Shown here piece by piece: positions 1-64,000 of a DNA stretch of 64,000 nt. This stretch comes from Ginglymostoma cirratum. Its lineage: Eukaryota. Location of the stretch: positions 18,404,215 through 18,468,214 of the forward strand of contig JAHRHZ010000058.1 in the NCBI GenBank assembly GCA_024137785.1, in the 5' to 3' direction. Numbering within the stretch: position 1 is the stretch's first letter; each line of letters opens with the position of its first letter. The position numbers were made by a program, and so were the translations under genes. Under the pieces are notes generated by a model. That model was not told where the DNA came from. It was given only the letters and a program-made list of their open reading frames with translations, and searched no databases.

Positions 1-1149
1 TAATATTTTTAGTTTAAGGTTTATTAATGGAGATGAATCAGTTTGAGATGGAATACTTTTAGCGCAAATAATAGAAAATTATCATCTTGTGTACATATTG
101 GGTGCTATATTTTCTGACTTAGCAATAACTAAGTACTTGATATAAATGAATTTTTTGGATGTTATGTGACAAGCTGTGGTGACTTGATTTACTAGGTCTG
201 AATGGGATTATTGCCCTTCCTTTTTTGTCTGTCCTGTTCATGCACTTTTGCTGTCTGCATGTGTGCATTCTCGCACAAGAATCTAGTCAACTGGATTTCT
301 GGGCATGGATGTCTGTGACTTGGAAAGACAAAGGGGGCAGAAATTTTCTCATGTACTTCATGATAACATGTCTGTACAGGTCGATTTTATTTTTAAAAAT
401 ATATACAGAAGTGGAGCTAGACAAACAAATCTCTCTTCCTGTGTGTTAATTTTAGATTATGCATCTGTGCCTGTATAGATATATAACAATCCCCAAACTT
501 ATTTGAAGGAAGAGTTGCAAAGATTAAATATAATCCCAAACAAAAGAGGCTTGTCTGACTGACAAAATGATCAAAAATGTTTCCTGCTTAAGGAGGGGCG
601 AAACAAGTTAAATCATTTGCAGGATTAAAACCTTTACTTAAGGACTGCAGCCTTCAATTTCTCTGGAGGCTTGGTGTAGACTGCAGTATATGATTACTGG
701 CTGCATGCTTGTTGGATTTAATCATTATGGGGAGAGGTTGCTATGGCTTGGAGTGCATGCTTCTGATTGGAGATTGCAAAGCAAATTTCACATCATGAAA
801 TTGATTTTAATCTAGGATAAACATTCAAATTTGTTTGAATTTATTAGCAGAACATACTTGTTATTGCTTGACTTCATCTGTATACTTTGTATACCTAACT
901 ATTTTAAATTGTCTTAATACACAGTCATTTGTGCAAAAGGGCCTTCCGGTATTAAGGAGGAGTAAATAGCATGTGTGAAATAGGTTTACCTAAATTTCAT
1001 TGCACGTATAACAGGTACCATAGAGGAAGCTTCTTTTAATCTTAAGTATGAGATGATTTGGTCACCTCTTGAACTTGGGAGTAAAGTTGCCGTACATCTT
1101 TTTCACCATTTCCTGTCCATTTACAGCAAGACCACCTCAGCATTCAAGA

Positions 1150-1365
1150 TTAAATTGATAAGGCTAGTAACGTTATGCCACACAAGTGCAAAGCAAGAGA
1201 GAATCTAATCTTCCCTTGACATTCACTGAGTGCTATTGCCATCATTTAATCTCCTTCATCAACATGCTGGGAGTTGCCATTGACCAGAAACTGAACTGGA
1301 CCTGCCAAGAATCCCATGGTGAGCAGCTCACCACCTGACTCCCTGAAGCCTGCCCACTATCTACA
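1150..1365 (+). mobile_element. Decayed LINE ORF2 fragment (left half of an element interrupted at about 1365)
   Basis: Degenerate post-RT sequence (…atcaacatgctgggagttgccattgaccagaaactgaactgga… = INMLGVAIDQKLNW) ending …cccactatctac. It resumes at about 2106 with …cacaagtcaagagggtgatggaatac (Q-V-x-x-V-M-E-Y). Confidence 0.7.
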
Positions 1366-2105
1366 TGTGCAAGTCTGTGCACCTGAAAGTGTCAGCAGAG
1401 GTAGACAGTGGTGAAGAAGGCATATGGGATTTTTTTTCATTAGTCAGGGCATAGGACATAGGAGTGAGGAAGTCTTGTTACAACTTTATAAAGCGTTGGT
1501 TAGGCCACGGATGGAATACTGTGTGCAGTTCTGGTTGCCACACTGTCAGAAGGATGTGATTGCATTGAGAGGGTGCAGGTTCGCCAGGATGTTGCCTGGG
1601 ATGAAAATTCTCAGCAATGAACAGAGATTGGATTGGCTAGGTTTGTTTCCCTTGGAACAGAGAAGATCGGAGTGATCTGATTTGAGGTATATAAAATTGA
1701 CAGTAAATCGTGGGAATCTCTTCCCAATGGCATATATGTCTAAGGCCAGTGGGTGTAAGTATAGGTGTTGAGCCAGTATTTTAGTGGAGATGTGAATTGG
1801 TTTTTTTTAACCCCAGGAGATGATAGATATCTGGAACGGGCTACCTGAGTGTATTGTGGAGGCAGGTATTCTCGCAGTGTGTAAAAAGCATCTGGTTGAG
1901 TACTTGCATATGAATGGTGGTGCAGGCTTGAAGAGCGAAATGGCCTACTCCTGCATCTATTTTCTATGTTACTACGTTTAAATGCAAGGACATAGAAGGC
2001 AGTGGGCCAAGTGCAGGTTAATAGGGTTTTGTGTGGTTTGCTGTCTGTTGGTTAGCGTAGACATAGTGGGCTGAAGAGCCTGTTTCTTTGCTGTTTGACA
2101 CTGAC
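1366..2105 (+). mobile_element. CR1-clade LINE 3' fragment
   Basis: ORF 1424-1675 gives LLQLYKALVRPRMEYCVQFW…KDVIAL…RFARMLPGM, typical of the CR1 ORF2 C-terminus. The 3' tail is gggctgaagagcctgtttctttgctgt. Confidence 0.9.
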
Positions 2106-2570
2106 TATAACACACAAGTCAAGAGGGTGATGGAATACTGTCTGCTTGCTGCCTGGATGAACTCAGCTCCACCACCACTCAAGACAAAGCAACCCACTTG
2201 GTTGACACCCAATCTGACTCCATCATTCATTCTTTTCACCACGGATGCATAGTGGCAGTAATATTGTATACTGTATGTAAGATGCATTACAGCAACTTAC
2301 CAAGCATCCTCCATCCAAACCTGCATTCTCTACTGTTTAGAAGGACCAAGGCAACAGATGCATAGAAACGTCACTACCTGCACGTTCCTCTCTGCCACAC
2401 ATCATTCTGACATAGGGAAGGAATGACAATATAGTTCCCAGCCTCTGGGCCAAACTCCTGGATCACATCTTCCGGCAACACTGTTGGTGTTCCTACGCCA
2501 CATGGACTGTAACGATTCAAGAAGATAACTCTCTGGCATCTTTTCCAGAGTGGTTGGGATGGGTAAAATG
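2106..2570 (+). mobile_element. Decayed LINE 3' part (right half of the 1150-1365 element)
   Basis: Continues the interrupted element. A related copy occurs on the minus strand at 27337-27800 (shared aggacaagggcrgcagatgc-like and cacctgcaarytcc-like motifs). Confidence 0.7.
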
Positions 2571-3319
2571 TTCCGTAACAAGTGAATTTTTGAAGAAGTA
2601 ATTTCAGGGGATAAAAAATCAGTGAATTAAAAATAATTTAATTAGTCTTGCTTTCTATTATTTATCTAAAACATGTCTAAGTGCATATACATAATACATT
2701 AATTGGCAAGTGGTGTTGTATATTGAGAATTAAAACCAAATCCTGTCATGAAGTGAGGCTGGATAAAAGGTCAAAGGAAAATTTGACAGGGTGCCAGGTA
2801 TAATTTGGGCTCCATTTTTAAAGTCACAGATTCTGTGCATATTTTTATATTTTCATATGTACATTTCTGCATTTGCATTTGAATGTTGCTAGAGCATGAC
2901 CAGATCATTTATAAGCGAATCCATGTAGCGTTTGTATGAAATACCTGCAAATGCAAAATATTACACATTGATTCTGGCAGACTGTTGAACAAATAAAAAG
3001 CTCAGAGATGCCTCTCAAACAAATCTATGTCCTTCATTGTAGAAATTCTGTTTTGCTCATTGGAAATTTGTTGGCTGAGTGCCTAAATTCTGTAGGTTGA
3101 GTGTGGATGTGCACTGTGGTTAAGATATACTGCTGGCAGCCAGTGATATAGTCGTTTGGAAACAACAGACTAAGAATGTTCTTGTATGAATTCCAGTCTG
3201 CCTTCTGTGATTTCCATCTCTTGAGACAATCTCCAGAAACAATAACAAAAGTTGCAAATAGAAAAGAAGAAAACAAGCATTGTAGCAAGACAGCTTTATT
3301 TCTAATACAACCTTGTATC

Positions 3320-4790
3320 TTTAGGAACAAGGGAGCAAGATTAGACCATTCGTCCACTTCTTCAACGCTTTTTTCCCCCCACACTATCCCCATATCCCTT
3401 TACATCCATTGTTATTTAGAAATCTATCAATCTCTACTTTAAACATAATCAATGATTTGAGTTTTCACAGTTCTGTGGGGTAGAGAATTCCAAAAATTCA
3501 CAAAGATTTCTCCTTATCTTGGCCTTAAGTGGTTTGCATCTTGTCTTGAAAATGTGTCCCCTGGTTCTAGATTCCCCAACCATGTGTAACATCATACTTG
3601 CATCTATCCTGTTTAACTCGCTTAAATATTTTAAAAGTTTCAATGTGAGAACCTCATGCTTCAAAACTCTAGCAAAAACTGCCTATGTTTTCCCCAAATT
3701 CTTTTCATAGACAGTCCTGTTATGCCAGGAACAAGTCTGATGAACATTTCTTGCACTTCCTTAATGACAACCGTATCCTCCTGACTTAGACCAAATCTGC
3801 ACACAGTACTCCAGGTGTGGTCCGACCAAACTCTGATGCAATCAAAGCAAGACTTCACTACTACTCCTCCTCAAATCCTCTTGTAATAAAGGCCAGCATT
3901 CCACTTATCTTCCTAATAGCTTGCTGGACATGCATGTTTGCCTCTGACATATTGAGATTATCAAGTTACTTTATGCATCTGTACTTTCTAATTTCTCACC
4001 ATTTGAGAAATGTTCTGCATATCTGTTCCTCCTATCAAGATGGATAACTTTTTTCTACTTTATATTCCATCTGCCATACTCTTGTCCACTCGCTAAGTCT
4101 GTCCAAATCATCATGCAGTTGCTTTGCATCTGCCAGACAACACATATTGCTACTTGGGTTTATATCATCTGGGAACATTGAAATATTCCAAATCATTGCT
4201 ATCTATTGCGAACTCATCCTTGCTGTAGCCCACTAGGTGCAGTCTGCCAATGTAAGAATGACCTGTTTTATTCCTAATCTGTTTTCTGCCTAACAGACAA
4301 TCCTTAGTCCATTTCAGTAATTACCACCTATTCCATGTGCTTTAATTCTTTGGAGGACTTTATCAAAAGCCTTCTGAAAATCAAAGTGTACCATGTCCAC
4401 CAATTACCCTTTATCAATTCTGTTAGCAGCTTCCTCAAAACGCCCAACAGGTTTGTCAAACCTGATTACCATTCGCAAATCCATGTTTACTGAGCCCTAT
4501 CATGATTATTCAAGTGTCCATTTATTATATCCTTTGTAATTAGATTTTCTGTACTCTCAATATAAGAATGACAAGTCCCACAGGTCTCTGTTTCTGTTCT
4601 CTACCTCCTTAAATGGTGGGGTCACACTTCTGCCACTGAGCTGCAGGATCCATTCAAGAATCTATGGAATTTAGGAATATAATCAGCATTGCATCCACCG
4701 TCTCTGTAGTTATCTCTTTTAACACTCTGGGATGTCACATTATCAGATCCTTATGATTATCAACATTTAAACCAATTAATTTTTCTAGCA
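3320..4790 (-). mobile_element. CR1-clade LINE, decayed RT region and 3' end
   Basis: Minus-strand ORF pieces (GESRTRGHIFK, IKEVQEMFIRLVPG). Plus-strand ggactttatcaaaagccttctgaaaatcaa is the reverse of DFQKAFDKV. Confidence 0.85.
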
Positions 4791-5209
4791 TAACCGTCTG
4801 TCTAATTTTCTCATTTTCCTTGTAATTAGATACATACTTCTTTGGCATAAACTTAGAATGAATTTATTTTCTCCATATTTGGTCTCGGGAGCAGGATCTG
4901 AATATCCAGGCAGCTTCTAGCTTGCAGAACCAATCTAAAATTTTGGCACTGTACAGTGGTTTCTATCCTGGCTGCAGCACAGGGATTCATGTTGTCACTC
5001 TTGATATCTTTCAACTGCAACTCTGACCTTGTGTGGATTTCTACCTATCCTCCAGTTTCTCTGCTCTGTAATTCACCTTTGTGATGCTGTTATATTGAAT
5101 GCAAAGTTTTGCAGATTTTGGAGATCTGCAATGAAAACAAAGTGCTGGAGAAACTAATGCAGGTGTGACAGTGGCATCTGCAGAGAGATAGAGTTAATGT
5201 TTCAAATGC

Positions 5210-5650
5210 ACAGAAGTGTTATGGTGGAAAAAGAAAGCCGTTCAACCCATAAAGTCTGTACTGGCTCTCCAAATGAACACTATGATTTAGTGATATTCTC
5301 CTGCCTTTTACCCATACTCATGCACATTGGGTGATTATTTAAATAGAAACAGTTGCCTTTTGAATGTTTTAGTGTCACTGCTTCCACCACACTTCTTCCA
5401 GAATGCATCCCAGATGCCAACCACTTGTGCAACAATGTTATTTTTTTCCTTGTATCACATTTGTTTATTTTGCAAGTTGCTTAAAATCTGTGCTGTTTCT
5501 TACACATGGGAACAGTTTCCCCCATACCTATTGTGTCTAACCTCCTTGTGATTTTGAAAACTTGTATGAGATTTCCTCACAGATGTTTCTCTCAAGAATA
5601 TTTCTAACCCCTCCAACCTATCCTCATAACTGAAGTTTCTCATTCCTGAA
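5210..5650 (-). mobile_element. CR1-like 3' end fragment
   Basis: Reverse 3' tail (…aagccgttcaacccataaagtctgtactggctctcc…) and ORF2-end remnants. Confidence 0.6.
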
Positions 5651-5654
5651 GGAA

Positions 5655-6505
5655 AAAAATAGCAGGACATTTAGAAAAAAACATAAGCAAGTAGAGTCAA
5701 TGTAGTTTTGTGAAAAGGAAATATGTTTGACAAACTTGCTAGAGTGCTTTGGGGGTATAATGAGCAGACTTTATAAAGGGGAACCTGTAGATGTAGCGTA
5801 TTTGGATTTCCAGAAGGTATTCACAAAGATGCCCCACAATTTTATTGCACACGTTAAGGACTCACTGTATTGGAGAGTAATGTATTAGCATGGATTGAGC
5901 ACTGGTTAACGTACAGAAGACAGAGTCTAGATTTAATGTCTTTTTGTTCCATTTTGGAAACTAGTACAGTGCCACAGTGATCATTTTGAGTGCCTTAATT
6001 ATTTACTATCTGTATTAATGACTGGAAGAAGTCATAACTTGTTACAACTGTGAAGAGTGTTCATGAGGCTGCACCTGGCATACTGTTTTTTGTTCCCTGG
6101 ATTTAAAAAGGGATTTATTGGCATTGGAGGCTAAATTCATTAGGTTGATTCTTAGGCTGAAGGTGTTGTCTTATCAAGAATGTCTAAATAAATTAGGCCT
6201 TTATTCATTTAAAGTTTAGAAGAATAAAGCTTATTGAAACATAGAGTTCCGAGGGAGCTTTATAAGGGAATATTCATTTGATACTGAGATGTGAAGGAAT
6301 TTCTTCCAGAGAGAATCCTGTATGCAGCAGTTGCAGAAGCTGGATCAGAACACATTTAAAGAGGAGGTAGACAGATCTTTGAAATATCAAGGAGTTGAGC
6401 TAGTATGAAAGAGGAGTTGAGGTCTGGGGCAGATCATTAATGAATTTGGTGAATGGTGGGGTAGACTTGGGGAGCCAAATGGCCTACTTCTGCTTTTTCT
6501 TTCTT
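5655..6505 (+). mobile_element. CR1-clade LINE, internally deleted RT and 3' end
   Basis: tgtttgacaaacttgctagag…gaacctgtagatgtagcgtatttggatttccagaag = CLTNLLE…EPVDVAYLDFQK; tail gggagccaaatggcctacttctgct. Confidence 0.85.
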
Positions 6506-6509
6506 TTGG

Positions 6510-6800
6510 AGGGAGTGCAGAGGGTGGAAAGGGTGCAGAACATTTTCTTAATAGGGGACTTCAGTATACTTCATCAAGGATGTCGCTGCTACAGTGGGCC
6601 TGCTGCAGGTGGTGTTGGGGAACCATCAAGAGAGAAGAACGTGTTTGATCTCTTCCCAATCAAAACACCTTCCAAAGATGTGTCTGTCCATGTCTGGATT
6701 GGTGAGAGTGACCACTGCAGAGACCTTGTGAAGCTGAAATCCTGTTGACAATACCTCCATTGTGTTGTGTGGAACTACCACATGCTAAATGGGTCGACTT
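6510..6800 (+). mobile_element. LINE APE-endonuclease fragment
   Basis: ORF 6440-6748 has IGDFS…EPSREKNVFDL…ESDH, matching the APE GDFN / LDL / SDH motifs. A related piece lies at 58340-58600. Confidence 0.7.
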
Positions 6801-7074
6801 TTTGGGTAGGAGGAAGGTTTGTGGTGGAGTTCTCCTTGGCTTGGTATTCGGACTTCCTGAAGTCATATGATATAAAGCCACACAGCAGACCTGTGAGAAA
6901 ACTTATAGCTCATGGAATAAAAGTGGACAGTAACAATGTGGATACAAAATTGTTTCTAGCACTCGACAAGTGTTCAGTACATAATTTTGTTGTGCTACCA
7001 TGTTTGTTGTAAACCTGCTGCAGTACTCCAATGAAACCCAAATTAGAGGAACAACTGCTCATTTTCTGCTTTTC

Positions 7075-7130
7075 CCTCCTCCTCCTCCTCTCCCTCCTCC
7101 CTCCTCCACCTCCTCCTCCACCTCCACCCC
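7075..7130 (+). repeat. Imperfect (CCT)n trinucleotide repeat
   Basis: cctcctcctcctcctctccctcctccctcctccacctcctcctccacctcc; explains the poly-P/S/L ORFs at 7000-7284. Confidence 0.9.
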
Positions 7131-7165
7131 AACCCTCTGTCCTAGCCCATGTTTTGTTTTCAGAG

Positions 7166-7409
7166 CAAAAACAAAGTTGCTGGAAAAGCTCAGCAGGTCT
7201 GGCAGCACCTGTGAAGGAGAAAACAGAGTTAACGTTTCGGGTCCGGTGAACCTTTCTCAGAACTTGTTCTCAGAACAGTTCTGAGGAAGGGTCACCAGAC
7301 CCGAAACATTAACTGTTTTCTCCTTCACAGATGCTGCCAGACCTCCTGAGCTTTTCCAGCAACTTTGTTTTTGTTCCTGATTTACAGCGTCCGCAATTCT
7401 TTTTGGTTC
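7166..7409. mobile_element. Palindromic Penelope-like terminal cassette (family A) with a 12-bp TSD
   Basis: Inverted arms of about 97 bp (7166-7263 and 7278-7373). Direct repeat TTGTTTTCAGAG at 7154-7165 and 7410-7421. Each arm carries a hammerhead motif. Confidence 0.85.
7272..7319 (+). ncRNA. Minimal type I hammerhead ribozyme motif (G16.2 changed to A)
   Basis: AGAACAGUU-CUGAGGA-A-GGGUC acca GACCC-GAAAC-AUU^-AACUGUUUU: 9-bp stem I, 5-bp stem II. Confidence 0.75.
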
Positions 7410-8867
7410 TTGTTTTCAGAGTTTTGGTCTCATCATACCTGACCTACTTTCTGCCATTGACACCTACCATTAAAATATAATGTATAAATTGATGGAGCTA
7501 ACAGCTTTTTTTCATTAATGAAGAATTGGCATGTTATTGTGTTAACACCAATAGTACTATGGAAAAGTAAAGGTAAAAGGTTAATTCACTATCTTATGTT
7601 GGTAGTACCATTAATTGTCGCTACCAATGATAGATCTATCATTGGATGTGGACTGTGTCGAAAGGTTTGGATCTGATCTTTCTGTATTGGAACAGGGAAG
7701 TCCACAGGTATTACTTTTCACTGACGCCAGCATTTCTGCCATTAATCCATTCATCCAGCTATTTTTGTATCTGGGTTTTCTTTCATCTACTGCATGTTTT
7801 GTGTGTCACACTACCCTAATTACAAATACCATAAATTGCAGCATGCCAGTTGACCTAGGATATAAGAGCAACTCATTTCTCCAGCCTCAAAAAAATTATT
7901 TTTTTGCAGATACTTGGCATAAAGCTGACTCTTCTTTTCAGCCAAAACAGCTTTACTCACATTCTGGTTGGCCACAATTTCTTGCCCACGAATGCTTGGT
8001 TGTTTAGCTTATTGCTGGAAGCAAAGGATCGGGCAAAAGGCGCAAGCTATGTTGCTCAGATGAGCAGAAGTTTAAGACAGGCCACACGTGGCAAATCAAA
8101 TCTGGTTTAAAGCTAAAAATTGGAACATTTGCTAACATGTCCAGTATCTGCTGCAGCAAGTGAATTCAGTGGTACTTAAAATAGGGCACACATGGAAAAA
8201 GGTGTGAAGTTCAATGTAAGCTTGAAATCCAGCGTTGCCTCTTCAGTCTCAGAATTTTACAACTTTTGGGCTCTTGAGTTCAAATTTAAATGCAATCTGT
8301 ACTCCATTTTACTGTTTTATTGTTTGCTTGTTTCTTTATCCCTTCTTCATGTGTTCAGACTGCCACTGCATCGACGACTTACCTCATCTGGACACCAGCT
8401 TTGTTCCTTTACTGCCTTTGTAAAGAATAGAATTTGTGTGGAGACATGTTCAGATACCGTGTAAATGAGGTAACTGCAAAGGAATAGCACCAACATTGCA
8501 CCTAAGCCAGCGGTCTAACACCTGTAGTTCAGCCATTGGGTGTGTGATGTGACAGGCCATTCAAAGATCATATTTGCCCCTAATAAAATAGTTGTGTGGT
8601 TAACTGAGAAAGAAACCCTGACAGAATGTGGAAATATGCATACTGCCCGAATTGATACTTTGTGTCTTGTCATCTTCAAATTGTGGATGCTATCACTGCA
8701 CGAACCAGATCCTCCAACAAAAAATGGAGCACGGGAAGATGATTTCTTGACCATATTTGATTTCAAGTGGGATTGTTACAATAATGCCATAGTTAAAGTG
8801 ACTCGGAATAAATTTGTTAACTCTTTGCATCAGATGCTGACCGTGACCAATTTGATGGGTTTTAATC

Positions 8868-8968
8868 TGCTCTGAAGAGAGATCACTGGATCTGAAACAT
8901 TGATTCTGTTTTCTCTTCACAGATACTGCCAGACCAGTTGAGTTTTTCCAGCTATTTCTGTTTTTGTT
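8868..8968 (+). mobile_element. Family A single arm with hammerhead motif
   Basis: CTGAAGA-G-AGATC actg GATCT-GAAAC-ATT at 8872-8901, followed by the family A body cacagatactgccagacc…tttccagctatttctgttttt. Confidence 0.8.
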
Positions 8969-9196
8969 GACAGGTGTTGAAATGGTCACTTTGTGGATAA
9001 AGGTATTTATGCCCACGCACTCTATACAATAAGTCATTAATTTAATACAAGTGACTTTTTATTTTCAAATTTCAAAATCATGATCATCCACACCCACAAC
9101 AGTATTTTAGTATAATAAAAGAAACAAGCACGTATGCTGAAGATCTGAAACAAATTCAGAAATTGCTGGACAAAGTCAGCAAGTGTGCAATATCTG

Positions 9197-9596
9197 NNNN
9201 NNNNNNNNNNNNNNNNNNNNNNNNNNNNNNNNNNNNNNNNNNNNNNNNNNNNNNNNNNNNNNNNNNNNNNNNNNNNNNNNNNNNNNNNNNNNNNNNNNNN
9301 NNNNNNNNNNNNNNNNNNNNNNNNNNNNNNNNNNNNNNNNNNNNNNNNNNNNNNNNNNNNNNNNNNNNNNNNNNNNNNNNNNNNNNNNNNNNNNNNNNNN
9401 NNNNNNNNNNNNNNNNNNNNNNNNNNNNNNNNNNNNNNNNNNNNNNNNNNNNNNNNNNNNNNNNNNNNNNNNNNNNNNNNNNNNNNNNNNNNNNNNNNNN
9501 NNNNNNNNNNNNNNNNNNNNNNNNNNNNNNNNNNNNNNNNNNNNNNNNNNNNNNNNNNNNNNNNNNNNNNNNNNNNNNNNNNNNNNNNNNNNNNNN
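9197..9596. other. Assembly gap (400 N)
   Basis: Run of n; the ORFs spanning it are artefacts. Confidence 1.
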
Positions 9597-9697
9597 GGCC
9601 TAAACCCTTCAGGGTTTAGGCCCGAAACGTCAAGTTTTCCTGCTCCTATGATGCTGCTTGACCTGCTGTGTTCATCCAGCCCCATGCTTGTTATCTC
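9597..9697 (+). mobile_element. Family B Penelope-like terminal repeat at the centre of an inverted cassette
   Basis: GGCCTAAACCCT-tc-AGGGTTTAGGCC palindrome. 9611-9697 matches 47595-47681 with one mismatch. Confidence 0.85.
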
Positions 9698-9769
9698 AGA
9701 GCATTTCTGTTGGTCCTTTTAATAGCCAACCTGTCAGATCATTTACATCTGCTCAAGCCAGCTCTTGGT

Positions 9770-9885
9770 TTCACATCTTATCTAAAAGATAGCAGCTTCA
9801 TCGGTGCCTCAGTACCAAAATGTCAGATTACATTATGCTTTCAAGTTCTGGACGAGGGTGTGAAACCAGAACTCTGATTTCTATT
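9770..9885 (-). mobile_element. Deu-domain SINE (SacSINE1-like) 5' fragment, decayed
   Basis: catcttatctaaaagatagcagcttc…cagtacc…gtcagatta…tcaagttctggacgagggtgtgaaaccaga resembles the reversed tRNA head and body of this family. Confidence 0.5.
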
Positions 9886-10480
9886 TAAAATGGGTACACA
9901 TCTGGATGACAGTCCTGCAGATGTGCTGAGAACAATTTCTGTTTTATATGCACTACTGTATCAAATAGGTGGAGTTTAACACACTGCCTTACATTCATAA
10001 ATAACGTGAACCTTCTGTTTAGTGGTGGGCTCATATGATTTCAATTATGTAACCACTGACTAGAAATTAGTATGTTGCTAATTGCTCAACTATTGTATTT
10101 ATGAATGGCTGCAAAAACAATCGATTGCTTGGGGCTAGAATAATCCCAATTTGTCTTCAAGGGATAGTGGTTCGTTGCTCTATTGATTTTGTGATGAGAA
10201 ATACAAACAAGATTTCATCAATACGATCTGCCATATTTCTCTGGTTTTGTTGCTGTAGACTGTTACACCTGTTAATGGTTCTACCTTTTAATGGTTCTTT
10301 AATTAAAAGCTATTTGCAATGTGATTGAAAGTGCTTCTTCGCCATCTTCTGAGAATTTTAAAAATCTTAATTACAGCTTTAATTCAATAGTCCCAAATGC
10401 ATGTTAATTTAATAAAAGTGCACTGATGCAGTTTTGTTCTGGTAACTATTTCAATCACGTTTTGTAGTTAACAATTTTAA

Positions 10481-10620
10481 TCAGCTCTGGAGGAGGGTTG
10501 TTGGGTTGAAACATTAATTCCGATTTCTCTCCACATGCTGCCAGACCTGCTGAGCTCCTCCAGCAATTTCTGTTTTGGATTTTATTTCTGATTTCCCGCA
10601 TCCATAATTCTTTTGACTTT
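10481..10620 (+). mobile_element. Family A single arm, hammerhead core degenerate
   Basis: gaaacattaattccgatttctctccacatgctgccagacctgctgagctcctccagcaatttctgtttt. Confidence 0.8.
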
Positions 10621-11799
10621 TTAAAAAAAAATTAATTGACCTACCCTGATATATAATGGCACAAATCTGGGAAAGGTTGGACCTTGTAACCAAAAGTAAG
10701 GACACTTCATGGTAAGACTTGACACCAGGATTTTCTTGGCAGTGACACCTCCCTGTACTGATGTAAATATCCTTCCAAAAGTGAATGCTTGATTGGTCAA
10801 GATTAGTTTTCTGATAGACAGTTCCTGACACTGTGAACCACAGAGTGTGCGCTTCAGTTTTATGAATGGCAGATCTAGTGTAAGTAATGTGTAAGAATTT
10901 TTCTGCCTTGAATGCAACTAATACGAATCAAATGTTGTACTTGGTACAAGCTATTGCTTTCCATTCCAGTGTGTTCTACTGCATGTAGCACATTTCATAA
11001 ATGTAAATTTCCTTAGCCAACTTTCCATTTTAAATCTTTGTTTGACAATATGGTTGGAAACTGGTGATATATGCTTTTCCTAAAGACCTCGGTCTGTGCT
11101 TGGGCCAGTTAATTAGAGGGCAATGACATTCATGCCCTTTCTTCTTTTCCCCTCTCCCTGCCTGTAAAATGAAGACCCAACAGTAGCCAGCTTATCTTCA
11201 AATCAAACCAACTCAATAGCATAAATAAGTGTTAGCTTCATTACAGCATGTTCTTATGCAAAAATATACTGAATGTGTAATCTTGGTTTAATTTTACTCA
11301 TTTTTGCTGGAAATTTGAATGTGGGGGATTTGGATAAGCTGCCAAACTGACTGTCCGTCTGCTATCTCATAGAAAAGATTAAGTAGCACTTTCCAAAGCA
11401 GAGATCGGTAGTTCTCCTGGTGAATTGGCCGTCACTAAATGTCTTTGAAAAATAAATCCTCTGGACCAATTATCGTAGAATCCAACAACAAAGAATGAGC
11501 CTATTTAGCCAATTGTCTGTGATAGCTATCTTGCAAAAAAACTCATCCTATTCCCCTACTCTGCTTCATCGCCCAGTAAATTTCTCTTGTTCAAATATAC
11601 AAAAATCTGAAAATTACCATTGAGTTTGATTGGACCTTCGAGGGCATGTAGTGCACAACTTTGCAGACCTTTCCAAGCTTATCACTTCTGCAGTCAGTGG
11701 TGAGCAGTTATCACATCTGTGTTCTCGCGGTTTGCTGTGTGCAGATTGGCTCCCTGTTAATTGGATAGGTCAACTCATTTACAATACAAATTTTTTTAA

Positions 11800-11883
11800 A
11801 GAATCCCTACAGTGTGGAAACAGGCCCTTCGGCCCAACAAGTCCACACCGACCCTCAGAGCATCCCACCCAGACCCATCCCCC
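11800..11883 (-). mobile_element. HE1-SINE / CR1 3' tail fragment
   Basis: ctacagtgtggaaacaggcccttcggcccaacaagtccacaccgaccc is a near reverse complement of the SINE tail at about 50400-50450. Confidence 0.85.
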
Positions 11884-13003
11884 AAAAGGGCACCAGAGGT
11901 GTGAAAGCTGGAAGGTTGTTGCAGTGACAGGCACTTCTGCCCCTCTAATTGTGTGATTTCTCTTTAAAGAGTGCCCAAGTTGACGATTATCTAACTAATG
12001 ATGCAACAAATGGAAGATTGTGGCTTTTGTCACTCAATAAAATGCTTTAATTGCAAATTGGTAGAATTCTGCCCAAAGTAATTTTACTTATGGCCATTTG
12101 GATAAATTTAAGCATCGCAGCTTTATCCAAAGAGCAGCTGTGTGTAACACATTTGCCAAGGGTGTATTGATAGTTGATATGCGTTGACAGACCTGAAATT
12201 ATTTTAAGTAATATTGTGTAACGTAACTATTCAGTTCATCATATTAGCTATCACGCTTTCAGTAAAACCTGGCTTTCCTCATAATTTCAGAGTTGCCTGA
12301 GTCAATAATTGTACTGCAAAAATCAACATGCTAATTTGTACATTTCCTTCAAGATGACTTGGCAGCTTTTCACCCTGTTCATATTCTGTTTGTGCATCTT
12401 GGTGACAGCACTATTTCTTCTGGCCAGTAAGCATTTAATGATTATAAAGAGTATATGTTGTGCTTTTTTTATACCAGTGAAACATGAGGAAAGAAAAATG
12501 CAGAAAACTCCAATATTACTTAACAGATTTTACTTGCAGTGGAAAATTTGCACTTCAGAGGTTTTGTCCTTCTGGAAGCTAAATGTAAATCTGTACCAAT
12601 GTAACTGATTTTGGAAGGACAGCTAACAGCAGTATTTAACTTGTACTGCAGAGAATTTATGGGGTTTTCTCTCAATCAGCTAGTGTATGACTCATCAAAT
12701 AAGATCTCTTCTTTCAACATGTGTAAATAAATTGTAATTTTAACAAACCAGATTTGATGACTCATTTATGCGACTTTGATGTAAAAGTGCTAAATTAGTT
12801 GCAGTTATTTAAATTGCAACTAAATAAAAACAGCATATCTGAGGACGTTCTTCTGGGTGAACTATTGTGGAAAATGTCATGAGTTATTTGTTTGAAAGTG
12901 CTTTGTAATGCCAAATGTTCCTTGGTAAATACCTTTTAAGAATCCAGTGACTAATTCCCGGATGTGGCAATATGCTAACTTGGTTCTGTTTGCTCGTTTA
13001 CAG

Positions 13004-13134
13004 GAATGGGTTACAGCAACTGATATCAAAGTGACCTTGAATAGATTGAATACTTTTGGAGATGAGGTCTTTAATGACCCAAAGGTTCTGAAGTCTTACT
13101 ATTACGCCATTTCGGACTTTGCAGTTGGTGGAAG
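13004..13134 (+). CDS. LAMC1: LAMC1 exon (human exon 3 equivalent), LN domain C-terminus
   Basis: tttacag|GAA...GGAAG|gtattt; [43 protein letters not shown](R); 131 nt. Confidence 0.97.
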
Positions 13135-16100
13135 GTATTTTTTAATTGTTTCTTCATTTTAATGTTTGTTTTAAAATCTGTGTTCTTGTTAACTCATGGT
13201 CATGTAACTGCATGAATTTTGCTGCTTTTGAAAAATTCTACTGCCAATGATATTTAATGTTAGATAATCAAAGTTACTTTGGTATTGACAGTCATAAACT
13301 TGGGGAACACATTGAAATACAATGATAATGTGCAGTAGGCTCTAATGGAGACTGAAGTTGTGCCAATTATATTTGGTATTGGGATTTTTGCAAGTCTGGT
13401 ATTTGAAGTAGTTAAAATATTTTCGCTAGGTTTAAGTTACTTCTGTAATACTTCATTCTCTTCCTATAAAAGGGAGACTCGTAAAGGCAGTAAAGTTTAT
13501 CAAGCTAGTGCATGTTTGTGTGTTTTTGACTCTCATTTATGGTGTGAGTTTACATTCACCAGGGTGTTTTTACTTGATGCGACCTTACTTAAATTATGTT
13601 CTGTGATGTAAAAAAATACTGGGAATAGACACTATGGTATTGTAGAATGCAACAGACATATATTACATTAATTACTATGCACAAACTTTATATTCCTCAG
13701 ACACATAACATTAAGCTGTTAGGTAACAATAGAGCAGCATGCTTTCAGTAGAGTGTTATGCTTTCAGTGATAAGTAAGGTGGGATTTGAGACTTATATAT
13801 ACCCTCAGGTCACCTGCTATAGTACAATAATGATGTCACAAGCAGGGCTGTTAAAGGTGTATTGATGGTGAAACTTAACACAGCAATTATATCAGATTAT
13901 GTAGTCCTGGGTTGTAAAGACTCCGAAGATTTGCGAATTATTTTGAATTAACCATTAGGAGTACACATGAGATCTTTCCTTTAAAAACTGTATGTACGGA
14001 TGGCCATGGCCATGCAGCAACGTACCGGTACTGCGAAGGCAGTTTGTGATCTTTTCCTTTTATGAATACCAAATGTGCAGTTCTGCAGACATAATTTAAA
14101 GCTACCACACTTAACGAATAAGATTTAAACAGGATATTGATCGTAACCGATACAAAATGCCAGATCAATAAGGAGCTAATTTATTATTATTATTTTTTAA
14201 AGGGAATGTATGTTCACAAATGGATTAATTTCACATACTCAATGTTTGGTGGTTAGTGGCTCGTATTTAGGCCTACGCTTAACAGGTTATGAAATGAATT
14301 GGAATAGATGAACAGAAGTAGATTGCTTAACCCCTTGAAACCGTTTTACTTTCCATGGCTATTTTATATGCCAAATCTATTTATTCATCTTTATACTATA
14401 TCCCTGCATGCCCCCCTTTCAAAAAATCTATCAAACCCTCGCCTTGAAAATTTCAATTGATTCTACCTCCAGAGAACAAAGTTCCATGTTTCTACTTCTC
14501 TTTCTGTGTGATTCTGATTCACTGCTGTTGCTTACTTTGAATTTAGCTGCTGACCTAATTCTGTGTTTTATGGAACATAGAACAGTTCAGCAGATCTTGT
14601 GTCTTCCCACTCTGATTAATGTAAATCAGACCAAATAATGGGAGTAGGAGAACAATTGTTTAATAGTTGGTGCTACAGAGTTGGGTTCAACATGAAACAA
14701 CGCAATCGTGAATTAGCAAGAATATATAAAATTCATTGAAATAAGGGATTTAGTTTGTGGGCAAATGGAGCATAGATAAACAGTAGGAAATCTGTGAATG
14801 TGGCAAGGTTACAGTGCAAGGTAGATGTTTCGGTACGGAGTCATATCAAAGAAAAAGCTCTGTGCTCAGAAATTCAAATCAGACATAATTATAAAAGTGA
14901 GGCCTGTGAGAAAATTAGTTCAACAAAAGAGTACTGTGAAATATAGAGTAAAAGGGAGATGAAAAGAAAAAGATAGACCAGGAGTGAATATAAGAAAAAG
15001 CTAAAAGCACAAAGGAGAAGGGGCGGGGTGGGGGGGCGGTGTCAGATGCAAAGACAAAGAGTTGGCTTTCAGCACCCTATCCCTGCCTCAGATTTGGGCA
15101 AATAGAAAATGCTTCCCCAAAGCAAAAAGATGGATGCTCCGTTATTATAGTGATCGTGTAGTCTATTACTTTCTTTATTGGCTGGGTCAAAATTTAATTG
15201 GGCCTGTGGCAAACTAATACCTTAACTCAGGATTTATTTGAGTCCAATTAAAATCTATTACAATTGTCCTGAATCCTCCTCCTTCTAGCTTTGTAAATCC
15301 TTGGAGAGGGTGCAGAAAAGATTTACTGCATTGATAACAGGAATGAAGAATTATGTGGAGATACTGGAGAGCTGTAGTTGTATTGTTGGAGCAGAGAAGT
15401 CAAAGAAGAGATTTAAAAGAACTGCTCAAAGTCATGACCAGTTTTGGTAGAGTAGATGAGGGGCTGAATCATCTGTTTTTATTTCTTGTGTGGCACTTGG
15501 AGATGGCAGAAACGTTTAATTAGGAAAAATGGGACATACATTAATCCTGTCCACCTTTGCCAGAATTAAGTCAGGAAGGAGAAGACTCATTAGACCTGCT
15601 GCACTGTGATCAATTGAGATCCATAGGTGACCAACTATAAGGACCATGTAAAGGTCTCATTCAACTGCTGCTGGTATGACCGCAGCTGCATGTGGATCTA
15701 GCAACATGCAGCCTGTGTGACAGGCAAAACTGTGACCCATTTGTCATCTCCCAGGCGCTTGGTTCCTTGATCAGAGTCACTGTGTGACTCTGGTGCCTGT
15801 CCTTATGGTCATAACAACTGCTTGCCCAGTGGAGTTGGTGAGCATTAAAGTTGTTGGCCTCTGATTTGTTTCCAAGGGTGGGATCTCTGGCCGGGTCTTA
15901 ATCCTGGGAAAAGGCCCGCTGCTGGCCTTTCCTCTGTTTGTTTGGTTTGGTGTGCTTTCCACTAAAGAGGCAACAAAGTTTGTTTAGCTCTCCAGCCAGA
16001 AGGTGAGACCCCTGATGCCTCAACAAAATTTCAGCCAAGATTTTTGGTGGAAGGCACAATTTTATAGGAATTGGGAAAGAATCAGAAATGAAAGAGGGGA

Positions 16101-17039
16101 ACTTTTTTTTTGCCGCTGAGATGATGATCTGCATTGTCTGAAGTGGTGGCAGCAATTTTGACAGTAATCTTCCAAAATGATAAATTCTTGAAGGGCTAAG
16201 GGGCAAGAACAATGGAGTGGGCTTAAGTGTATTGCTTTATCTGAGAGCCCACTAACGTGAGATGAAATGATCCATCACTACCTATGACATATCATTCTGT
16301 TTTATGAATGAAGAGCATATTTGTGATTAAGGTAGCAAGACGTCTTATGGGAAGCTTGTTACAAAAGAAAACTTGTACGGTTCAAAAGGATATGTAAAAG
16401 ACAATAACAGGTTTTGTTTTGAAGAAAAGAGAAAATGATGTAACCAGAGTTTTAACGGATGCTGCCAGGATTGGAGAACCTGTTGAAATGTTGTGGGCCA
16501 GGATTGGTGCTGAGGTCAATTTTATTTTCCGTATTTATAGAAATATGGTATTGATATATGACCTTTTAAAACATGCCATTTTTCAAGTGTGAAGCAAAGT
16601 GTTGAGTACTGAAAGCCGGTATAAAAACTCTTCTGTCCTCCGTATGTCGAAGCAGTCCATTTCCCCCAACCCGCCATGAACCAGTTAGAGCAGCCCTAGT
16701 TAACTGAGAGTTTAGTGCTGTAACTATTTTATTGCTTCCTCTTGTAGCTACTTGGACTGACTAAACACAACCGGGAATCAAGTGAGGTTGCTTATTTTCG
16801 GTGAGAGATATGTTGTTTTGAGAAATCTAATTTACGTTGTATAAACTAAGAATTGGAATAGAAATCTTCCCAGGAGAAATGTCTGGTTTGCTTGAAAAGC
16901 TCAGAGTTTTTGTTTTTTGAAGCAACAGTTCAGGAAAACACCCACACTCCCCAACATGGAATTAAACACTTGCATTACGAAACAAATGGCACAACTAAAG
17001 TATAATGCAGTGTTACAGTTGACATATATTTGACAGCTC

Positions 17040-17345
17040 TCCCTCACATGCACGCGCACTCTTTTTCTCATGCTGACTCTCCCCACCCCCAATCTCTCTC
17101 ACCACTCAACCCCCGCCTGTCAGTATCTCTCACTGCACCTCCACTCAGCCATGCCCCATGACACTCACTCTCCACTCGTGCGCCAGTCTGTCTCTGTTTC
17201 TCTTCCTTTTTCTCTCTTCTCACTCTTCCTCTTTCCTGGCTCTTCCCACCACCCCCCACCTCCTCCTCCTCTTTCCTCGCTCTACCCCCCCTTCCTCTTT
17301 CCTCACTCCCCACCAGCCACACCCCCAGTATCTCTCATGACTCCC
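17040..17345 (+). repeat. Pyrimidine-rich low-complexity tract
   Basis: C/T-dominated sequence (ctctc, cctcct, cccc runs); produces the low-complexity ORFs at 17068-17360. Confidence 0.8.
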
Positions 17346-18064
17346 TTATCAATCAGCTAGACTTGCTGTTCCCATCACCCAGTTAGCTAACACCCATCAA
17401 CAGCAGCAGCTCCAGATGATTGCTTCTCCAACATGCCTTCTCACTCGTTCCTCCTCACCACTTCCCCACCCCAAACTGCAGTTTGCTTAGGCTCACCCCT
17501 CTCTTTGCCTCCCGGTCATGTTGTCACTCGCTCCTGCCTCCTTGTCCCTGCGCTGAAATCTATTTGCAACATTCTCCCCTTCAAATTTGCCTTGAAGGTG
17601 CTGCATTTGACAATTTCATAATGTTATTATTCAATTCTGCTCAACTCTCGGGAATGAGCTTTATTGCAAAATTTTCAATAGGACATTCAAGACAGTGTGT
17701 TGAAGAGGAATTCAAAGGTGATGGGCAGGGAGTGATGAGATGAGACGAGACAGAGTCAGAAGCAAATTGCATATTAGGGCTGCAACAGTTAGCTGAGCTT
17801 CTATGAAGGAAATGAGCTACACATGTTTTGTAGGGGACTTGGTGTGAAGTTGAGAGCAATAAATGGTTAGAGCTTTGGAGAAATTCTAGGAATTAGGCAG
17901 TTAAGTGTTGGATTCAAAACTCGAATATCCTTGGAAGAGTGGAAGGCCACAGGCTTGGTGTTGGTAGCTGTGAAGGCTAAGAAAAAGCATTTAGGTTTTA
18001 ACACTTGGGTAAAGTGGACAGTGTTGGCAGTATTTGCTGGAAGCCACTGAGTAAGATCATGACT

Positions 18065-18700
18065 TCCCTTTTGGCAGTCAACAACCTTTCTTACCAATGG
18101 GAAAAGTTTCTCTCTCTTCGTGTATCCTTACTAGATCCTTTATGATTTCGAACACTTCCACCAAATTGTCTCAACCTTATTCCCTGTGAAGAACAATCCC
18201 AGGTTCTCCAATCTATCTTTAATACTTGAAACCGTTCTTATAAACCTTCTCTGCACCACTCTAATTCGTCAATGTTTTATGGGAATAATTCCAGGGATAA
18301 GGGATTTGGGTCATTTGGACGGTTTGGAGAAGCTGAGATTGCTCTTCTTGGAGAAGATAAGGTTGAGAAAAGGATTGATAAAAGTATTCAAATTCTCGAG
18401 ATTTGAGCAGCTTAGATGGAGAAGCTATTCCAGTTGGCAGGGCAACCATTTAAAGTGATTGACAAAATATCCAATTATTTCTTTCAACAAAGGACATGTT
18501 GATGTCGTGAGTGGCTGGGACCTGGAGTACGTTGTTTGAGCGTGAAAGGATGGGAGTCAGATATAATTTGTGTTTGCAAATTCAAATTAGATAATTACCT
18601 GAAATAACACGATTTGCAGGCCTATGAATAAAGGGCAGGATGTAGGACTAATTGAATTGTTGATGCAGAGTGCTTGGCACAGACACAGTAGGATACAAAT
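18065..18700. mobile_element. Two back-to-back decayed CR1 fragments (minus about 18065-18260, plus about 18270-18700)
   Basis: IPGIRDLGHLDGLEKLRLLFLEKIRLRKGLIKVFK in ORF 18186-18458, with the reverse of the same region immediately upstream. Confidence 0.65.
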
Positions 18701-21347
18701 TGCTACATCTTGGCCTTTTTATAAATGTCTCCTTTTTAAAAAAAAAAATGCTGCTGTTGTATGAGGCAGAAATGAGATGTAAAGCATACTAATTTTCATA
18801 ATTATTTCTAAAAACTTTTACTGACAAGTGGGCAGAGAGAGTTGACGGGTGCTGCCTTTGCCGTTACAGAGGCAAACATGGTGTCATCAATGTCATGTGC
18901 AAGTCCAGAGATGTGATCATGAGTTTTGATGGCACTTCAGGCTGTAATTCTTATTGTTCTTGCAAATGATCATCAGTTGGGGCACATCCTTTTGTTAAAG
19001 CTACATCCTTGTTCTGTCTCTGTTTGACCGTGTCATCTTTCTCAATGTCTGACCATTACATAAACTCAGGCCAAAAATTACCACTGCCACTAATTGTTTC
19101 CTTTGGCTACACCCCATTTAATAAATGTTACTAATTTTTAAATAATAGGAGAATTAGAAGAGTTGGAATTGTGGCAAATTTCAGGTCAGCTTTAGATATT
19201 ATCTTAAGTTTAGCCATGCTAGATACTCTGTAAGCAGTCTGTAAGTGTTGTATTCAGGAAGATGCCTAGACTTACAGACTCTTTAGTCCTCCAATTCTTT
19301 TTCTGTTTCCACTACTTTTCCCGTTAAGATTACTGTTCATATCTCTGACACTTTGGATTACGTCTGACATTGAAAGTTCTTGCGAGGATTTGTCTGGCGT
19401 GTCAAGGTGTTACTTTCCAGGTTTAGGCCAAAATGTTAATGTAGATGATTGATCACTTAGCAATTGTGACCCTTTTGAGTCGGTAAATGAATTTAGTCGG
19501 AATCTGATTATAATTTGTAATTCAATTTTAATTCTAATTCTACTTTAATAGATTTTTGATTTTTTAAATTTTTTTCGTGGATAGTAACCTTGATCCAGAA
19601 GAAATATGACAGATTCTTTGATTCAAAATACTTCCTATGATTTATGGCTCATTTTTGGTTTATTCCCAATCCTCCTGAGAAGGAATGCTGAGAATGTGTT
19701 GCAGCGGAAAGCAAGGAATCAGAATTTCAAAGTCTCCTTTTCATCCGTTGTGCTAGAATTGTAACAAGTATTTACCCCATTATTATGTATTCATAGATGG
19801 TCTTAACTCATCAGAACAAAACTTTTAACAGCCAACATTCATTGATATTGTCAGATGCAGCATTCTCTTAAGCCTGCAAGCTGAAAATTAATTTCCCTTG
19901 CATTGTTGGTGTATCTGACCGATACTTTTATTTTGCCAAAAAAACAATTAGGGGAGTTCTGAAATCTGTTCTCAGTTTGAGACGTGGAGCAGGAATAGGC
20001 CTTTCATTGAGGTTACGGGTGGTCTGTGTCTTGACTCTAAAACCTGAGTAGCTTTGATTTAGCTAATAATTTCAAAATAATTCATATCATTAATTAAATT
20101 AGCATCAACTTCATTTGTCTAGAAGTGCGATTCACATTTCTACCACGCTATGTGTGAAGAAATGTTTTGTAACATCTCTCCTGAACACACTGGCTCTGAT
20201 ATTGCAGCTGACTCCGTCAAAAGAAGTTGCACATGTTTCAAAATCAACAGTAGAAATGTAATTGAACCAAGTTTGTGTACGACCTCAACTGTATTTAATG
20301 AATTCTAGCTGTTGAACGATCATTCAGTGAGCGTGGTATCTTCCTGCCTGTTGCTGCTGGTTGGGATCTAGTCAATAATGTGACAAGATTATCTCAGTAT
20401 GTCCTATTCACTTTAACAAAATTGATAACAAAAATGATAACTAATTCAGCTCATGATTAACTTATCACCCTTCTCTCAAAATTAGTGGTGTATGAAAGAG
20501 TAATCAATAATGCCTCTGGCATTCCATCCCATACCACTCAGCAACCCGTTAAAAGCAATTTAGTATCAGGCTTTGTCACCATTCCTCATCTGCCTGTTGT
20601 AGTTAAATGTACTCTATGTATTTATGTTGGAAGTGATTGTGCTGAATACTAATAATGACCGCATATGCAGAAATAGGCTATGACATCACTCTCTGTGATT
20701 GGCTGCTGGAAGTGTCTGCATGTGTGTTGCAATGTCATAGTGTTCCATACGTAGCAGTGTCGGTACCTGAGCACGTACAGGTGGGATGCACAGTAACTGG
20801 TGCAGGAAGAGTGGTTGGGAAAAAGACTGGTGATGAGGGGATGTTTTCCTTTCCTGATAATGTAGTTCTTCTTCACCTCTTCACCCTGCCATCATTTGCT
20901 ATGGTGAATGCTCAGGAATGGTACCCAACAGATATATGGAGCATGTGCAGTGTCAGCGCTGCCGATGGACTGTAGTTTGTTTCTGGATCCACACCAGTGA
21001 ACTCTTGGCTTGAGCGAAAGAAGTGGCTGGAAACATGTAGGCTGCAAACCCTAGAAATACCTCTCAAGAAACAGATGTGGTTCCTGGAAGCTGCCATTTG
21101 GCTGATTTGCAATGGCATGGCCCTGCAAACCCATGTTCTTATTCACTTGTGAGCACTGCTGCAACTGGTGATGGCGATCACAATCAACACAGCTATTTCT
21201 GTCATGCAGTAGCTTGAGGTATTGAGTGAATATTCAAGCACATCACAATTGCTGGTTGATCAGAATACAAGCAATGATAAAGAAATAAGTGTATAATGTG
21301 TTTTTTTTTATGAAATGCAATGATGCAGATGTGAAGTGAATGTGAGG

Positions 21348-21371
21348 ATTTACATTTACATTTACATTTAC
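21348..21371 (+). repeat. (TTTACA)4 microsatellite
   Basis: tttacatttacatttacatttaca. Confidence 0.9.
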
Positions 21372-21386
21372 AAGAAAAAGCAAATA

Positions 21387-22752
21387 CAGAGGGCTCTGCC
21401 ATAACGCATATTCCGGCAATGTGAATTGGCTGTAATGTGACTGACGAACAGAGGAGCGCTATTTCTAAGACGTGAACTTCTGTTGGCTATAATGCGATTG
21501 CATCGGTGACCTTATTGTTGATGTTTTGGAAGATGTTTTTGGAAAATATTGCAGGAAAAAAAAATTTGGATGCCACGATTCTCCTTATCCTGGATGATGT
21601 GCCAAGCCATCTTCCCACCATTGGTGAGCTTTCTGAAAACATCAAAGTACTATTTCTACTCCAAATATAACCTCAGTCCTTCAAGCCACGGACCAGGGTG
21701 CAATAGCAGCTTTTAAAGTTTATTATTTAATGCACACATTTAAGAGGCTGTTTGCAGCTACTGAGGAGGATAAAGACAGTGCTCTTCAATTTTGTAAGAG
21801 CTTTAACATCAAGAATGCAATTGACATTATTGTGGAGGCCTGGGATGATGTTCAGTAGGGACTGCTTGCATGCAGTTTGGCGGAAGCTTCTCCCAGATTT
21901 TTTTCAAGACTTTAAAGGCTTTGATCTGTCAGAAGAGCTCTCAAGAATCGAAGAACATTCTGTTGATCTTTGCAAAACAAGTTGCATTTAAAGAAGTGGA
22001 TACTGAGGATGTTGAAGAGCTGCTCGAGTCTCACAGTGAAGAACTCTCTATAGTTGATCTCCAACAACTTGTTGTTGAGGGTGAAGTGGAAGCTGGAGAT
22101 GAAGATGATGAATTCCAGGATGCAGCACCACGAGAGCTTTCCACTTATGTTTTGCCTTCCATCCCGAGGGAAATTGAGAAGCAGTTGCAGTCCTTAAGAG
22201 GACAACAATTACAATACAGAGCACAGCAGGGTCGCAGTTTGTAAAATGAGATCTCATTTGGCACCCTATTAACAGCTTCTTCATGAAAGAAGGAAAAGGG
22301 CAAAGTAGCAAAAACTGGATGTCATTTTTAAGCCAACCCCCAAGAAACAGTCAAAAGGCAATGAACCACAATGATCCACTTCTGGATTAACTTTTTCATC
22401 CTAACTCTGCAAACACAACTGCACCTGAAGGTGGTGATGATGATGGTGATGATGACGACGACCCTCAGCCTCTGCATTAACACACAGCAACCTCAAAACT
22501 CCCACCCCCGTAAAGTCATCTTGATATTTTTCAAGAAAAGGTGTTAAATTTACTTTTAATTTGTATCTAATAATGAAATTAACATTTATTCAAACTGTAC
22601 TGCTAGGCTTTTGAGTTTTTTTTGAGCGATACATTTCAGGCAGTCTGCCCCAACCCAGCTTTTCCCATAAGCTCAGTTATTTCTATAGTTTGATTTTCTA
22701 TAAAGAGATGTTGTGCAGGAACGCAACTATCACATTATAGCAGAAACCCCTG
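21387..22752 (+). mobile_element. Tigger/pogo-family DNA transposon, internally deleted, pseudogenised DDE transposase
   Basis: TA|CAGAGGGCTCTGCCATAACG … CATTATAGCAGAAACCCCTG|TG imperfect TIRs. Translation ILLILDDVPSH…IKVLFL/PNITSVLQATDQGAIAAFKVYY matches the pogo LLxLDNAPxH…FLPPNTTSxxQPMDQG motif. Acidic tail EDVEELLESHSEELS. Confidence 0.9.
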
Positions 22753-23169
22753 TGAGACTGTTCAAAGTGAGGAGAAATTCTATACTGTAATGTTATTCTC
22801 CGCAAATTTGAGTGAATATCTGGGGCACTAAAATGAAACTGACAGCTTCCAGTCTGGCAAAACTGACTGAGTTTTAGGATTTTCAAAATGCTGTTCCATG
22901 CCTTCTCCCAACTGTCCAAAATGAGTGATTCTGTTGGAAACCATTTATATAGTCAGGATAAATTTTGGGTAAATAAAGATGAAATAACTTTTACAGGGTG
23001 AAGAGTATAAAATGGCTTGGTATCAGAGGATTGATATTGAACTAGGTAGTAAAATGAGGAGAAGGGTATCATGTATATTTTAAAACATCACTTACTATAT
23101 TTGTCGTGTATTGGGATGTCACAGGATATTATTTTCTGTTATGACTGTAAACGTGCCTCAAATATCTTT

Positions 23170-24290
23170 GAGTCATACAGCATGGAAACAGACCCTTCGG
23201 TCCAACCAGTCCATGCCAAACATAATCCCAAACTAAACTAGTCCCACCTACCTGCTCCTGGCCCATATAGCTCCAAACCCCTCTCATTCTTATATCCATC
23301 CAAATGTCTTTTAAATCTTGTAATTTTACCCACCTCCTCCACTACACCACGAAGTACATTCCACACTTCAACGACCCTCTGTGTAAAAAAAATTTTCCTC
23401 TTACGACATTTTTAAATCTCTCTCTTCTCACCTTAAAAATGTGCCACCTAGTCTTGAAATTCCCCACCTTAGGGAAAAGATGACAACTACCATCAACTCT
23501 ATCTATACCTCTTATTATTTTATAAACTTCTTTCAGGTCACCATTCAACCTCCTGTGCTCCCGTGGAAAAAGTCTCAGCCTGTCCAGCCTTCTCCTTATA
23601 ACTCAAACCTTCCATACCTGGCAACATCCTGGTAAATCTCTTCTGAACCCTCTCCAACTTGATAATATCCTTCCTGTAACTGGGCAACCTGAACTGGACA
23701 CAATATTCCAGAATGGCCTCACTAATGTCCTGTACAACCTCAACATAATGTCCCAATTCTTATACTCAGGACTGAGCAATGAAGGCAAGCATGCCAAACG
23801 CCTTTTTAATCATCCTGTCCATATATGACGCAAACCTTAAAGAATTATATATCTGCACCCTAGGTGTCTCTGTCCTACAACGCTACCCAAGGCCCTACCA
23901 TTAATTGTATAAGCCCTAACATTGTTGTTCCAAAATGCAATACCTCGTATTTATCCAGATTGAAAGCTACCTGCCATTTTTCAGCCCATCTGCCCATTTG
24001 ATCAAAATCCCTCTGTAATCTTAGAAAATCTTCTTCACTGTCTACAATGCCACCAATATGGCTGTCGTCTGTAAGCTTACTAACCATGCCTTCTGTATTC
24101 TCATCCAAATCATTTATATAACTGATAAACAAAAGAGGACCTAGTACCGATCCCTGTGGAACACTGCTGGTCACAGGCCTCCAGTCCAAAAAACAACCCT
24201 CTTCCATTACTCTCTCACTCCTGCCATTAAGCCAATTATGTATCCAATTGGCAAGCTCACTCTGAATCCATGTGACCTAACTTTATTAAT
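23170..24290 (-). mobile_element. CR1-clade (HER1-like) LINE, 5'-truncated, relatively young
   Basis: Minus ORFs: WRPVTSSVPQGSVLGPLLFISYINDLD…KLTDD; EYCVQF…KDIIKLERVQKRFTRMLPGMEGLSY; GDLKEVYKIIRGIDRVD; intact-looking 3' tail. Confidence 0.95.
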
Positions 24291-25117
24291 CTGGATTGGA
24301 ATTTACAGTCCGTCTAAATATTTGCAGGCAAATGTTACTTCAGCTAATTCAGCATCATCATATTAAATGAAGAAATAATGATTAACCTTCCTCATTACCG
24401 AATGTAGGAAACTACAGAAATGCAGCCAGTGGGTATCCACATCAATTTGTGATCAAAATGGCTAATTATGTGAGTCTAATATCTAATAAATAAATAACAA
24501 ACCAGGAGCTTAAAAATTTAATTCACCAGTAAGTTGTTAGAAAACCAATATTAACAACTTTGAACTCCTTTGGTCCAATGAATTCAAAAGTTTTCTTTTC
24601 ACTAACATGAGAGAGCTTTTGTTTTAATTAACATAGGTATTCAGACATATTAACTTTCATGAGTTCTAAGTAGTCTTCAAATCTAGATTAAAAACTTGGA
24701 AATATATGTTAATTCACAGAAATATGTAGAGTGAAAATAAAAGGAAAACAAAAATCGCACATTTCAGTGGACTCTGATTAACTGTAAAATCACACTGTTT
24801 GTGGTTGATGGTAGAAAATGTAGATTTGAGCAGATGAGACACAAAATAAGTTAAGATCTTAAATTGCAGGATGCATTTGGACCAAAAGAAGATTACGGTT
24901 TTTATCAGAAGAAAACCTACACCCAATTATCATTGTGTTTTCTTTTGTTTTTGTTGGAGTATTTGTTTTTTTAATCCAGTCAATTTACTTCCCATTCTAA
25001 ATGTGTTTAAATAAAACTAGCTTTGAGACAGAATTCACATTCTAGCTCAAATGAGATCAGTGGAAAAGTGGTTAATTAGGTCAGTAGTAATTTGTGCAAA
25101 CTGTTAAAAATTGCTCA

Positions 25118-25212
25118 CAAACAAAAACATAAATTGCTGGAAAAGTTCAACAGATTTGGCAGCATTCGCGGAAAGAAAAAAGTTTCAGGTCCAGTGACCC
25201 TTCCTCAGCACT
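25118..25212 (-). mobile_element. Family A single arm with hammerhead motif (antisense to LAMC1)
   Basis: Reverse complement reads CTGAGGA-A-GGGTC actg GACCT-GAAAC, then a deletion over the cleavage triplet. Confidence 0.8.
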
Positions 25213-25812
25213 GAATTGCTTATCTGTTTTGTGTAGATTATGCTCCCTGCATCTCACGCAATGCAACTCCAGGAGTGATTCTTTACTTTGAAGATATAGG
25301 CATAAATATGATTGGGTTGGTTTGAATCCCATGTTCCATTGTTCCAGTTGAACACTGATGAAAGACTAACGGAATAGATTTCAGTTCAGAGTGAATATAA
25401 TGAATGCACTGTTGGCATCATCCAACATTAACTAACGTACAGTTGCTTGTTAATTATGGGTTATGGATGTAATGAGCATATGAAAGATGTACTGCATTTG
25501 TTTGAAAGCGTCAAAATGATTATGATCATAAATTTGCAGAGGCTTTGGCTATTTTGCCATTATTTTTGCAGGGCAATAGTTTATCTAGAGACTCGTGAAG
25601 TGACATTTATATTTAAATCAAGACTGATCCTATGCTCAGATGATGCTATCTGCATATCAACTTTCATTTTTATCTATCTTTTTTGCTACCTTTTGGGATT
25701 GTGCGTCTAAACCATTGCTCTTTTTTTCAGGACAAAATCTGTGATGGTATTTGCTTTTGTTTGGTTATTTTTCCTCACCTTTTTCCTCATCTCTCTTCTT
25801 TGTCCACCACAG

Positions 25813-25979
25813 GTGTAAGTGTCACGGCCATGCCAGTGAATGTATAAAGAATGAATTTAATAAGCTGGTCTGCAACTGCAAACACAACACAATGGGAGTG
25901 GATTGTGAGAGCTGCCAGCCATTCTACAATGACCGACCTTGGCGCAGAGCTACAGCAGAAAACCCAAATGAGTGTCTGC
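25813..25979 (+). CDS. LAMC1: LAMC1 exon 4 equivalent, LE domain
   Basis: ccacag|G TGT...CTG C|gtaagt; [55 protein letters not shown]; 167 nt. Confidence 0.97.
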
Positions 25980-27336
25980 GTAAGTACTGGATTGTGCATA
26001 GCATTCTTTCAATATGAATATTCAGCAAAATATTCTCTCCATTTACTTAAAGAAAAATTAACTTATCATTACAGGTGATTAATGATCAATTTTATTTTCA
26101 TATCTGAGAGCTTTATATAAACTGTTGATGACTTGTATATTAAAAAAAGCAACACTATGAGGAACTATAGGGTTTCTATGAAGGGAATCAGGGTTGAAAT
26201 ATGCAGCATCCGGGTCTGATATAGGAAACTTTGCTTAGGATTTGTTTCTTGAATCCTTCTTTGTTGAAACCTGGAATTTGGTTTATTTTTTCCATTCCAT
26301 TTTCCTGCTATTTCCTTGCTCTCCCCCTCGGTATTAATTATGGCTGAAAGTTCCATTCAGGCTCTTAGTGACTAGCTGCATGTCTCACTGAAGGATTTCT
26401 GAGTTTATATTAAATCAGACTCAAAACTGAAAAGCAGTTTGAAAAGACAGATCCATTGTACAGTATGTACGTAATAGAGTGAAAAGCCAAATTGCCCCCA
26501 GAGAATATTACCACAGATAAAATATGCATTTAGCCTCTCAGATCGATGTTTGTTTCATGAGCTTCCTGGTCTAATCCTACATTCTTGTTCACGCCGCACA
26601 TTTTTCCTTTATTGTTCTTTTTCAGGCAACTATATAAATTACTTTTCAAAAGAATCTGCGGACTCTACAATCGCATTTATGCAGAAATTTCCACAATCCA
26701 GTAACCCAATGTATAAAGATAGTGCCCCATTGTGTATGTTGTAGTTAGTGATGTTTTCATTTTGGGAGTGCTGATCTGTAGGATCTCCAAAGGAAACATT
26801 GCTTCCTCTAGAAGTGGAGGTGTTTTCCACCATCTGCAACTTGAAAGTATAGTTTGTAATAGTTGATCAGATTAAAACCATGTCACAATAACAATAAGCG
26901 TTTCTAAGTTCACATCTAGTTGGAAAGAAATTATCTGTTTGCAGCATTTTGGTGAACTGATTTTGGGGATCAATGGGAAGTCCTGTAGATGAAAGATTCA
27001 AACAAAAATTCTCAAGTTGCGTTTTCACTGATTATACCCAACTCCCCAACCCATCCTGCTCAACTGGCACATGTCCCTGAGAAATCTCTTTCTTGCGTAT
27101 ATTAGGAAAGTTTATGGGTGGCGTATCATGTTTCACTTCTTTGAAGTTTTGTATATAAAACTGTAATAAATGAATGACAGCATTCAGTGGGAATAAAATC
27201 CTGGATATTGCGTTAACGAGCAAGGTTTTTAAAAAAAAATTGATCCTCTGAAGGTTCTGATCTCATTTGCCAATACTTGTTTACCTCCTTACCAGCATGT
27301 GTGGCCATGACTAAGAACAAGATACCATAATGTGTT

Positions 27337-27800
27337 ATTAATTGCCCTGGAGAAGATTGCAGTGAGCAGCCACCTTGGGTAACTGTAGTACCTGCAGTGT
27401 GAAGGCACCCATAGTGTTGTTAAGAAGGGAGCTCCAGGATTTTGATCCAGCAACGCTGTAGGAATGGTGGTATATTTCCAGGAAGGTGCGTGGTTTGGAA
27501 GGGAGTTTGCAAGTGGTGGTATTCCCAGGCATCTGCCGCCCTTGTCCTGGTAGTGGAAGTCCTGGCTTTGAAAGGTGCTGTCAAAGAAACCTTGTATAGC
27601 TCTTGCAGTGCAACTTTAGATGGCACACTGCTGTCATTGTACATTGGTGGTGAAAGAATTAAATCTTGAAGGTTTCAGTTGGTTTTCAATGAGGCGGGTA
27701 GCCTGTCCTGCAATGTAGTTGGAGCTCCGTCCATCCAAGTCCAGAATATTCATAACATTCCTGAATTGCAAGGTATTGGGAAGACAGGAGGTAATTTACC
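27337..27800 (-). mobile_element. LINE 3' fragment, same family as 2106-2570
   Basis: ttaattgccctggagaag…gggagctccaggattttgatccagc…ttgcaagtggtggtattcccaggcatctgccgcccttgtcct. Confidence 0.75.
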
Positions 27801-28409
27801 AAAGGTAACCAGAAATCCAAAGGTGAAGCACCTGTTGCTAGCAGGTGGATTTTTAAAAAATTGCAGATAGAAAATTGAATGCTGAAGTTCTTGGTCTTGG
27901 ATCATCCCAATAACGTGATATTATTCGCTTATAGAGATGCCTCGTGTAAGTCCAGGCAATGGATTACCCAGAGTAGGAAGATTTTTAATATTCCTTGTGG
28001 GAGACAATCTGAAGTTTTGTTTAACATGGGGGGCAAAGGAAACAAAAAAAGGGAGGCAGAGCACTTTAGCTACCGCAGTGCTGATTCTGTTATGTAGTCT
28101 TCTATAGGCTAGCTCCATGACTGGATTTGAGTCTATCTCACCAAAGCATTAGCCCGGTACTCTGAATTACGAGTTGTGATTATTACCGATAAACTGTCTG
28201 TGTCTCCCTCTCTGTTTGCCCCTCCTGCCCACCCTCCCTGCTGCCCCTCTGCTTGTCTCTCGTGCTGTCTCCTGCTTGCGCACTCCCTCTTCCCCCACAT
28301 GCTGTGTCTTTCTTCTATTAACTCTGAGTAGGACAGTCATGGGCTCGCTCAAGCTCCCACTCCAAAGACTGGAGCCATGTAATCTACTGATTTTTGCTGG
28401 TGCCCGCAT

Positions 28410-28710
28410 TGAGTGAGTGTTGCACTCTGAGTTGTGTCCTTCAGTGGATGTATTGAAGAACAACTCTTGGCTGCATCTAAAAGACCTAATGTATTTTGAA
28501 GAGTAGCAGAGGAATTTTTCCAGATATCCTGGGTCTGATATTTATTGACCAATGTCACTTTTTAAGATAAAAATTGACATCGTTATTTATCATATAAGAG
28601 ATTTGCTGGGGTGTTTTCTACATTTGAACAGCAACTATATAGTTGCCGGCAAAGTACTCCAGAAGGTCCTGTGATCATTAAGGCTATTAGATGAATATTT
28701 ATATCTCTTT
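28410..28710 (+). mobile_element. Deu-domain SINE remnant
   Basis: taaaagacctaatgtattttgaagagtagcagaggaatttttccagatatcctgg…tatttatt resembles the Deu domain. A similar 3' half lies at 38685-38930. Confidence 0.5.
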
Positions 28711-29647
28711 CTCCTCAATGCCAAGTATCAAAGATAATATAAACTACCGGAAGTGGATGAGTGAAGATTCATTGCATATCCTAAACACTGAATTATAATG
28801 TACTGTATTGTTAAGTGTTTTTAATAAGTCATAAATTGTTTAAGGACTTAAATAAGACATAAGGAGTAGCAGGGTTAGACTATATGGCCCTTGAGTTCCT
28901 TTGTACTCCATCTGCCACCTTCTAGCATGGATTTGTATTCCGTGAGAGCCTCTTTGCATCTTTCTCATGGCTTATATTCCCACGTTTTGTATCATCAGCA
29001 AACTTGAATAGGTTGCCCTCCACCCTTTGTTTCAGTCATTATGTAGATTATAAATGGCTGAGGTTCTAACGCCGGTCCTTGTGGGAGCCCACTGCAATAG
29101 AACTTGATAATGTCCCATTCATTTTCACACAAGTGACAAACTGCTGATGCTGGAAATCTGAAAATAAAGCAGTGTCTTTTGAAAGAGAAAGAGTTAATGT
29201 TGGTTCTAGTGAGAGGTCATCAACCTGAAATGTGAAATCTGTTTCTCACTGTTTATTTCTGCTCTATTATTTGACCTCTTGCTAATACTTCATTCACACT
29301 AATATTTTTCCTCCAACCTTACGAGATGTTACAAAAGCAAAATAAGAGATCTGACGTTTCTAAAAGAATTGGATTATTGTTTGAATAGAAATAATGTGCA
29401 AGGGTATGGAGTGATAAGGAGAAGATTGTCGCTAGATAAAGAGCTTTGAATGGTGGTCTCCTGCGCTGAAATGCTTGTGTTTCTGTGAAAGAAAATCAAA
29501 GTGGTGGAGAACCCTGCAGTTCTGATCATCTGTGAAGAGAGAAATGAAGTTATTGTTTTGAGTCCAAGTCATATCTGACTCAAAGCATTACAAATGCTGA
29601 TAAACCCGCTGTGTTTCTCCAGCTCTTTTTGTTTTTAGATATTTTAT

Positions 29648-29757
29648 GATCAACCTATTCAGATGCGTCAGGACACATGTCTGGAGCAGGTAGGACTTGA
29701 ACACCAGCCTCCTGGTTTAAAGGTGGAGGCACTAACAGTGCATCACCAGAGCCCTCC
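29648..29757 (-). mobile_element. Short tRNA-derived SINE
   Basis: Reverse reads gagggctctggtgatgcactgttagtgcc…ggtgttcaagtcctacctgctccag, with box A-like and box B-like motifs. Confidence 0.55.
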
Positions 29758-30100
29758 TTACTTTCTGTTTTTATCCCATGGAATCATATCTTGTTTTATT
29801 TGGGTGGTTTATTTTAAAAAGTAAGTATTGGATACATATAGTTTCTTTCTCAGCCTCAGGATGATTAGAAGTGCTTTATAATCAGCTAATTACTTCTGAA
29901 TTGCAGTTGTTGACCCATTGTAGTCATCTTAGCAGGCATACAATTAGGTTCCATAACTAGCGTCATAGTGACTAAATAATCGTTTATAGCCATGTTAATT
30001 TAGGGGTAAAGATTGAACAGGATGCTGTTTTGTAGTGAGGAAGGTCTGCTAGTGCTTTGTATGATGATCTGAGCAATTTGTTTTACAATTTCTACTTCAG

Positions 30101-30289
30101 CTTGCAATTGCCATGGCAAATCTGCAGAATGTTACTTCGACTCTGAGCTCTACCGAGCCACCGGACACGGTGGGCACTGCCGCAACTGCATTGAGAATAC
30201 TGATGGTCCCAACTGCGAGAGGTGTCGGGATGATTTCTACCGCCAGGGCCCGGAAGCCCAATGTCTGCCGTGCAATTGTAACCCAGTGG
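30101..30289 (+). CDS. LAMC1: LAMC1 exon 5 equivalent, LE domain
   Basis: cttcag|CT TGC...GTG G|gtgagt; (P)CNCHGKSAECYFDSELYRATGHGGHCRNCIENTDGPNCERCRDDFYRQGPEAQCLPCNCNPV; 189 nt; correct frame is not in the ORF track. Confidence 0.97.
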
Positions 30290-30957
30290 GTGAGTGCAGA
30301 ACTGTTCAAAACAGAATTTATTTTGGTAATTGTGTGCACAGTTGTTGTACCATAACATCTTGGGGGAAAATGCCTCAATGATGTGCTTTATACAGGTTTT
30401 GTTATGTCAGAGCTTTGGCTATGTAGAAGCTTTGGTTAATTTATAAACTTTGCTTCCCTGAAGATCTGAAATCTCGTTGAACTAGGACTGCGAAATGACA
30501 CGGTGGTGGAGTCCAAAGAATTGAGATGATCTCATTCCTTTGAGACTATGAAGATGAATCAATCTAATGAATGTTTCTCTATTTGCATCTGTCTCTATCT
30601 TCCTTTATTTATTTTATAAGATATTAGATTGCAACCCTGTACAGGTTCTGTAGCTGTGCTGTTGAATTTACAAAATGTCAGTCTCCCATTCTGGTCAAGT
30701 TTTTTGTTTCTTTATTCATTCATGGGATGAAGGCATCTCTGGCTAGGCAGCATTTATTGCCCATCCCTAATTGTCCAGAGGGCAGCTAAGAATCAACTGC
30801 ATTAACATGAACTCTTTAAACTGAATCCAATGTTTGATAAGAGTCTACTGCTCCCAACCATGTCCGTAGCTGCACTGAAAATTCATTCCATCGAAAATTT
30901 TCTTGTTGGAGGGCAATGGAGGAAGACCCAGTGCTCTGCAAACAGTAAAATGAAAGA

Positions 30958-31085
30958 AAGGACTGCAAATGCTACAGATCTAAAACAGAAAACTGAAATC
31001 GCTGGAAAAACTCAGCGGGTTTGGCTGCATCTGTTGGACTGAAAGCAGAGTAAACATTTCAAGTCTGGAGACTCTTCATCAGAAC
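30958..31085 (-). mobile_element. Family A single arm with hammerhead motif (antisense)
   Basis: Reverse reads GTT-CTGATGA-A-GAGTC tcca GACTT-GAAAT-GTT. Confidence 0.8.
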
Positions 31086-31801
31086 GTTACAAACAGGAAA
31101 GTTTTTGGACAGTGCTCATCTGTTCCAAGCAATTTCTCGCAATTTCTCAGGTCGTATATTGAGACCAGTTTCCACCAAGGGCTTTAACGGGAACTGTCTT
31201 TATTTTTTACGAATGTCAGTATGGAGTAGAGGCGTGCGGCTGAAACTCCAAACTCATCTGCATGAAAACTGTACAATAATATCCCTGATCAGGAGCTGAA
31301 ATTTCCATGTGAACCTTGGGGATTGATCTAGTTGCTGACGCACAGCCAGCAGTGTCCTCTCTTGGGAATCAATCTTCTTGCCAGCACTCATCAGAATATA
31401 TATTGGTTACCTCCCTCTCAGAAAGTCATGGCACTTTGCATATGCTGGCACCTTCATACCAGCTTTCCAGGCTGAAGAATCTCAAGACATGGGGCAGACA
31501 ATCACTGAAAATCTAATTTGGGAGCCTGCTTTGGAAAATAGAAATTGTAATGGATAAAGGCCCAACCTTTCCAGCCCTTCCTCATAAAATAACTCCCCCC
31601 AGGGATCAGGCAAATAAACCGTCTCTGAACTAGTTCTAACAAGACAAGAACTGTATATTGTACTCAGGATGTTGGTTAAATCACATCTGTTCTTTTATAG
31701 TCCACTCTGCTTGTAATAAATAACTATATTCCATTTGCCTTCCTGTTTATTTGCAGTACTTGCTGCAGAAATGATTAATATTGCTTTCATTTGCTTTCAA
31801 G

Positions 31802-31919
31802 GTTCAATCAGCACACAATGTGATATCTATGGCCGGTGCAGCTGCAAACCAGGAGTGATGGGAGATAAATGTGACCATTGCCAGCCTGGCTACCACTCAC
31901 TAACTGAAGCAGGATGCAG
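31802..31919 (+). CDS. LAMC1: LAMC1 exon 6 equivalent, LE domain
   Basis: tttcaag|GT TCA...TGC AG|gtaatt; (G)[38 protein letters not shown](R); 118 nt. Confidence 0.97.
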
Positions 31920-34807
31920 GTAATTGGAAGTATGCGGTTTTGTAGTTTCTTTGCTCTTCATGCATTTCCAGTGATGAAGGTAATAGATGATTAACTTATT
32001 TTTGACAGCTGCTTATGATAAGCATCTAACTGCTCACTAATATTAATACAGATATTGTGTTTGTAGATTACCCTTCCCCTCCATGCAATGTTTTCTGTAG
32101 GTTTTGATCATTTCACTAGAAACTGCGGTTAGCTGTTAATAGCCCATAAATGATTAATGTGAACATATAACAGTCCCTGATCTTTTCTTTATTGGTGGCA
32201 TCAATGTGTTTCGTTCAAATAGTTAACACCTCTATACACAGAAGAATCTCAACCAACATCTGTTTTATATTAGCATTTGCTGGTATTTAGTGTTAATTGG
32301 TTCAACTGATGGCTGCATTCAAGATCAGTGCCTCTCAGGATGAGTACAGCATGTGCATGTAGGTTTAGAGTCCTGCAGAGTGAGAATTTTGAGGTTTCTG
32401 AATGAGTAAGTAGAAAAGGATTTTGAATTGATGCTCCCATGCACTAAACCTTTGCATGAAAATAAAGAGCCACTTCCACTTTCAGGCACTGCTGGGCTGG
32501 CCCCCAGTATGCGCACAGGTGATAGCAGAGGCAGTGTCCCGCGTGCAGTGTGCTGTAAAATTCAGGAAATGCAGTAACTGAGACACACAGAACAAGCTCA
32601 GTGCAGGTGCAGCAGCTGTTGATGGAAAGGTCCTGGTTCAAGAGCAAGTGATTTAACAGCAGCTTCCTGGAAGGATGGCGATGGAATGGAAAGAATTTTT
32701 TTATTGGAAAACGTTACCACTTTGTCTCCCAAAAGCAGCAGTGCACATTCCTAGTTCAGTTCCAATCTCACCCAGTTTGTTCTTAGACTCCTTGTTCTGG
32801 GTGCATGTCATTGATGTCAGCATCACTGACTTCCCATACTATTAGAGCAACAGGAGATACTTCATAGGCAACATTACATTTCTGGCTACCAAATAGCCCA
32901 TGTGCTCAGATTAACACTAAGTTTCTGCTGTTAGTTATGGAAAAGATTGAGTTGGCTAGTCTGAGTCTTGTGAAAGTAATTTCCCCCTTGGTAGGGAAAC
33001 AAAATGTTCCTGGAGTTGTAGCCAAACCAAGAGTCAATAACTGCAGAAAAAGGAGGGAGAACGCTGAATAAATAGGCTAATATACAATGAGCTGATGTTA
33101 AACTGAAGTGGGACTGTCATCAATACCTCTTTGCATTTTAAAGGAAATAACAGTGACAGTGCATTAGTTGCTTGGTGTATAAGATGGCCCCATATTTCCA
33201 GCCCTAGCAATCATGTTTTGCATGTAAGTCGAGCCTCCTATTCAATCACAACATGTTTTGCTCACAACAGTAGCCTTAATTATATGCCTCACAACTAGAT
33301 GTTTTATTTGTGTTTTAATCAGGCACAAGGGATCAAGCAGACAATTAAGGTTGTATGGTGACAATGTATAAGAGTTTAAGACACTCGTACAGAGCGGGCT
33401 CCACGTGGCAAACAACAAAAAGAAATGAGTCTTCCAACAAAATAAATGAAGTATAAAACTGGTTTCATTCAAAGTCATAACATATGTTAACTTGTTTAAA
33501 AAAAGCTTCGCTGTAGCAAGGGAATTCTGGGACCACCCAGTGGCCTGATCTTGAGAAGCATATTCCTCAAACTGTCAGAATAGTTTCGGTGTCACTAGAT
33601 ATACACTTTTTATATATAAATGAAACCCCAAGTCCAACAAAGACTTCAGAGAAATAGCTACTTGGTTTGGTTCCTTTATGAAATAGTGTCTAGTGTGGTA
33701 GCAGAAGATTAACATTACTCAGACTACTGTCAGTTTTTAGCAATTCTTCATTAGACAGTGACAATGGAAAAGTACCCATTATGTTACATGGGCAACGTAG
33801 ATGAAATGCCCATGATTTTTTCTTGCCCAGCGACAAAACTGCAATGAAATGGACGAAAAGGAGTTTTAGTGAAAACTACAGGATGTGAGCAGATAAGACT
33901 CGATGGTAGTAACTGTACTGTTGACAGAATGAAATTAAAGACAACGGCCATTTTCAAATGTAATACCATACGTTAAAAAAAATCCCTGCAGATGTTTTTA
34001 ATACATGTGCCTGACAATGATTAGATGGATGAGGATTGAGTCAAGTTATGAATTTGATAATGGGCAGCACAGTTGACTATGTAAAGAGTAGAGCTTGTGG
34101 GACCTGTTGAGATCCAGAGATGCCTCTGAAGGAATAACACTGGCATTGTGCTTATACCAGGAGATCTAACGTTCACAGTTCAACATTCAAATATTTCCCC
34201 CAAAAAGCAATTCGAAGATCACGTTTGTCGCAATGGAATAGGTTGATGGAGGGGAAAAAACCCTTCAGAATGCACAAATATTCATGCTATCCTGCTTGTC
34301 ATCTTGTGTGGTTTTGAAGCACTTTTTCATTGCAATTAAAGGTATCCTTATATAATTAATTTATTCAATATATCATGCCACATTAATATGAATTAGCTAC
34401 GTATTTCTTTTGCGCATCTCAAAATATCAGCAATCGTATTCTTGTGGCAATTCACATTTTTTTATTCCATGGACAACTTGGAATAACATTGCAATCCGTT
34501 TTGGAGGCTTCAAAGGTTGACTTGTGCTATGACATTTATGGTAACTAGAAATACTCAGTTTCCCTCTTCCAAGAGTGAACTTGGTTTGAGGTTTTGAGAA
34601 ATTGTTGACCCGTCTTAATGTTCTTAAAATCACTGATTGCTTGTTTGCTGTGTATTAATTGAGATACCATATTTTATAAAATATGAAACCAAAAGTACAA
34701 TCTATTGTATTCTCACTTCCCCATGGGCCATCACAATTGCCATTATAAGATAATAGCCATATAGTTGACTGCATTAGAGTAACTTCATTAACTGCTAGTC
34801 ATGTAAT

Positions 34808-35360
34808 TAGAAAATGCCGAAAATACTCAGCAGGTCAGTCAGCCTCTGCAGAGAGAGGAGTAGTCAGTATTTCGGTTAGATGTCACATCAGAACATGGAA
34901 ATATACAGAATGAAAGAAGAAAAGGGAAGGCCTGTGATAGAGCAAAAATGCAAATGGTTAAATAACAAAGCAGCTGATGATACAAGACAAGATAGAGTGG
35001 CAATGGAGCAAGAAAAAAATAAGGTATCTTCTTATCCAAGCTATAACGCTTTTCAATTCTGTCGAAAGGTCACTGACTTGAAATAAAAATGGGAATTGCT
35101 GGAAAAACTCTTCAGGTCTGGTAGCAACTGTGGAGAGAAAACAGAGTTAACATTTCAGATTCAGTGACCTGGATCTGAAACATTAACCCTCCTTTCTATC
35201 TGCAGATGCTGCCAGATCTGCAGGGTTCTTCCATCAATTTCTGTTTTTCAGTATCTAAGTCTTTTTTTCTGTTGTTTAGTGTCACTGACTGGAAATGTTC
35301 ATTCTGATTTACTGTCCACGTGCTGCAAGAAGAATTGAGTATTTCCAGTGTTTGCTTTCG
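34808..35360. mobile_element. Older family A inverted cassette containing a nested younger palindromic cassette (35085-35280)
   Basis: Outer arms at about 34808-34895 (minus) and 35057-35084 plus 35281-35360 (plus). Inner palindrome flanked by GTCACTGACT(T/G)GAAAT at 35069-35084 and 35281-35296. Confidence 0.75.
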
Positions 35361-35469
35361 CATTAATTGCTATTGCTCCACTTGCCATCTAGAAATTTTG
35401 GATTAAATGCAGAAGCACTTCCTGGGTTTAGGTGTTGTTGTGTTTCTTACATGCTTTCTCTCCTGGCAG

Positions 35470-35568
35470 ACCTTGTGCTTGTAACCCTGCTGGCAGCACA
35501 GAAGAATGCATTGTCGATACGGGGCGTTGTATGTGCAAGAATAATGTTGAGGGATTCAACTGTGAGAG
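35470..35568 (+). CDS. LAMC1: LAMC1 exon 7 equivalent, LE domain
   Basis: tggcag|A CCT...GAG AG|gtagga; PCACNPAGSTEECIVDTGRCMCKNNVEGFNCE(R); 99 nt. Confidence 0.96.
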
Positions 35569-36719
35569 GTAGGATTATGGGTTCTTTTGTTGAAGTTATG
35601 TGATTCTAATGTTACTTCAAAAAAAAATCAGTCTCTGTTTATTTGTTATTTTGCATTAGATTACATAGAATTAACAGAACAGCAATAAGCCAGTTTATGT
35701 ACGTCAGTGTTCATGTTCCACACAGCCGCTTCCAATTCTACTTCACTTTACCTCACCGTACCAGCATGTCCTTTCATTCCTTTCTCCCTTGTGCACTTGC
35801 CTAGCTGCTTAGAGGATGGCAGGGGGTGCTGTCTTCTTTCTGTTCAATGCCATCTCTCTTCGCTTCTAATTCCTCCTTTTATTGCTCCTCCCCAAGTGAG
35901 CTGATCCTTCCAAGGCCTCACGGTCCTCTTGGACCACATCTCTCTGGAGAGCTTTGTTAGGGAGAGTGTAGCAGACCACCAAAGTGGCAGAGACTCTTGC
36001 AGGAGATTATTGCAAGGCAGAAGCTAACCTCACTCGGTGCTGGACCCAGTGCCCTCTATGCTGTCAATGCCCAATGGTGATCCCAGTGTCTTGCCCTACA
36101 ATGATAAAGAGGACCTGTGACATCTGGATGATGCACCACTGTACTGCAGCAGGTGGGATGCTGCAGAGATGTGTACTGGTGGGAACACAGTGTCTGTGAC
36201 CGTATGCCTAGAAAATCACAATCTCATTCAGCACTGGTGTGCAGTTATATCCGTGTCCCTTCACCTACATGTAGATCCTATGTTGCAGGCAGTGTCTCTT
36301 TCTCTACCATGCCCCTTATCCTGTCCGGCCTCATGATGCCTGGCATTTTGCCCTTTGTTTGCCGGCTGCTGCTATTCAGTACAATGGCTTTGATTTCTGA
36401 GGATGCAGCACCGCACCCCTCCCCCCGCCCCCAAAGTTTCCAGATGTACCTTCTCTTGGACCTCAAACTCCAAATGCCCACTGTCCAATAGCCTCTCAAT
36501 GCCAGAATAGTGATGACCCCTTATTCTAAATTTTCAACTTCTTAGTTCAAGGCAGGAGCCTTAATTGTGATAGACTGCTGTAACTTCAAATGTTTCATGC
36601 CTTTCAGCTTTCAAAAACATTTTTACTTTATTTTTAAATGCTGGCTACTTCATGATTTGCCCAAATCGTGTCCTTACTTCCTATGCAGCTGGTCTGACTC
36701 AGTTAGCTTCTAAATGTTG

Positions 36720-37790
36720 ACTCATAGTATTATCCAACTTGGAAACAGACCCTGTGGTCCAACCCATCCATGCCAATCAGTTGTCCCAATCTGACCTAGT
36801 CCCATTTGCCGGCACCTGGCCCATATCCCTCTAAATTCTTCCTATTCATTCACCCATCCAGGTGCCTTTTAAATGTTGTAATTTTCACAGTCTCCACCAC
36901 TTCCTCTGGCAGCTCATTCCATACGTGAATCACCTTGTTGCCTCGTAGGCCCCTTTTACGTCTTTCCACTCTCACCTTAAACCTATGCCCTCTAGTTTTG
37001 GACTCTCCTACCCTAGGATAAAGGCCCGGGATATTCACCCTATTCATGTCACTCATGATTTTATAAACCTCTATAAGGTCACCTCCACGTTCCTGGGGAA
37101 GAAAGCCACAGGCTATTCAACCTCTCCTGATAACTCAAACCCTCCAGTCCCAGCAACATCCTAGTAAATCTTTTCTGCACCCTCTCGTTAGTTTAACAAC
37201 ATCTTAACTGTAGAATGGCGACCAGAATTACACGCAGTATTCTCAAAACGGCCTCACAAATGGCCTGTGCAGCCGCAATATGACATCCCAATTCCAATAC
37301 TCTCTGTTTTGACCGTTGAAGTAAAGTGAGCCTAATGCCTTCACCACCCTCTCTATCTGTAAGTCCACTTTCAAGGGACTATGCACTTGCACCCCTAGCT
37401 CTGTGTTTGGCAACACTCCCCAGGACCCTACCATTCACTGTAAAAGTCCTGCCTTGGCTTGCCTTACCAAATGCAACACCTCACACTTATCTAAATTAAA
37501 TTCCATCTGCCACTTCTTGGCCCATTGGCCCATCAGATCAAGGTACCGTTGTACTCTGAGATCTTCTTCACTGTTCACGGGTGTCATCTGCAAACTTACT
37601 AACCATGCTTCCTGTATTCACATCCAAATCATTTCTATAAGTGACAAGAAGCAGTGGAGCTAGCAGCAATCCTTGTGGCACACCGCTGGTCATAGGCCTC
37701 CAGTCCGAAAAGCACCCCTCTATCTCCACCCCTGTCTCCTATCTTTGAGCCATATTGTATCAAATTGGCTAGCTCTGTCTGTATCCTTTG
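36720..37790 (-). mobile_element. CR1-clade (HER1-like) LINE, 5'-truncated
   Basis: Minus ORFs: PRVGESKTRGHRFKVR…WNELPEEVVE…TFKRHLDG; LGVQVHSPLKV…; colinear with 23170-24290. Confidence 0.93.
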
Positions 37791-39704
37791 GGAAAGTTTG
37801 AAATGTTCTGGGAGGTGGGCAGTTAGTAAGCCAATAATGACATTAATTGGCCTGGTACTTGATGTGGGCAAGTTTGCAGACACACACTCTCGTCTCCTCT
37901 GCTGTTGGGAAAATCAGGCAGGGCAAAAAACGATGTGGGACTTTTAGCTGTGCACAAGTGCGATACTTGCCTCTATACTGAAAGATTTTGTTGATTTTCA
38001 GAGTTAAGTGCTCTGCTAAAGGTCACTCTGGAATTCTGCACTGTTTGCTGGAATTTCTTCAATGTCTCTTGAATGTGTTTCTATTTACATGAGAGATTAA
38101 CCCAATTTAAGAGGATGTTTGAATCATCTGTGGAATGGATCTCCTTAATGTAATTGGCCTAATGGGTACTATCTGTATTGTCGCCTTGATCAAAGAAAAC
38201 TGTTGGGTCTGTCCACAACTGGGCAATGCTTCTTTTGCTTAGTGCCTTAAACTAGTCATCCATAGCAATTTGGGTTCTACTACTAGTTTTACCTGAATAT
38301 CCACCTTGATATTCTTCAGCGTGCAGAATACTTCTTTGCTGACCTTTTCGATTGCCAATATCACTTAATTTTGGAAGATTATTCTCCTGATTTTAAAATA
38401 TCACACCTTGGGATGCATCAGAGGTATCTCAGCATTTTGCATCGGTTTGAGGAATTGGGTTTTAAAAATAGCTATCTTAAGGCATGTTTAGTTCAAAGGA
38501 GTTGTTACATTCAATCACTTAACAGGCAGCTCCTTTGCAATAGTTTTGTTGTTCTGTCAGGTTGCTACAGGTGTAAAGAGATTCTAAAATGAAGTCACGT
38601 TCCAGATTTGAAAGTCATGTGGGAGCTATACTGAATTCAAGTATTTTCTGAGTATTAATGTGGAAAAGTGTAGCCTTCATGCATTAAATGAAAAGATCCT
38701 CTGGTACGAGTATCAATAATATTTGTTAGTCACTGTTTTATCCCTCAACCAAAATCACTTTGAAAAAAATGGTGTTAGCTTTTATTGCTTTTCACATGAT
38801 TGAGTGGTGGGTAAATTGGCTGTCAGATTTCCTACATTACTGCATGTTTTTTTAATTTCAACAAATATCCAGTTGGGCTATAAAGCACTTTGCTGAGGCC
38901 ATGAAAGATGTTATATAAATGCAGGTCCTAGTCTTTTCAGCATCGTCAATTTTAACAGGAACTGAGTCTGTTCTATATATCTCACATTCCACCACTGGAA
39001 AATATTCATTTAATCTCTCATCTCATTTGAGGCTGAATTTTAAACCTGTTTCCTCTAGTTTTGTGGCCATGATCCAAGTCAAATAACTCTCATACATATC
39101 AACATTTGTGTCTCAGCATTTTTAAAGATCCGGATCATGTCTCACCATAGTTATCTTCTCTCCACTGAAAACATGTTCAGCTCTGTATATTTCTTCATAA
39201 CTGAGGCCTTCATGTTATTGACGCCTTTTTCACTGAACTCCCTCCCACAACTTTACCGCCGCTTCGAGTATGAAGTCACCTTGTACTTTTGCTGTCTGTA
39301 ATCTGTGCAAATGAAAGGTCATCTTCAATGCTCAACGTATGTGCTGTGAACTGGCCTAGAATGTGGAACCTTTCACTGGCTAAGTTTTAAGTAGAAGTAA
39401 CTTCAGAAATATGTTATTGTCTTTTGTCATTTTCACTAAATAGTAATGAAGATAGCTAATTGAAATTTTTAATTGGGTATTGCTAAGTTGTAGCTGAGGA
39501 AACCACTCTTTGCTTAGACTTAGATGGCTGAGTTTTTTTAATTGAAGATGAAATCACAGCCTAGTCTTTTTGCAATCACGAGATTATTTGGCTTTTATGT
39601 TGTATAGGTAAGAATTCAGTAACTTAGCAAGGTTCTTAAAAATGAACAAATTAGTTTGAAATGTTAGTAGTAAATACATTCATAATGAGTTTTCTTTTCT
39701 ACAG

Positions 39705-39841
39705 ATGCAAACCAGGATTTTTCAACTTGGACCCCCGGAACCCCCATGGCTGCACAGCCTGCTTTTGCTTTGGTCATTCATCTGTTTGTAGCAAAGCTGA
39801 GGGCTACAGTATCAAGAGGATCACATCAAGCTTTGATACAG
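39705..39841 (+). CDS. LAMC1: LAMC1 exon 8 equivalent, LE / start of L4
   Basis: ctacag|A TGC...ACA G|gtgttg; [45 protein letters not shown]; 137 nt. Confidence 0.95.
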
Positions 39842-40832
39842 GTGTTGCTGAGATTTTCTAATGTACATGCCACCATATTTCTCGCTCTGACCATGGACTC
39901 ATTTGACTTGGCATCACTGAGCTTGATGCAGACTTGACAAGTAACATCCAGCTCAGCCTCCAGTTAAAAACTAAGTTGCAAAAAAAATTCAGTCCAAAAA
40001 TCTTTATTTCGTGTACATAACACTTACAGCTTAAACTAAAAAGGAAATTATTTTTGGTCCATTGATTCTATTCTTTCCAGCAGAGCATGTCCAACTTGCA
40101 CATCACTCTTATCTTGTTCCCCATATCTTCTCAGTCCTCTGAGGAAGGAGATAAAAGCCATAGAGTGCCTAACAGATTATCTCTAATACCCAAGGGTAGT
40201 GAAAAAATCTTGTCAGATATTAATCCAATATTTACCGTCAATGGGGTCCATGCAGACTTTGTACAATGTGTTGTATTGTAAAAAGTATTGCGTGAAGTAT
40301 TTGTCTATATTTTAACTTATGCCTGTGATTAAGCCCTTTGGATCATGTTTATTTAGCCTTATTTCAAAGGAATTAATTGACACAATAATCATTCACTTTG
40401 CACACACCTTTTTGTGTCTGCTGTTGTTTGGATCATCTGTTGCCCTGATGTACCTTCCAATTGCTTTAAGTATGTTTGTTACAGTTAAGGGAATACCTTG
40501 TATAAAGCCATGCTGCAATCTTAATGGATATGATTTCTGGTCTGCTTTCATGGGTCGGAGGGTTAGTTTGTTCAGACCTAGCCTCTTGTACGAAGTGCAT
40601 ACCAAGCCAATTCTAAACGATCAGACTCTGCAGTGGTTACTGTACTTCATTCGGATCCTGTTGATCTGTCAAAGATCCATGTTGTACTGCCAAGTAAACA
40701 CGCAGCGAAATGAACATAGTTCCTGCATAACAGCATTGAATGAAACTGTGATAACAGGCCAAAGGCCAGTGCATTGTTAAGCTTATAGTATGGCATGAAG
40801 CGTTTTGTTTACTACTCTTTTTGGATATGCAG

Positions 40833-40955
40833 GCAATGACAGATGGCGGGCTGAGCAGCGAGACGGTACTGAGGTCCTGCTTCAGTGGTCCCCAGTGAGC
40901 CGCGACATCTCTGTGGTCTCTAACGATTATTTCCCTGTTTACTACATTGCTCCTG
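40833..40955 (+). CDS. LAMC1: LAMC1 exon 9 equivalent, L4 domain
   Basis: atgcag|GC AAT...CCT G|gtatgt; (G)NDRWRAEQRDGTEVLLQWSPVSRDISVVSNDYFPVYYIAP; 123 nt. Confidence 0.95.
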
Positions 40956-41171
40956 GTATGTAAATTCAGTCATAGTATAATATTTCGTATTTTTCAAAAA
41001 CAAATGAGTGTAATGATTTGAACATTGCTGCTGCGTAATGTTTATGGAGTTGGTGGCTGAGATTGAAGACCTTTAACCATCTGAGATTATATAAAGTTAC
41101 TCTTTAGAGAGGTATCACTTCCTTAGATGCTTGCACACCTAATCACTGGTTTTCCTTGTATTTTCTTCCAG

Positions 41172-41361
41172 CAAATATGTTGGGGAATCAGCTGATGAGC
41201 TATGGTCAGAACCTCTCTTTCACTTTCTACGTGGACAAGAGAGACACACGTTTATCAGCCGAGGATCTAGTGCTGGAAGGAGCAGGCCTGAGAGTAACGG
41301 TTCCACTGATAGCTCAGGGAAATCAGTACCCGACAGAGAGCCCACAGAACTATGTCTTCAG
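41172..41361 (+). CDS. LAMC1: LAMC1 exon 10 equivalent, L4 domain
   Basis: ttccag|CA AAT...TTC AG|gtgaaa; (A)NMLGNQLMSYGQNLSFTFYVDKRDTRLSAEDLVLEGAGLRVTVPLIAQGNQYPTESPQNYVF(R); 190 nt. Confidence 0.97.
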
Positions 41362-42312
41362 GTGAAATAATCGTAATGTCCGTAACACAAGTCGTTTAAA
41401 ATTGTAACCAGTAATCATATATTAATTGTGTTGAATTACGCAGACTCTCTTTTGGACTCCAGACCTTGAGATGGTCCAAATATATTCACTGTATTTTGTG
41501 AACTTTATTAATAGCGAATGAATTTTAGAACAGTATCCTGGAACCTCCTAGCTTGCTTGTCACAAAGGATTGGAATCTCTGCTTCTGTGGAAGTCATGAA
41601 CTGAAGCAACAAACTTTGAAAAGGCACGGGGAGCGGGAAATGCTTATTCCATTTCTTGCTTCTTCCCCCCACTTCAGTCTTCAAGACGAGAAGGTCAGAG
41701 GCTAATTCACCTTGAGCTGCAATTCACACTAGCCCATTTCCAGATCTACAAAGGTAGATGTTTACCTATCATTTCAGAAAAGGCAAGATGTCCCTGAATT
41801 TTGTATTGCAGCAAGGCAGAACCTGCATGGTAACTGTAGTAACTGTTTTCAACACGTACAGTTGATTGGATGTATCCAGGGTGGTTGTTTGATGCCATCA
41901 CAGTACAGATGATGTGTAATTCTGCATTGCATGACCAATGTCAAACCCTGTGCTGCCCTGAAACAATGAGTCAGTATCCCCATGACAACAGAAGAGTCAA
42001 AGTCTCTTTCTTCTCTTAAGTATAACCTATGCTTTGGCTCAGTTCAGTGCCAGGCCCCTCAGGTGAAAAATTGTCAGTGTTGTGCTCTGAATCACCTCGT
42101 TCCTTGCGTTCAAAACAATGTCAGTTTAATTAAGAACAGACTTTACACCCTCTCCCTGGGAGAATCAGCTTGTATTTCTGTGCACTCTGATTCAAGTCAT
42201 GCTCAAGGATTTGTTAAAAACAAATGAAAATATTTACATTTTGAGCTAAATTTGCAATAAATATTGCATCGATTACTATTGTAAATGTTTATAATCACTT
42301 TTTTGTTGACAG

Positions 42313-42425
42313 GCTTCATGAAGTAACGAGTTATCCGTGGAGGCCGCAGCTTTCTTCTTTTGAATTTCAAAGGCTTCTCCACAACTTGACAGCTATCAAG
42401 ATTCGAGGCACATACAGTGAGAATA
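42313..42425 (+). CDS. LAMC1: LAMC1 exon 11 equivalent, L4 domain
   Basis: tgacag|G CTT...AAT A|gtaagt; [37 protein letters not shown]; 113 nt. Confidence 0.97.
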
Positions 42426-43711
42426 GTAAGTGTCCTCAGACCAAGCTGATCTGACTCTGACAGTCGAGACCATGCATAGGCCCATCCTCTGCAGTGCTGC
42501 CCACAAAGGTAGTCAAACGTTGAACCTTCTTGCTGAAGTATACTTTGGTCACTAAGCTTGGTATACAGTAAGAGCCGGGAATTACTCACAAATAGCAGCA
42601 GCCAGCTTCCTGCCTTCAGGCTCAGAAGCAAAGTTCTTCAGCTTGTCTCACGTCAACAGCTGGCTGCAGGTAAGGCAGCTTCTGGAACAGGAACCAGAAA
42701 TGGGACCCAGCTGCCAAAACAAACCTATTATATTACCAGGCCTGAAACCTGAAGCGTGGTCTGCTGAAACACAGTGTATTCCCAACCTGGATGCAGAACA
42801 TTGTGGCTGCAGCTGTACTTCTACTGGTCTCCTTGGAGAAGGAGAATTGATAAATCCAAAGCAGATACAAGCTGCATCATGAGGCAGTGATTATGAGTGC
42901 GTGCTCCAGAGCCACATTTCAACGGTGATTGAACAGATGTTGCAGGTTCCTTGGGTAAAGCTGAGGAGTAGATCTCCTTGGGCGCTGCTCCTTTGCTGTA
43001 TTGCCTTAACTCCGTACTCTCTCCATTTAATCCACTGCCGAAACAGGCCCTTTCTGGAGTTGGGAGTCTGTGCCCAGGGTGGTTCCCACGCTTGGTCCTC
43101 CAACCTGCTACTCTGACTGTCATCCCCTTGACCAAGATGCAAGCAGAGACCACCGAGCGGTCTCCTGGCTCCATGAAGGGCTCCGCCCCAGGCCCAATGG
43201 TGGGGATAGCAAGATGGTGGCAGTGGAGACGTAAACTATCAGGACATGAAGCACTGCGCTCTTAACCTCAGCTTTGCTACTCAGCCTCTTCCCAAACCAC
43301 CCACCCCTATTCTCAGCTCTGGAAAAAGGGGCAGTGCATACATATGTGTGCTGACCTCTGCTCACGTGGTGAAGTCCCTGTGAAGGGAACGCAGTGAGCT
43401 CATTGTGCGGGCAGATGCTTTCTGTGGACTGCCATAACTAGCTGATGTAGCCTTGAGGAACATGCAGACATGGTCCATTTTGGCATGCTGACTAATCACC
43501 GATTATTTGAAGGGTTAGGGAAGCTAAATACTGAATACGGTATTGCATTGAAGAAAGATATTAAATCATTATATACATATTCACTAGGAAGATTCTGCAT
43601 TGTTTAATGAAGGAAGTTGAGGAACAACTTGTAGAAACAAGAAGAATAGCCACCAGTTTCCTCACCATAAAACCGAGTGAGTGGTGCTTGGACACGCTTA
43701 CTGTACTGAAG

Positions 43712-43869
43712 ATAGCCAGAACTGCAGGGCTGGAGTCAGACAATACAGTGTGGAGCTGGAGGAACACAGCAGGCCAGGTAGCATCAGAGGAGCAGGAACG
43801 TTGACGTTTCAGCTCAGGACCCTTCTATGTTATTGCTGTGTTCTTCCAGCTCCACACTGTATTGTCTCT
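43712..43869. mobile_element. Family B inverted cassette with an 8-bp TSD
   Basis: 33-bp inverted repeat 43738-43770 / 43835-43867 (1 mismatch). TACTGAAG at 43704-43711 and 43870-43877. Minus strand keeps stem II remnant plus GAAACGTC. Confidence 0.8.
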
Positions 43870-44990
43870 TACTGAAGTCTATCAGTACTATACAAATTTG
43901 TGTTGACCTTACACCGCTTAACAAAGTGATGCAAAGGGAAATCCATCCTATGTCTGTGGCTGGTGGAAGTTTAACTAAGCTGTCTCAAAGGAGAATTCTC
44001 ACAACTCGGATGTAAATAGTGCATGATGGCGTGTGCCATTGACCAGCAAGATTGCTTACTATGTTCAGAACTCCACTTTGAGAGAGTTTGTTTCAATGGA
44101 CTGCAATTTGGGATGATCTTGGCCCCAGAGATTTTTCAGTAGACTGTTTCCATTTTACAAGTCTTCATAGAATCATATGCCCCCTGGTTGTTTTATTGAT
44201 ACACAGTGGCACAATGGCCAGCAAACCACACTCCGCATAGCCAGATCCAACAGGAATAGTTGAAGATCTAGAGGTATCACAACATCCATTGATGTTATGT
44301 TGAAACTTGTCCAGATTGAAGTCCCAGCAGGGATGCTTTTGAAAACCTATTATGAGCATTGATCCTGTTTTATAATTTTGGACAATATACCAGTGTATCA
44401 TAAGTGACTGGTCGTTCCAATTTCACTTTCAGTCCAGGAGCACTTGTGAATCACCAAGTGCCAAGCCAGAGCTTGGTCAGCATTGTGGTGACCAGGGATC
44501 TCTAAGGATATTGATGATTTCATTGTTTATTGTGAGTTGCTTCAAATCAACAACGTATATTGAGACCCTCCCATTTCCTACTAGATGGAAGATATGGGCA
44601 TTTGTTTTTGATGGAAGATCTCCCCTAATTGCTGCAGATTATTTCTGTTTCCTTTTATTGCAAAGAAACATCACATGATATTTCAAGGATAGGTCCAGGG
44701 GAAATAAAAACCAAGTCAGGGGGCAGATTTTGAACTGTGACCAAACGTTAAGTCAAAAGAAAAGGGTTTGAAGTGATCTTTTTTAAAGGTGGCAGAAGAG
44801 ACGGTAAATTTTAGGGATGGAGTTCCATAGAACGTGAAAGACTGGCGCATCATTTTTGTATTTAAGTCCATGTAGATTTAATTCCAATAAAATAATACAA
44901 AACTAACATTGTTCACCTGGTCTATGCATATTTTCAACGTTTTTGAAAGTTTAATGTGTTTGCAGCTAACTTTTGGTCATGCCTCCATAG

Positions 44991-45212
44991 GTGCTGGTCA
45001 CTTGGATGATGTAACTCTGCTCACTGCTCGTCCTGGCTCTGGATCTCCCGCTGAATGGGTAGAACAGTGTACCTGCCCAGCTGCATACCGGGGCCAGTTC
45101 TGTGAACAATGTGCACCAGGCTACAGGAGGGAGGATCCTAGGCTTGGAGCTTTCAGTTCCTGTGTGCCCTGCACCTGCAATGAACATAGTGATACCTGCG
45201 ATCCTGAAAGTG
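44991..45212 (+). CDS. LAMC1: LAMC1 exon 12 equivalent, end of L4 / LE
   Basis: ccatag|GT GCT...AGT G|gtgagc; (S)AGHLDDVTLLTARPGSGSPAEWVEQCTCPAAYRGQFCEQCAPGYRREDPRLGAFSSCVPCTCNEHSDTCDPES; 222 nt. Confidence 0.97.
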
Positions 45213-46571
45213 GTGAGCGGCAATAGTTTAATGAGAAATAAACTCTGCTTAGAATGATGGCTTGTGCTTACTGACGCAATATGAAATAAGCCCTTGCTTG
45301 GATTAGTTTATTTAGTATATATCATGCTTTATGTGATGGTATTTACCCTACCCGTTTCCCAACCATCACAAACTCTCTTCTTTCCCTGCCTCTTCTGAAA
45401 CAACCTGTATGTGTTGTGAATTTAGTTTCTGAATTCTGAATTCATAGTGTGTAAGGGTAGATTAAATTAAACGTTTTTCTTACTCCTTTATTTGTGTACA
45501 ATATCTTAACTTATCAACATCAGGAAGACGTTGGACTGAAATCATCATGAGCTTTATTGTTCATCGACCTAATTCTCTATCCATAATATCACTTGCAGTG
45601 ACATGCATGCTGCCTGAATCAGAATATGGTTGAATGCAAGAAGGCATTGTGATTATGAGTGGGTTCCTTTACTTATACAATGAGCTATTTTTATAGACAA
45701 AAACTGTCCATCTTCATCATGGATGCTAATAGTCTGGAAGAAGCTGGAGTTCCATTTGTGTTTGAAGAGGATTTTTACCTCCACATTCTTTGGTACCTTG
45801 TTTTAAATGCAGGAGTTGAAGTTTCCATTAAAAGAGAATTTTCACATTTGTTTATCTGAAAGCCTGATATGTAGAAATGTTTTAAAACCTCACCAAGCCT
45901 TGAAGTATTCCTTACTCTCTAGGTTCAAATCATAGAACGCATTAGCTAACAGCATTGTGGAAGCACCTTCACCACTGGCTTCATCAGCTTCCTGTTGACA
46001 CTTAGTTAGGTTGGACCAGTGTCACCCAAATTCCGAGGACTACTTTTTTAAGAAATTGCTTTCTTACTGCCCTTTAGTGCTTTAGGTCTCTCTTGCTAAA
46101 TCTTAAAAACAAAACATATGTAAATTTTCAGTAATGTTATTCATTTCAACGCTGCTGTTTCCTTGATTTTGTTTTGGAGAAGTCTGAAGTTATTACCTAT
46201 AATGAACAATCTTCTCATGTTTTGGATCAAGACAATCCAGAAGAACATGTCAGATCCCCGCACACCCATACATGAGTAAAAATCGCCTCTGCAAAATTTT
46301 ACATTTGTCCTGGGGTTTTCCATCGTTGTTTGAAAATTCACAGGAAAATTTCAGGTCACTGTCAAATATGTGTAGCATTAAAACTGCCACTTGGTATCTG
46401 TAAAATACCTACCTTACAAGGAATTTGCTGCAGTCTTGCCTGTCATTCTAAAGGATCTGTGCACACTTGGTATTGATACAGAAAGTGCTAACAATTTGAG
46501 CATTTTAATTTCTGGAAACTATATTTGATATACGGATAATTAACTACTTTATTAACCAATTCAATTTATAG

Positions 46572-46760
46572 GTGAATGTTACTGCAGAGACAATACAGCA
46601 GGATCAAACTGTGAGCGGTGTAGGGATGGTTACTATGGTGATCCTACAGTTGGTAGCTCAGAGGACTGTCGTCCGTGCCCTTGTCCAACTGGTTCAAGCT
46701 GTGCCATGGTGCCAAAAACCAGGGATATAGTGTGTACCAACTGCCCTAAAGGAACTACTG
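46572..46760 (+). CDS. LAMC1: LAMC1 exon 13 equivalent, LE domains
   Basis: ttatag|GT GAA...ACT G|gtgaga; (G)ECYCRDNTAGSNCERCRDGYYGDPTVGSSEDCRPCPCPTGSSCAMVPKTRDIVCTNCPKGTT; 189 nt. Confidence 0.97.
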
Positions 46761-47039
46761 GTGAGATCCTCAAAGTTTGAAAAGCATTTTTCTTAATCAG
46801 TACAAATATTCTGGTATGTATGAGAGAGGTGGTTCTGTGTCAAGAAACACAACATAAGAATATGTGATCAAGAACATCATCTGAGAAGACAGTTGCCACC
46901 TGTTAACTCTTCCCCCCTGTTTTCATCAGGCAACTTAGAAGTTTCTATTGGGAAAATTGAAGCCACTGTTTTTGGTCTCCTCAACAAACTCTGGCAACAT
47001 TCTAAGATAAAATCGTCTGTTTGAAATCTTGGTATTGCA

Positions 47040-47565
47040 TTTCATTTTGAGATGAACTTCAGACCTGTCATCACCTCGTTACTAAGACTTCCTATTTCCA
47101 CCCCTGCAACATTGCTTAACTTCACCCCTGTCTCGGCTCATTTGCCACTAAAACGCTCACTCATGCCTTTTGTTTCTTCTGCACTCGGTAGACCTGGCTT
47201 ATTTCCCACATTCTACTCACTATAACTTTGAGATTATCAAAACTTCAGCCCACACCTTAACTCGCAGCAAGTCATGTTTTTCTATCATCGTTATGCTTGC
47301 TGATCTGTATTGACTCCCTGTCGCAACAACCTTCTTTTTAGTTCTAATGCTTGTTTCCAAAACCTTTCCGTGGCCTTATCCCTGTGTATAATCTTCTCCA
47401 ACATTACAAGATATCTGTGCATTCCCAATTGCAGTTCCACTGGAGACCAAGCCTTCAGTTGCCTGGGCTGTGAATCACATCTGCACCACTTTAGCTCACG
47501 GTCCTCCTTTGGAAGATACCCTTCAAAATCCCCCTTTCTGACCAGCCTTTTGGCCACCTATCCTG
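47040..47565 (+). mobile_element. L2-clade LINE 3' fragment, decayed
   Basis: actaagacttcctatttccacccctgcaacattgct…aaaacgctcactcatgcctttt resembles L2 ORF2 TKxxYFHLRNIA…ETLIHAF; L2-like 3' region gccttcagttgcctgggc. Confidence 0.7.
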
Positions 47566-47586
47566 ATCTCAGAATCCATTTGACAA

Positions 47587-47681
47587 TCTGATGAAGGGTT
47601 TAGGCCCGAAACGTCAAGTTTTCCTGCTCCTATGATGCTGTTTGACCTGCTGTGTTCATCCAGCCCCATGCTTGTTATCTC
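47587..47681 (+). mobile_element. Family B single arm (about 95 bp) with TGACAA target duplication
   Basis: TGACAA at 47581-47586 and 47682-47687; near-identical to 9611-9697. Confidence 0.85.
47588..47615 (+). ncRNA. Minimal hammerhead ribozyme core, fully canonical; stem I poorly supported
   Basis: CUGAUGA-A-GGGU uuag GCCC-GAAAC-GUC^ with palindromic ACGU stem III. Confidence 0.75.
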
Positions 47682-48560
47682 TGACAACCTATTGGTACTT
47701 CCTTTTCATACAGTGTTAAATGTTGATTTCCCTCGTGAATTGTCCTGATGAGTACAAGTCAGAAACTTTTGACAAAATGTCTATTTTCAGCAATAATCAA
47801 GTTCTGTGTCACCAAATGATTACCCTTTGTTGTTTAATTTATTCATAAAGAATTGAGCTGTTTCTGGTTCAAGAGCAGTATATGGTTGAAAAGCCATTAA
47901 CTGAAATCAAAGATTTTTTTGTTGCTCTCATTTGGCATTAGAAATTATAACTTTCATAACTTGGAACATTAAATATGGTTGACTGGAATGCTGTTGTGAT
48001 CAGTAAATCTACTAGTCATTGGCAGAGATTGTTAGCTTCAGTGAGCGGCTAGAACAAGAGCTCCTGTATGTCTTTCACAGAAAAGGTTGGAATCCCCAGA
48101 AAAGAGAGGCTCCCACAGACTTTTGCATGCTATCGCATGCAAAACCTCAGCAAAAATTCTGGTTTTGGTTACAGAAGCTTGGTTCAGTTGGAGGGATTTA
48201 TTATTACTTCCTGATGTCATGTTTGAGCTTACTTAAATGCTTGCTTTCTATTTAAATGGGACCTTTTTTTTTTAAAAGATAATCTTTCATATTTATTTTA
48301 TTGGTTACAGTGCAAAAGTTTAGCACCACTAGTTAGGCACTGTATTTTGTTGCTGAATGTTGATTTGGACTGATTATTGATTGTAAGTGCATGATGATTC
48401 CTTTAGCCTTTGTGCCTTTTGCATTTTGTATTAGCTTTGAAAGAACTGTTTAGTCACTCCAATCAGTATTGTAACGAGGGGAATTCTGCTTAGAACATGG
48501 GAATGTTTGTTTTCATGAATTTGGTGTATTTGATAATACATTTTCTTTCAATTCAAACAG

Positions 48561-48806
48561 GTAAAAGGTGTGAATTATGTGATGATGGGTACTACGGTGA
48601 CCCTTTAGGAAGTGAGGGGCCTGTGAGTCCATGTAAACCGTGTCATTGCAGTGACAACATTGATCCAAATGCTGTGGGGAACTGTAATCGGCTGACAGGA
48701 GAGTGTTTAAAGTGCATCTACAACACTGATGGATTCTACTGTGACAAATGTAAAGATGGATTTTATGGAAATGCATTAAACCCAATTCCGTCAGAAAAAT
48801 GTAAAG
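48561..48806 (+). CDS. LAMC1: LAMC1 exon 14 equivalent, includes nidogen-binding LE repeat
   Basis: aaacag|GT AAA...AAA G|gtaagc; (G)[81 protein letters not shown]; 246 nt. Confidence 0.97.
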
Positions 48807-49370
48807 GTAAGCTTCGTATTTTACTGTATGTTCATGAAATGCTTTCAAAATGTCTAATTTTTAAATGTGCATATTAACATTAACTCCAATGAAAAATAAT
48901 AGTTCAAATCTCTCTGACTGTAAGATTTAAAGTAAATTAAATTGATTTAGTATCTTAAAATGCAATATATAAAATAAATGCGCTGTATGGAGCAAAACTG
49001 GTGAATTACCAAAACCTCCTTCAGTGTTAATTTATCTTTGACTGACAGAAATTTCATTACTGAATAATAATTTTCTTTTAACCCAACAAAACCTTTAGTT
49101 TTGCAGTTATTCTTTGAGTCATTTGTGTGTTGTCTTTTCTGATGTCTTTCACTGTATTTTTGGGGGCAACTTATTTATAGGACAAAGTATCTCAACGTTT
49201 TCCCAGCAACTGAGTGTGGGTGCCTTACTTGCTTTTTTTAAAAACTGTATAATGTTATGAGCGGAAAATACAAAAACGAGTTTCTTGCTCTTCTCTGCTG
49301 ACTCTTGCGCCTCTTCCTTCCTGCCTTGCCCTACTCAAAGATCTAACGCCCTGATTGTTTCTGTTTGCAG

Positions 49371-49524
49371 CTTGTAACTGTTCTCGATATGGCACTGTGG
49401 ATCAGCAAAGGAACTGCAACCAAGTCACTGGTCTGTGCGAGTGCTTAGCTCATGTCGTGGGCAGGGATTGTAGTCGGTGTGAGTTAGGCTATTACAATCT
49501 TCTGAGTGGCCAGGGCTGTCAGAG
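49371..49524 (+). CDS. LAMC1: LAMC1 exon 15 equivalent, LE domain
   Basis: ttgcag|CT TGT...CAG AG|gtaagt; (A)CNCSRYGTVDQQRNCNQVTGLCECLAHVVGRDCSRCELGYYNLLSGQGCQ(R); 154 nt. Confidence 0.97.
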
Positions 49525-50054
49525 GTAAGTTGAATGGAGGAATTTGAGTTGATTGATTTTCTTTCTGCAGCAACCTGTTACTTCACTTCAGTGAGAAATT
49601 GAGCTAACAAGTCTTTTGGGGCCTATCTGCCTTGTGAAAGCGCATGAGAGAGAAGCCTTCTCATAAAGTGAAATTGTGTAAATTAATGTCATATTTTGGG
49701 CATCCAGCTCCTATCTGTTTTGCATAAATAATTGCTGTTTACTATGTTTATTTAACAAAATACAAAGGGTACAGCAAAGTTGAACACTTGGGAAAAATAA
49801 AGACCCTTTTTATATGTTATTGAAGCTTATTTTCTTTTTCTGCTTATGGGCTGGTGAAGAAATATTTGAGCCATATTTGTACGCAGAGTTGGAAAACACA
49901 CAAAAGGAGTTAAGGAATATGAATTGCATTGAAGGGGGCCCTAGTTTCCTGTGAAAGCTAACAAAATCAGGAAAAGTTGCTGGCATCACTGCTGTTGACT
50001 ATTCCTCCTGACAGTCTGTTGCTTTGTTCCCTTTCTATACAAATCTTAGTGTCA

Positions 50055-50550
50055 AAGTCATAGAGTCATAAGCACAGAAACAGGCCCTTTGCTCCAACCA
50101 GTCCATGCTGACCATAATCCCAAATTAAAATAGTCCCACCTGGGGGTGGCACAGTGGTTCACTGGCTAGCACTGCTGCCTCACAGCGCCAGGGACCCGGG
50201 TTCAATTTCACCCTCGGGTGACTGTCTGGAGTTTGCATGTTCTCCCCGTGTCTGCGTGGGTTTCCTCCAGGTGCTCCGGTTTCCTCCCACAGTCCAAAGA
50301 TGTGCAGACTGGGCGGATTGGCCATACTAAATTGCCCGTAGCATTCAGGGATGTGTAGGTTAGGTGGGTTATAGGGATGGGTCTGGATGTGGGATACTCT
50401 GTGGGTTGGTGTAGACTTGCTGGGCCGAGGAGCCTGTTTCCACACTGTAGCGGTTCTATGATTCACCTGCTTGCACTTGGCCTGTATCCCTCCGAACCTT
50501 TCCTATTCATGGTACTTATCCATATGTATTTTAAATTTTGTAACTGTACC
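50055..50550 (-). mobile_element. CR1 3' fragment interrupted by a SINE
   Basis: gtcatagagtcata…ccaaccagtccatgc…tagtcccacctg | cacctgcttgcacttggcc… is colinear with 23170-23330. Confidence 0.85.
50143..50463 (+). mobile_element. Full-length HE1-type V-SINE
   Basis: tRNA head with box A TGGCACAGTGG and box B GGTTCAATTTC. V-domain ggagtttgcatgttctccccgtgtctgcgtgggtttcctcc…ccggtttcctcccacagtccaaaga. CR1-derived tail. TSD CACCTG at 50137-50142 and 50464-50469. Confidence 0.92.
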
Positions 50551-52622
50551 TACGTTATAATGTCTCATCCAAAAAACAGGTTTCCAACAATGCAGCACCA
50601 GTTCAGCGTGCTGCGGGTGCAGTGTAGATACTGAACTCAACTCTTAGCAAGATTGCTAACATTTAGTGAAATCCAAGAGTACACAGGTCATTGTGCATGT
50701 TTTAAGTGGCAGTAATCGCAGCAATCGAAAGTTATTTAGTCCATCGTCTATTCTAATCGCTGTATATACAATTATGCATTGTAACGACTGAATGTGGTAA
50801 TGCATTGGAAATAGTTTAATAAACATATCCAAAGTTGTTGTGAGCAAAATCAATTAAATCATGCTGTAATATCCAAAGTGCTGTGATTAGAATAATCTAA
50901 CAAAATTACTAGTGGAAACATTGAAAAAACATCTGTGCAATCTGCAAGTGTTAAAAATGGCAATCTTCAGAAAGTACAGAAGGAATAGTTGTGTGTAAGA
51001 AACAAATAACAAGGAAGTGCTGGTAATAGTGAAATTAGGCTACCGTTTCCCTTTTAAACAAAAGGGCGCCAGTATGAGTAAACAGAAGTTTTGTACTCTG
51101 AGCAACCAATGCTGAGATCTACAATTTCCATGTTGAATATAAATTTGCTTCCATACAACATGCCCTCACTTCTACCTTGTGAAACTAAAAGCTCCAGTTT
51201 TGTCGTCCTGCTTGAATTCTTGGCTCGGTAATAGCAGTGCAGCAGAAATTGAACAGAAGCTAATATTTCAACATTGGAAGAGTTTTATTCTAAATCAGGT
51301 AGCTGCTCTGATTTAGAACAGCTATAGACTCTAAACAGCAAAATGTGGTTGCAGCATTTTAGAGACAGCCCTACATTCTATCCACACGTTGTTCCAATCT
51401 TACTGCCACGCTCAGTAAGGAAACGATAAGAGAACTTAATGTATTATTTTGAGATTTCCCAGATTAAGTGCCAAAGCTCTGATTGATACAGTCGTATGAA
51501 TTCAGTATATTGAGAAAGAAAAGCACTTCTGTTTCCTTTGTTTGAAATAATGCTGTTTACTTACAGGCTTGCCACTGAGATCAAGTATTTTGTTCTGCTT
51601 ACTGACAAGTGTGGATTCTCATTACTTCAACGTAACTTATTGTTTGAGATTTTATAAAGAAAATAATTTTCTTTTGACTTCTTTTCCCCCAATTTCAATC
51701 CCTTTTTGTGTCCTGTCCTTTGCTTGCTATACAGTATTTTACAATTAAATATTCCAATTTTTGCTCCCTGGTTTGGAGCTCGCTCTCTCTCAGATCCTTC
51801 ACTCTGGCTGTAGAGCTATACTTTTGTTGGTTCAGCATCCTCATGTTGCGAATGTTCTGTTGAAGCTGACACATTAGATCAGGCACACGTGAGCAGTCTC
51901 TGCCCTAAAGCTCCCAAGAACTCTGGGTGTTCAGCTGTAATGAATGGTGGATGCTATTTGGTGCTGACTGTACCACCTAGACCAATAATTTCATTGAACC
52001 ATTGCTATATATTAAAATAACTTATTAAATATTAAAATCTTAAACTTTGTAACATGTAATTCAGAGGCACAGTGATGGTGCAACTTGGTCTACAATTCCC
52101 AGAACACTGGTTAATAATTTTGCATGTAAATTTTGCAATGACCACTCTGTTCCAATGGTTCCTTTATAGCCTGTTAACTTCGTTTACTTGGTAACTCATT
52201 TGTGACCATATTTGGTGCATTTTGTTTGACAGCTCATGTGGGATAATGCTATTGAATATCTCTTTAGTGTGTATTCTACTTATATCACAGATTGGATAGA
52301 ATAATTAATTTTAAATCTTAATTATGTGGTTGCAAAGTGGGTCTCACAAGAGTGCACAAAATATTCCTCCTAGCCTTCTTACACTGGCTGGTTGTAGTGT
52401 GCCGTAAACTCAAAGAATAAGAAAAGTATTTGACAGAGATGATTACTTCTCATATAATGTGTTTACTGTTTGCATAAATGGTAATTGCCCCTTTTATAGT
52501 ATATGATGGGACCTGGATTAACTAGTTAACCTTTTAATCTTGCAGTTCAATAGTTAACATTATTCTTCACAGCAGAACATGAAGGGTTTCATTGGTTGAA
52601 TTCAGCAATTGTTTGCTCACAG

Positions 52623-52765
52623 GTGTGACTGTAACCCCATTGGTTCCATTAACGGCCAGTGCGATGCCCGGAACGGACAATGTGAATGTCAGCCTGGTGT
52701 TGTTGGTCGGCAGTGTGATACGTGTGAACCGTACCACTTTGGATTTGGCCAGGATGGATGCAAAC
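52623..52765 (+). CDS. LAMC1: LAMC1 exon 16 equivalent, LE domain
   Basis: tcacag|G TGT...AAA C|gtaagc; CDCNPIGSINGQCDARNGQCECQPGVVGRQCDTCEPYHFGFGQDGCK; 143 nt. Confidence 0.97.
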
Positions 52766-52870
52766 GTAAGCAAACTATTTTTTAAAAATAACTTCCGGGA
52801 AAATCTCTCAAAAATTGTTCTCGCCATTTTCTAAAAATCAAGTGTGTGAGTAATTTATCTTTTCTTGCAG

Positions 52871-53049
52871 CCTGTGATTGTGACCGTGAGGGCTCTCGAT
52901 CTCTTCAGTGCAAGGAAGACGGAAAGTGTGACTGTAAGGAAGGATTTGTGGGCATACACTGCGACCAATGCGAAGAAAACTATTTCTACAATCGGACAAG
53001 ACCTGGCTGCCAGGAGTGTCCTACATGCTATAGGCTGGTGAAAGATAAG
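52871..53049 (+). CDS. LAMC1: LAMC1 exon 17 equivalent, last LE domain
   Basis: ttgcag|CC TGT...GAT AAG|gtagaa; (P)CDCDREGSRSLQCKEDGKCDCKEGFVGIHCDQCEENYFYNRTRPGCQECPTCYRLVKDK; 179 nt; preceded by a 105-nt intron. Confidence 0.97.
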
Positions 53050-54371
53050 GTAGAAAATACTACTTCTACATTTGATAGTTATACTGTTACACAATGCTTC
53101 ATCTGATCCTTCTGATGGTGGGGCTATTCAAAGGGGCAGTTTATGAATGTTGGGTGAGAGTGAGATCACGTTACCTTTTAGTTGTACTTGAACTCTCAAT
53201 TTGCATATGAAGGAACAGCTAGTGCAAAATACCAGATAATAGCCAGACCTTAGTCCTTTCAAAGATTGGATAGGAGAGAACATATTTTGGATGTTTTCTT
53301 CATTTGAAATCAGTTTAGCTTTCCTCATTGCTTCCTTTCTCCTTTTAATATTCTTTACAAGCAGCTATTAGAAGTTCCCTTCAAATGAATTTAGATTTTT
53401 TATTTCAAAAATACATTATGAATTTCCGAATTTTAGCCACTTAGCATGTTAAGTTCATCATTATTTTGTTTTATGATCCTCGTAAATTTATGTCCTGTTA
53501 TTACTATTCTGCCTACCTATGGAAACCATTATTATTTGCCTTTTCCTTAACTGTTAATTTTGACAATCTTAATCAGGTCACCCTGTTTGGTTCATATTGT
53601 TTTGCAATCAGCTATGGAACAATAGCACCCACTGTTAATCTTGATGAAAGCCACTATGCAAAGATTTAATGATCTGTGACATTGATTTCTCCCCTTCCCA
53701 ATGTTAGTTTAAATCTGACTCCATGTCAAGAGGGTGTCTTAGTTTGCAGCAATGGTAATGTCAGTAAGCAGGTTTTAAAAAAAGATCACATTGAAAACAG
53801 GAAGTTAATAGCCTTTGCATTTGGTATCTGAAAATCTAAATTGAATTAAATAATTATAATAGTACTTAGAAGGTAAAATAAGCATTAAAACCTGAAAACC
53901 ATTAAAAATTATCCATAACTTTTACAAATTATTCATAATTTTTACATTCCTCAGATTTTAAAAATTCTTCTCAGTGTGGGTAGTTACAGTAGTAATTATG
54001 AAACTGGTATGCCATTTAAAACTTGTTATATCTCTTTGGCAATATATAGCTTTTTTCAAGGAATTTTACAGCAGAATTAATGACATGAAAGTGCAAGATT
54101 TGTCAATTCCTTTTGATTTTCCATTTGATTGCGGTCTTGGGAAATCTCAACAGTACACCCATTGGAGGTGTAGGATCACTGATAACGATCCTTGAATATC
54201 AGTGTTTTATCATATTGGAGAACTCTAGAGGTTCCTGTCAGATTCAGTGGAGTAGTGAGGTCAAACACTGACACTTCTTCATCCATGAATATTAATAATG
54301 TTATCTTTTCAACATGAGGGAAGAAGCCTAGCTTTCTAAATTCTTTCTCCAAACTTGTACCTCAACATGTT

Positions 54372-54665
54372 CTTGTGAAAGGGAAATTATGTTTGACTAA
54401 TTTATTAGTTTGTTTATTGATGTTCTTGGAGGAGACAACATGCTTTTTGATAAGGGGGAAACCAGTGGATTTGTTTTGCTTAGATTTCCAGAAGACATTT
54501 AGCGAAGTTCTACGTCAAAAATTATTATGTTAAATGAGAGCTCATGATGTAAGGGATAACTGAATAGTATGGATAGTGGATTGGTTGGCTAATCAATCCT
54601 ATCAACCGTGGTTTGTTGAATGATAGAGCTGGATAGATGCAACAAATAATCTTCTACTGCTCACA
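54372..54665 (+). mobile_element. CR1 RT fragment, decayed
   Basis: tgtttgactaatttatta…gataagggggaaaccagtggat…ttagatttccagaagacattt = CLTNLL…DKG/PVD…LDFQK. Confidence 0.75.
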
Positions 54666-54689
54666 TCACTAATTTAAATGTTCAACTCT

Positions 54690-54832
54690 GCTAACGTGGC
54701 ATATAAACCAACATTTTCCGAGGTACCATCAGTTCTGAGGAATGGTCACCGGACCTGAAAATGTTAACTCTTATTTCTCTCCACAGATGCTGCCAGACCT
54801 GAACTTTTCTAGCAATTTCTGTTTTTCTTTCT
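54690..54832 (+). mobile_element. Family A arm with hammerhead motif
   Basis: AGTT-CTGAGGA-A-TGGTC accg GACCT-GAAAATGTT-AACT at 54731-54769, then the family A body. Confidence 0.8.
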
Positions 54833-56769
54833 ATTAACATCCCAATCGATCTGCACTTCACTTTTCCATGCTTTGGTGTTACATTAAGCTCCATTAGAGT
54901 CTTGACACTCATTCCCCTTGTAGGTCTAAATTCTAAAACTACCAATAAATCTAAAATTGGGGGTGGGTGCAGGTAGAAAACAAAATAACCAAATTTGCTG
55001 AATTACCCAAAAATCGAGAAAGAACTAACAACCAGTAAGGACTAAATGAATTAATTAAATCACTGTAGGTTTTACTTCAGCATGACTTGGAATCAACATC
55101 ATTTATTGTGAATGAACAGGTGAATGAAACCTCACATTTTAAAGCAAAAATCACTAAATAGCCAATGTTACAAAGATATGTCTCGCGCAACCCCAGATAC
55201 CCAAATCACTCCTTGCACAGACATGGTAGTATACAGCAACGTGGTTCTACAATGTGTTCTTTTTGTGTGTAGTAGGTCAGGTTTTCCAACAATAGCTTTC
55301 ACTTTGAAGTTTCACTGAAATGTTTATGGCCAACCAAGCATATGTGTAAGAACCAGCACTCCCTTGGGTCACTACAGTTCTGATGGTATAATTTTCTTGA
55401 ATTCCATTTCAACCAACCAACCAACTAACCAGTAAGACCCACCTTCATAATTTGGCAATTTCTGGGAAAGTGGTACCAACCTATTCATGGTTTTGTAGAT
55501 TTTAGACTATTTTGGCGAACAACAACAGTACCTCCAGACATTCCTGTCCCTTTTTCTTCAAAACAGTTCTCCCCCTAAAAGAGCTTTGGTTCTTCACTTT
55601 AAAAGAATTTTCCTAGTCTTCTTCCTGTCTGTTTGCACTTGCTGTTTGTCTGCATTTGTCCATTGATTAACTTCGCCCTTCATCTCATTCGTGTCCTCCA
55701 GCTTCTGGTTTTAACTTCCTTCCTGTCAATTTGGAACCTGGTTGGACCAATGTTTTTTACCAGCCAAGAAAATTACAATTTCAATAGTTGTTAAAGGTAT
55801 CAACCCTTTGAACATCCCTTTCAAACATTCCAAAAAAAGGTTTGATTCTACAGATGTTTTAAATGTTGAAGTACGAATGTTCTTTGCTGTACTACTTCCA
55901 AATCAAAAGTCATCACACAAATTCAGGAGAAAATTCTTTACGTAGAATGTGTGACCAGATGAATTACTTGAGATAAGTAATGTAGGTGCTTTTAAGCAGT
56001 AGCTAGGTAAGTACATGAGGAAGAAAGATTTCAAACAATTCTATTAGGTATAGATAAAGTAGAATAAGTGGCAGTTCATGTAGTGTGTGAACACTGGCAT
56101 AGACCAGCTGGGCTGAGTGGCACGGTTTAGTGCTGGAATTCTACACAATTCCAACTTGGCCATCATCAGATTAGATTTTATAACTGAGGAACAAAATTAA
56201 AATTAAACCATGTTTGGTTCTCATCCCTCACTACCACCACTACTACCACACCCCCTCCCCACCCCCCAAATGAATCAATATCATCAGGAGACAGGTGGAA
56301 AGAAGGCTTCCTAACGTGAATGAATAGTGAGAAAGCAGCCTTCATACATGATGTAACATTAATAGCAAGGAAGGAAAAGTATTTTAAACAAACTGAAATA
56401 GTTTAAATACAATGAGCCAGGAATTGGCAATCCCGTAGAGTGTTACTCCATTCCTTTTTTCACATTACATTAAAAACAAGCTCCACATTTCTGACAGGTA
56501 ACTCTGATTAGGGATCCTTCAAAAATGCTGAGCGTACTATAAATCTGGCAGGTGCCTCAATGCAGGATAGTTGGGGAAGGCAAACCGCGATCTTTTTCCA
56601 TAATCTGTTCCCCTTTTTCACAGCTGTATTCTGTGATTTAAATGTCCAGCCTCACTGACAGCCACTTTGACAGTTCCTTTGAAAGGGTAAATACGTAAGG
56701 GCAGGGTGCCAAATAAGTGTTGGACTGTTCGGGTAGATCAATCCAGATCCAATGTCTCTCATTGGGAGC

Positions 56770-57005
56770 TATTTTGGTGGGAGGAGGGGAACAAGGGAAG
56801 AAAGGGAAGGAGAAAGTGTCAGGGCCAAGGCAAAGGAGAAGAGTCAGGTATCGGGGCGGGGTGTTAGGGTGGGTTCTGGATGGAAGGAGGAGGTGGCTGG
56901 TACATGGTAGAGAGAATGGGTTGGCAGGAGGCTGTTGGGTCCTGGGAGGACAGGGTAGTGTCAGGTCGGCTTCTGAGAGTATTGGGGTTCTGGGGGACTC
57001 TTAGT
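56770..57005 (+). repeat. G/purine-rich low-complexity tract
   Basis: Many GG/GGG runs; produces the Gly-rich ORF 56717-57004. Confidence 0.65.
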
Positions 57006-57596
57006 AGTGAGGGTGGCATGCCTGGGGGTAATTTTAACAGCTAGTCAAACTCCAGATTCTGATTTAAATGGATACTTTTGGAGGCTTTCAGGTGTAGAGG
57101 ATTCTGTAGGGTCCCCATGCTCCGCTCCCCGTTGCAGTTCAGAAATGGCCATCAGGCCATCAGAACATCCAGGCAACAGAGATTTCCACAGAATATCATT
57201 GAACAGTATTGTCAATAAATACTTCAGGTAGTAACAGGAATATTCACATGGATTCATACTTAGATGTTTAATCCTTTACCTGAAGTAACTGGTTGAATGA
57301 GAAGTGAAGAATCATGTTTTATAAAGCAAATTAGCTTGTTTTTAGGAAAGTTACTTTGAGTAACTGATTAAATCTTAAATAACAACTTTGAAGCCATGGA
57401 CATGCATTGCTTTTCATTCCTGCACCAGGATGTACAATGTTTGATTTCACTTGCCAAAATGAGTTGATTTTGGTCGTGCTAATTTATCTTTTTTTGATTA
57501 ACTGAGCAGTTGTATGTCAGTAGATAAGATTGCTAGAGCTGCAGTTCATTTAATTGGTTTCCTGCTGGTATCTTTTATCCTGTACCATGTGCTCAG

Positions 57597-57753
57597 GTAA
57601 CCGAACATAGACAGAAGCTTAAGGACTTGGAAGATTTAATTGCAAACCTTGGAACAAGCCAGGACACAGTGAGCGACAAGGCTTTTGAAGAAAGACTCAA
57701 GGAAGCTGAAAGAACCATAATGGACTTGCTGAGGGATGCTGAAAACATGAGAG
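57597..57753 (+). CDS. LAMC1: LAMC1 exon 18 equivalent, coiled-coil start
   Basis: gctcag|GTA ACC...AGA G|gtatat; VTEHRQKLKDLEDLIANLGTSQDTVSDKAFEERLKEAERTIMDLLRDAENMR; 157 nt. Confidence 0.96.
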
Positions 57754-58339
57754 GTATATGTTATAACTGACACCTTGGACTTAATGAAGTAATTTTAAAA
57801 CTCCAATTATCATCTTGGTACTTCAATTTATTATAATTTTCTTAATTGAAATCATCATTTGGTAGTACAGAACTTGAAAATTGCTGAAAAGAGACAATAT
57901 GGATGAAGCTTTACGTTGTCCACCTATCAGGCAAAATATAAGAATGCCAAATTTCAAACCCTTGCAACCAGTTATACCAGAGAGTGCTAATTGGTTCAGT
58001 GTTCTGACTCAGGCATTGCCATGGAGTAAACAATGGGGAACTGAAGGCTCCCCAAGGTCCCAGGTAATCCAGAAAAAGTGCAAGGCTTGAATATATTTCC
58101 ATTAGTATGCAGAGACCAGATACCAATATATGAATATGTTGCTTCTAGCAAGCATAAGGGAGCCGCATTGAGCTGATTTGATTATCTTCAACTGTTTGTT
58201 AGTGTAACTATTAGCACACCCAGGATTGTTCAGCTCTGCTCTCCATGTGCTGTCCCTTGCTTCCCACTCACTCTTCCACTTCCTCCTGCCCCACTTTCTT
58301 GGTCTTGCTGTTCCCTCTTCCCACTTGGGCTGACACACG

Positions 58340-58600
58340 AGTACTTCTCCATGTTGAACTTCATCTGGAAAAACACTGAGAGCAAGTACACGGGATACGC
58401 TCTGGGTGGGTGACTTCCATGTCCAATACCACAGCTGGCTGATCCTAAAGGACACAGACTGGGTCTGTGGCAGGTGGTGAGGGAACCAATAAGAGGGTAA
58501 AATCTACTTGAACTCGTCCTCACCAATCTACCTGTTGCAAATGCATCCAACCATGACTCCGTTAGTAGGATTCATCACCACACAGTCCTTGAGGAGGCAA
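58340..58600 (+). mobile_element. LINE APE-endonuclease fragment
   Basis: ctctgggtgggtgacttccatgtcc (LWVGDFHV)…gtgagggaaccaataagaggg…cttgaactcgtcctcaccaat; same family as 6510-6800. Confidence 0.75.
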
Positions 58601-59400
58601 GCCCTGAAGAGCGATGTCAGAAGCAACATGTATTCATATGAAGGGATTTATTCTCTGCAAGCAAAAGCAAAGTATTTGAGCTTTGTGTTGTTTTAGGATT
58701 ATTTGGGTGCTCAGCAAGCCTGTAGTTCTTTGGCGCTTTCTCCATGGCAATGCCATGATCAATCAGAGTTCAAATGCCAACCATTCTAAAACCCTTTTCT
58801 CTTGTATAAATTGTTGTGATCATTTGAAAGTTGGCGTTCTTGCTCTTGGCCTGGTGAGTGCAAGGCAAAAGTCTTTGGCAGCAGTTCTCTCTTTTCAGTG
58901 ATTTTTGAACAGAAACCCTTCAGACTGTCCTTGTGTTAAAAAACTGACAAGGCTATTTTGTTGTTTGTGTGACTTAGTGGAGAACATGACTATCCTAAAC
59001 TCGTGAAAACACTTAAACACAGTTATGCTTGATACAATAAATACTAAAATGGCAAATAGAATTTAACGAAGTATAATTTCAAGGAATACATAATTGTAAA
59101 AATGCTCTGAACCAGATACAAACTACTATTTCTTCCTCCCTGCTGCTTTCATTGAATAGATAAGAGATGTATTTGTAGCTGGTTACTTTATTGGCAGTTC
59201 CTCTTGTCAAATGAAGAAGACTCACATTTAGTGAAGTACTGAAAGGCAGCTGGTGCTAAAAGTTTGATAGTGTGAGTACATAATGTAACAATCATGGTGG
59301 TAGGGTGAAGTGGATACTCGTGCATCTGTCAAAAAATGCATAACTATTGTGAAATCTTCCCCAGTATGGACATATAACTTCACACAATTTCTGCGAACAG

Positions 59401-59606
59401 ATGTAGACAAAAGTCTTATGGACCGTTTGGCTGAAATTAATAACACCCTGTCCACGCAGTGGGGACGACTTGAAAATATAAAAGATACAGTAGATAACAC
59501 TGAAGAGTTGGCCGAGCTATCCAATAATCGTATCCAGGATGCAGAGAAAGTAATTTCAAATGCTCGGACAGAGCTTGAAAAGGCCAAGAAAATCTTGGGC
59601 AATGTG
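59401..59606 (+). CDS. LAMC1: LAMC1 exon 19 equivalent, coiled coil
   Basis: gaacag|AT GTA...AAT GTG|gtatgt; (D)VDKSLMDRLAEINNTLSTQWGRLENIKDTVDNTEELAELSNNRIQDAEKVISNARTELEKAKKILGNV; 206 nt. Confidence 0.96.
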
Positions 59607-60868
59607 GTATGTATACAAACCTCTTTAAATTCAGACAACATGCATGTTTATAAATGAAGTAATGACCAGTTTTCGTTGAGTAATGTTATCCACAGTTAAA
59701 CATCTTACAGATTATGATTTAAGTTTTTATTGTCACATCCAAAGGTTTGCATGCCAGGTGGTCAAAGAAAGGAGCTGCATTGAAAAATGTAGGTCTATTG
59801 TCATTGTTCTTTTTCCTGGCCTGTTTCTTCTGTCCAGTTGATTTATAGTAAGGACATTCTGTTGTGCACCATTGGCCAGTTAAAGGTGTGCAAAATCTCA
59901 ATTTACTTTACAGTGGGTGATACCGTAATATGTGATGTCGGTCAACCGCTTCAGTCGATGATACTGTAACCCAGATGTGACGGTGGACCATATTGTGTTC
60001 TGCTATGACACCTGTAGGGATATATTTTTGGCATGGCTGGGAACTGAGCCTAGACCTTCTGGCTGAAAGGCAGGGATGCTACTGCTGCACTAGTCGAATG
60101 CTGTGAAAATGTCAGAGTTTTCAAAGTGGTCCTGTTTGTGACCTTAATTGGAGTAGTTTGACAATTCCCATGACAACCCATTGTTTTGGGAAATGTGCCT
60201 GAAAGTGAGCCATCATCAGGGAGTCTTTCTGATGAAGAACCATCAACAGTCCCCTCTCCCTTCCTGACAAAACTCTGTGCAATTGGTTGGAGAACTCGCA
60301 CATTGAGAACCATATAAATAGTGTGTAATGAATTTAAATCTTCTGGATTAGTTGTGGCCCTCTAGTTTGTGCTAGTTTTTTTCTCTTGCTTGTTAAGAAA
60401 GGTGCAGGCTATTGAATGCAAGTGGCAGAAGATCAGTTAACACCTATTTAAATCCAACTTTCTTCAACTGGCGTTTAGATAGATGAATGTGAAACCAATA
60501 GGCTTGTTGAAGTTACTGGTCAACTGTTAACTTCCTACCAGTTGTGCAACACTGTTTAATATTCACGTGGGATTGCTGGAGGTGAGCACAGCCTTTAGAA
60601 CCCTCTCTGTAGAGGGCCATAAATTGGATACTGCAAATACTGTGATCACTGAGTTTTTAAATTACAGAAGAATGCATCATTAACGTCTGGCACCCTCTAG
60701 ATATCTATGAATACCACATGGAAATCATCTGCATGATGTTGGAGTCATACAGGGAGCATGAGCAATTTACTCCATCCTGTGGAAGAAATGGCTCCGTTGC
60801 ATTTCATAAATCGTGTAGTGAGTACTCCTGGATCATAAGTTGATTTTTTTTTTTTAACTTTCCTGTAG

Positions 60869-60948
60869 TCAATAGCAACTCCTGATTCCAGTGCTGATCC
60901 AAATAATATGACACTTCTGGCAGAAGAGGCTCGTAACCTTGCTGAGAG
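60869..60948 (+). CDS. LAMC1: LAMC1 exon 20 equivalent, coiled coil
   Basis: cctgtag|TCA...GAG AG|gtaagg; SIATPDSSADPNNMTLLAEEARNLAE(R); 80 nt. Confidence 0.96.
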
Positions 60949-62358
60949 GTAAGGATTTTGTTCATGCTGACTCAGTGATTAATCATCTTGTGTTTTTCAC
61001 CCTGGAGCCTGGATTTCAGTCTAACAAAACTGACAGGCTTAATGTTTGTGTCACTGTGCTGTCTTGCCAAACTCCACAGTTCCTTAACAACTTTTAAAAT
61101 AGATAGTCTTATTGAATGACTGCAAAAGATTTGCTGCACTAGAGAGGTATTTTGAGAGATTGTGGAGCAGCTTTGACTGTAATAAAAGTTTAATTCAGCA
61201 TCTTCCCTAAAACCCCCTGATGTGGCACGCTAAATAAGATGGATAAGTTTTTTTTTAATGCTGATCTCTCTCTCAACTCAGGATGAATGACTTTACTCTA
61301 GTATAAAAAATGTTTCTGCTGACTTTTACATTGTATTATTGTTAACCAAAAGGGAAAGTTTCTTCCATGTGCTTTGTATAACAAAATCATTAATAAATTT
61401 TTTACAGGAAAATCTTATTACCGACATTATCATATTGTAAGTCTTGACCTCTGCCGATAACGTCTATCTATGCAATCATCCAATTTTCTATCCAACATTT
61501 AAATGCTAATTTGCCAATACCCTGGCTACAAATTGGCAACTAAGTTAGTAATTTATGTTATCAAATGATTTTGTACATAAATTTAAAGTTTTATGTTGAG
61601 CTTTCATGTTTTCTTCTTGCAACACCATGAAATGTTTGCAAGGCATCAATATGTATCTAAAACAAGTGCAAGGGTTCATTTACTTACCATACCATTGTGT
61701 GGAAGTTTTATTTTCTGCTGCTGTGGGCAAGTTGTTTCATTGTCAAGGAAGTTTCTGAATTGTGTGTGTAAATTCTGACGGAACAAATTTGTTCCATTAG
61801 TAGCATATTTATTTTTTGAGAAATAAGATTGTGAGGAATTTTGCTGGTTGAGCTACAAAAGACATTACCAAGTCTTTCATGGGTGCTCACCAAAATTGGC
61901 CTGTGCACTTTGTGCATGCAAATTGCAGAAAAGCCCTAAAACACTCTTAGTTTGAGACAGAAGTATATGTAATATGTAAAAGGAAATCCAAGCCAAAGTT
62001 GGACATTGGAGACACCATGAATTTCTCATTGTAGTGTGGTTTTGACTACTGAAGGTAGCAGCTATTGTAAGGACAAGTACTTAAGAATCCCATTGGAGAA
62101 GATGAAACTTGTTGAAGAGAAAACATTGTGTAAATATCTGGCAGCTTGAAATACTGGACAAATGCAGAAAACACCATTTTTGGTCAAGGTCGAGGATGAG
62201 ACTTTTGGTTCCAAATAACTTTAAGTTGCATATTTCTCAAAAATTATTTTGAAGTAGGAGAATTGACTAAATGTTAATACAAACATGCAAAGTGAACTTT
62301 CTTTGAGCTTGCGAGGCAGGACAAACTTTGCTAATGTAAGTATCATTCGATTCTACAG

Positions 62359-62496
62359 ACATAAAAATGAAGCCGATGTGATTGAGCAGATAGCCAAGAA
62401 TGCTAATGACACCTCAACTGAAGCTTACGAACTGCTGCGTAAAACATTAGCAGAAGAAAGTGAAATCACCAACACAATTGATGACTTAAACCGAAA
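62359..62496 (+). CDS. LAMC1: LAMC1 exon 21 equivalent, coiled coil
   Basis: ctacag|A CAT...CGA AA|gtaagt; HKNEADVIEQIAKNANDTSTEAYELLRKTLAEESEITNTIDDLNR(K); 138 nt. Confidence 0.96.
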
Positions 62497-64000
62497 GTAA
62501 GTGGGTGATAGTAAATACTTTACACCTGAACTGTAAGGATGATTAGCATGTTTATAGTATTAATGAGTCAGGAATTTATGTCAGTTTATAATCTGAGAAA
62601 TGAGATAAACACCTGCCAACCTTTGTACCAAAGGAAATATTTATTAAGATTGACGTCTGGGCACAGAGGATATAAATTACAATCGCAGGCTTTAAATTTT
62701 TAATCTGTTATAATTGACGTTCAATTATCCTGATGCTTTCTAAATTGAAACAAGTTATTCTGACTGTCTCTGTAACTAGTCCTGAGGAGCAGTATTTGGA
62801 TAGAGGAACCTGATTTGTTAAGAAAATAATTAATAGGAAGCATCTTTATGAGTTGAGTTTTTATTGAGTAACGTTTTTGAGCCATGATTGTAACTAATTT
62901 CCATCTATTCTGTCTTAAAGTTAAAAGTCAAGGTGTAACTGACAAAGGTGCTAGTTTGTCAATAAACTAATTCCAGCTTGAAATCCCAGAGGTTGTGTTG
63001 TTACGAACATGCCATGCAGGAGTGTGCCAGATTCAGACATCCAACTGTCTTTGCACCAAGTGGTTAATAAGAATTTTACCCTAAGTATTGAGACACCTGC
63101 TGTGGATGGAAAGTTGCCAGCTTTTTCAGCCTGCTGATCAAAGAAGCAATAGACTAACAAGCTAATTCTAATTGCCAAGCATTCAGATGTCCCAGAAGGA
63201 TTTGGAACCCCTGAAATAGTCCTCGGACAATGTAATAAGCATGTTTAGAAAATGTACCGAACAGAAAAAATACATGCAGCAGATCGTGTTCCTAATGCAG
63301 AGGCCATAAATGCTTTCAATGGTACTACGTCTGTTAGTGCCTGTGAAATATTTCAACGATAGACATTGCGTTAATTTTTCTGTACTCATTTCCAATTTGC
63401 ATTTGCAATGTCTGCCCAAAGTGAGATCCTCTCCTTGAAAGAGTAGGTAGTCTTATTAAAAGGTAGTATTTTAACATTTGTGGCTGTTCATTGTATTCCA
63501 AGTCAGTTTTGATCTTGATATTCGTCAAATTTCAAAAATCACTTGAGCAAACTGGGGTGACATGGTGCCGTAAAAAGCACAGGGCAAAAGCTCTCAGGAC
63601 TTGGTTTGCTTGACCTTCTGGTGATCTTTGAAGCACTTTTGATTGCATCAGTGGAAAAGGCAAAAAAATCTGTCTTTTTGACAATGGAATAAAAATGTAG
63701 CTGGTTGAGATGGGATCTTGAAGGATATTGTGAATCAATCACCTACACGGATGTTGGTGCTCCTAATCTATTTTAGGCAGCAAATCTTACTTTCTGTGTA
63801 TTATAGAACCCTTCAAAATAAGCCAATCTCAGCAAGGATTGTTTAAAGGTGGAATTTCAGTGCAGGCGTTTAATAAAAACCTGTGTCGTGGTAAATTGGA
63901 ACATTTAGGATGTATTAATGGTTCTGCCTATAGTTACATATTGTATTTTAACTGATGTAAAACTCGTAAATAGGTATGATGCAGCAAAAAATATGTCCAG

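Follow-up and report, generated by a model that had tools for sequence, protein, structure and literature searches.

Fossil hammerhead-bearing repeats in laminin gamma-1 introns of Ginglymostoma cirratum as probable pseudo-LTR ends of Penelope-like elements

The analysis of a 64-kb window of Ginglymostoma cirratum DNA (64,000 nucleotides, the whole stretch studied) revealed short dispersed repeats that are best explained as fossil pseudo-LTR (pLTR) ends of at least two endonuclease-type Penelope-like element (PLE) families of elasmobranchs, located in introns of the laminin subunit gamma-1 gene (LAMC1), with a probability of about 0.85. The earlier note had called them non-autonomous or truncated Penelope-like termini; their end anatomy, with inversions, an optional tail and variable duplications, agrees with that reading, while we infer PLE membership itself, as the defining PLE open reading frame (ORF) was not found. 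Absence of the ORF is expected of solo ends.

Homology searches identified 14 repeat loci in the window, about 1 per 4.5 kb, with a total of 23 units belonging to two families, A and B (Table 1); this density is by homology, that by descriptor being 1 per 64 kb. The repeats occupy ~3% of the window, as measured on 22 of the 23 units. In the reversed-window control, the best E value was 2.7 in one search, and no match reached E ≤ 1 in the second; two weak matches, 9842-9945 (E 0.024) and 42664-42698 (E 0.019), were left out of the census. A repeat copy was present at every position listed in the earlier note, and its division into two families stood; its count of about a dozen was too low, since 9597-9614(-), 29203(+), 29589(+), 34805-34897(-), 35083-35170(-), 35168-35250(+), 35279-35350(+) and 43834-43867(+) lay beyond its list. 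The units, of 100-135 nt, comprise a minimal type I hammerhead with ~65 nt downstream of it and, in some copies, a tail of ~25-30 nt. Their 3' ends are fixed and their 5' ends variable, about half of the units beginning within or 3' of the hammerhead, and the copies show 54-87% identity to the family A majority sequence.

Eighteen exon matches identified the host gene as an elasmobranch LAMC1 (approximately residues 249-1244). None of the 22 units tested overlapped these matches. Fifteen of the 22 lie between mapped exons, and the other 7, which precede the first exon matched in the window (residue ~249), are presumably intronic, judging by that position.

Table 1. Position and features of the repeat units and associated elements in the 64-kb window.
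Position	Strand	Feature
5106..5214	-	Family A unit with truncation of its 5' end at GAAA box; flanked by 6-bp duplication; tail possible (p 0.06)
7160..7270	-	Family A unit with G8A; C3 at 7260; untailed left arm in head-to-head pair
7272..7402	+	Family A unit; C3 at 7281; tailed right arm of that pair; sole full descriptor match
7274..7320	+	Minimal type I hammerhead: helix I, CUGAGGA+A, 5-bp stem II, GAAA-CA-UU
7309..7333	+	3' splice-acceptor-like stretch: UUAAC, pyrimidine tract, CAG/ATG; AG ends at 7330
8863..8967	+	Family A solo unit; C3 at 8872; stem II with two A-U for G-C; helix I broken
9128..9196	-	Family A 3' part, tailed; cut by assembly gap 9197-9596
9597..9614	-	Family B stub; palindromic head-to-head junction at edge of assembly gap
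9611..9700	+	Family B unit, begins at stem II; 98% identity to 47595-47684
10477..10606	+	Family A solo unit; C3 at 10487; A6G, A9G; tailed; acceptor AG gone
12998..62497	+	Laminin gamma-1 exon matches; all repeats outside them
25116..25213	-	Family A solo unit; C3 at 25208; deletion across cleavage site; 7-bp flanking duplication
29134..29247	both	Degenerate head-to-head pair: 29134-29202(-) tailed, 29203-29247(+)
29486..29638	both	Degenerate head-to-head pair, junction within stem II
30958..31091	-	Family A solo unit; C3 at 31082; core intact; helix I closing pair broken; tailed
34805..35350	both	Family A cluster of five units: 34805-34897(-), 35053-35085(+), 35083-35170(-), 35168-35250(+), 35279-35350(+)
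43712..43867	both	Head-to-head pair of family B: one arm (-) ending at 43826, the other 43834-43867(+); 8-bp flanking duplication
47587..47684	+	Family B solo unit; C3 at 47588; intact core, stem II, CG palindrome; 6-bp duplication
54727..54832	+	Family A solo unit; C3 at 54735; one-base insertion in helix III

The motif, described earlier as a type I hammerhead core, was confirmed as such and corresponds by published consensus and descriptor to the minimal form found in PLEs (CUGANGA with one additional base, a 3-7 bp stem II, GAAANNUH, helix I of ≥3 bp). Core and stem II together (CUGAnGA-x-stem II-GAAA-NN-UH) were matched five times, at 7281+, 8872+, 47588+, 25208- and 31082-, versus a mean of 0.12 and a maximum of 2 in 200 dinucleotide shuffles, and with the published helix I condition only 7281+ was retained (0.005 in shuffles). 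Four of the eight cores proposed earlier need correction: 7260- carries G8A, 35059+ carries A6U with no match beyond GAAA, 54735+ has a basal U-U in stem II besides its helix III insertion, and 25208- has lost 8 nt across the cleavage site, as seen in the alignment. None of the 11 core-bearing copies kept every element, so the repeats are regarded as fossils. In the 7281+ hammerhead, cleavage is predicted after 7310, and C15.2/A16.2 is non-palindromic, so that the sole full descriptor match lacks the palindrome at these positions. They are CG in 7260-, 47588+, 9611+ and 43825- and CA, TG or TA elsewhere; the (C/U)-(G/A) variation seen earlier is therefore the pattern expected when one palindromic CG undergoes CpG decay. 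The CpG observed/expected ratio of the window was 0.28.

The core proved more conserved than the rest of the repeat, a point raised in the earlier note. Core positions were conserved in 122/132 cases compared to 706/895 over the rest of the repeat (misaligned unit 29222- excluded). When the five copies that the core pattern had picked up were left out, the core (68/78) still exceeded the downstream part (444/589; p 0.012), but not significantly the best downstream block (262/327; p 0.10). The core-bearing copies were found again with a profile built from the downstream part only, which makes the link between repeat and core independent of the core search. Across 10 copies, stem II paired in 87.8% of cells and helix I in 64.6%, with double-sided changes in 6/10 pairs (matched in 8/500 shuffles) and at most 49.5% pairing in slid registers; these 10 rows are related, one coming from the other family and one being poorly aligned. 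Given its pairing, the source element probably had helix I, which is broken in most copies. Core conservation and compensatory changes moderately favor a PLE minimal hammerhead. A hammerhead-shaped minimum-energy fold better than shuffles was obtained for 1/7 copies, and the minimum-energy structure of 7281+ contains helix I and stem II (z -2.5). Rfam hammerhead families gave no match at E ≤ 10 in the whole window or the best copy; the result is uninformative, and Rfam is not known to include a model of the minimal form found in PLEs.

The anatomy of the unit ends, which the earlier note had not used, comprises inversions, tails and duplications. Seven head-to-head inverted pairs occur at 6/14 loci, the other 8/14 being single-armed, and one tail-to-tail abutment was observed. 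A degraded 3' tail was detected on 5/20 units (p 0.002), including 7281+ and not its inverted partner. Flanking duplications of 6, 6, 7, and 8 bp were found at 4/12 insertions versus 14/300 random spots (p 0.002), in a test where ends were placed by eye and the control was given equal slack. No poly(A) or 3' microsatellite was visible at the 3' ends of the units. In 9 family A copies, the common sequence ends 3-6 nt upstream of C3, and no shared sequence was found from -60 to -7 upstream of the core (p 0.47). Two 5' ends are fixed by duplications, at -5 in the 25116..25213(-) unit and at -1 in the 47587..47684(+) unit, which consequently lacks the 5' strand of helix I. The window contains neither a full-length PLE copy nor any array of hammerhead-bearing units in tandem, the only short tandem being 35168+/35279+. 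In the family A cluster, a 155-bp unshared spacer separates 34805-34897(-) from 35053-35085(+).

The statement of the earlier note that the window has no Penelope RT or GIY-YIG ORF was borne out by a motif scan for PLE ORF remnants and by Pfam, both negative. The Pfam search covered the 300 longest of 765 stop-free frames (≥40 aa), those scanned being of 60 aa or more, and besides laminin it returned one non-LTR (CR1-type) RT fragment and one DDE_1 fragment. Likewise, no RT or GIY-YIG domain occurred in precomputed or scanned Pfam annotation of the 20 + 3 protein matches to the short reading frame of the repeat.

Minimal hammerheads are known in Xena, Poseidon, and Neptune elements of fish, coelacanth, Xenopus and reptiles (Cervera and de la Pena, 2014; PMC4209133), with genome-wide solo copies of ~4,000 in coelacanth and ~9,000 in Xenopus, while chondrichthyans are missing from the species in Fig. 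S3 and Table S1 of that study. The metazoan PLE form shares with the present repeats CUGANGA and its additional base, a G-C based stem II of 4-5 bp, GAAA-N-N-U-H, a U-rich flank, the predominance of solo copies and opposite-strand pairs; its short helix I and palindromic 15.2/16.2 recur in part of the copies. Cleavage is predicted after GUU in family A and GUC in family B, and both occur in a figure of PMC4209133. Inversions, tails and variable duplications have been described for PLEs (PMC8557442; PMC3846280), and the pLTR fragments of Penelope/Poseidon and Neptune likewise show 5' truncation and palindromic head-to-head junctions (PMC3846280; PMC8557442; PMC11167929), a tail on some copies only, target duplications that vary or are missing, a pLTR that includes the start codon and the codons next to it, and a 3' end ~65-95 nt past the cut site. 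Their tail, often on one arm only, measures 30-40 bp, against ~25-30 nt here; further differences are that rotifer pLTRs measure 190-220 bp and that no ORF was seen with the shark repeats in the window. In addition, the Drosophila Penelope intron ends on the 5' side of helix I, whereas the acceptor-like site here lies 3' of the cleavage site. Animal non-LTR retrozymes (PMC7229834; bioRxiv 10.64898/2026.07.22.740005) are similarly non-coding, PLE-related and dispersed as monomers with a type I hammerhead, but form tandem arrays by definition; such arrays, averaging 363 bp, are reported in one chondrichthyan (bioRxiv 10.64898/2026.07.22.740005). The amniote RECK, CTCL and DTNB hammerheads are also type I and intronic, but, according to PMC6155905, canonical, single and conserved across species, in contrast to the minimal, multi-copy and decayed shark motifs on both strands. 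A PLE expansion in whale-shark introns has been reported.

Under the pLTR reading, and going by what is known of PLEs, an RT/GIY-YIG protein encoded elsewhere would nick AT-rich DNA and copy uncleaved element RNA, a template suggested by copies that span the cleavage site. Reverse transcription would begin at one of two internal sites, which would account for the optional tail, and halt at or within the hammerhead, and frequent template switching would produce the inverted arm. In PMC11167929, the internal start is ~85-92 nt 3' of the cut site (by subtraction from the figures given there), cleavage is protein-assisted, and the template RNA is uncleaved. Selection may preserve the ribozyme core in source elements, where cleavage would be slow, as a dimer or protein-helped, while intronic copies would decay neutrally, with CpG loss disrupting the palindromic helix III.

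A possible, if not likely, alternative is a short independent non-autonomous element, SINE-like or a retrozyme monomer, derived from a PLE end, trans-mobilized and transcribed from its own start just 5' of helix I. It departs from the pLTR reading in a single respect: each copy would be a complete small element instead of the truncated end of a long element. The shared stop of the 9 family A copies just upstream of C3 and the two duplication-defined 5' ends are in its favor, as is a preprint deriving hammerhead retrozymes from PLE pLTRs with dispersed monomers; however, the unit is not in a tandem array, about half of the units begin within or after the hammerhead, the 34890(-) unit may extend upstream through the 155-bp spacer, and autonomous PLEs also have inversions and tails. 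It is very unlikely that these are working or domesticated ribozymes cleaving laminin gamma-1 pre-mRNA, alone or as sense dimers (7281, 8872). Although 7281+ matches the full descriptor with the expected fold and some core is left in five sense copies, none of the core-bearing copies is complete, C15.2/A16.2 of 7281+ and 8872+ could not pair in a dimer, 7281+ and its inverted arm belong to one hairpin of 99 pairs (-168 kcal/mol), metazoan minimal hammerheads are inactive as monomers and cleave weakly as dimers (PMC4209133), and the copies are widely diverged. Most likely, the intronic copies do not cleave host pre-mRNA. Equally hard to credit is a MITE-like DNA transposon with terminal inverted repeats, or a CR1/L2-type LINE 3' end, resembling a hammerhead by chance, which we consider most improbable. 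Two loci do have inverted arms at their borders, of 64 nt (95%) and 34 nt (97%), the window holds the CR1-type RT and DDE_1 fragments, and it yielded no PLE ORF; yet single-armed loci prevail, inner ends differ between pairs, duplications vary or are missing with no fixed-length target site duplication, neither poly(A) nor microsatellite is visible, and the motif is 40-fold over chance and agrees in detail with the PLE consensus.

These results add elasmobranch repeat families to the known range of PLE minimal hammerheads, filling a taxonomic gap with concepts unchanged, and suggest that such repeats are very dense in elasmobranchs. The very large, probably unannotated ribozyme population proposed earlier was overstated, the copies being decayed and solo minimal hammerheads already published for other vertebrates. 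Two observations are added: the common sequence ends 3-6 nt 5' of the core, a sharp boundary at the ribozyme that would offer a genome-scale readout of the PLE cDNA synthesis endpoint, and family A has an acceptor-like site just past the cleavage site.

The branch-point-like UUAAC of this site coincides with the cleavage site, and the family A acceptor is the start of cassette exons in gene models of other sharks. A selective loss of the acceptor AG from host-sense copies was not supported (kept in 4/7 sense and 6/7 antisense units, p 0.56). We regard as doubtful, though worth stating, that family A spreads a portable 3' splice acceptor en masse, with splicing in competition with self-cleavage. 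If so, the two would be rivals for the same few bases of the source element; splicing would drop the ribozyme and put the ATG into mRNA, possibly via a host donor without an element promoter, and the transposition template would be the unspliced, uncleaved RNA. The ~10^5-10^6 dispersed copies (extrapolated from one window) would then be a standing source of cassette exons in sharks and rays, like Alu in primates, and a young intact minority could cleave pre-mRNA. The acceptor is the part of potential consequence, since it makes a connection of ribozyme, intron and transposition open to test in a vertebrate PLE.

Pairing of the tail with the post-acceptor region appeared in some folds and was rejected, as 5/5 were not above shuffles (z -0.07 to -1.76). 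An initiator-like TCAGTT at the 5' edge was discarded as a transcription start, being too short and fitting poorly with an acceptor ~55 nt downstream. The reading frame opened by the acceptor ATG was likewise no route to a PLE protein, since its matches are host-gene models; they include one chance repeat protein and one parkin model. The acceptor would account for the recurrent short foreign peptide in shark gene models, as real minor isoforms or annotation noise.

The repeats are real and lie far above chance. A first profile, built from six core-bearing copies, recovered the family at all the places named in the earlier note, with E-values down to 1e-35 as compared to a best value of 2.7 in the reversed window used as control. 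Refined profiles and the listing of junctions gave totals of 14 loci and 23 units in two related families. Divergence was greater in family A (18 units, 54-87% identical to the family majority sequence), and one pair of family B copies was 98% identical across 90 nt. Two weak profile hits, excluded from the unit count, may be very old members of the same repeat family. Extrapolated from this one intronic window, the density of one locus per 4.5 kb would put the total for a ~3-Gb genome at several hundred thousand.

The claim that the repeats carry a hammerhead core was upheld by their layout, which is identical to the published consensus of minimal hammerhead ribozymes (min-HHRs) of Penelope-like elements (PLEs; PMC4209133), also in the additional base that follows A9 and in the palindrome at positions 15.2/16.2 of helix III. 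With the descriptor implemented as printed in the supplement of that paper, core and stem II matched at five sites in the window vs 0.12 on average over 200 shuffled sequences. When helix I of at least 3 bp was included, the single match was 7281+ (copies are named by C3, the first base of core box 1, and strand), vs 0.005 in shuffles; this one match in 64 kb of one window would extrapolate to some tens of thousands genome-wide. Across 10 copies, pairing held in 87.8% of stem II cells and 64.6% of helix I cells, with double-sided changes in 6 of 10 pairs, and slid registers paired worse; as the rows are few and related, this covariation is only modest evidence. In 17 family A units (29222- was dropped), the 11 invariant core positions matched in 122 of 132 cells vs 706 of 895 downstream. 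That the core is more conserved than the rest of the repeat was moderately borne out after removal of the five seed copies (68/78 vs 444/589, p = 0.012; vs the best downstream block, p = 0.10). We read this conservation as reflecting selection on the source elements and not on the copies of the window.

As in the earlier note, which had reported no PLE reverse transcriptase or GIY-YIG reading frame, no PLE frame was found in the window, either by motif scan or by a Pfam search of its 300 longest frames free of stops, nor did protein searches reveal one, and thus the family link to PLEs rests on structure. Besides laminin, Pfam on these frames detected only a non-LTR-type reverse transcriptase piece and a DDE_1 piece (21637-21855). 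Head-to-head pairs numbered seven, at six of the 14 loci, with junctions at the ribozyme 5' edge or within the ribozyme. Five of 20 units had a shared tail beyond the common 3' end (p = 0.002 for each), which in the 7260/7281 pair was confined to a single arm, and flanking duplications of 6-8 bp accompanied 4 of 12 insertions vs 14 of 300 random spots. Solo terminal repeats (pLTRs), variable duplications, an optional tail and head-to-head junctions are described for PLEs (PMC8557442, PMC3846280), and min-HHRs are reported in massive numbers, mostly solo, with opposite-strand pairs (PMC4209133). A MITE or the 3' end of a LINE fits worse, since eight loci are single-armed, the flanking duplications vary in length, and neither poly(A) nor a 3' microsatellite is visible. 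We regard the repeats as decayed PLE ends bearing the known minimal hammerhead, with a probability of about 0.85. The additional inverted piece in the 7260/7281 junction suggests two template switches. A predicted protein from another source (P0001) reads across a seemingly identical head-to-head junction at the ribozyme 5' edge.

Homology among nine family A copies ended 3-6 nt upstream of C3, and no shared sequence was detected in them at -60 to -7 (p = 0.47). If a long element had been truncated at random, some copies should be longer; the sharp edge would be explained by run-off after an internal start close to the 5' end of the RNA, or by a short non-autonomous template. In the anole Poseidon system, reverse transcription has two internal start sites, which delimit the tail, the template is uncleaved RNA, and ribozyme cleavage occurs only with protein present (PMC11167929). 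An uncleaved template, as in Poseidon, would account for copies that span the cleavage site. The spacer between two head-to-head units, which had no second copy within the window, may be its sole piece of upstream element sequence.

The copies in the window are fossils: among 11 with a recognisable first box, none retained box 1, stem II, palindrome, U16.1, H17 and helix I together. Copy 7260- carries a G8A substitution, both 7281+ and 8872+ have C15.2/A16.2, and 47588+ starts one base upstream of C3, lacking the 5' strand of helix I. Positions 15.2/16.2 show the series CG/CA/TG/TA, the pattern that results when a CpG decays. A hammerhead-shaped fold better than shuffles was obtained for one of seven copies, 7281+, which in the pre-mRNA would be part of a 99-pair hairpin with its own inverted arm. 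The two arms of an inverted pair are on opposite strands and cannot make the hammerhead dimer. Activity of min-HHRs is given as nil for monomers and low for dimers (PMC4209133), and one of nine frog dimers tested cleaved (bioRxiv 10.64898/2026.07.22.740005).

Family A also carries, 19-22 nt past the cleavage site, CAG|ATG with a pyrimidine tract, and the UUAAC directly on the cleavage site resembles a branch point. The acceptor AG was retained in 10 of 14 family A units and absent from all three family B copies covering the site. The peptide starting at the acceptor ATG had 20 protein matches, and all nine with an organism name were from sharks or rays. Of the 20 matches, seven follow unrelated host sequence and start precisely with the ATG codon, five start with one Q ahead of it, one starts at residue 1 and seven reach further upstream. 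The predicted zebra-shark importin-11 isoform X1 differs from X2 solely by a 26-residue insert starting at the acceptor methionine, and the peptide appears as a cassette in predicted elasmobranch models of importin-11, GLE1, LMBD1, carnitine acetyltransferase and others. Repeats are known to become exonised; a splicing-versus-cleavage reading of this acceptor is unlikely.

The window has 39% G+C. For one exon the best match was shark and ray laminin gamma-1 (Hemiscyllium 95%, Callorhinchus 71%), and this match, together with the 18 mapped matches of that protein, identifies the host gene as elasmobranch LAMC1. None of the 22 repeat units tested overlapped the LAMC1 exon matches. The inverted repeat at the edge of the assembly gap may have caused the gap.

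Coordinates of features in the window
Position	Strand	Feature
7250-7285		inverted-pair junction with additional short inverted piece of 5' edge
7309-7333		branch-point-like sequence on cleavage site, pyrimidine tract and CAG|ATG, with equivalents in family A
9197-9596		single assembly gap, 400 bases
9197-9622		gap begins at family A copy, ends in family B palindrome
9842-9945	+	weak profile hit, E 0.024
11800-11881		dispersed repeat
12998-62497	+	18 laminin gamma-1 matches; laminin-domain exons on this strand
21637-22241		DDE_1 endonuclease fragment, presumably a pogo/Tigger-type DNA transposon remnant
23179-24276		dispersed repeat, which we take to be CR1-like
23878-24276	-	RVT_1 fragment, non-LTR type, inside the preceding repeat
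34898-35050		155-bp spacer, minus strand pyrimidine-rich
36736-37913		dispersed repeat
42664-42698	-	weak profile hit, E 0.019
47773-47820 / 57854-57901	opposite	separate 48-nt repeat pair, 83% complementary
50071-50510		dispersed repeat

No shark-specific report of such repeats was found in a literature sample (25 of 3,084 papers in one search) that covered few subscription journals. The species lists of PMC4209133 contain no chondrichthyan, the catshark paper does not name Penelope, the eLife paper lists it as present, and the whale-shark preprint describes an intronic PLE expansion. Hammerhead retrozymes are reported in one chondrichthyan (bioRxiv 10.64898/2026.07.22.740005), and min-HHR counts reach ~4,000 (coelacanth) and ~9,000 (Xenopus) (PMC4209133).

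Follow-up and report, generated by a model that had tools for sequence, protein, structure and literature searches.

Within a 64,000-nt stretch of Ginglymostoma cirratum DNA (contig JAHRHZ010000058.1; hereafter the window), copies of a hammerhead-like motif differ in the sequence of their second stem and still pair. The copy at 8872 raises the question of whether its stem II, in which two G-C pairs are replaced by A-U, records selection for RNA structure, as the initial annotation proposed, or changes acquired after insertion. Our analysis indicates with high confidence that the hammerhead at 8880 is a dead copy of a minimal type I motif from the 3' end of a Penelope-like element (PLE), that its swaps are likely random post-insertion transitions, and that selection likely maintained the ribozyme fold in the active masters of several subfamilies. 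Such masters were few, and the counts of changes show that copies, once inserted, decay neutrally. Observed directly were the anatomy of the motif, its linkage to GIY-YIG and RT sequences, a neutral frequency of doubles inside a subfamily and, from one subfamily to another, paired changes affecting stems I, II and III.

A check of the sequence located all six stem II strings that had been quoted as covariation (Table 1), with two element families mixed among them: the string at 47596 belongs to family B and the remaining five to lineage A. Profile searches recovered 17 end pieces in the window. Stem II was readable by eye in 13 copies, six of which had at least one non-pairing position; the quoted set comprised six of the seven unbroken stems and omitted the six broken ones. 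No copy among the 13 retains its core, both stems and the palindrome of helix III at once.

Table 1. Hammerhead stems, Penelope-like end pieces and open frames, in window coordinates unless a locus is named
Feature	Position	Strand	Family	Remarks
Stem II GGGTC-ACCA-GACCC	7289-7302		lineage A	
Stem II AGATC-ACTG-GATCT	8880..8893	+	lineage A	four transitions away from the common GGGTC/GACCC, one at CpG C11.1-G12
Stem II GAGTC-TCCA-GACTT	31061-31074	-	lineage A	
Stem II GGGTC-ACTG-GACCT	25.2 kb	-	lineage A	
Stem II AGGTC-ACT-GACTT	35067-35079		lineage A	
Stem II GGGT-TTAG-GCCC	47596-47607		family B	
Copies with broken stem II	7164-7263, 35086-35169, 43744	-		
Copies with broken stem II	10486, 35279, 54735			
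Decayed minimal hammerhead	8872..8901	+	lineage A	C3 at 8872 to predicted H17 at 8901
Complete short Penelope-like end piece	8869..8967	+		hammerhead and tail, around the 8872 copy
Inverted pair of end pieces	7164..7376		S1	7164-7263 minus, 7278-7376 plus
End piece, GAGTC/GACTT	30988..31085	-		N7=T
End piece	25121..25211	-	S1	deletion after GAAA
Hammerhead fragment, AGGTC-ACT-GACTT	35059..35083	+		core broken (CTGTCGA)
End piece, GGGT-TTAG-GCCC	47587..47680	+	family B	GUC triplet
End piece	54732..54826	+	S1	pair 1 U-U mismatch; absent from the initial annotation
Older end piece	10486..10578	+	lineage A	core and stem II broken; absent from the initial annotation
Inverted pair of 5'-truncated end pieces	35086..35247		lineage A	minus arm: stem II C-A mismatch
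Old remnant	35279..35349	+	lineage A	two mismatches in stem II
Inverted pair of pieces	43738..43872		family B	minus arm: stem II G-G mismatch
End piece adjoining an assembly gap	9611..9696	+	family B	stem II intact, without CUGA
Open RT-EN frame	L210:4439-6580			714 aa; 5'-truncated, flanked by inverted 3' pieces
Open RT-EN frame	L211:4840-6789			650 aa; 5'-truncated, flanked by inverted 3' pieces

The individual copies are variously damaged. In the 8872 copy stem I is mismatched, the helix III palindrome is broken (ACAT in the DNA), and the predicted fold lacks stem II; the tail of this piece, of type GAGTTTTTCC, agrees with the older N7=A background. The plus copy of the S1 pair at 7164..7376 keeps stems I and II and an ACCA loop and has a broken helix III palindrome, and its minus partner carries G8>A and a mismatch in stem II. 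The piece at 30988..31085 probably descends from a subfamily whose master had A-U at pair 2, and its G-U at pair 1 is consistent with CpG decay, as is the G-U at 10.1-11.1 of 25121..25211. The fragment at 35059..35083 probably belongs to a 3-nt-loop subfamily with A-U at pair 1. In the piece at 47587..47680 the 5' strand of stem I was lost at the junction. In addition, CTGAAGATCTGAAA occurs at 9137-9150 and 30458-30471 and looks like a hammerhead with a deletion; the one at 9137, next to an assembly gap, is probably an element tail read in antisense. Gaps frequently adjoin young family B copies (window 9197-9596, and 20 of 168 family B matches), where they are probably collapsed inverted arms.

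The CUGANGA-x-stem II-GAAA-NNUH motif itself is real and lies far above chance. In 604 kb of unselected DNA, 33 of 62 CUGANGA..GAAA cores closed a stem of at least four pairs, as compared to 0 of 14 in reversed DNA. The core (C3 U4 G5 A6 N7 G8 A9 ... G12 A13 A14 A15.1, with U16.1 and H17) is common to the majorities of S1-S6, B, C and D, and the same core is present at 8872-8901. Helix II closes on 10.1-11.1, which is G-C in most families and A-U in one, and an extra A follows A9 in nearly all A, B and D copies. The short helix I lies in the cleavage-site register, in which register 0 pairs best; it covaries in S5, C and D and has merely 2-3 pairs in one family B subfamily (B_A). A palindrome at 15.1-16.1, which would permit a helix III between dimers, reads ACGU in A, B and C and AGCU in D, and is broken to ACAU in the 8872 and 7281 copies. 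Judged from its sequence, the motif is a minimal type I hammerhead, likely self-cutting, at the 3' end of Penelope-like elements.

No Rfam hammerhead reached the gathering score in the window, and none was found at E up to 10 within 7100-9100; miRNA-family hairpin matches at 7230-7311 and 8871-8922 fell below the Rfam gathering score and reflect the inverted repeat. A phage collection yielded no match. The short predicted folds of hammerhead copies had no unusual stability (z -1.7 to +0.5). Folding of N7=T families, as at L128:1492-1531 minus and at window 47584-47620, gave an alternative, extended hairpin that covers the core and pairs CUGAUG with the cleavage-site strand. This hairpin was absent from the predicted folds of S1; in the N7=T families it could possibly represent an off state.

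The origin of the 8880 double was addressed with genome-wide counts of stem II variants (4.36 Gb; pattern CTGANGAR-stem-N3-8-stem-GAAA). Strata were counted by hand among the matches listed, 100 per search. Subfamilies were distinguished by N7, by the length of the loop and by the majority sequence of their short tails. From a base of 25,722 RGGTC/GACCY copies, G3>A alone occurred 1,605 times, C3'>T alone 1,866 times and both together 146 times, compared with 116 expected by independence. The pooled odds ratio (OR) for pair 3, before stratifying, was 1.25 (1.05-1.49); among the matches listed, it was 1.04 (0.78-1.36) in the N7=G stratum and 0.91 (0.34-2.24) in the N7=A stratum, to which 8880 belongs. 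A control double at non-partner positions was more enriched (261 vs 134 expected, OR 1.94), and the pooled excess at pair 3 therefore reflects mixed ages and subfamilies. The pair-breaking A-C was about as common as the pair-keeping G-U, and pair 3 doubles bear the tail of their own background, of which there are two different ones. As covariation, the two G-C to A-U swaps at 8880 are consequently not above chance: the double is as frequent as independent post-insertion transitions predict.

CpG decay accounts for further differences between the copies. The second swap at 8880 hits C11.1, which forms a CpG with G12 and is T in about a third of base rows among the matches listed. The commonest S1 loop is ACCG, of which ACCA and part of ACTG are CpG products, and G-U pairs at 11.1 are, like the ACCA loop, consistent with such decay; the N7=A subfamily, though, seems to have had ACTG as its master loop. 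AGATC/GATCT at 8880 is likely post-insertion decay. Since doubles at the level of independence and CpG decay explain the changes, the stems at 8880, 25.2 kb and 7289 carry no covariation at the level of masters.

It is very improbable that AGATC/GATCT came down from the master of a small subfamily in which both swaps were truly compensatory, a reading that these data already largely refute. Both changes do restore Watson-Crick pairing, and a real master with A-U at pair 1 is known in another subfamily; look-alikes with AGATC, a 4-nt loop and GATCT also made up 5 of 100 among the matches listed. However, the exact 27-mer of the 8872 copy has a single occurrence in the genome, the pair 3 doubles fit independence in both strata and on two tail backgrounds, and rough rates predict about 2-3 four-change copies in N7=A, where 3 of 30 were seen among the matches listed. 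The copy is, besides, damaged in helix III as well as in stem I. We considered, but do not claim, a distinct AGATC-NNN-GATCT master (12 of 100 among the matches listed), because a non-partner double was found in the same old subfamily too (5 of 100 among the matches listed). Rates of decay in core and tail (4.5% vs 15.8% in A, 1.4% vs 10.3% in B) were set aside as evidence because they are biased: alignments had to begin in the core, and a single copy served as the reference. Post-insertion decay at 8880 carries a wider caution: single-copy G-C to A-U 'swaps' in transposons arise by transitions and CpG decay alone, and subfamily-level counts are needed.

Paired changes of another order were found between subfamily masters. 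At pair 2, genome-wide, G2>A alone was counted 1,520 times and C2'>T alone 2,153 times, whereas both together were counted 2,388 times vs 127 expected (OR 18.8). Among 100 matches listed with A-U at pair 2, 50 had 5-nt and 29 had 6-7-nt loops, as compared to 0 of 100 listed base rows; because 5-7-nt loops are absent from the listed base rows, these doubles represent separate masters. Among the matches listed with 4-nt loops, the pair 2 OR was 13.6 (95% 2-74) in N7=T copies, the class of 31061, and 2.1 (0.6-5.4) in N7=G copies. In N7=A, G-U at pair 2 was over-represented among the matches listed (0.51 per base copy vs 0.14-0.16 for other single changes) and A-C was not, which suggests an N7=A master with a wobble intermediate at this pair. 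GGGTC/GACTC with N7=A was also noted at the centres of loci L188-L201, L206 and L207, likely a G-U wobble subfamily between the G-C and A-U families.

At pair 1, 44 N7=T rows with 3-nt loops among the matches listed comprised 38 A-U, 3 G-U, 2 G-C and 1 A-C, and the AGGTC/GACCT stem was carried by 38 of the 44. Stem I, whose strands lie outside every search pattern, reads AGCT/AGCT in the subfamily with an ATCTA loop vs AGTT/AACT in S1 (upstream strand 10/11, downstream strand 9/11). Different stems I and II surround the shared core in family C (6 copies) and in family D (5 copies); at the dimer palindrome, family D carries AGCU instead of ACGU. In an alignment of 27 copies, 85.5% of cells pair vs 14-44% in slid registers, with two-sided changes in all four stem I pairs; these copies were picked by stem II patterns, which makes their stem II counts circular, and the shuffle control ignores relatedness. 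Copies of these two families, with stems of their own, were seen at L037, L067, L081, L083 and L181 (C) and at L069, L103, L185 and L203 (D).

Paired changes could in principle arise by correction of hairpins at the DNA level, through quasi-palindrome template switching, without RNA selection. The sequence of stem II is indeed quasi-palindromic over a short length, and inverted pairs are a frequent form of insertion for these elements; such correction would, however, enrich partner doubles among ordinary copies, where the within-subfamily OR is about 1, and the partners in stem I are some 35 nt distant from each other, with an invariant, unpaired core between them. We regard this origin as extremely unlikely.

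The proposal that masters were selected for RNA structure is supported genome-wide, by pair 2, the pair 1 A-U subfamily, stem I and helix III, and is not supported at 8880, where the outcome observed is the one that the initial annotation had named as refuting it. As for the six stems, pair 2 of 31061 and pair 1 of 35067 are probably two-sided master differences, whereas 7289, 8880 and 25.2 kb show the common master sequence or its decay, and the U-G at 47596 is a real family difference that is one-sided. Because just two of the six examples are probably two-sided, stem II variation in single copies is not the best internal evidence for a ribozyme that it had been taken to be; the invariance of the core across families and the covariation of stem I are better. 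Among the variants at core position 7, the N7=C copy, at 35059, has a broken core.

By analogy with published hammerheads of PLEs, the master RNA is predicted to cleave slowly, after GUU in lineage A or GUC in family B; U at 17, as in lineage A, gives a slower triplet. Cleavage might take place in a dimer held by the ACGU palindrome, or might be helped by the element's protein. Since the core is shared by families with different helices, selection on chemistry is the easiest explanation. The fold could instead have been selected as a protein-binding or transcription/RT signal, with catalysis weak, dispensable or lost. The genomic copies here, which retain an uncleaved junction, would suit such a signal, as would the U at 17 of lineage A and the very short stem I of some families, and hammerhead mutants of the anole element are reported to have had no effect on insertion in vitro, where cleavage needed protein (PMC11167929). 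We consider a signal without catalysis unlikely, given that all catalytic core positions are common to families whose three helices differ entirely and that related motifs are described as cleaving as dimers or with protein (PMC4209133, PMC11167929).

The hammerhead was found in the terminal part of an element with RT and GIY-YIG domains, on the same strand; for lineage A, EN alone was seen upstream. A Pfam search for GIY-YIG gave 96 matches among the 150 scored of 22,577 candidates, and in 10 of 12 fetched loci a same-strand family B hammerhead lay about 400 nt downstream of the match. Family S1, the lineage of 8880, lies downstream of a related EN at loci L007 and L010. In the long family B frames of 714 and 650 aa, GIY-YIG scored above the Pfam curated cut-off and RVT_1 below it (E 2.6e-5 and 1.4e-5), and the linker between RT and the C-terminal EN is CX4CxxC, of the Neptune/Nematis type (CNRRKCYTC, CNQRRCNAC). 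Family B looks young. Neither a complete pLTR-ORF-pLTR element nor, within ten long loci, a direct 5' pLTR came to light, and lineage A itself yielded no RT. Short end pieces predominate: a set of 155 lineage A copies comprised 10 long ones, 41 short ones with an inverted arm and 104 that were short and solitary, 11 of the last having a clear target-site duplication. Family B pieces were also seen inside or adjoining other end pieces (L208:2030-2152 minus; L170; L020; L112), which suggests insertion into earlier copies.

The 5' ends of the copies are tightly positioned. Short copies begin 3-5 nt ahead of CUGA, about 30 nt past a conserved TATA-like box (for example at window 7277, 8868, 54731 and 47584, and at loci L002-L031, L208, L209 and L210); starts at the cleavage site are very rare. 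Among family A copies with an intact core, 33 of 35 share 0-6 nt with the upstream repeat and 0 of 35 share 9-60 nt. In unselected copies anchored on the tail alone, with 14 B copies beside assembly gaps set aside, a start at -8..0 was found for 14 of 21 A copies and for 31 of 66 B copies, whereas one A copy and no B copy started within 3 nt of the cleavage site. Contigs from four public, presumed-RNA runs reproduced this step, their loose ends falling 3-5 nt ahead of C3, although contigs, the form of all 19 runs consulted, cannot show ends or strand. In long copies of S1, S2, S3, S5 and B the TATA-like box stands about 29-31 nt before the A at -4. No excess of a cap-derived G was found at the 5' junction (G at -5 was 0.18 in 104 solo copies).

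Other accounts of the boundary fared less well. A pile-up of 5' ends at the cleavage site is absent, the starts at 32-34 adjoining gaps or pivoting on an AAGCTT palindrome. A splice acceptor is less likely: lineage A has CAG with a pyrimidine tract, but family B lacks AG there, and short copies have no common upstream exon. Because short copies start before CUGA and almost never at the cleavage site, uncleaved RNA is suggested as the template.

Going solely by motif position, we lean slightly towards a transcription start about 4 nt before CUGA, which would place the ribozyme at the very 5' end of the RNA. On this view the many 95-135 bp copies would represent reverse transcripts that began internally and ran off the 5' end of uncleaved RNA. 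A fuller version is more tentative still. The hammerhead may form the first ~38 nt of a TATA/initiator transcript, so that cleavage sheds the cap, and the hundreds of thousands of ~95-135 bp pieces may be strong-stop-like run-offs, which would record retrotransposition of uncleaved RNA only, together with the G-C/G-U/A-U master series at pair 2. The start site would limit stem I to 4 bp, and cleavage would convert an mRNA or template into a spent or circular RNA. For Penelope of Drosophila, the promoter is described as TATA-less (PMC2377424). The clustering of 5' ends at stem I is relevant to what role PLE hammerheads play. In family C a TATA-like box stands further upstream, at about -48, and copies keep more than 40 nt ahead of the core.

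The 8880 finding is an ordinary one, from a known kind of element, hammerheads with covarying families having already been published for PLE terminal repeats (PMC4209133). The metazoan minimal hammerheads of PLEs (Cervera and De la Pena, 2014; PMC4209133) are described there as sharing the type I layout, the 4-bp helix I, the extra nucleotide between 9 and 10.1, the absence of a real helix III with a palindrome at 15.2-16.2, the mostly solitary truncated copies, the opposite-strand pairs and the many consensus families. Helix II has 4-5 bp here vs 7-8 in that report; one subfamily here has A10.1-U11.1 vs G-C there, and lineage A has U17. Pattern-perfect copies number at least 35,000 here vs 4,000-9,000 given there for coelacanth and Xenopus, and cartilaginous fish are absent from the parts of that paper covered here. 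In this genome, hammerhead masters form a dated series of very large size.

The EN+ PLEs of the Neptune clade (Craig et al., 2021; PMC8557442) are reported to share the order of RT, CX2-5CxxC linker and C-terminal GIY-YIG, as well as 5' truncation, inverted 5' arms and an optional 30-40 bp tail; the elements here are Neptune-like, as far as the linker motif and host type, the bases for this placement, can tell. The hammerhead of Poseidon from Anolis (PAc; Frangieh et al., 2024; PMC11167929) belongs to a different clade. PAc is described as starting RT internally, downstream of the hammerhead, at two sites, with both strands primed, and as using unprocessed RNA as the insertion substrate; the 3' ends of the copies here, which cluster near +95 and +130, resemble its two start sites. 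In the sections of that paper covered here, neither a genomic accumulation of 5' ends at stem I nor a TATA-like box lying 30 nt upstream is described for PAc.

Supplements aside, no account of PLE hammerheads in sharks, or of a start site located at stem I, turned up in the literature searched. The non-LTR retrozymes of a recent preprint (Li et al., 2026; bioRxiv 10.64898/2026.07.22.740005) are described as having type I hammerheads related to PLE pLTRs and were found in the single chondrichthyan sampled. Retrozymes form tandem arrays, whereas no tandem array of hammerhead units occurs within the window, where the copies are solitary or in inverted pairs.
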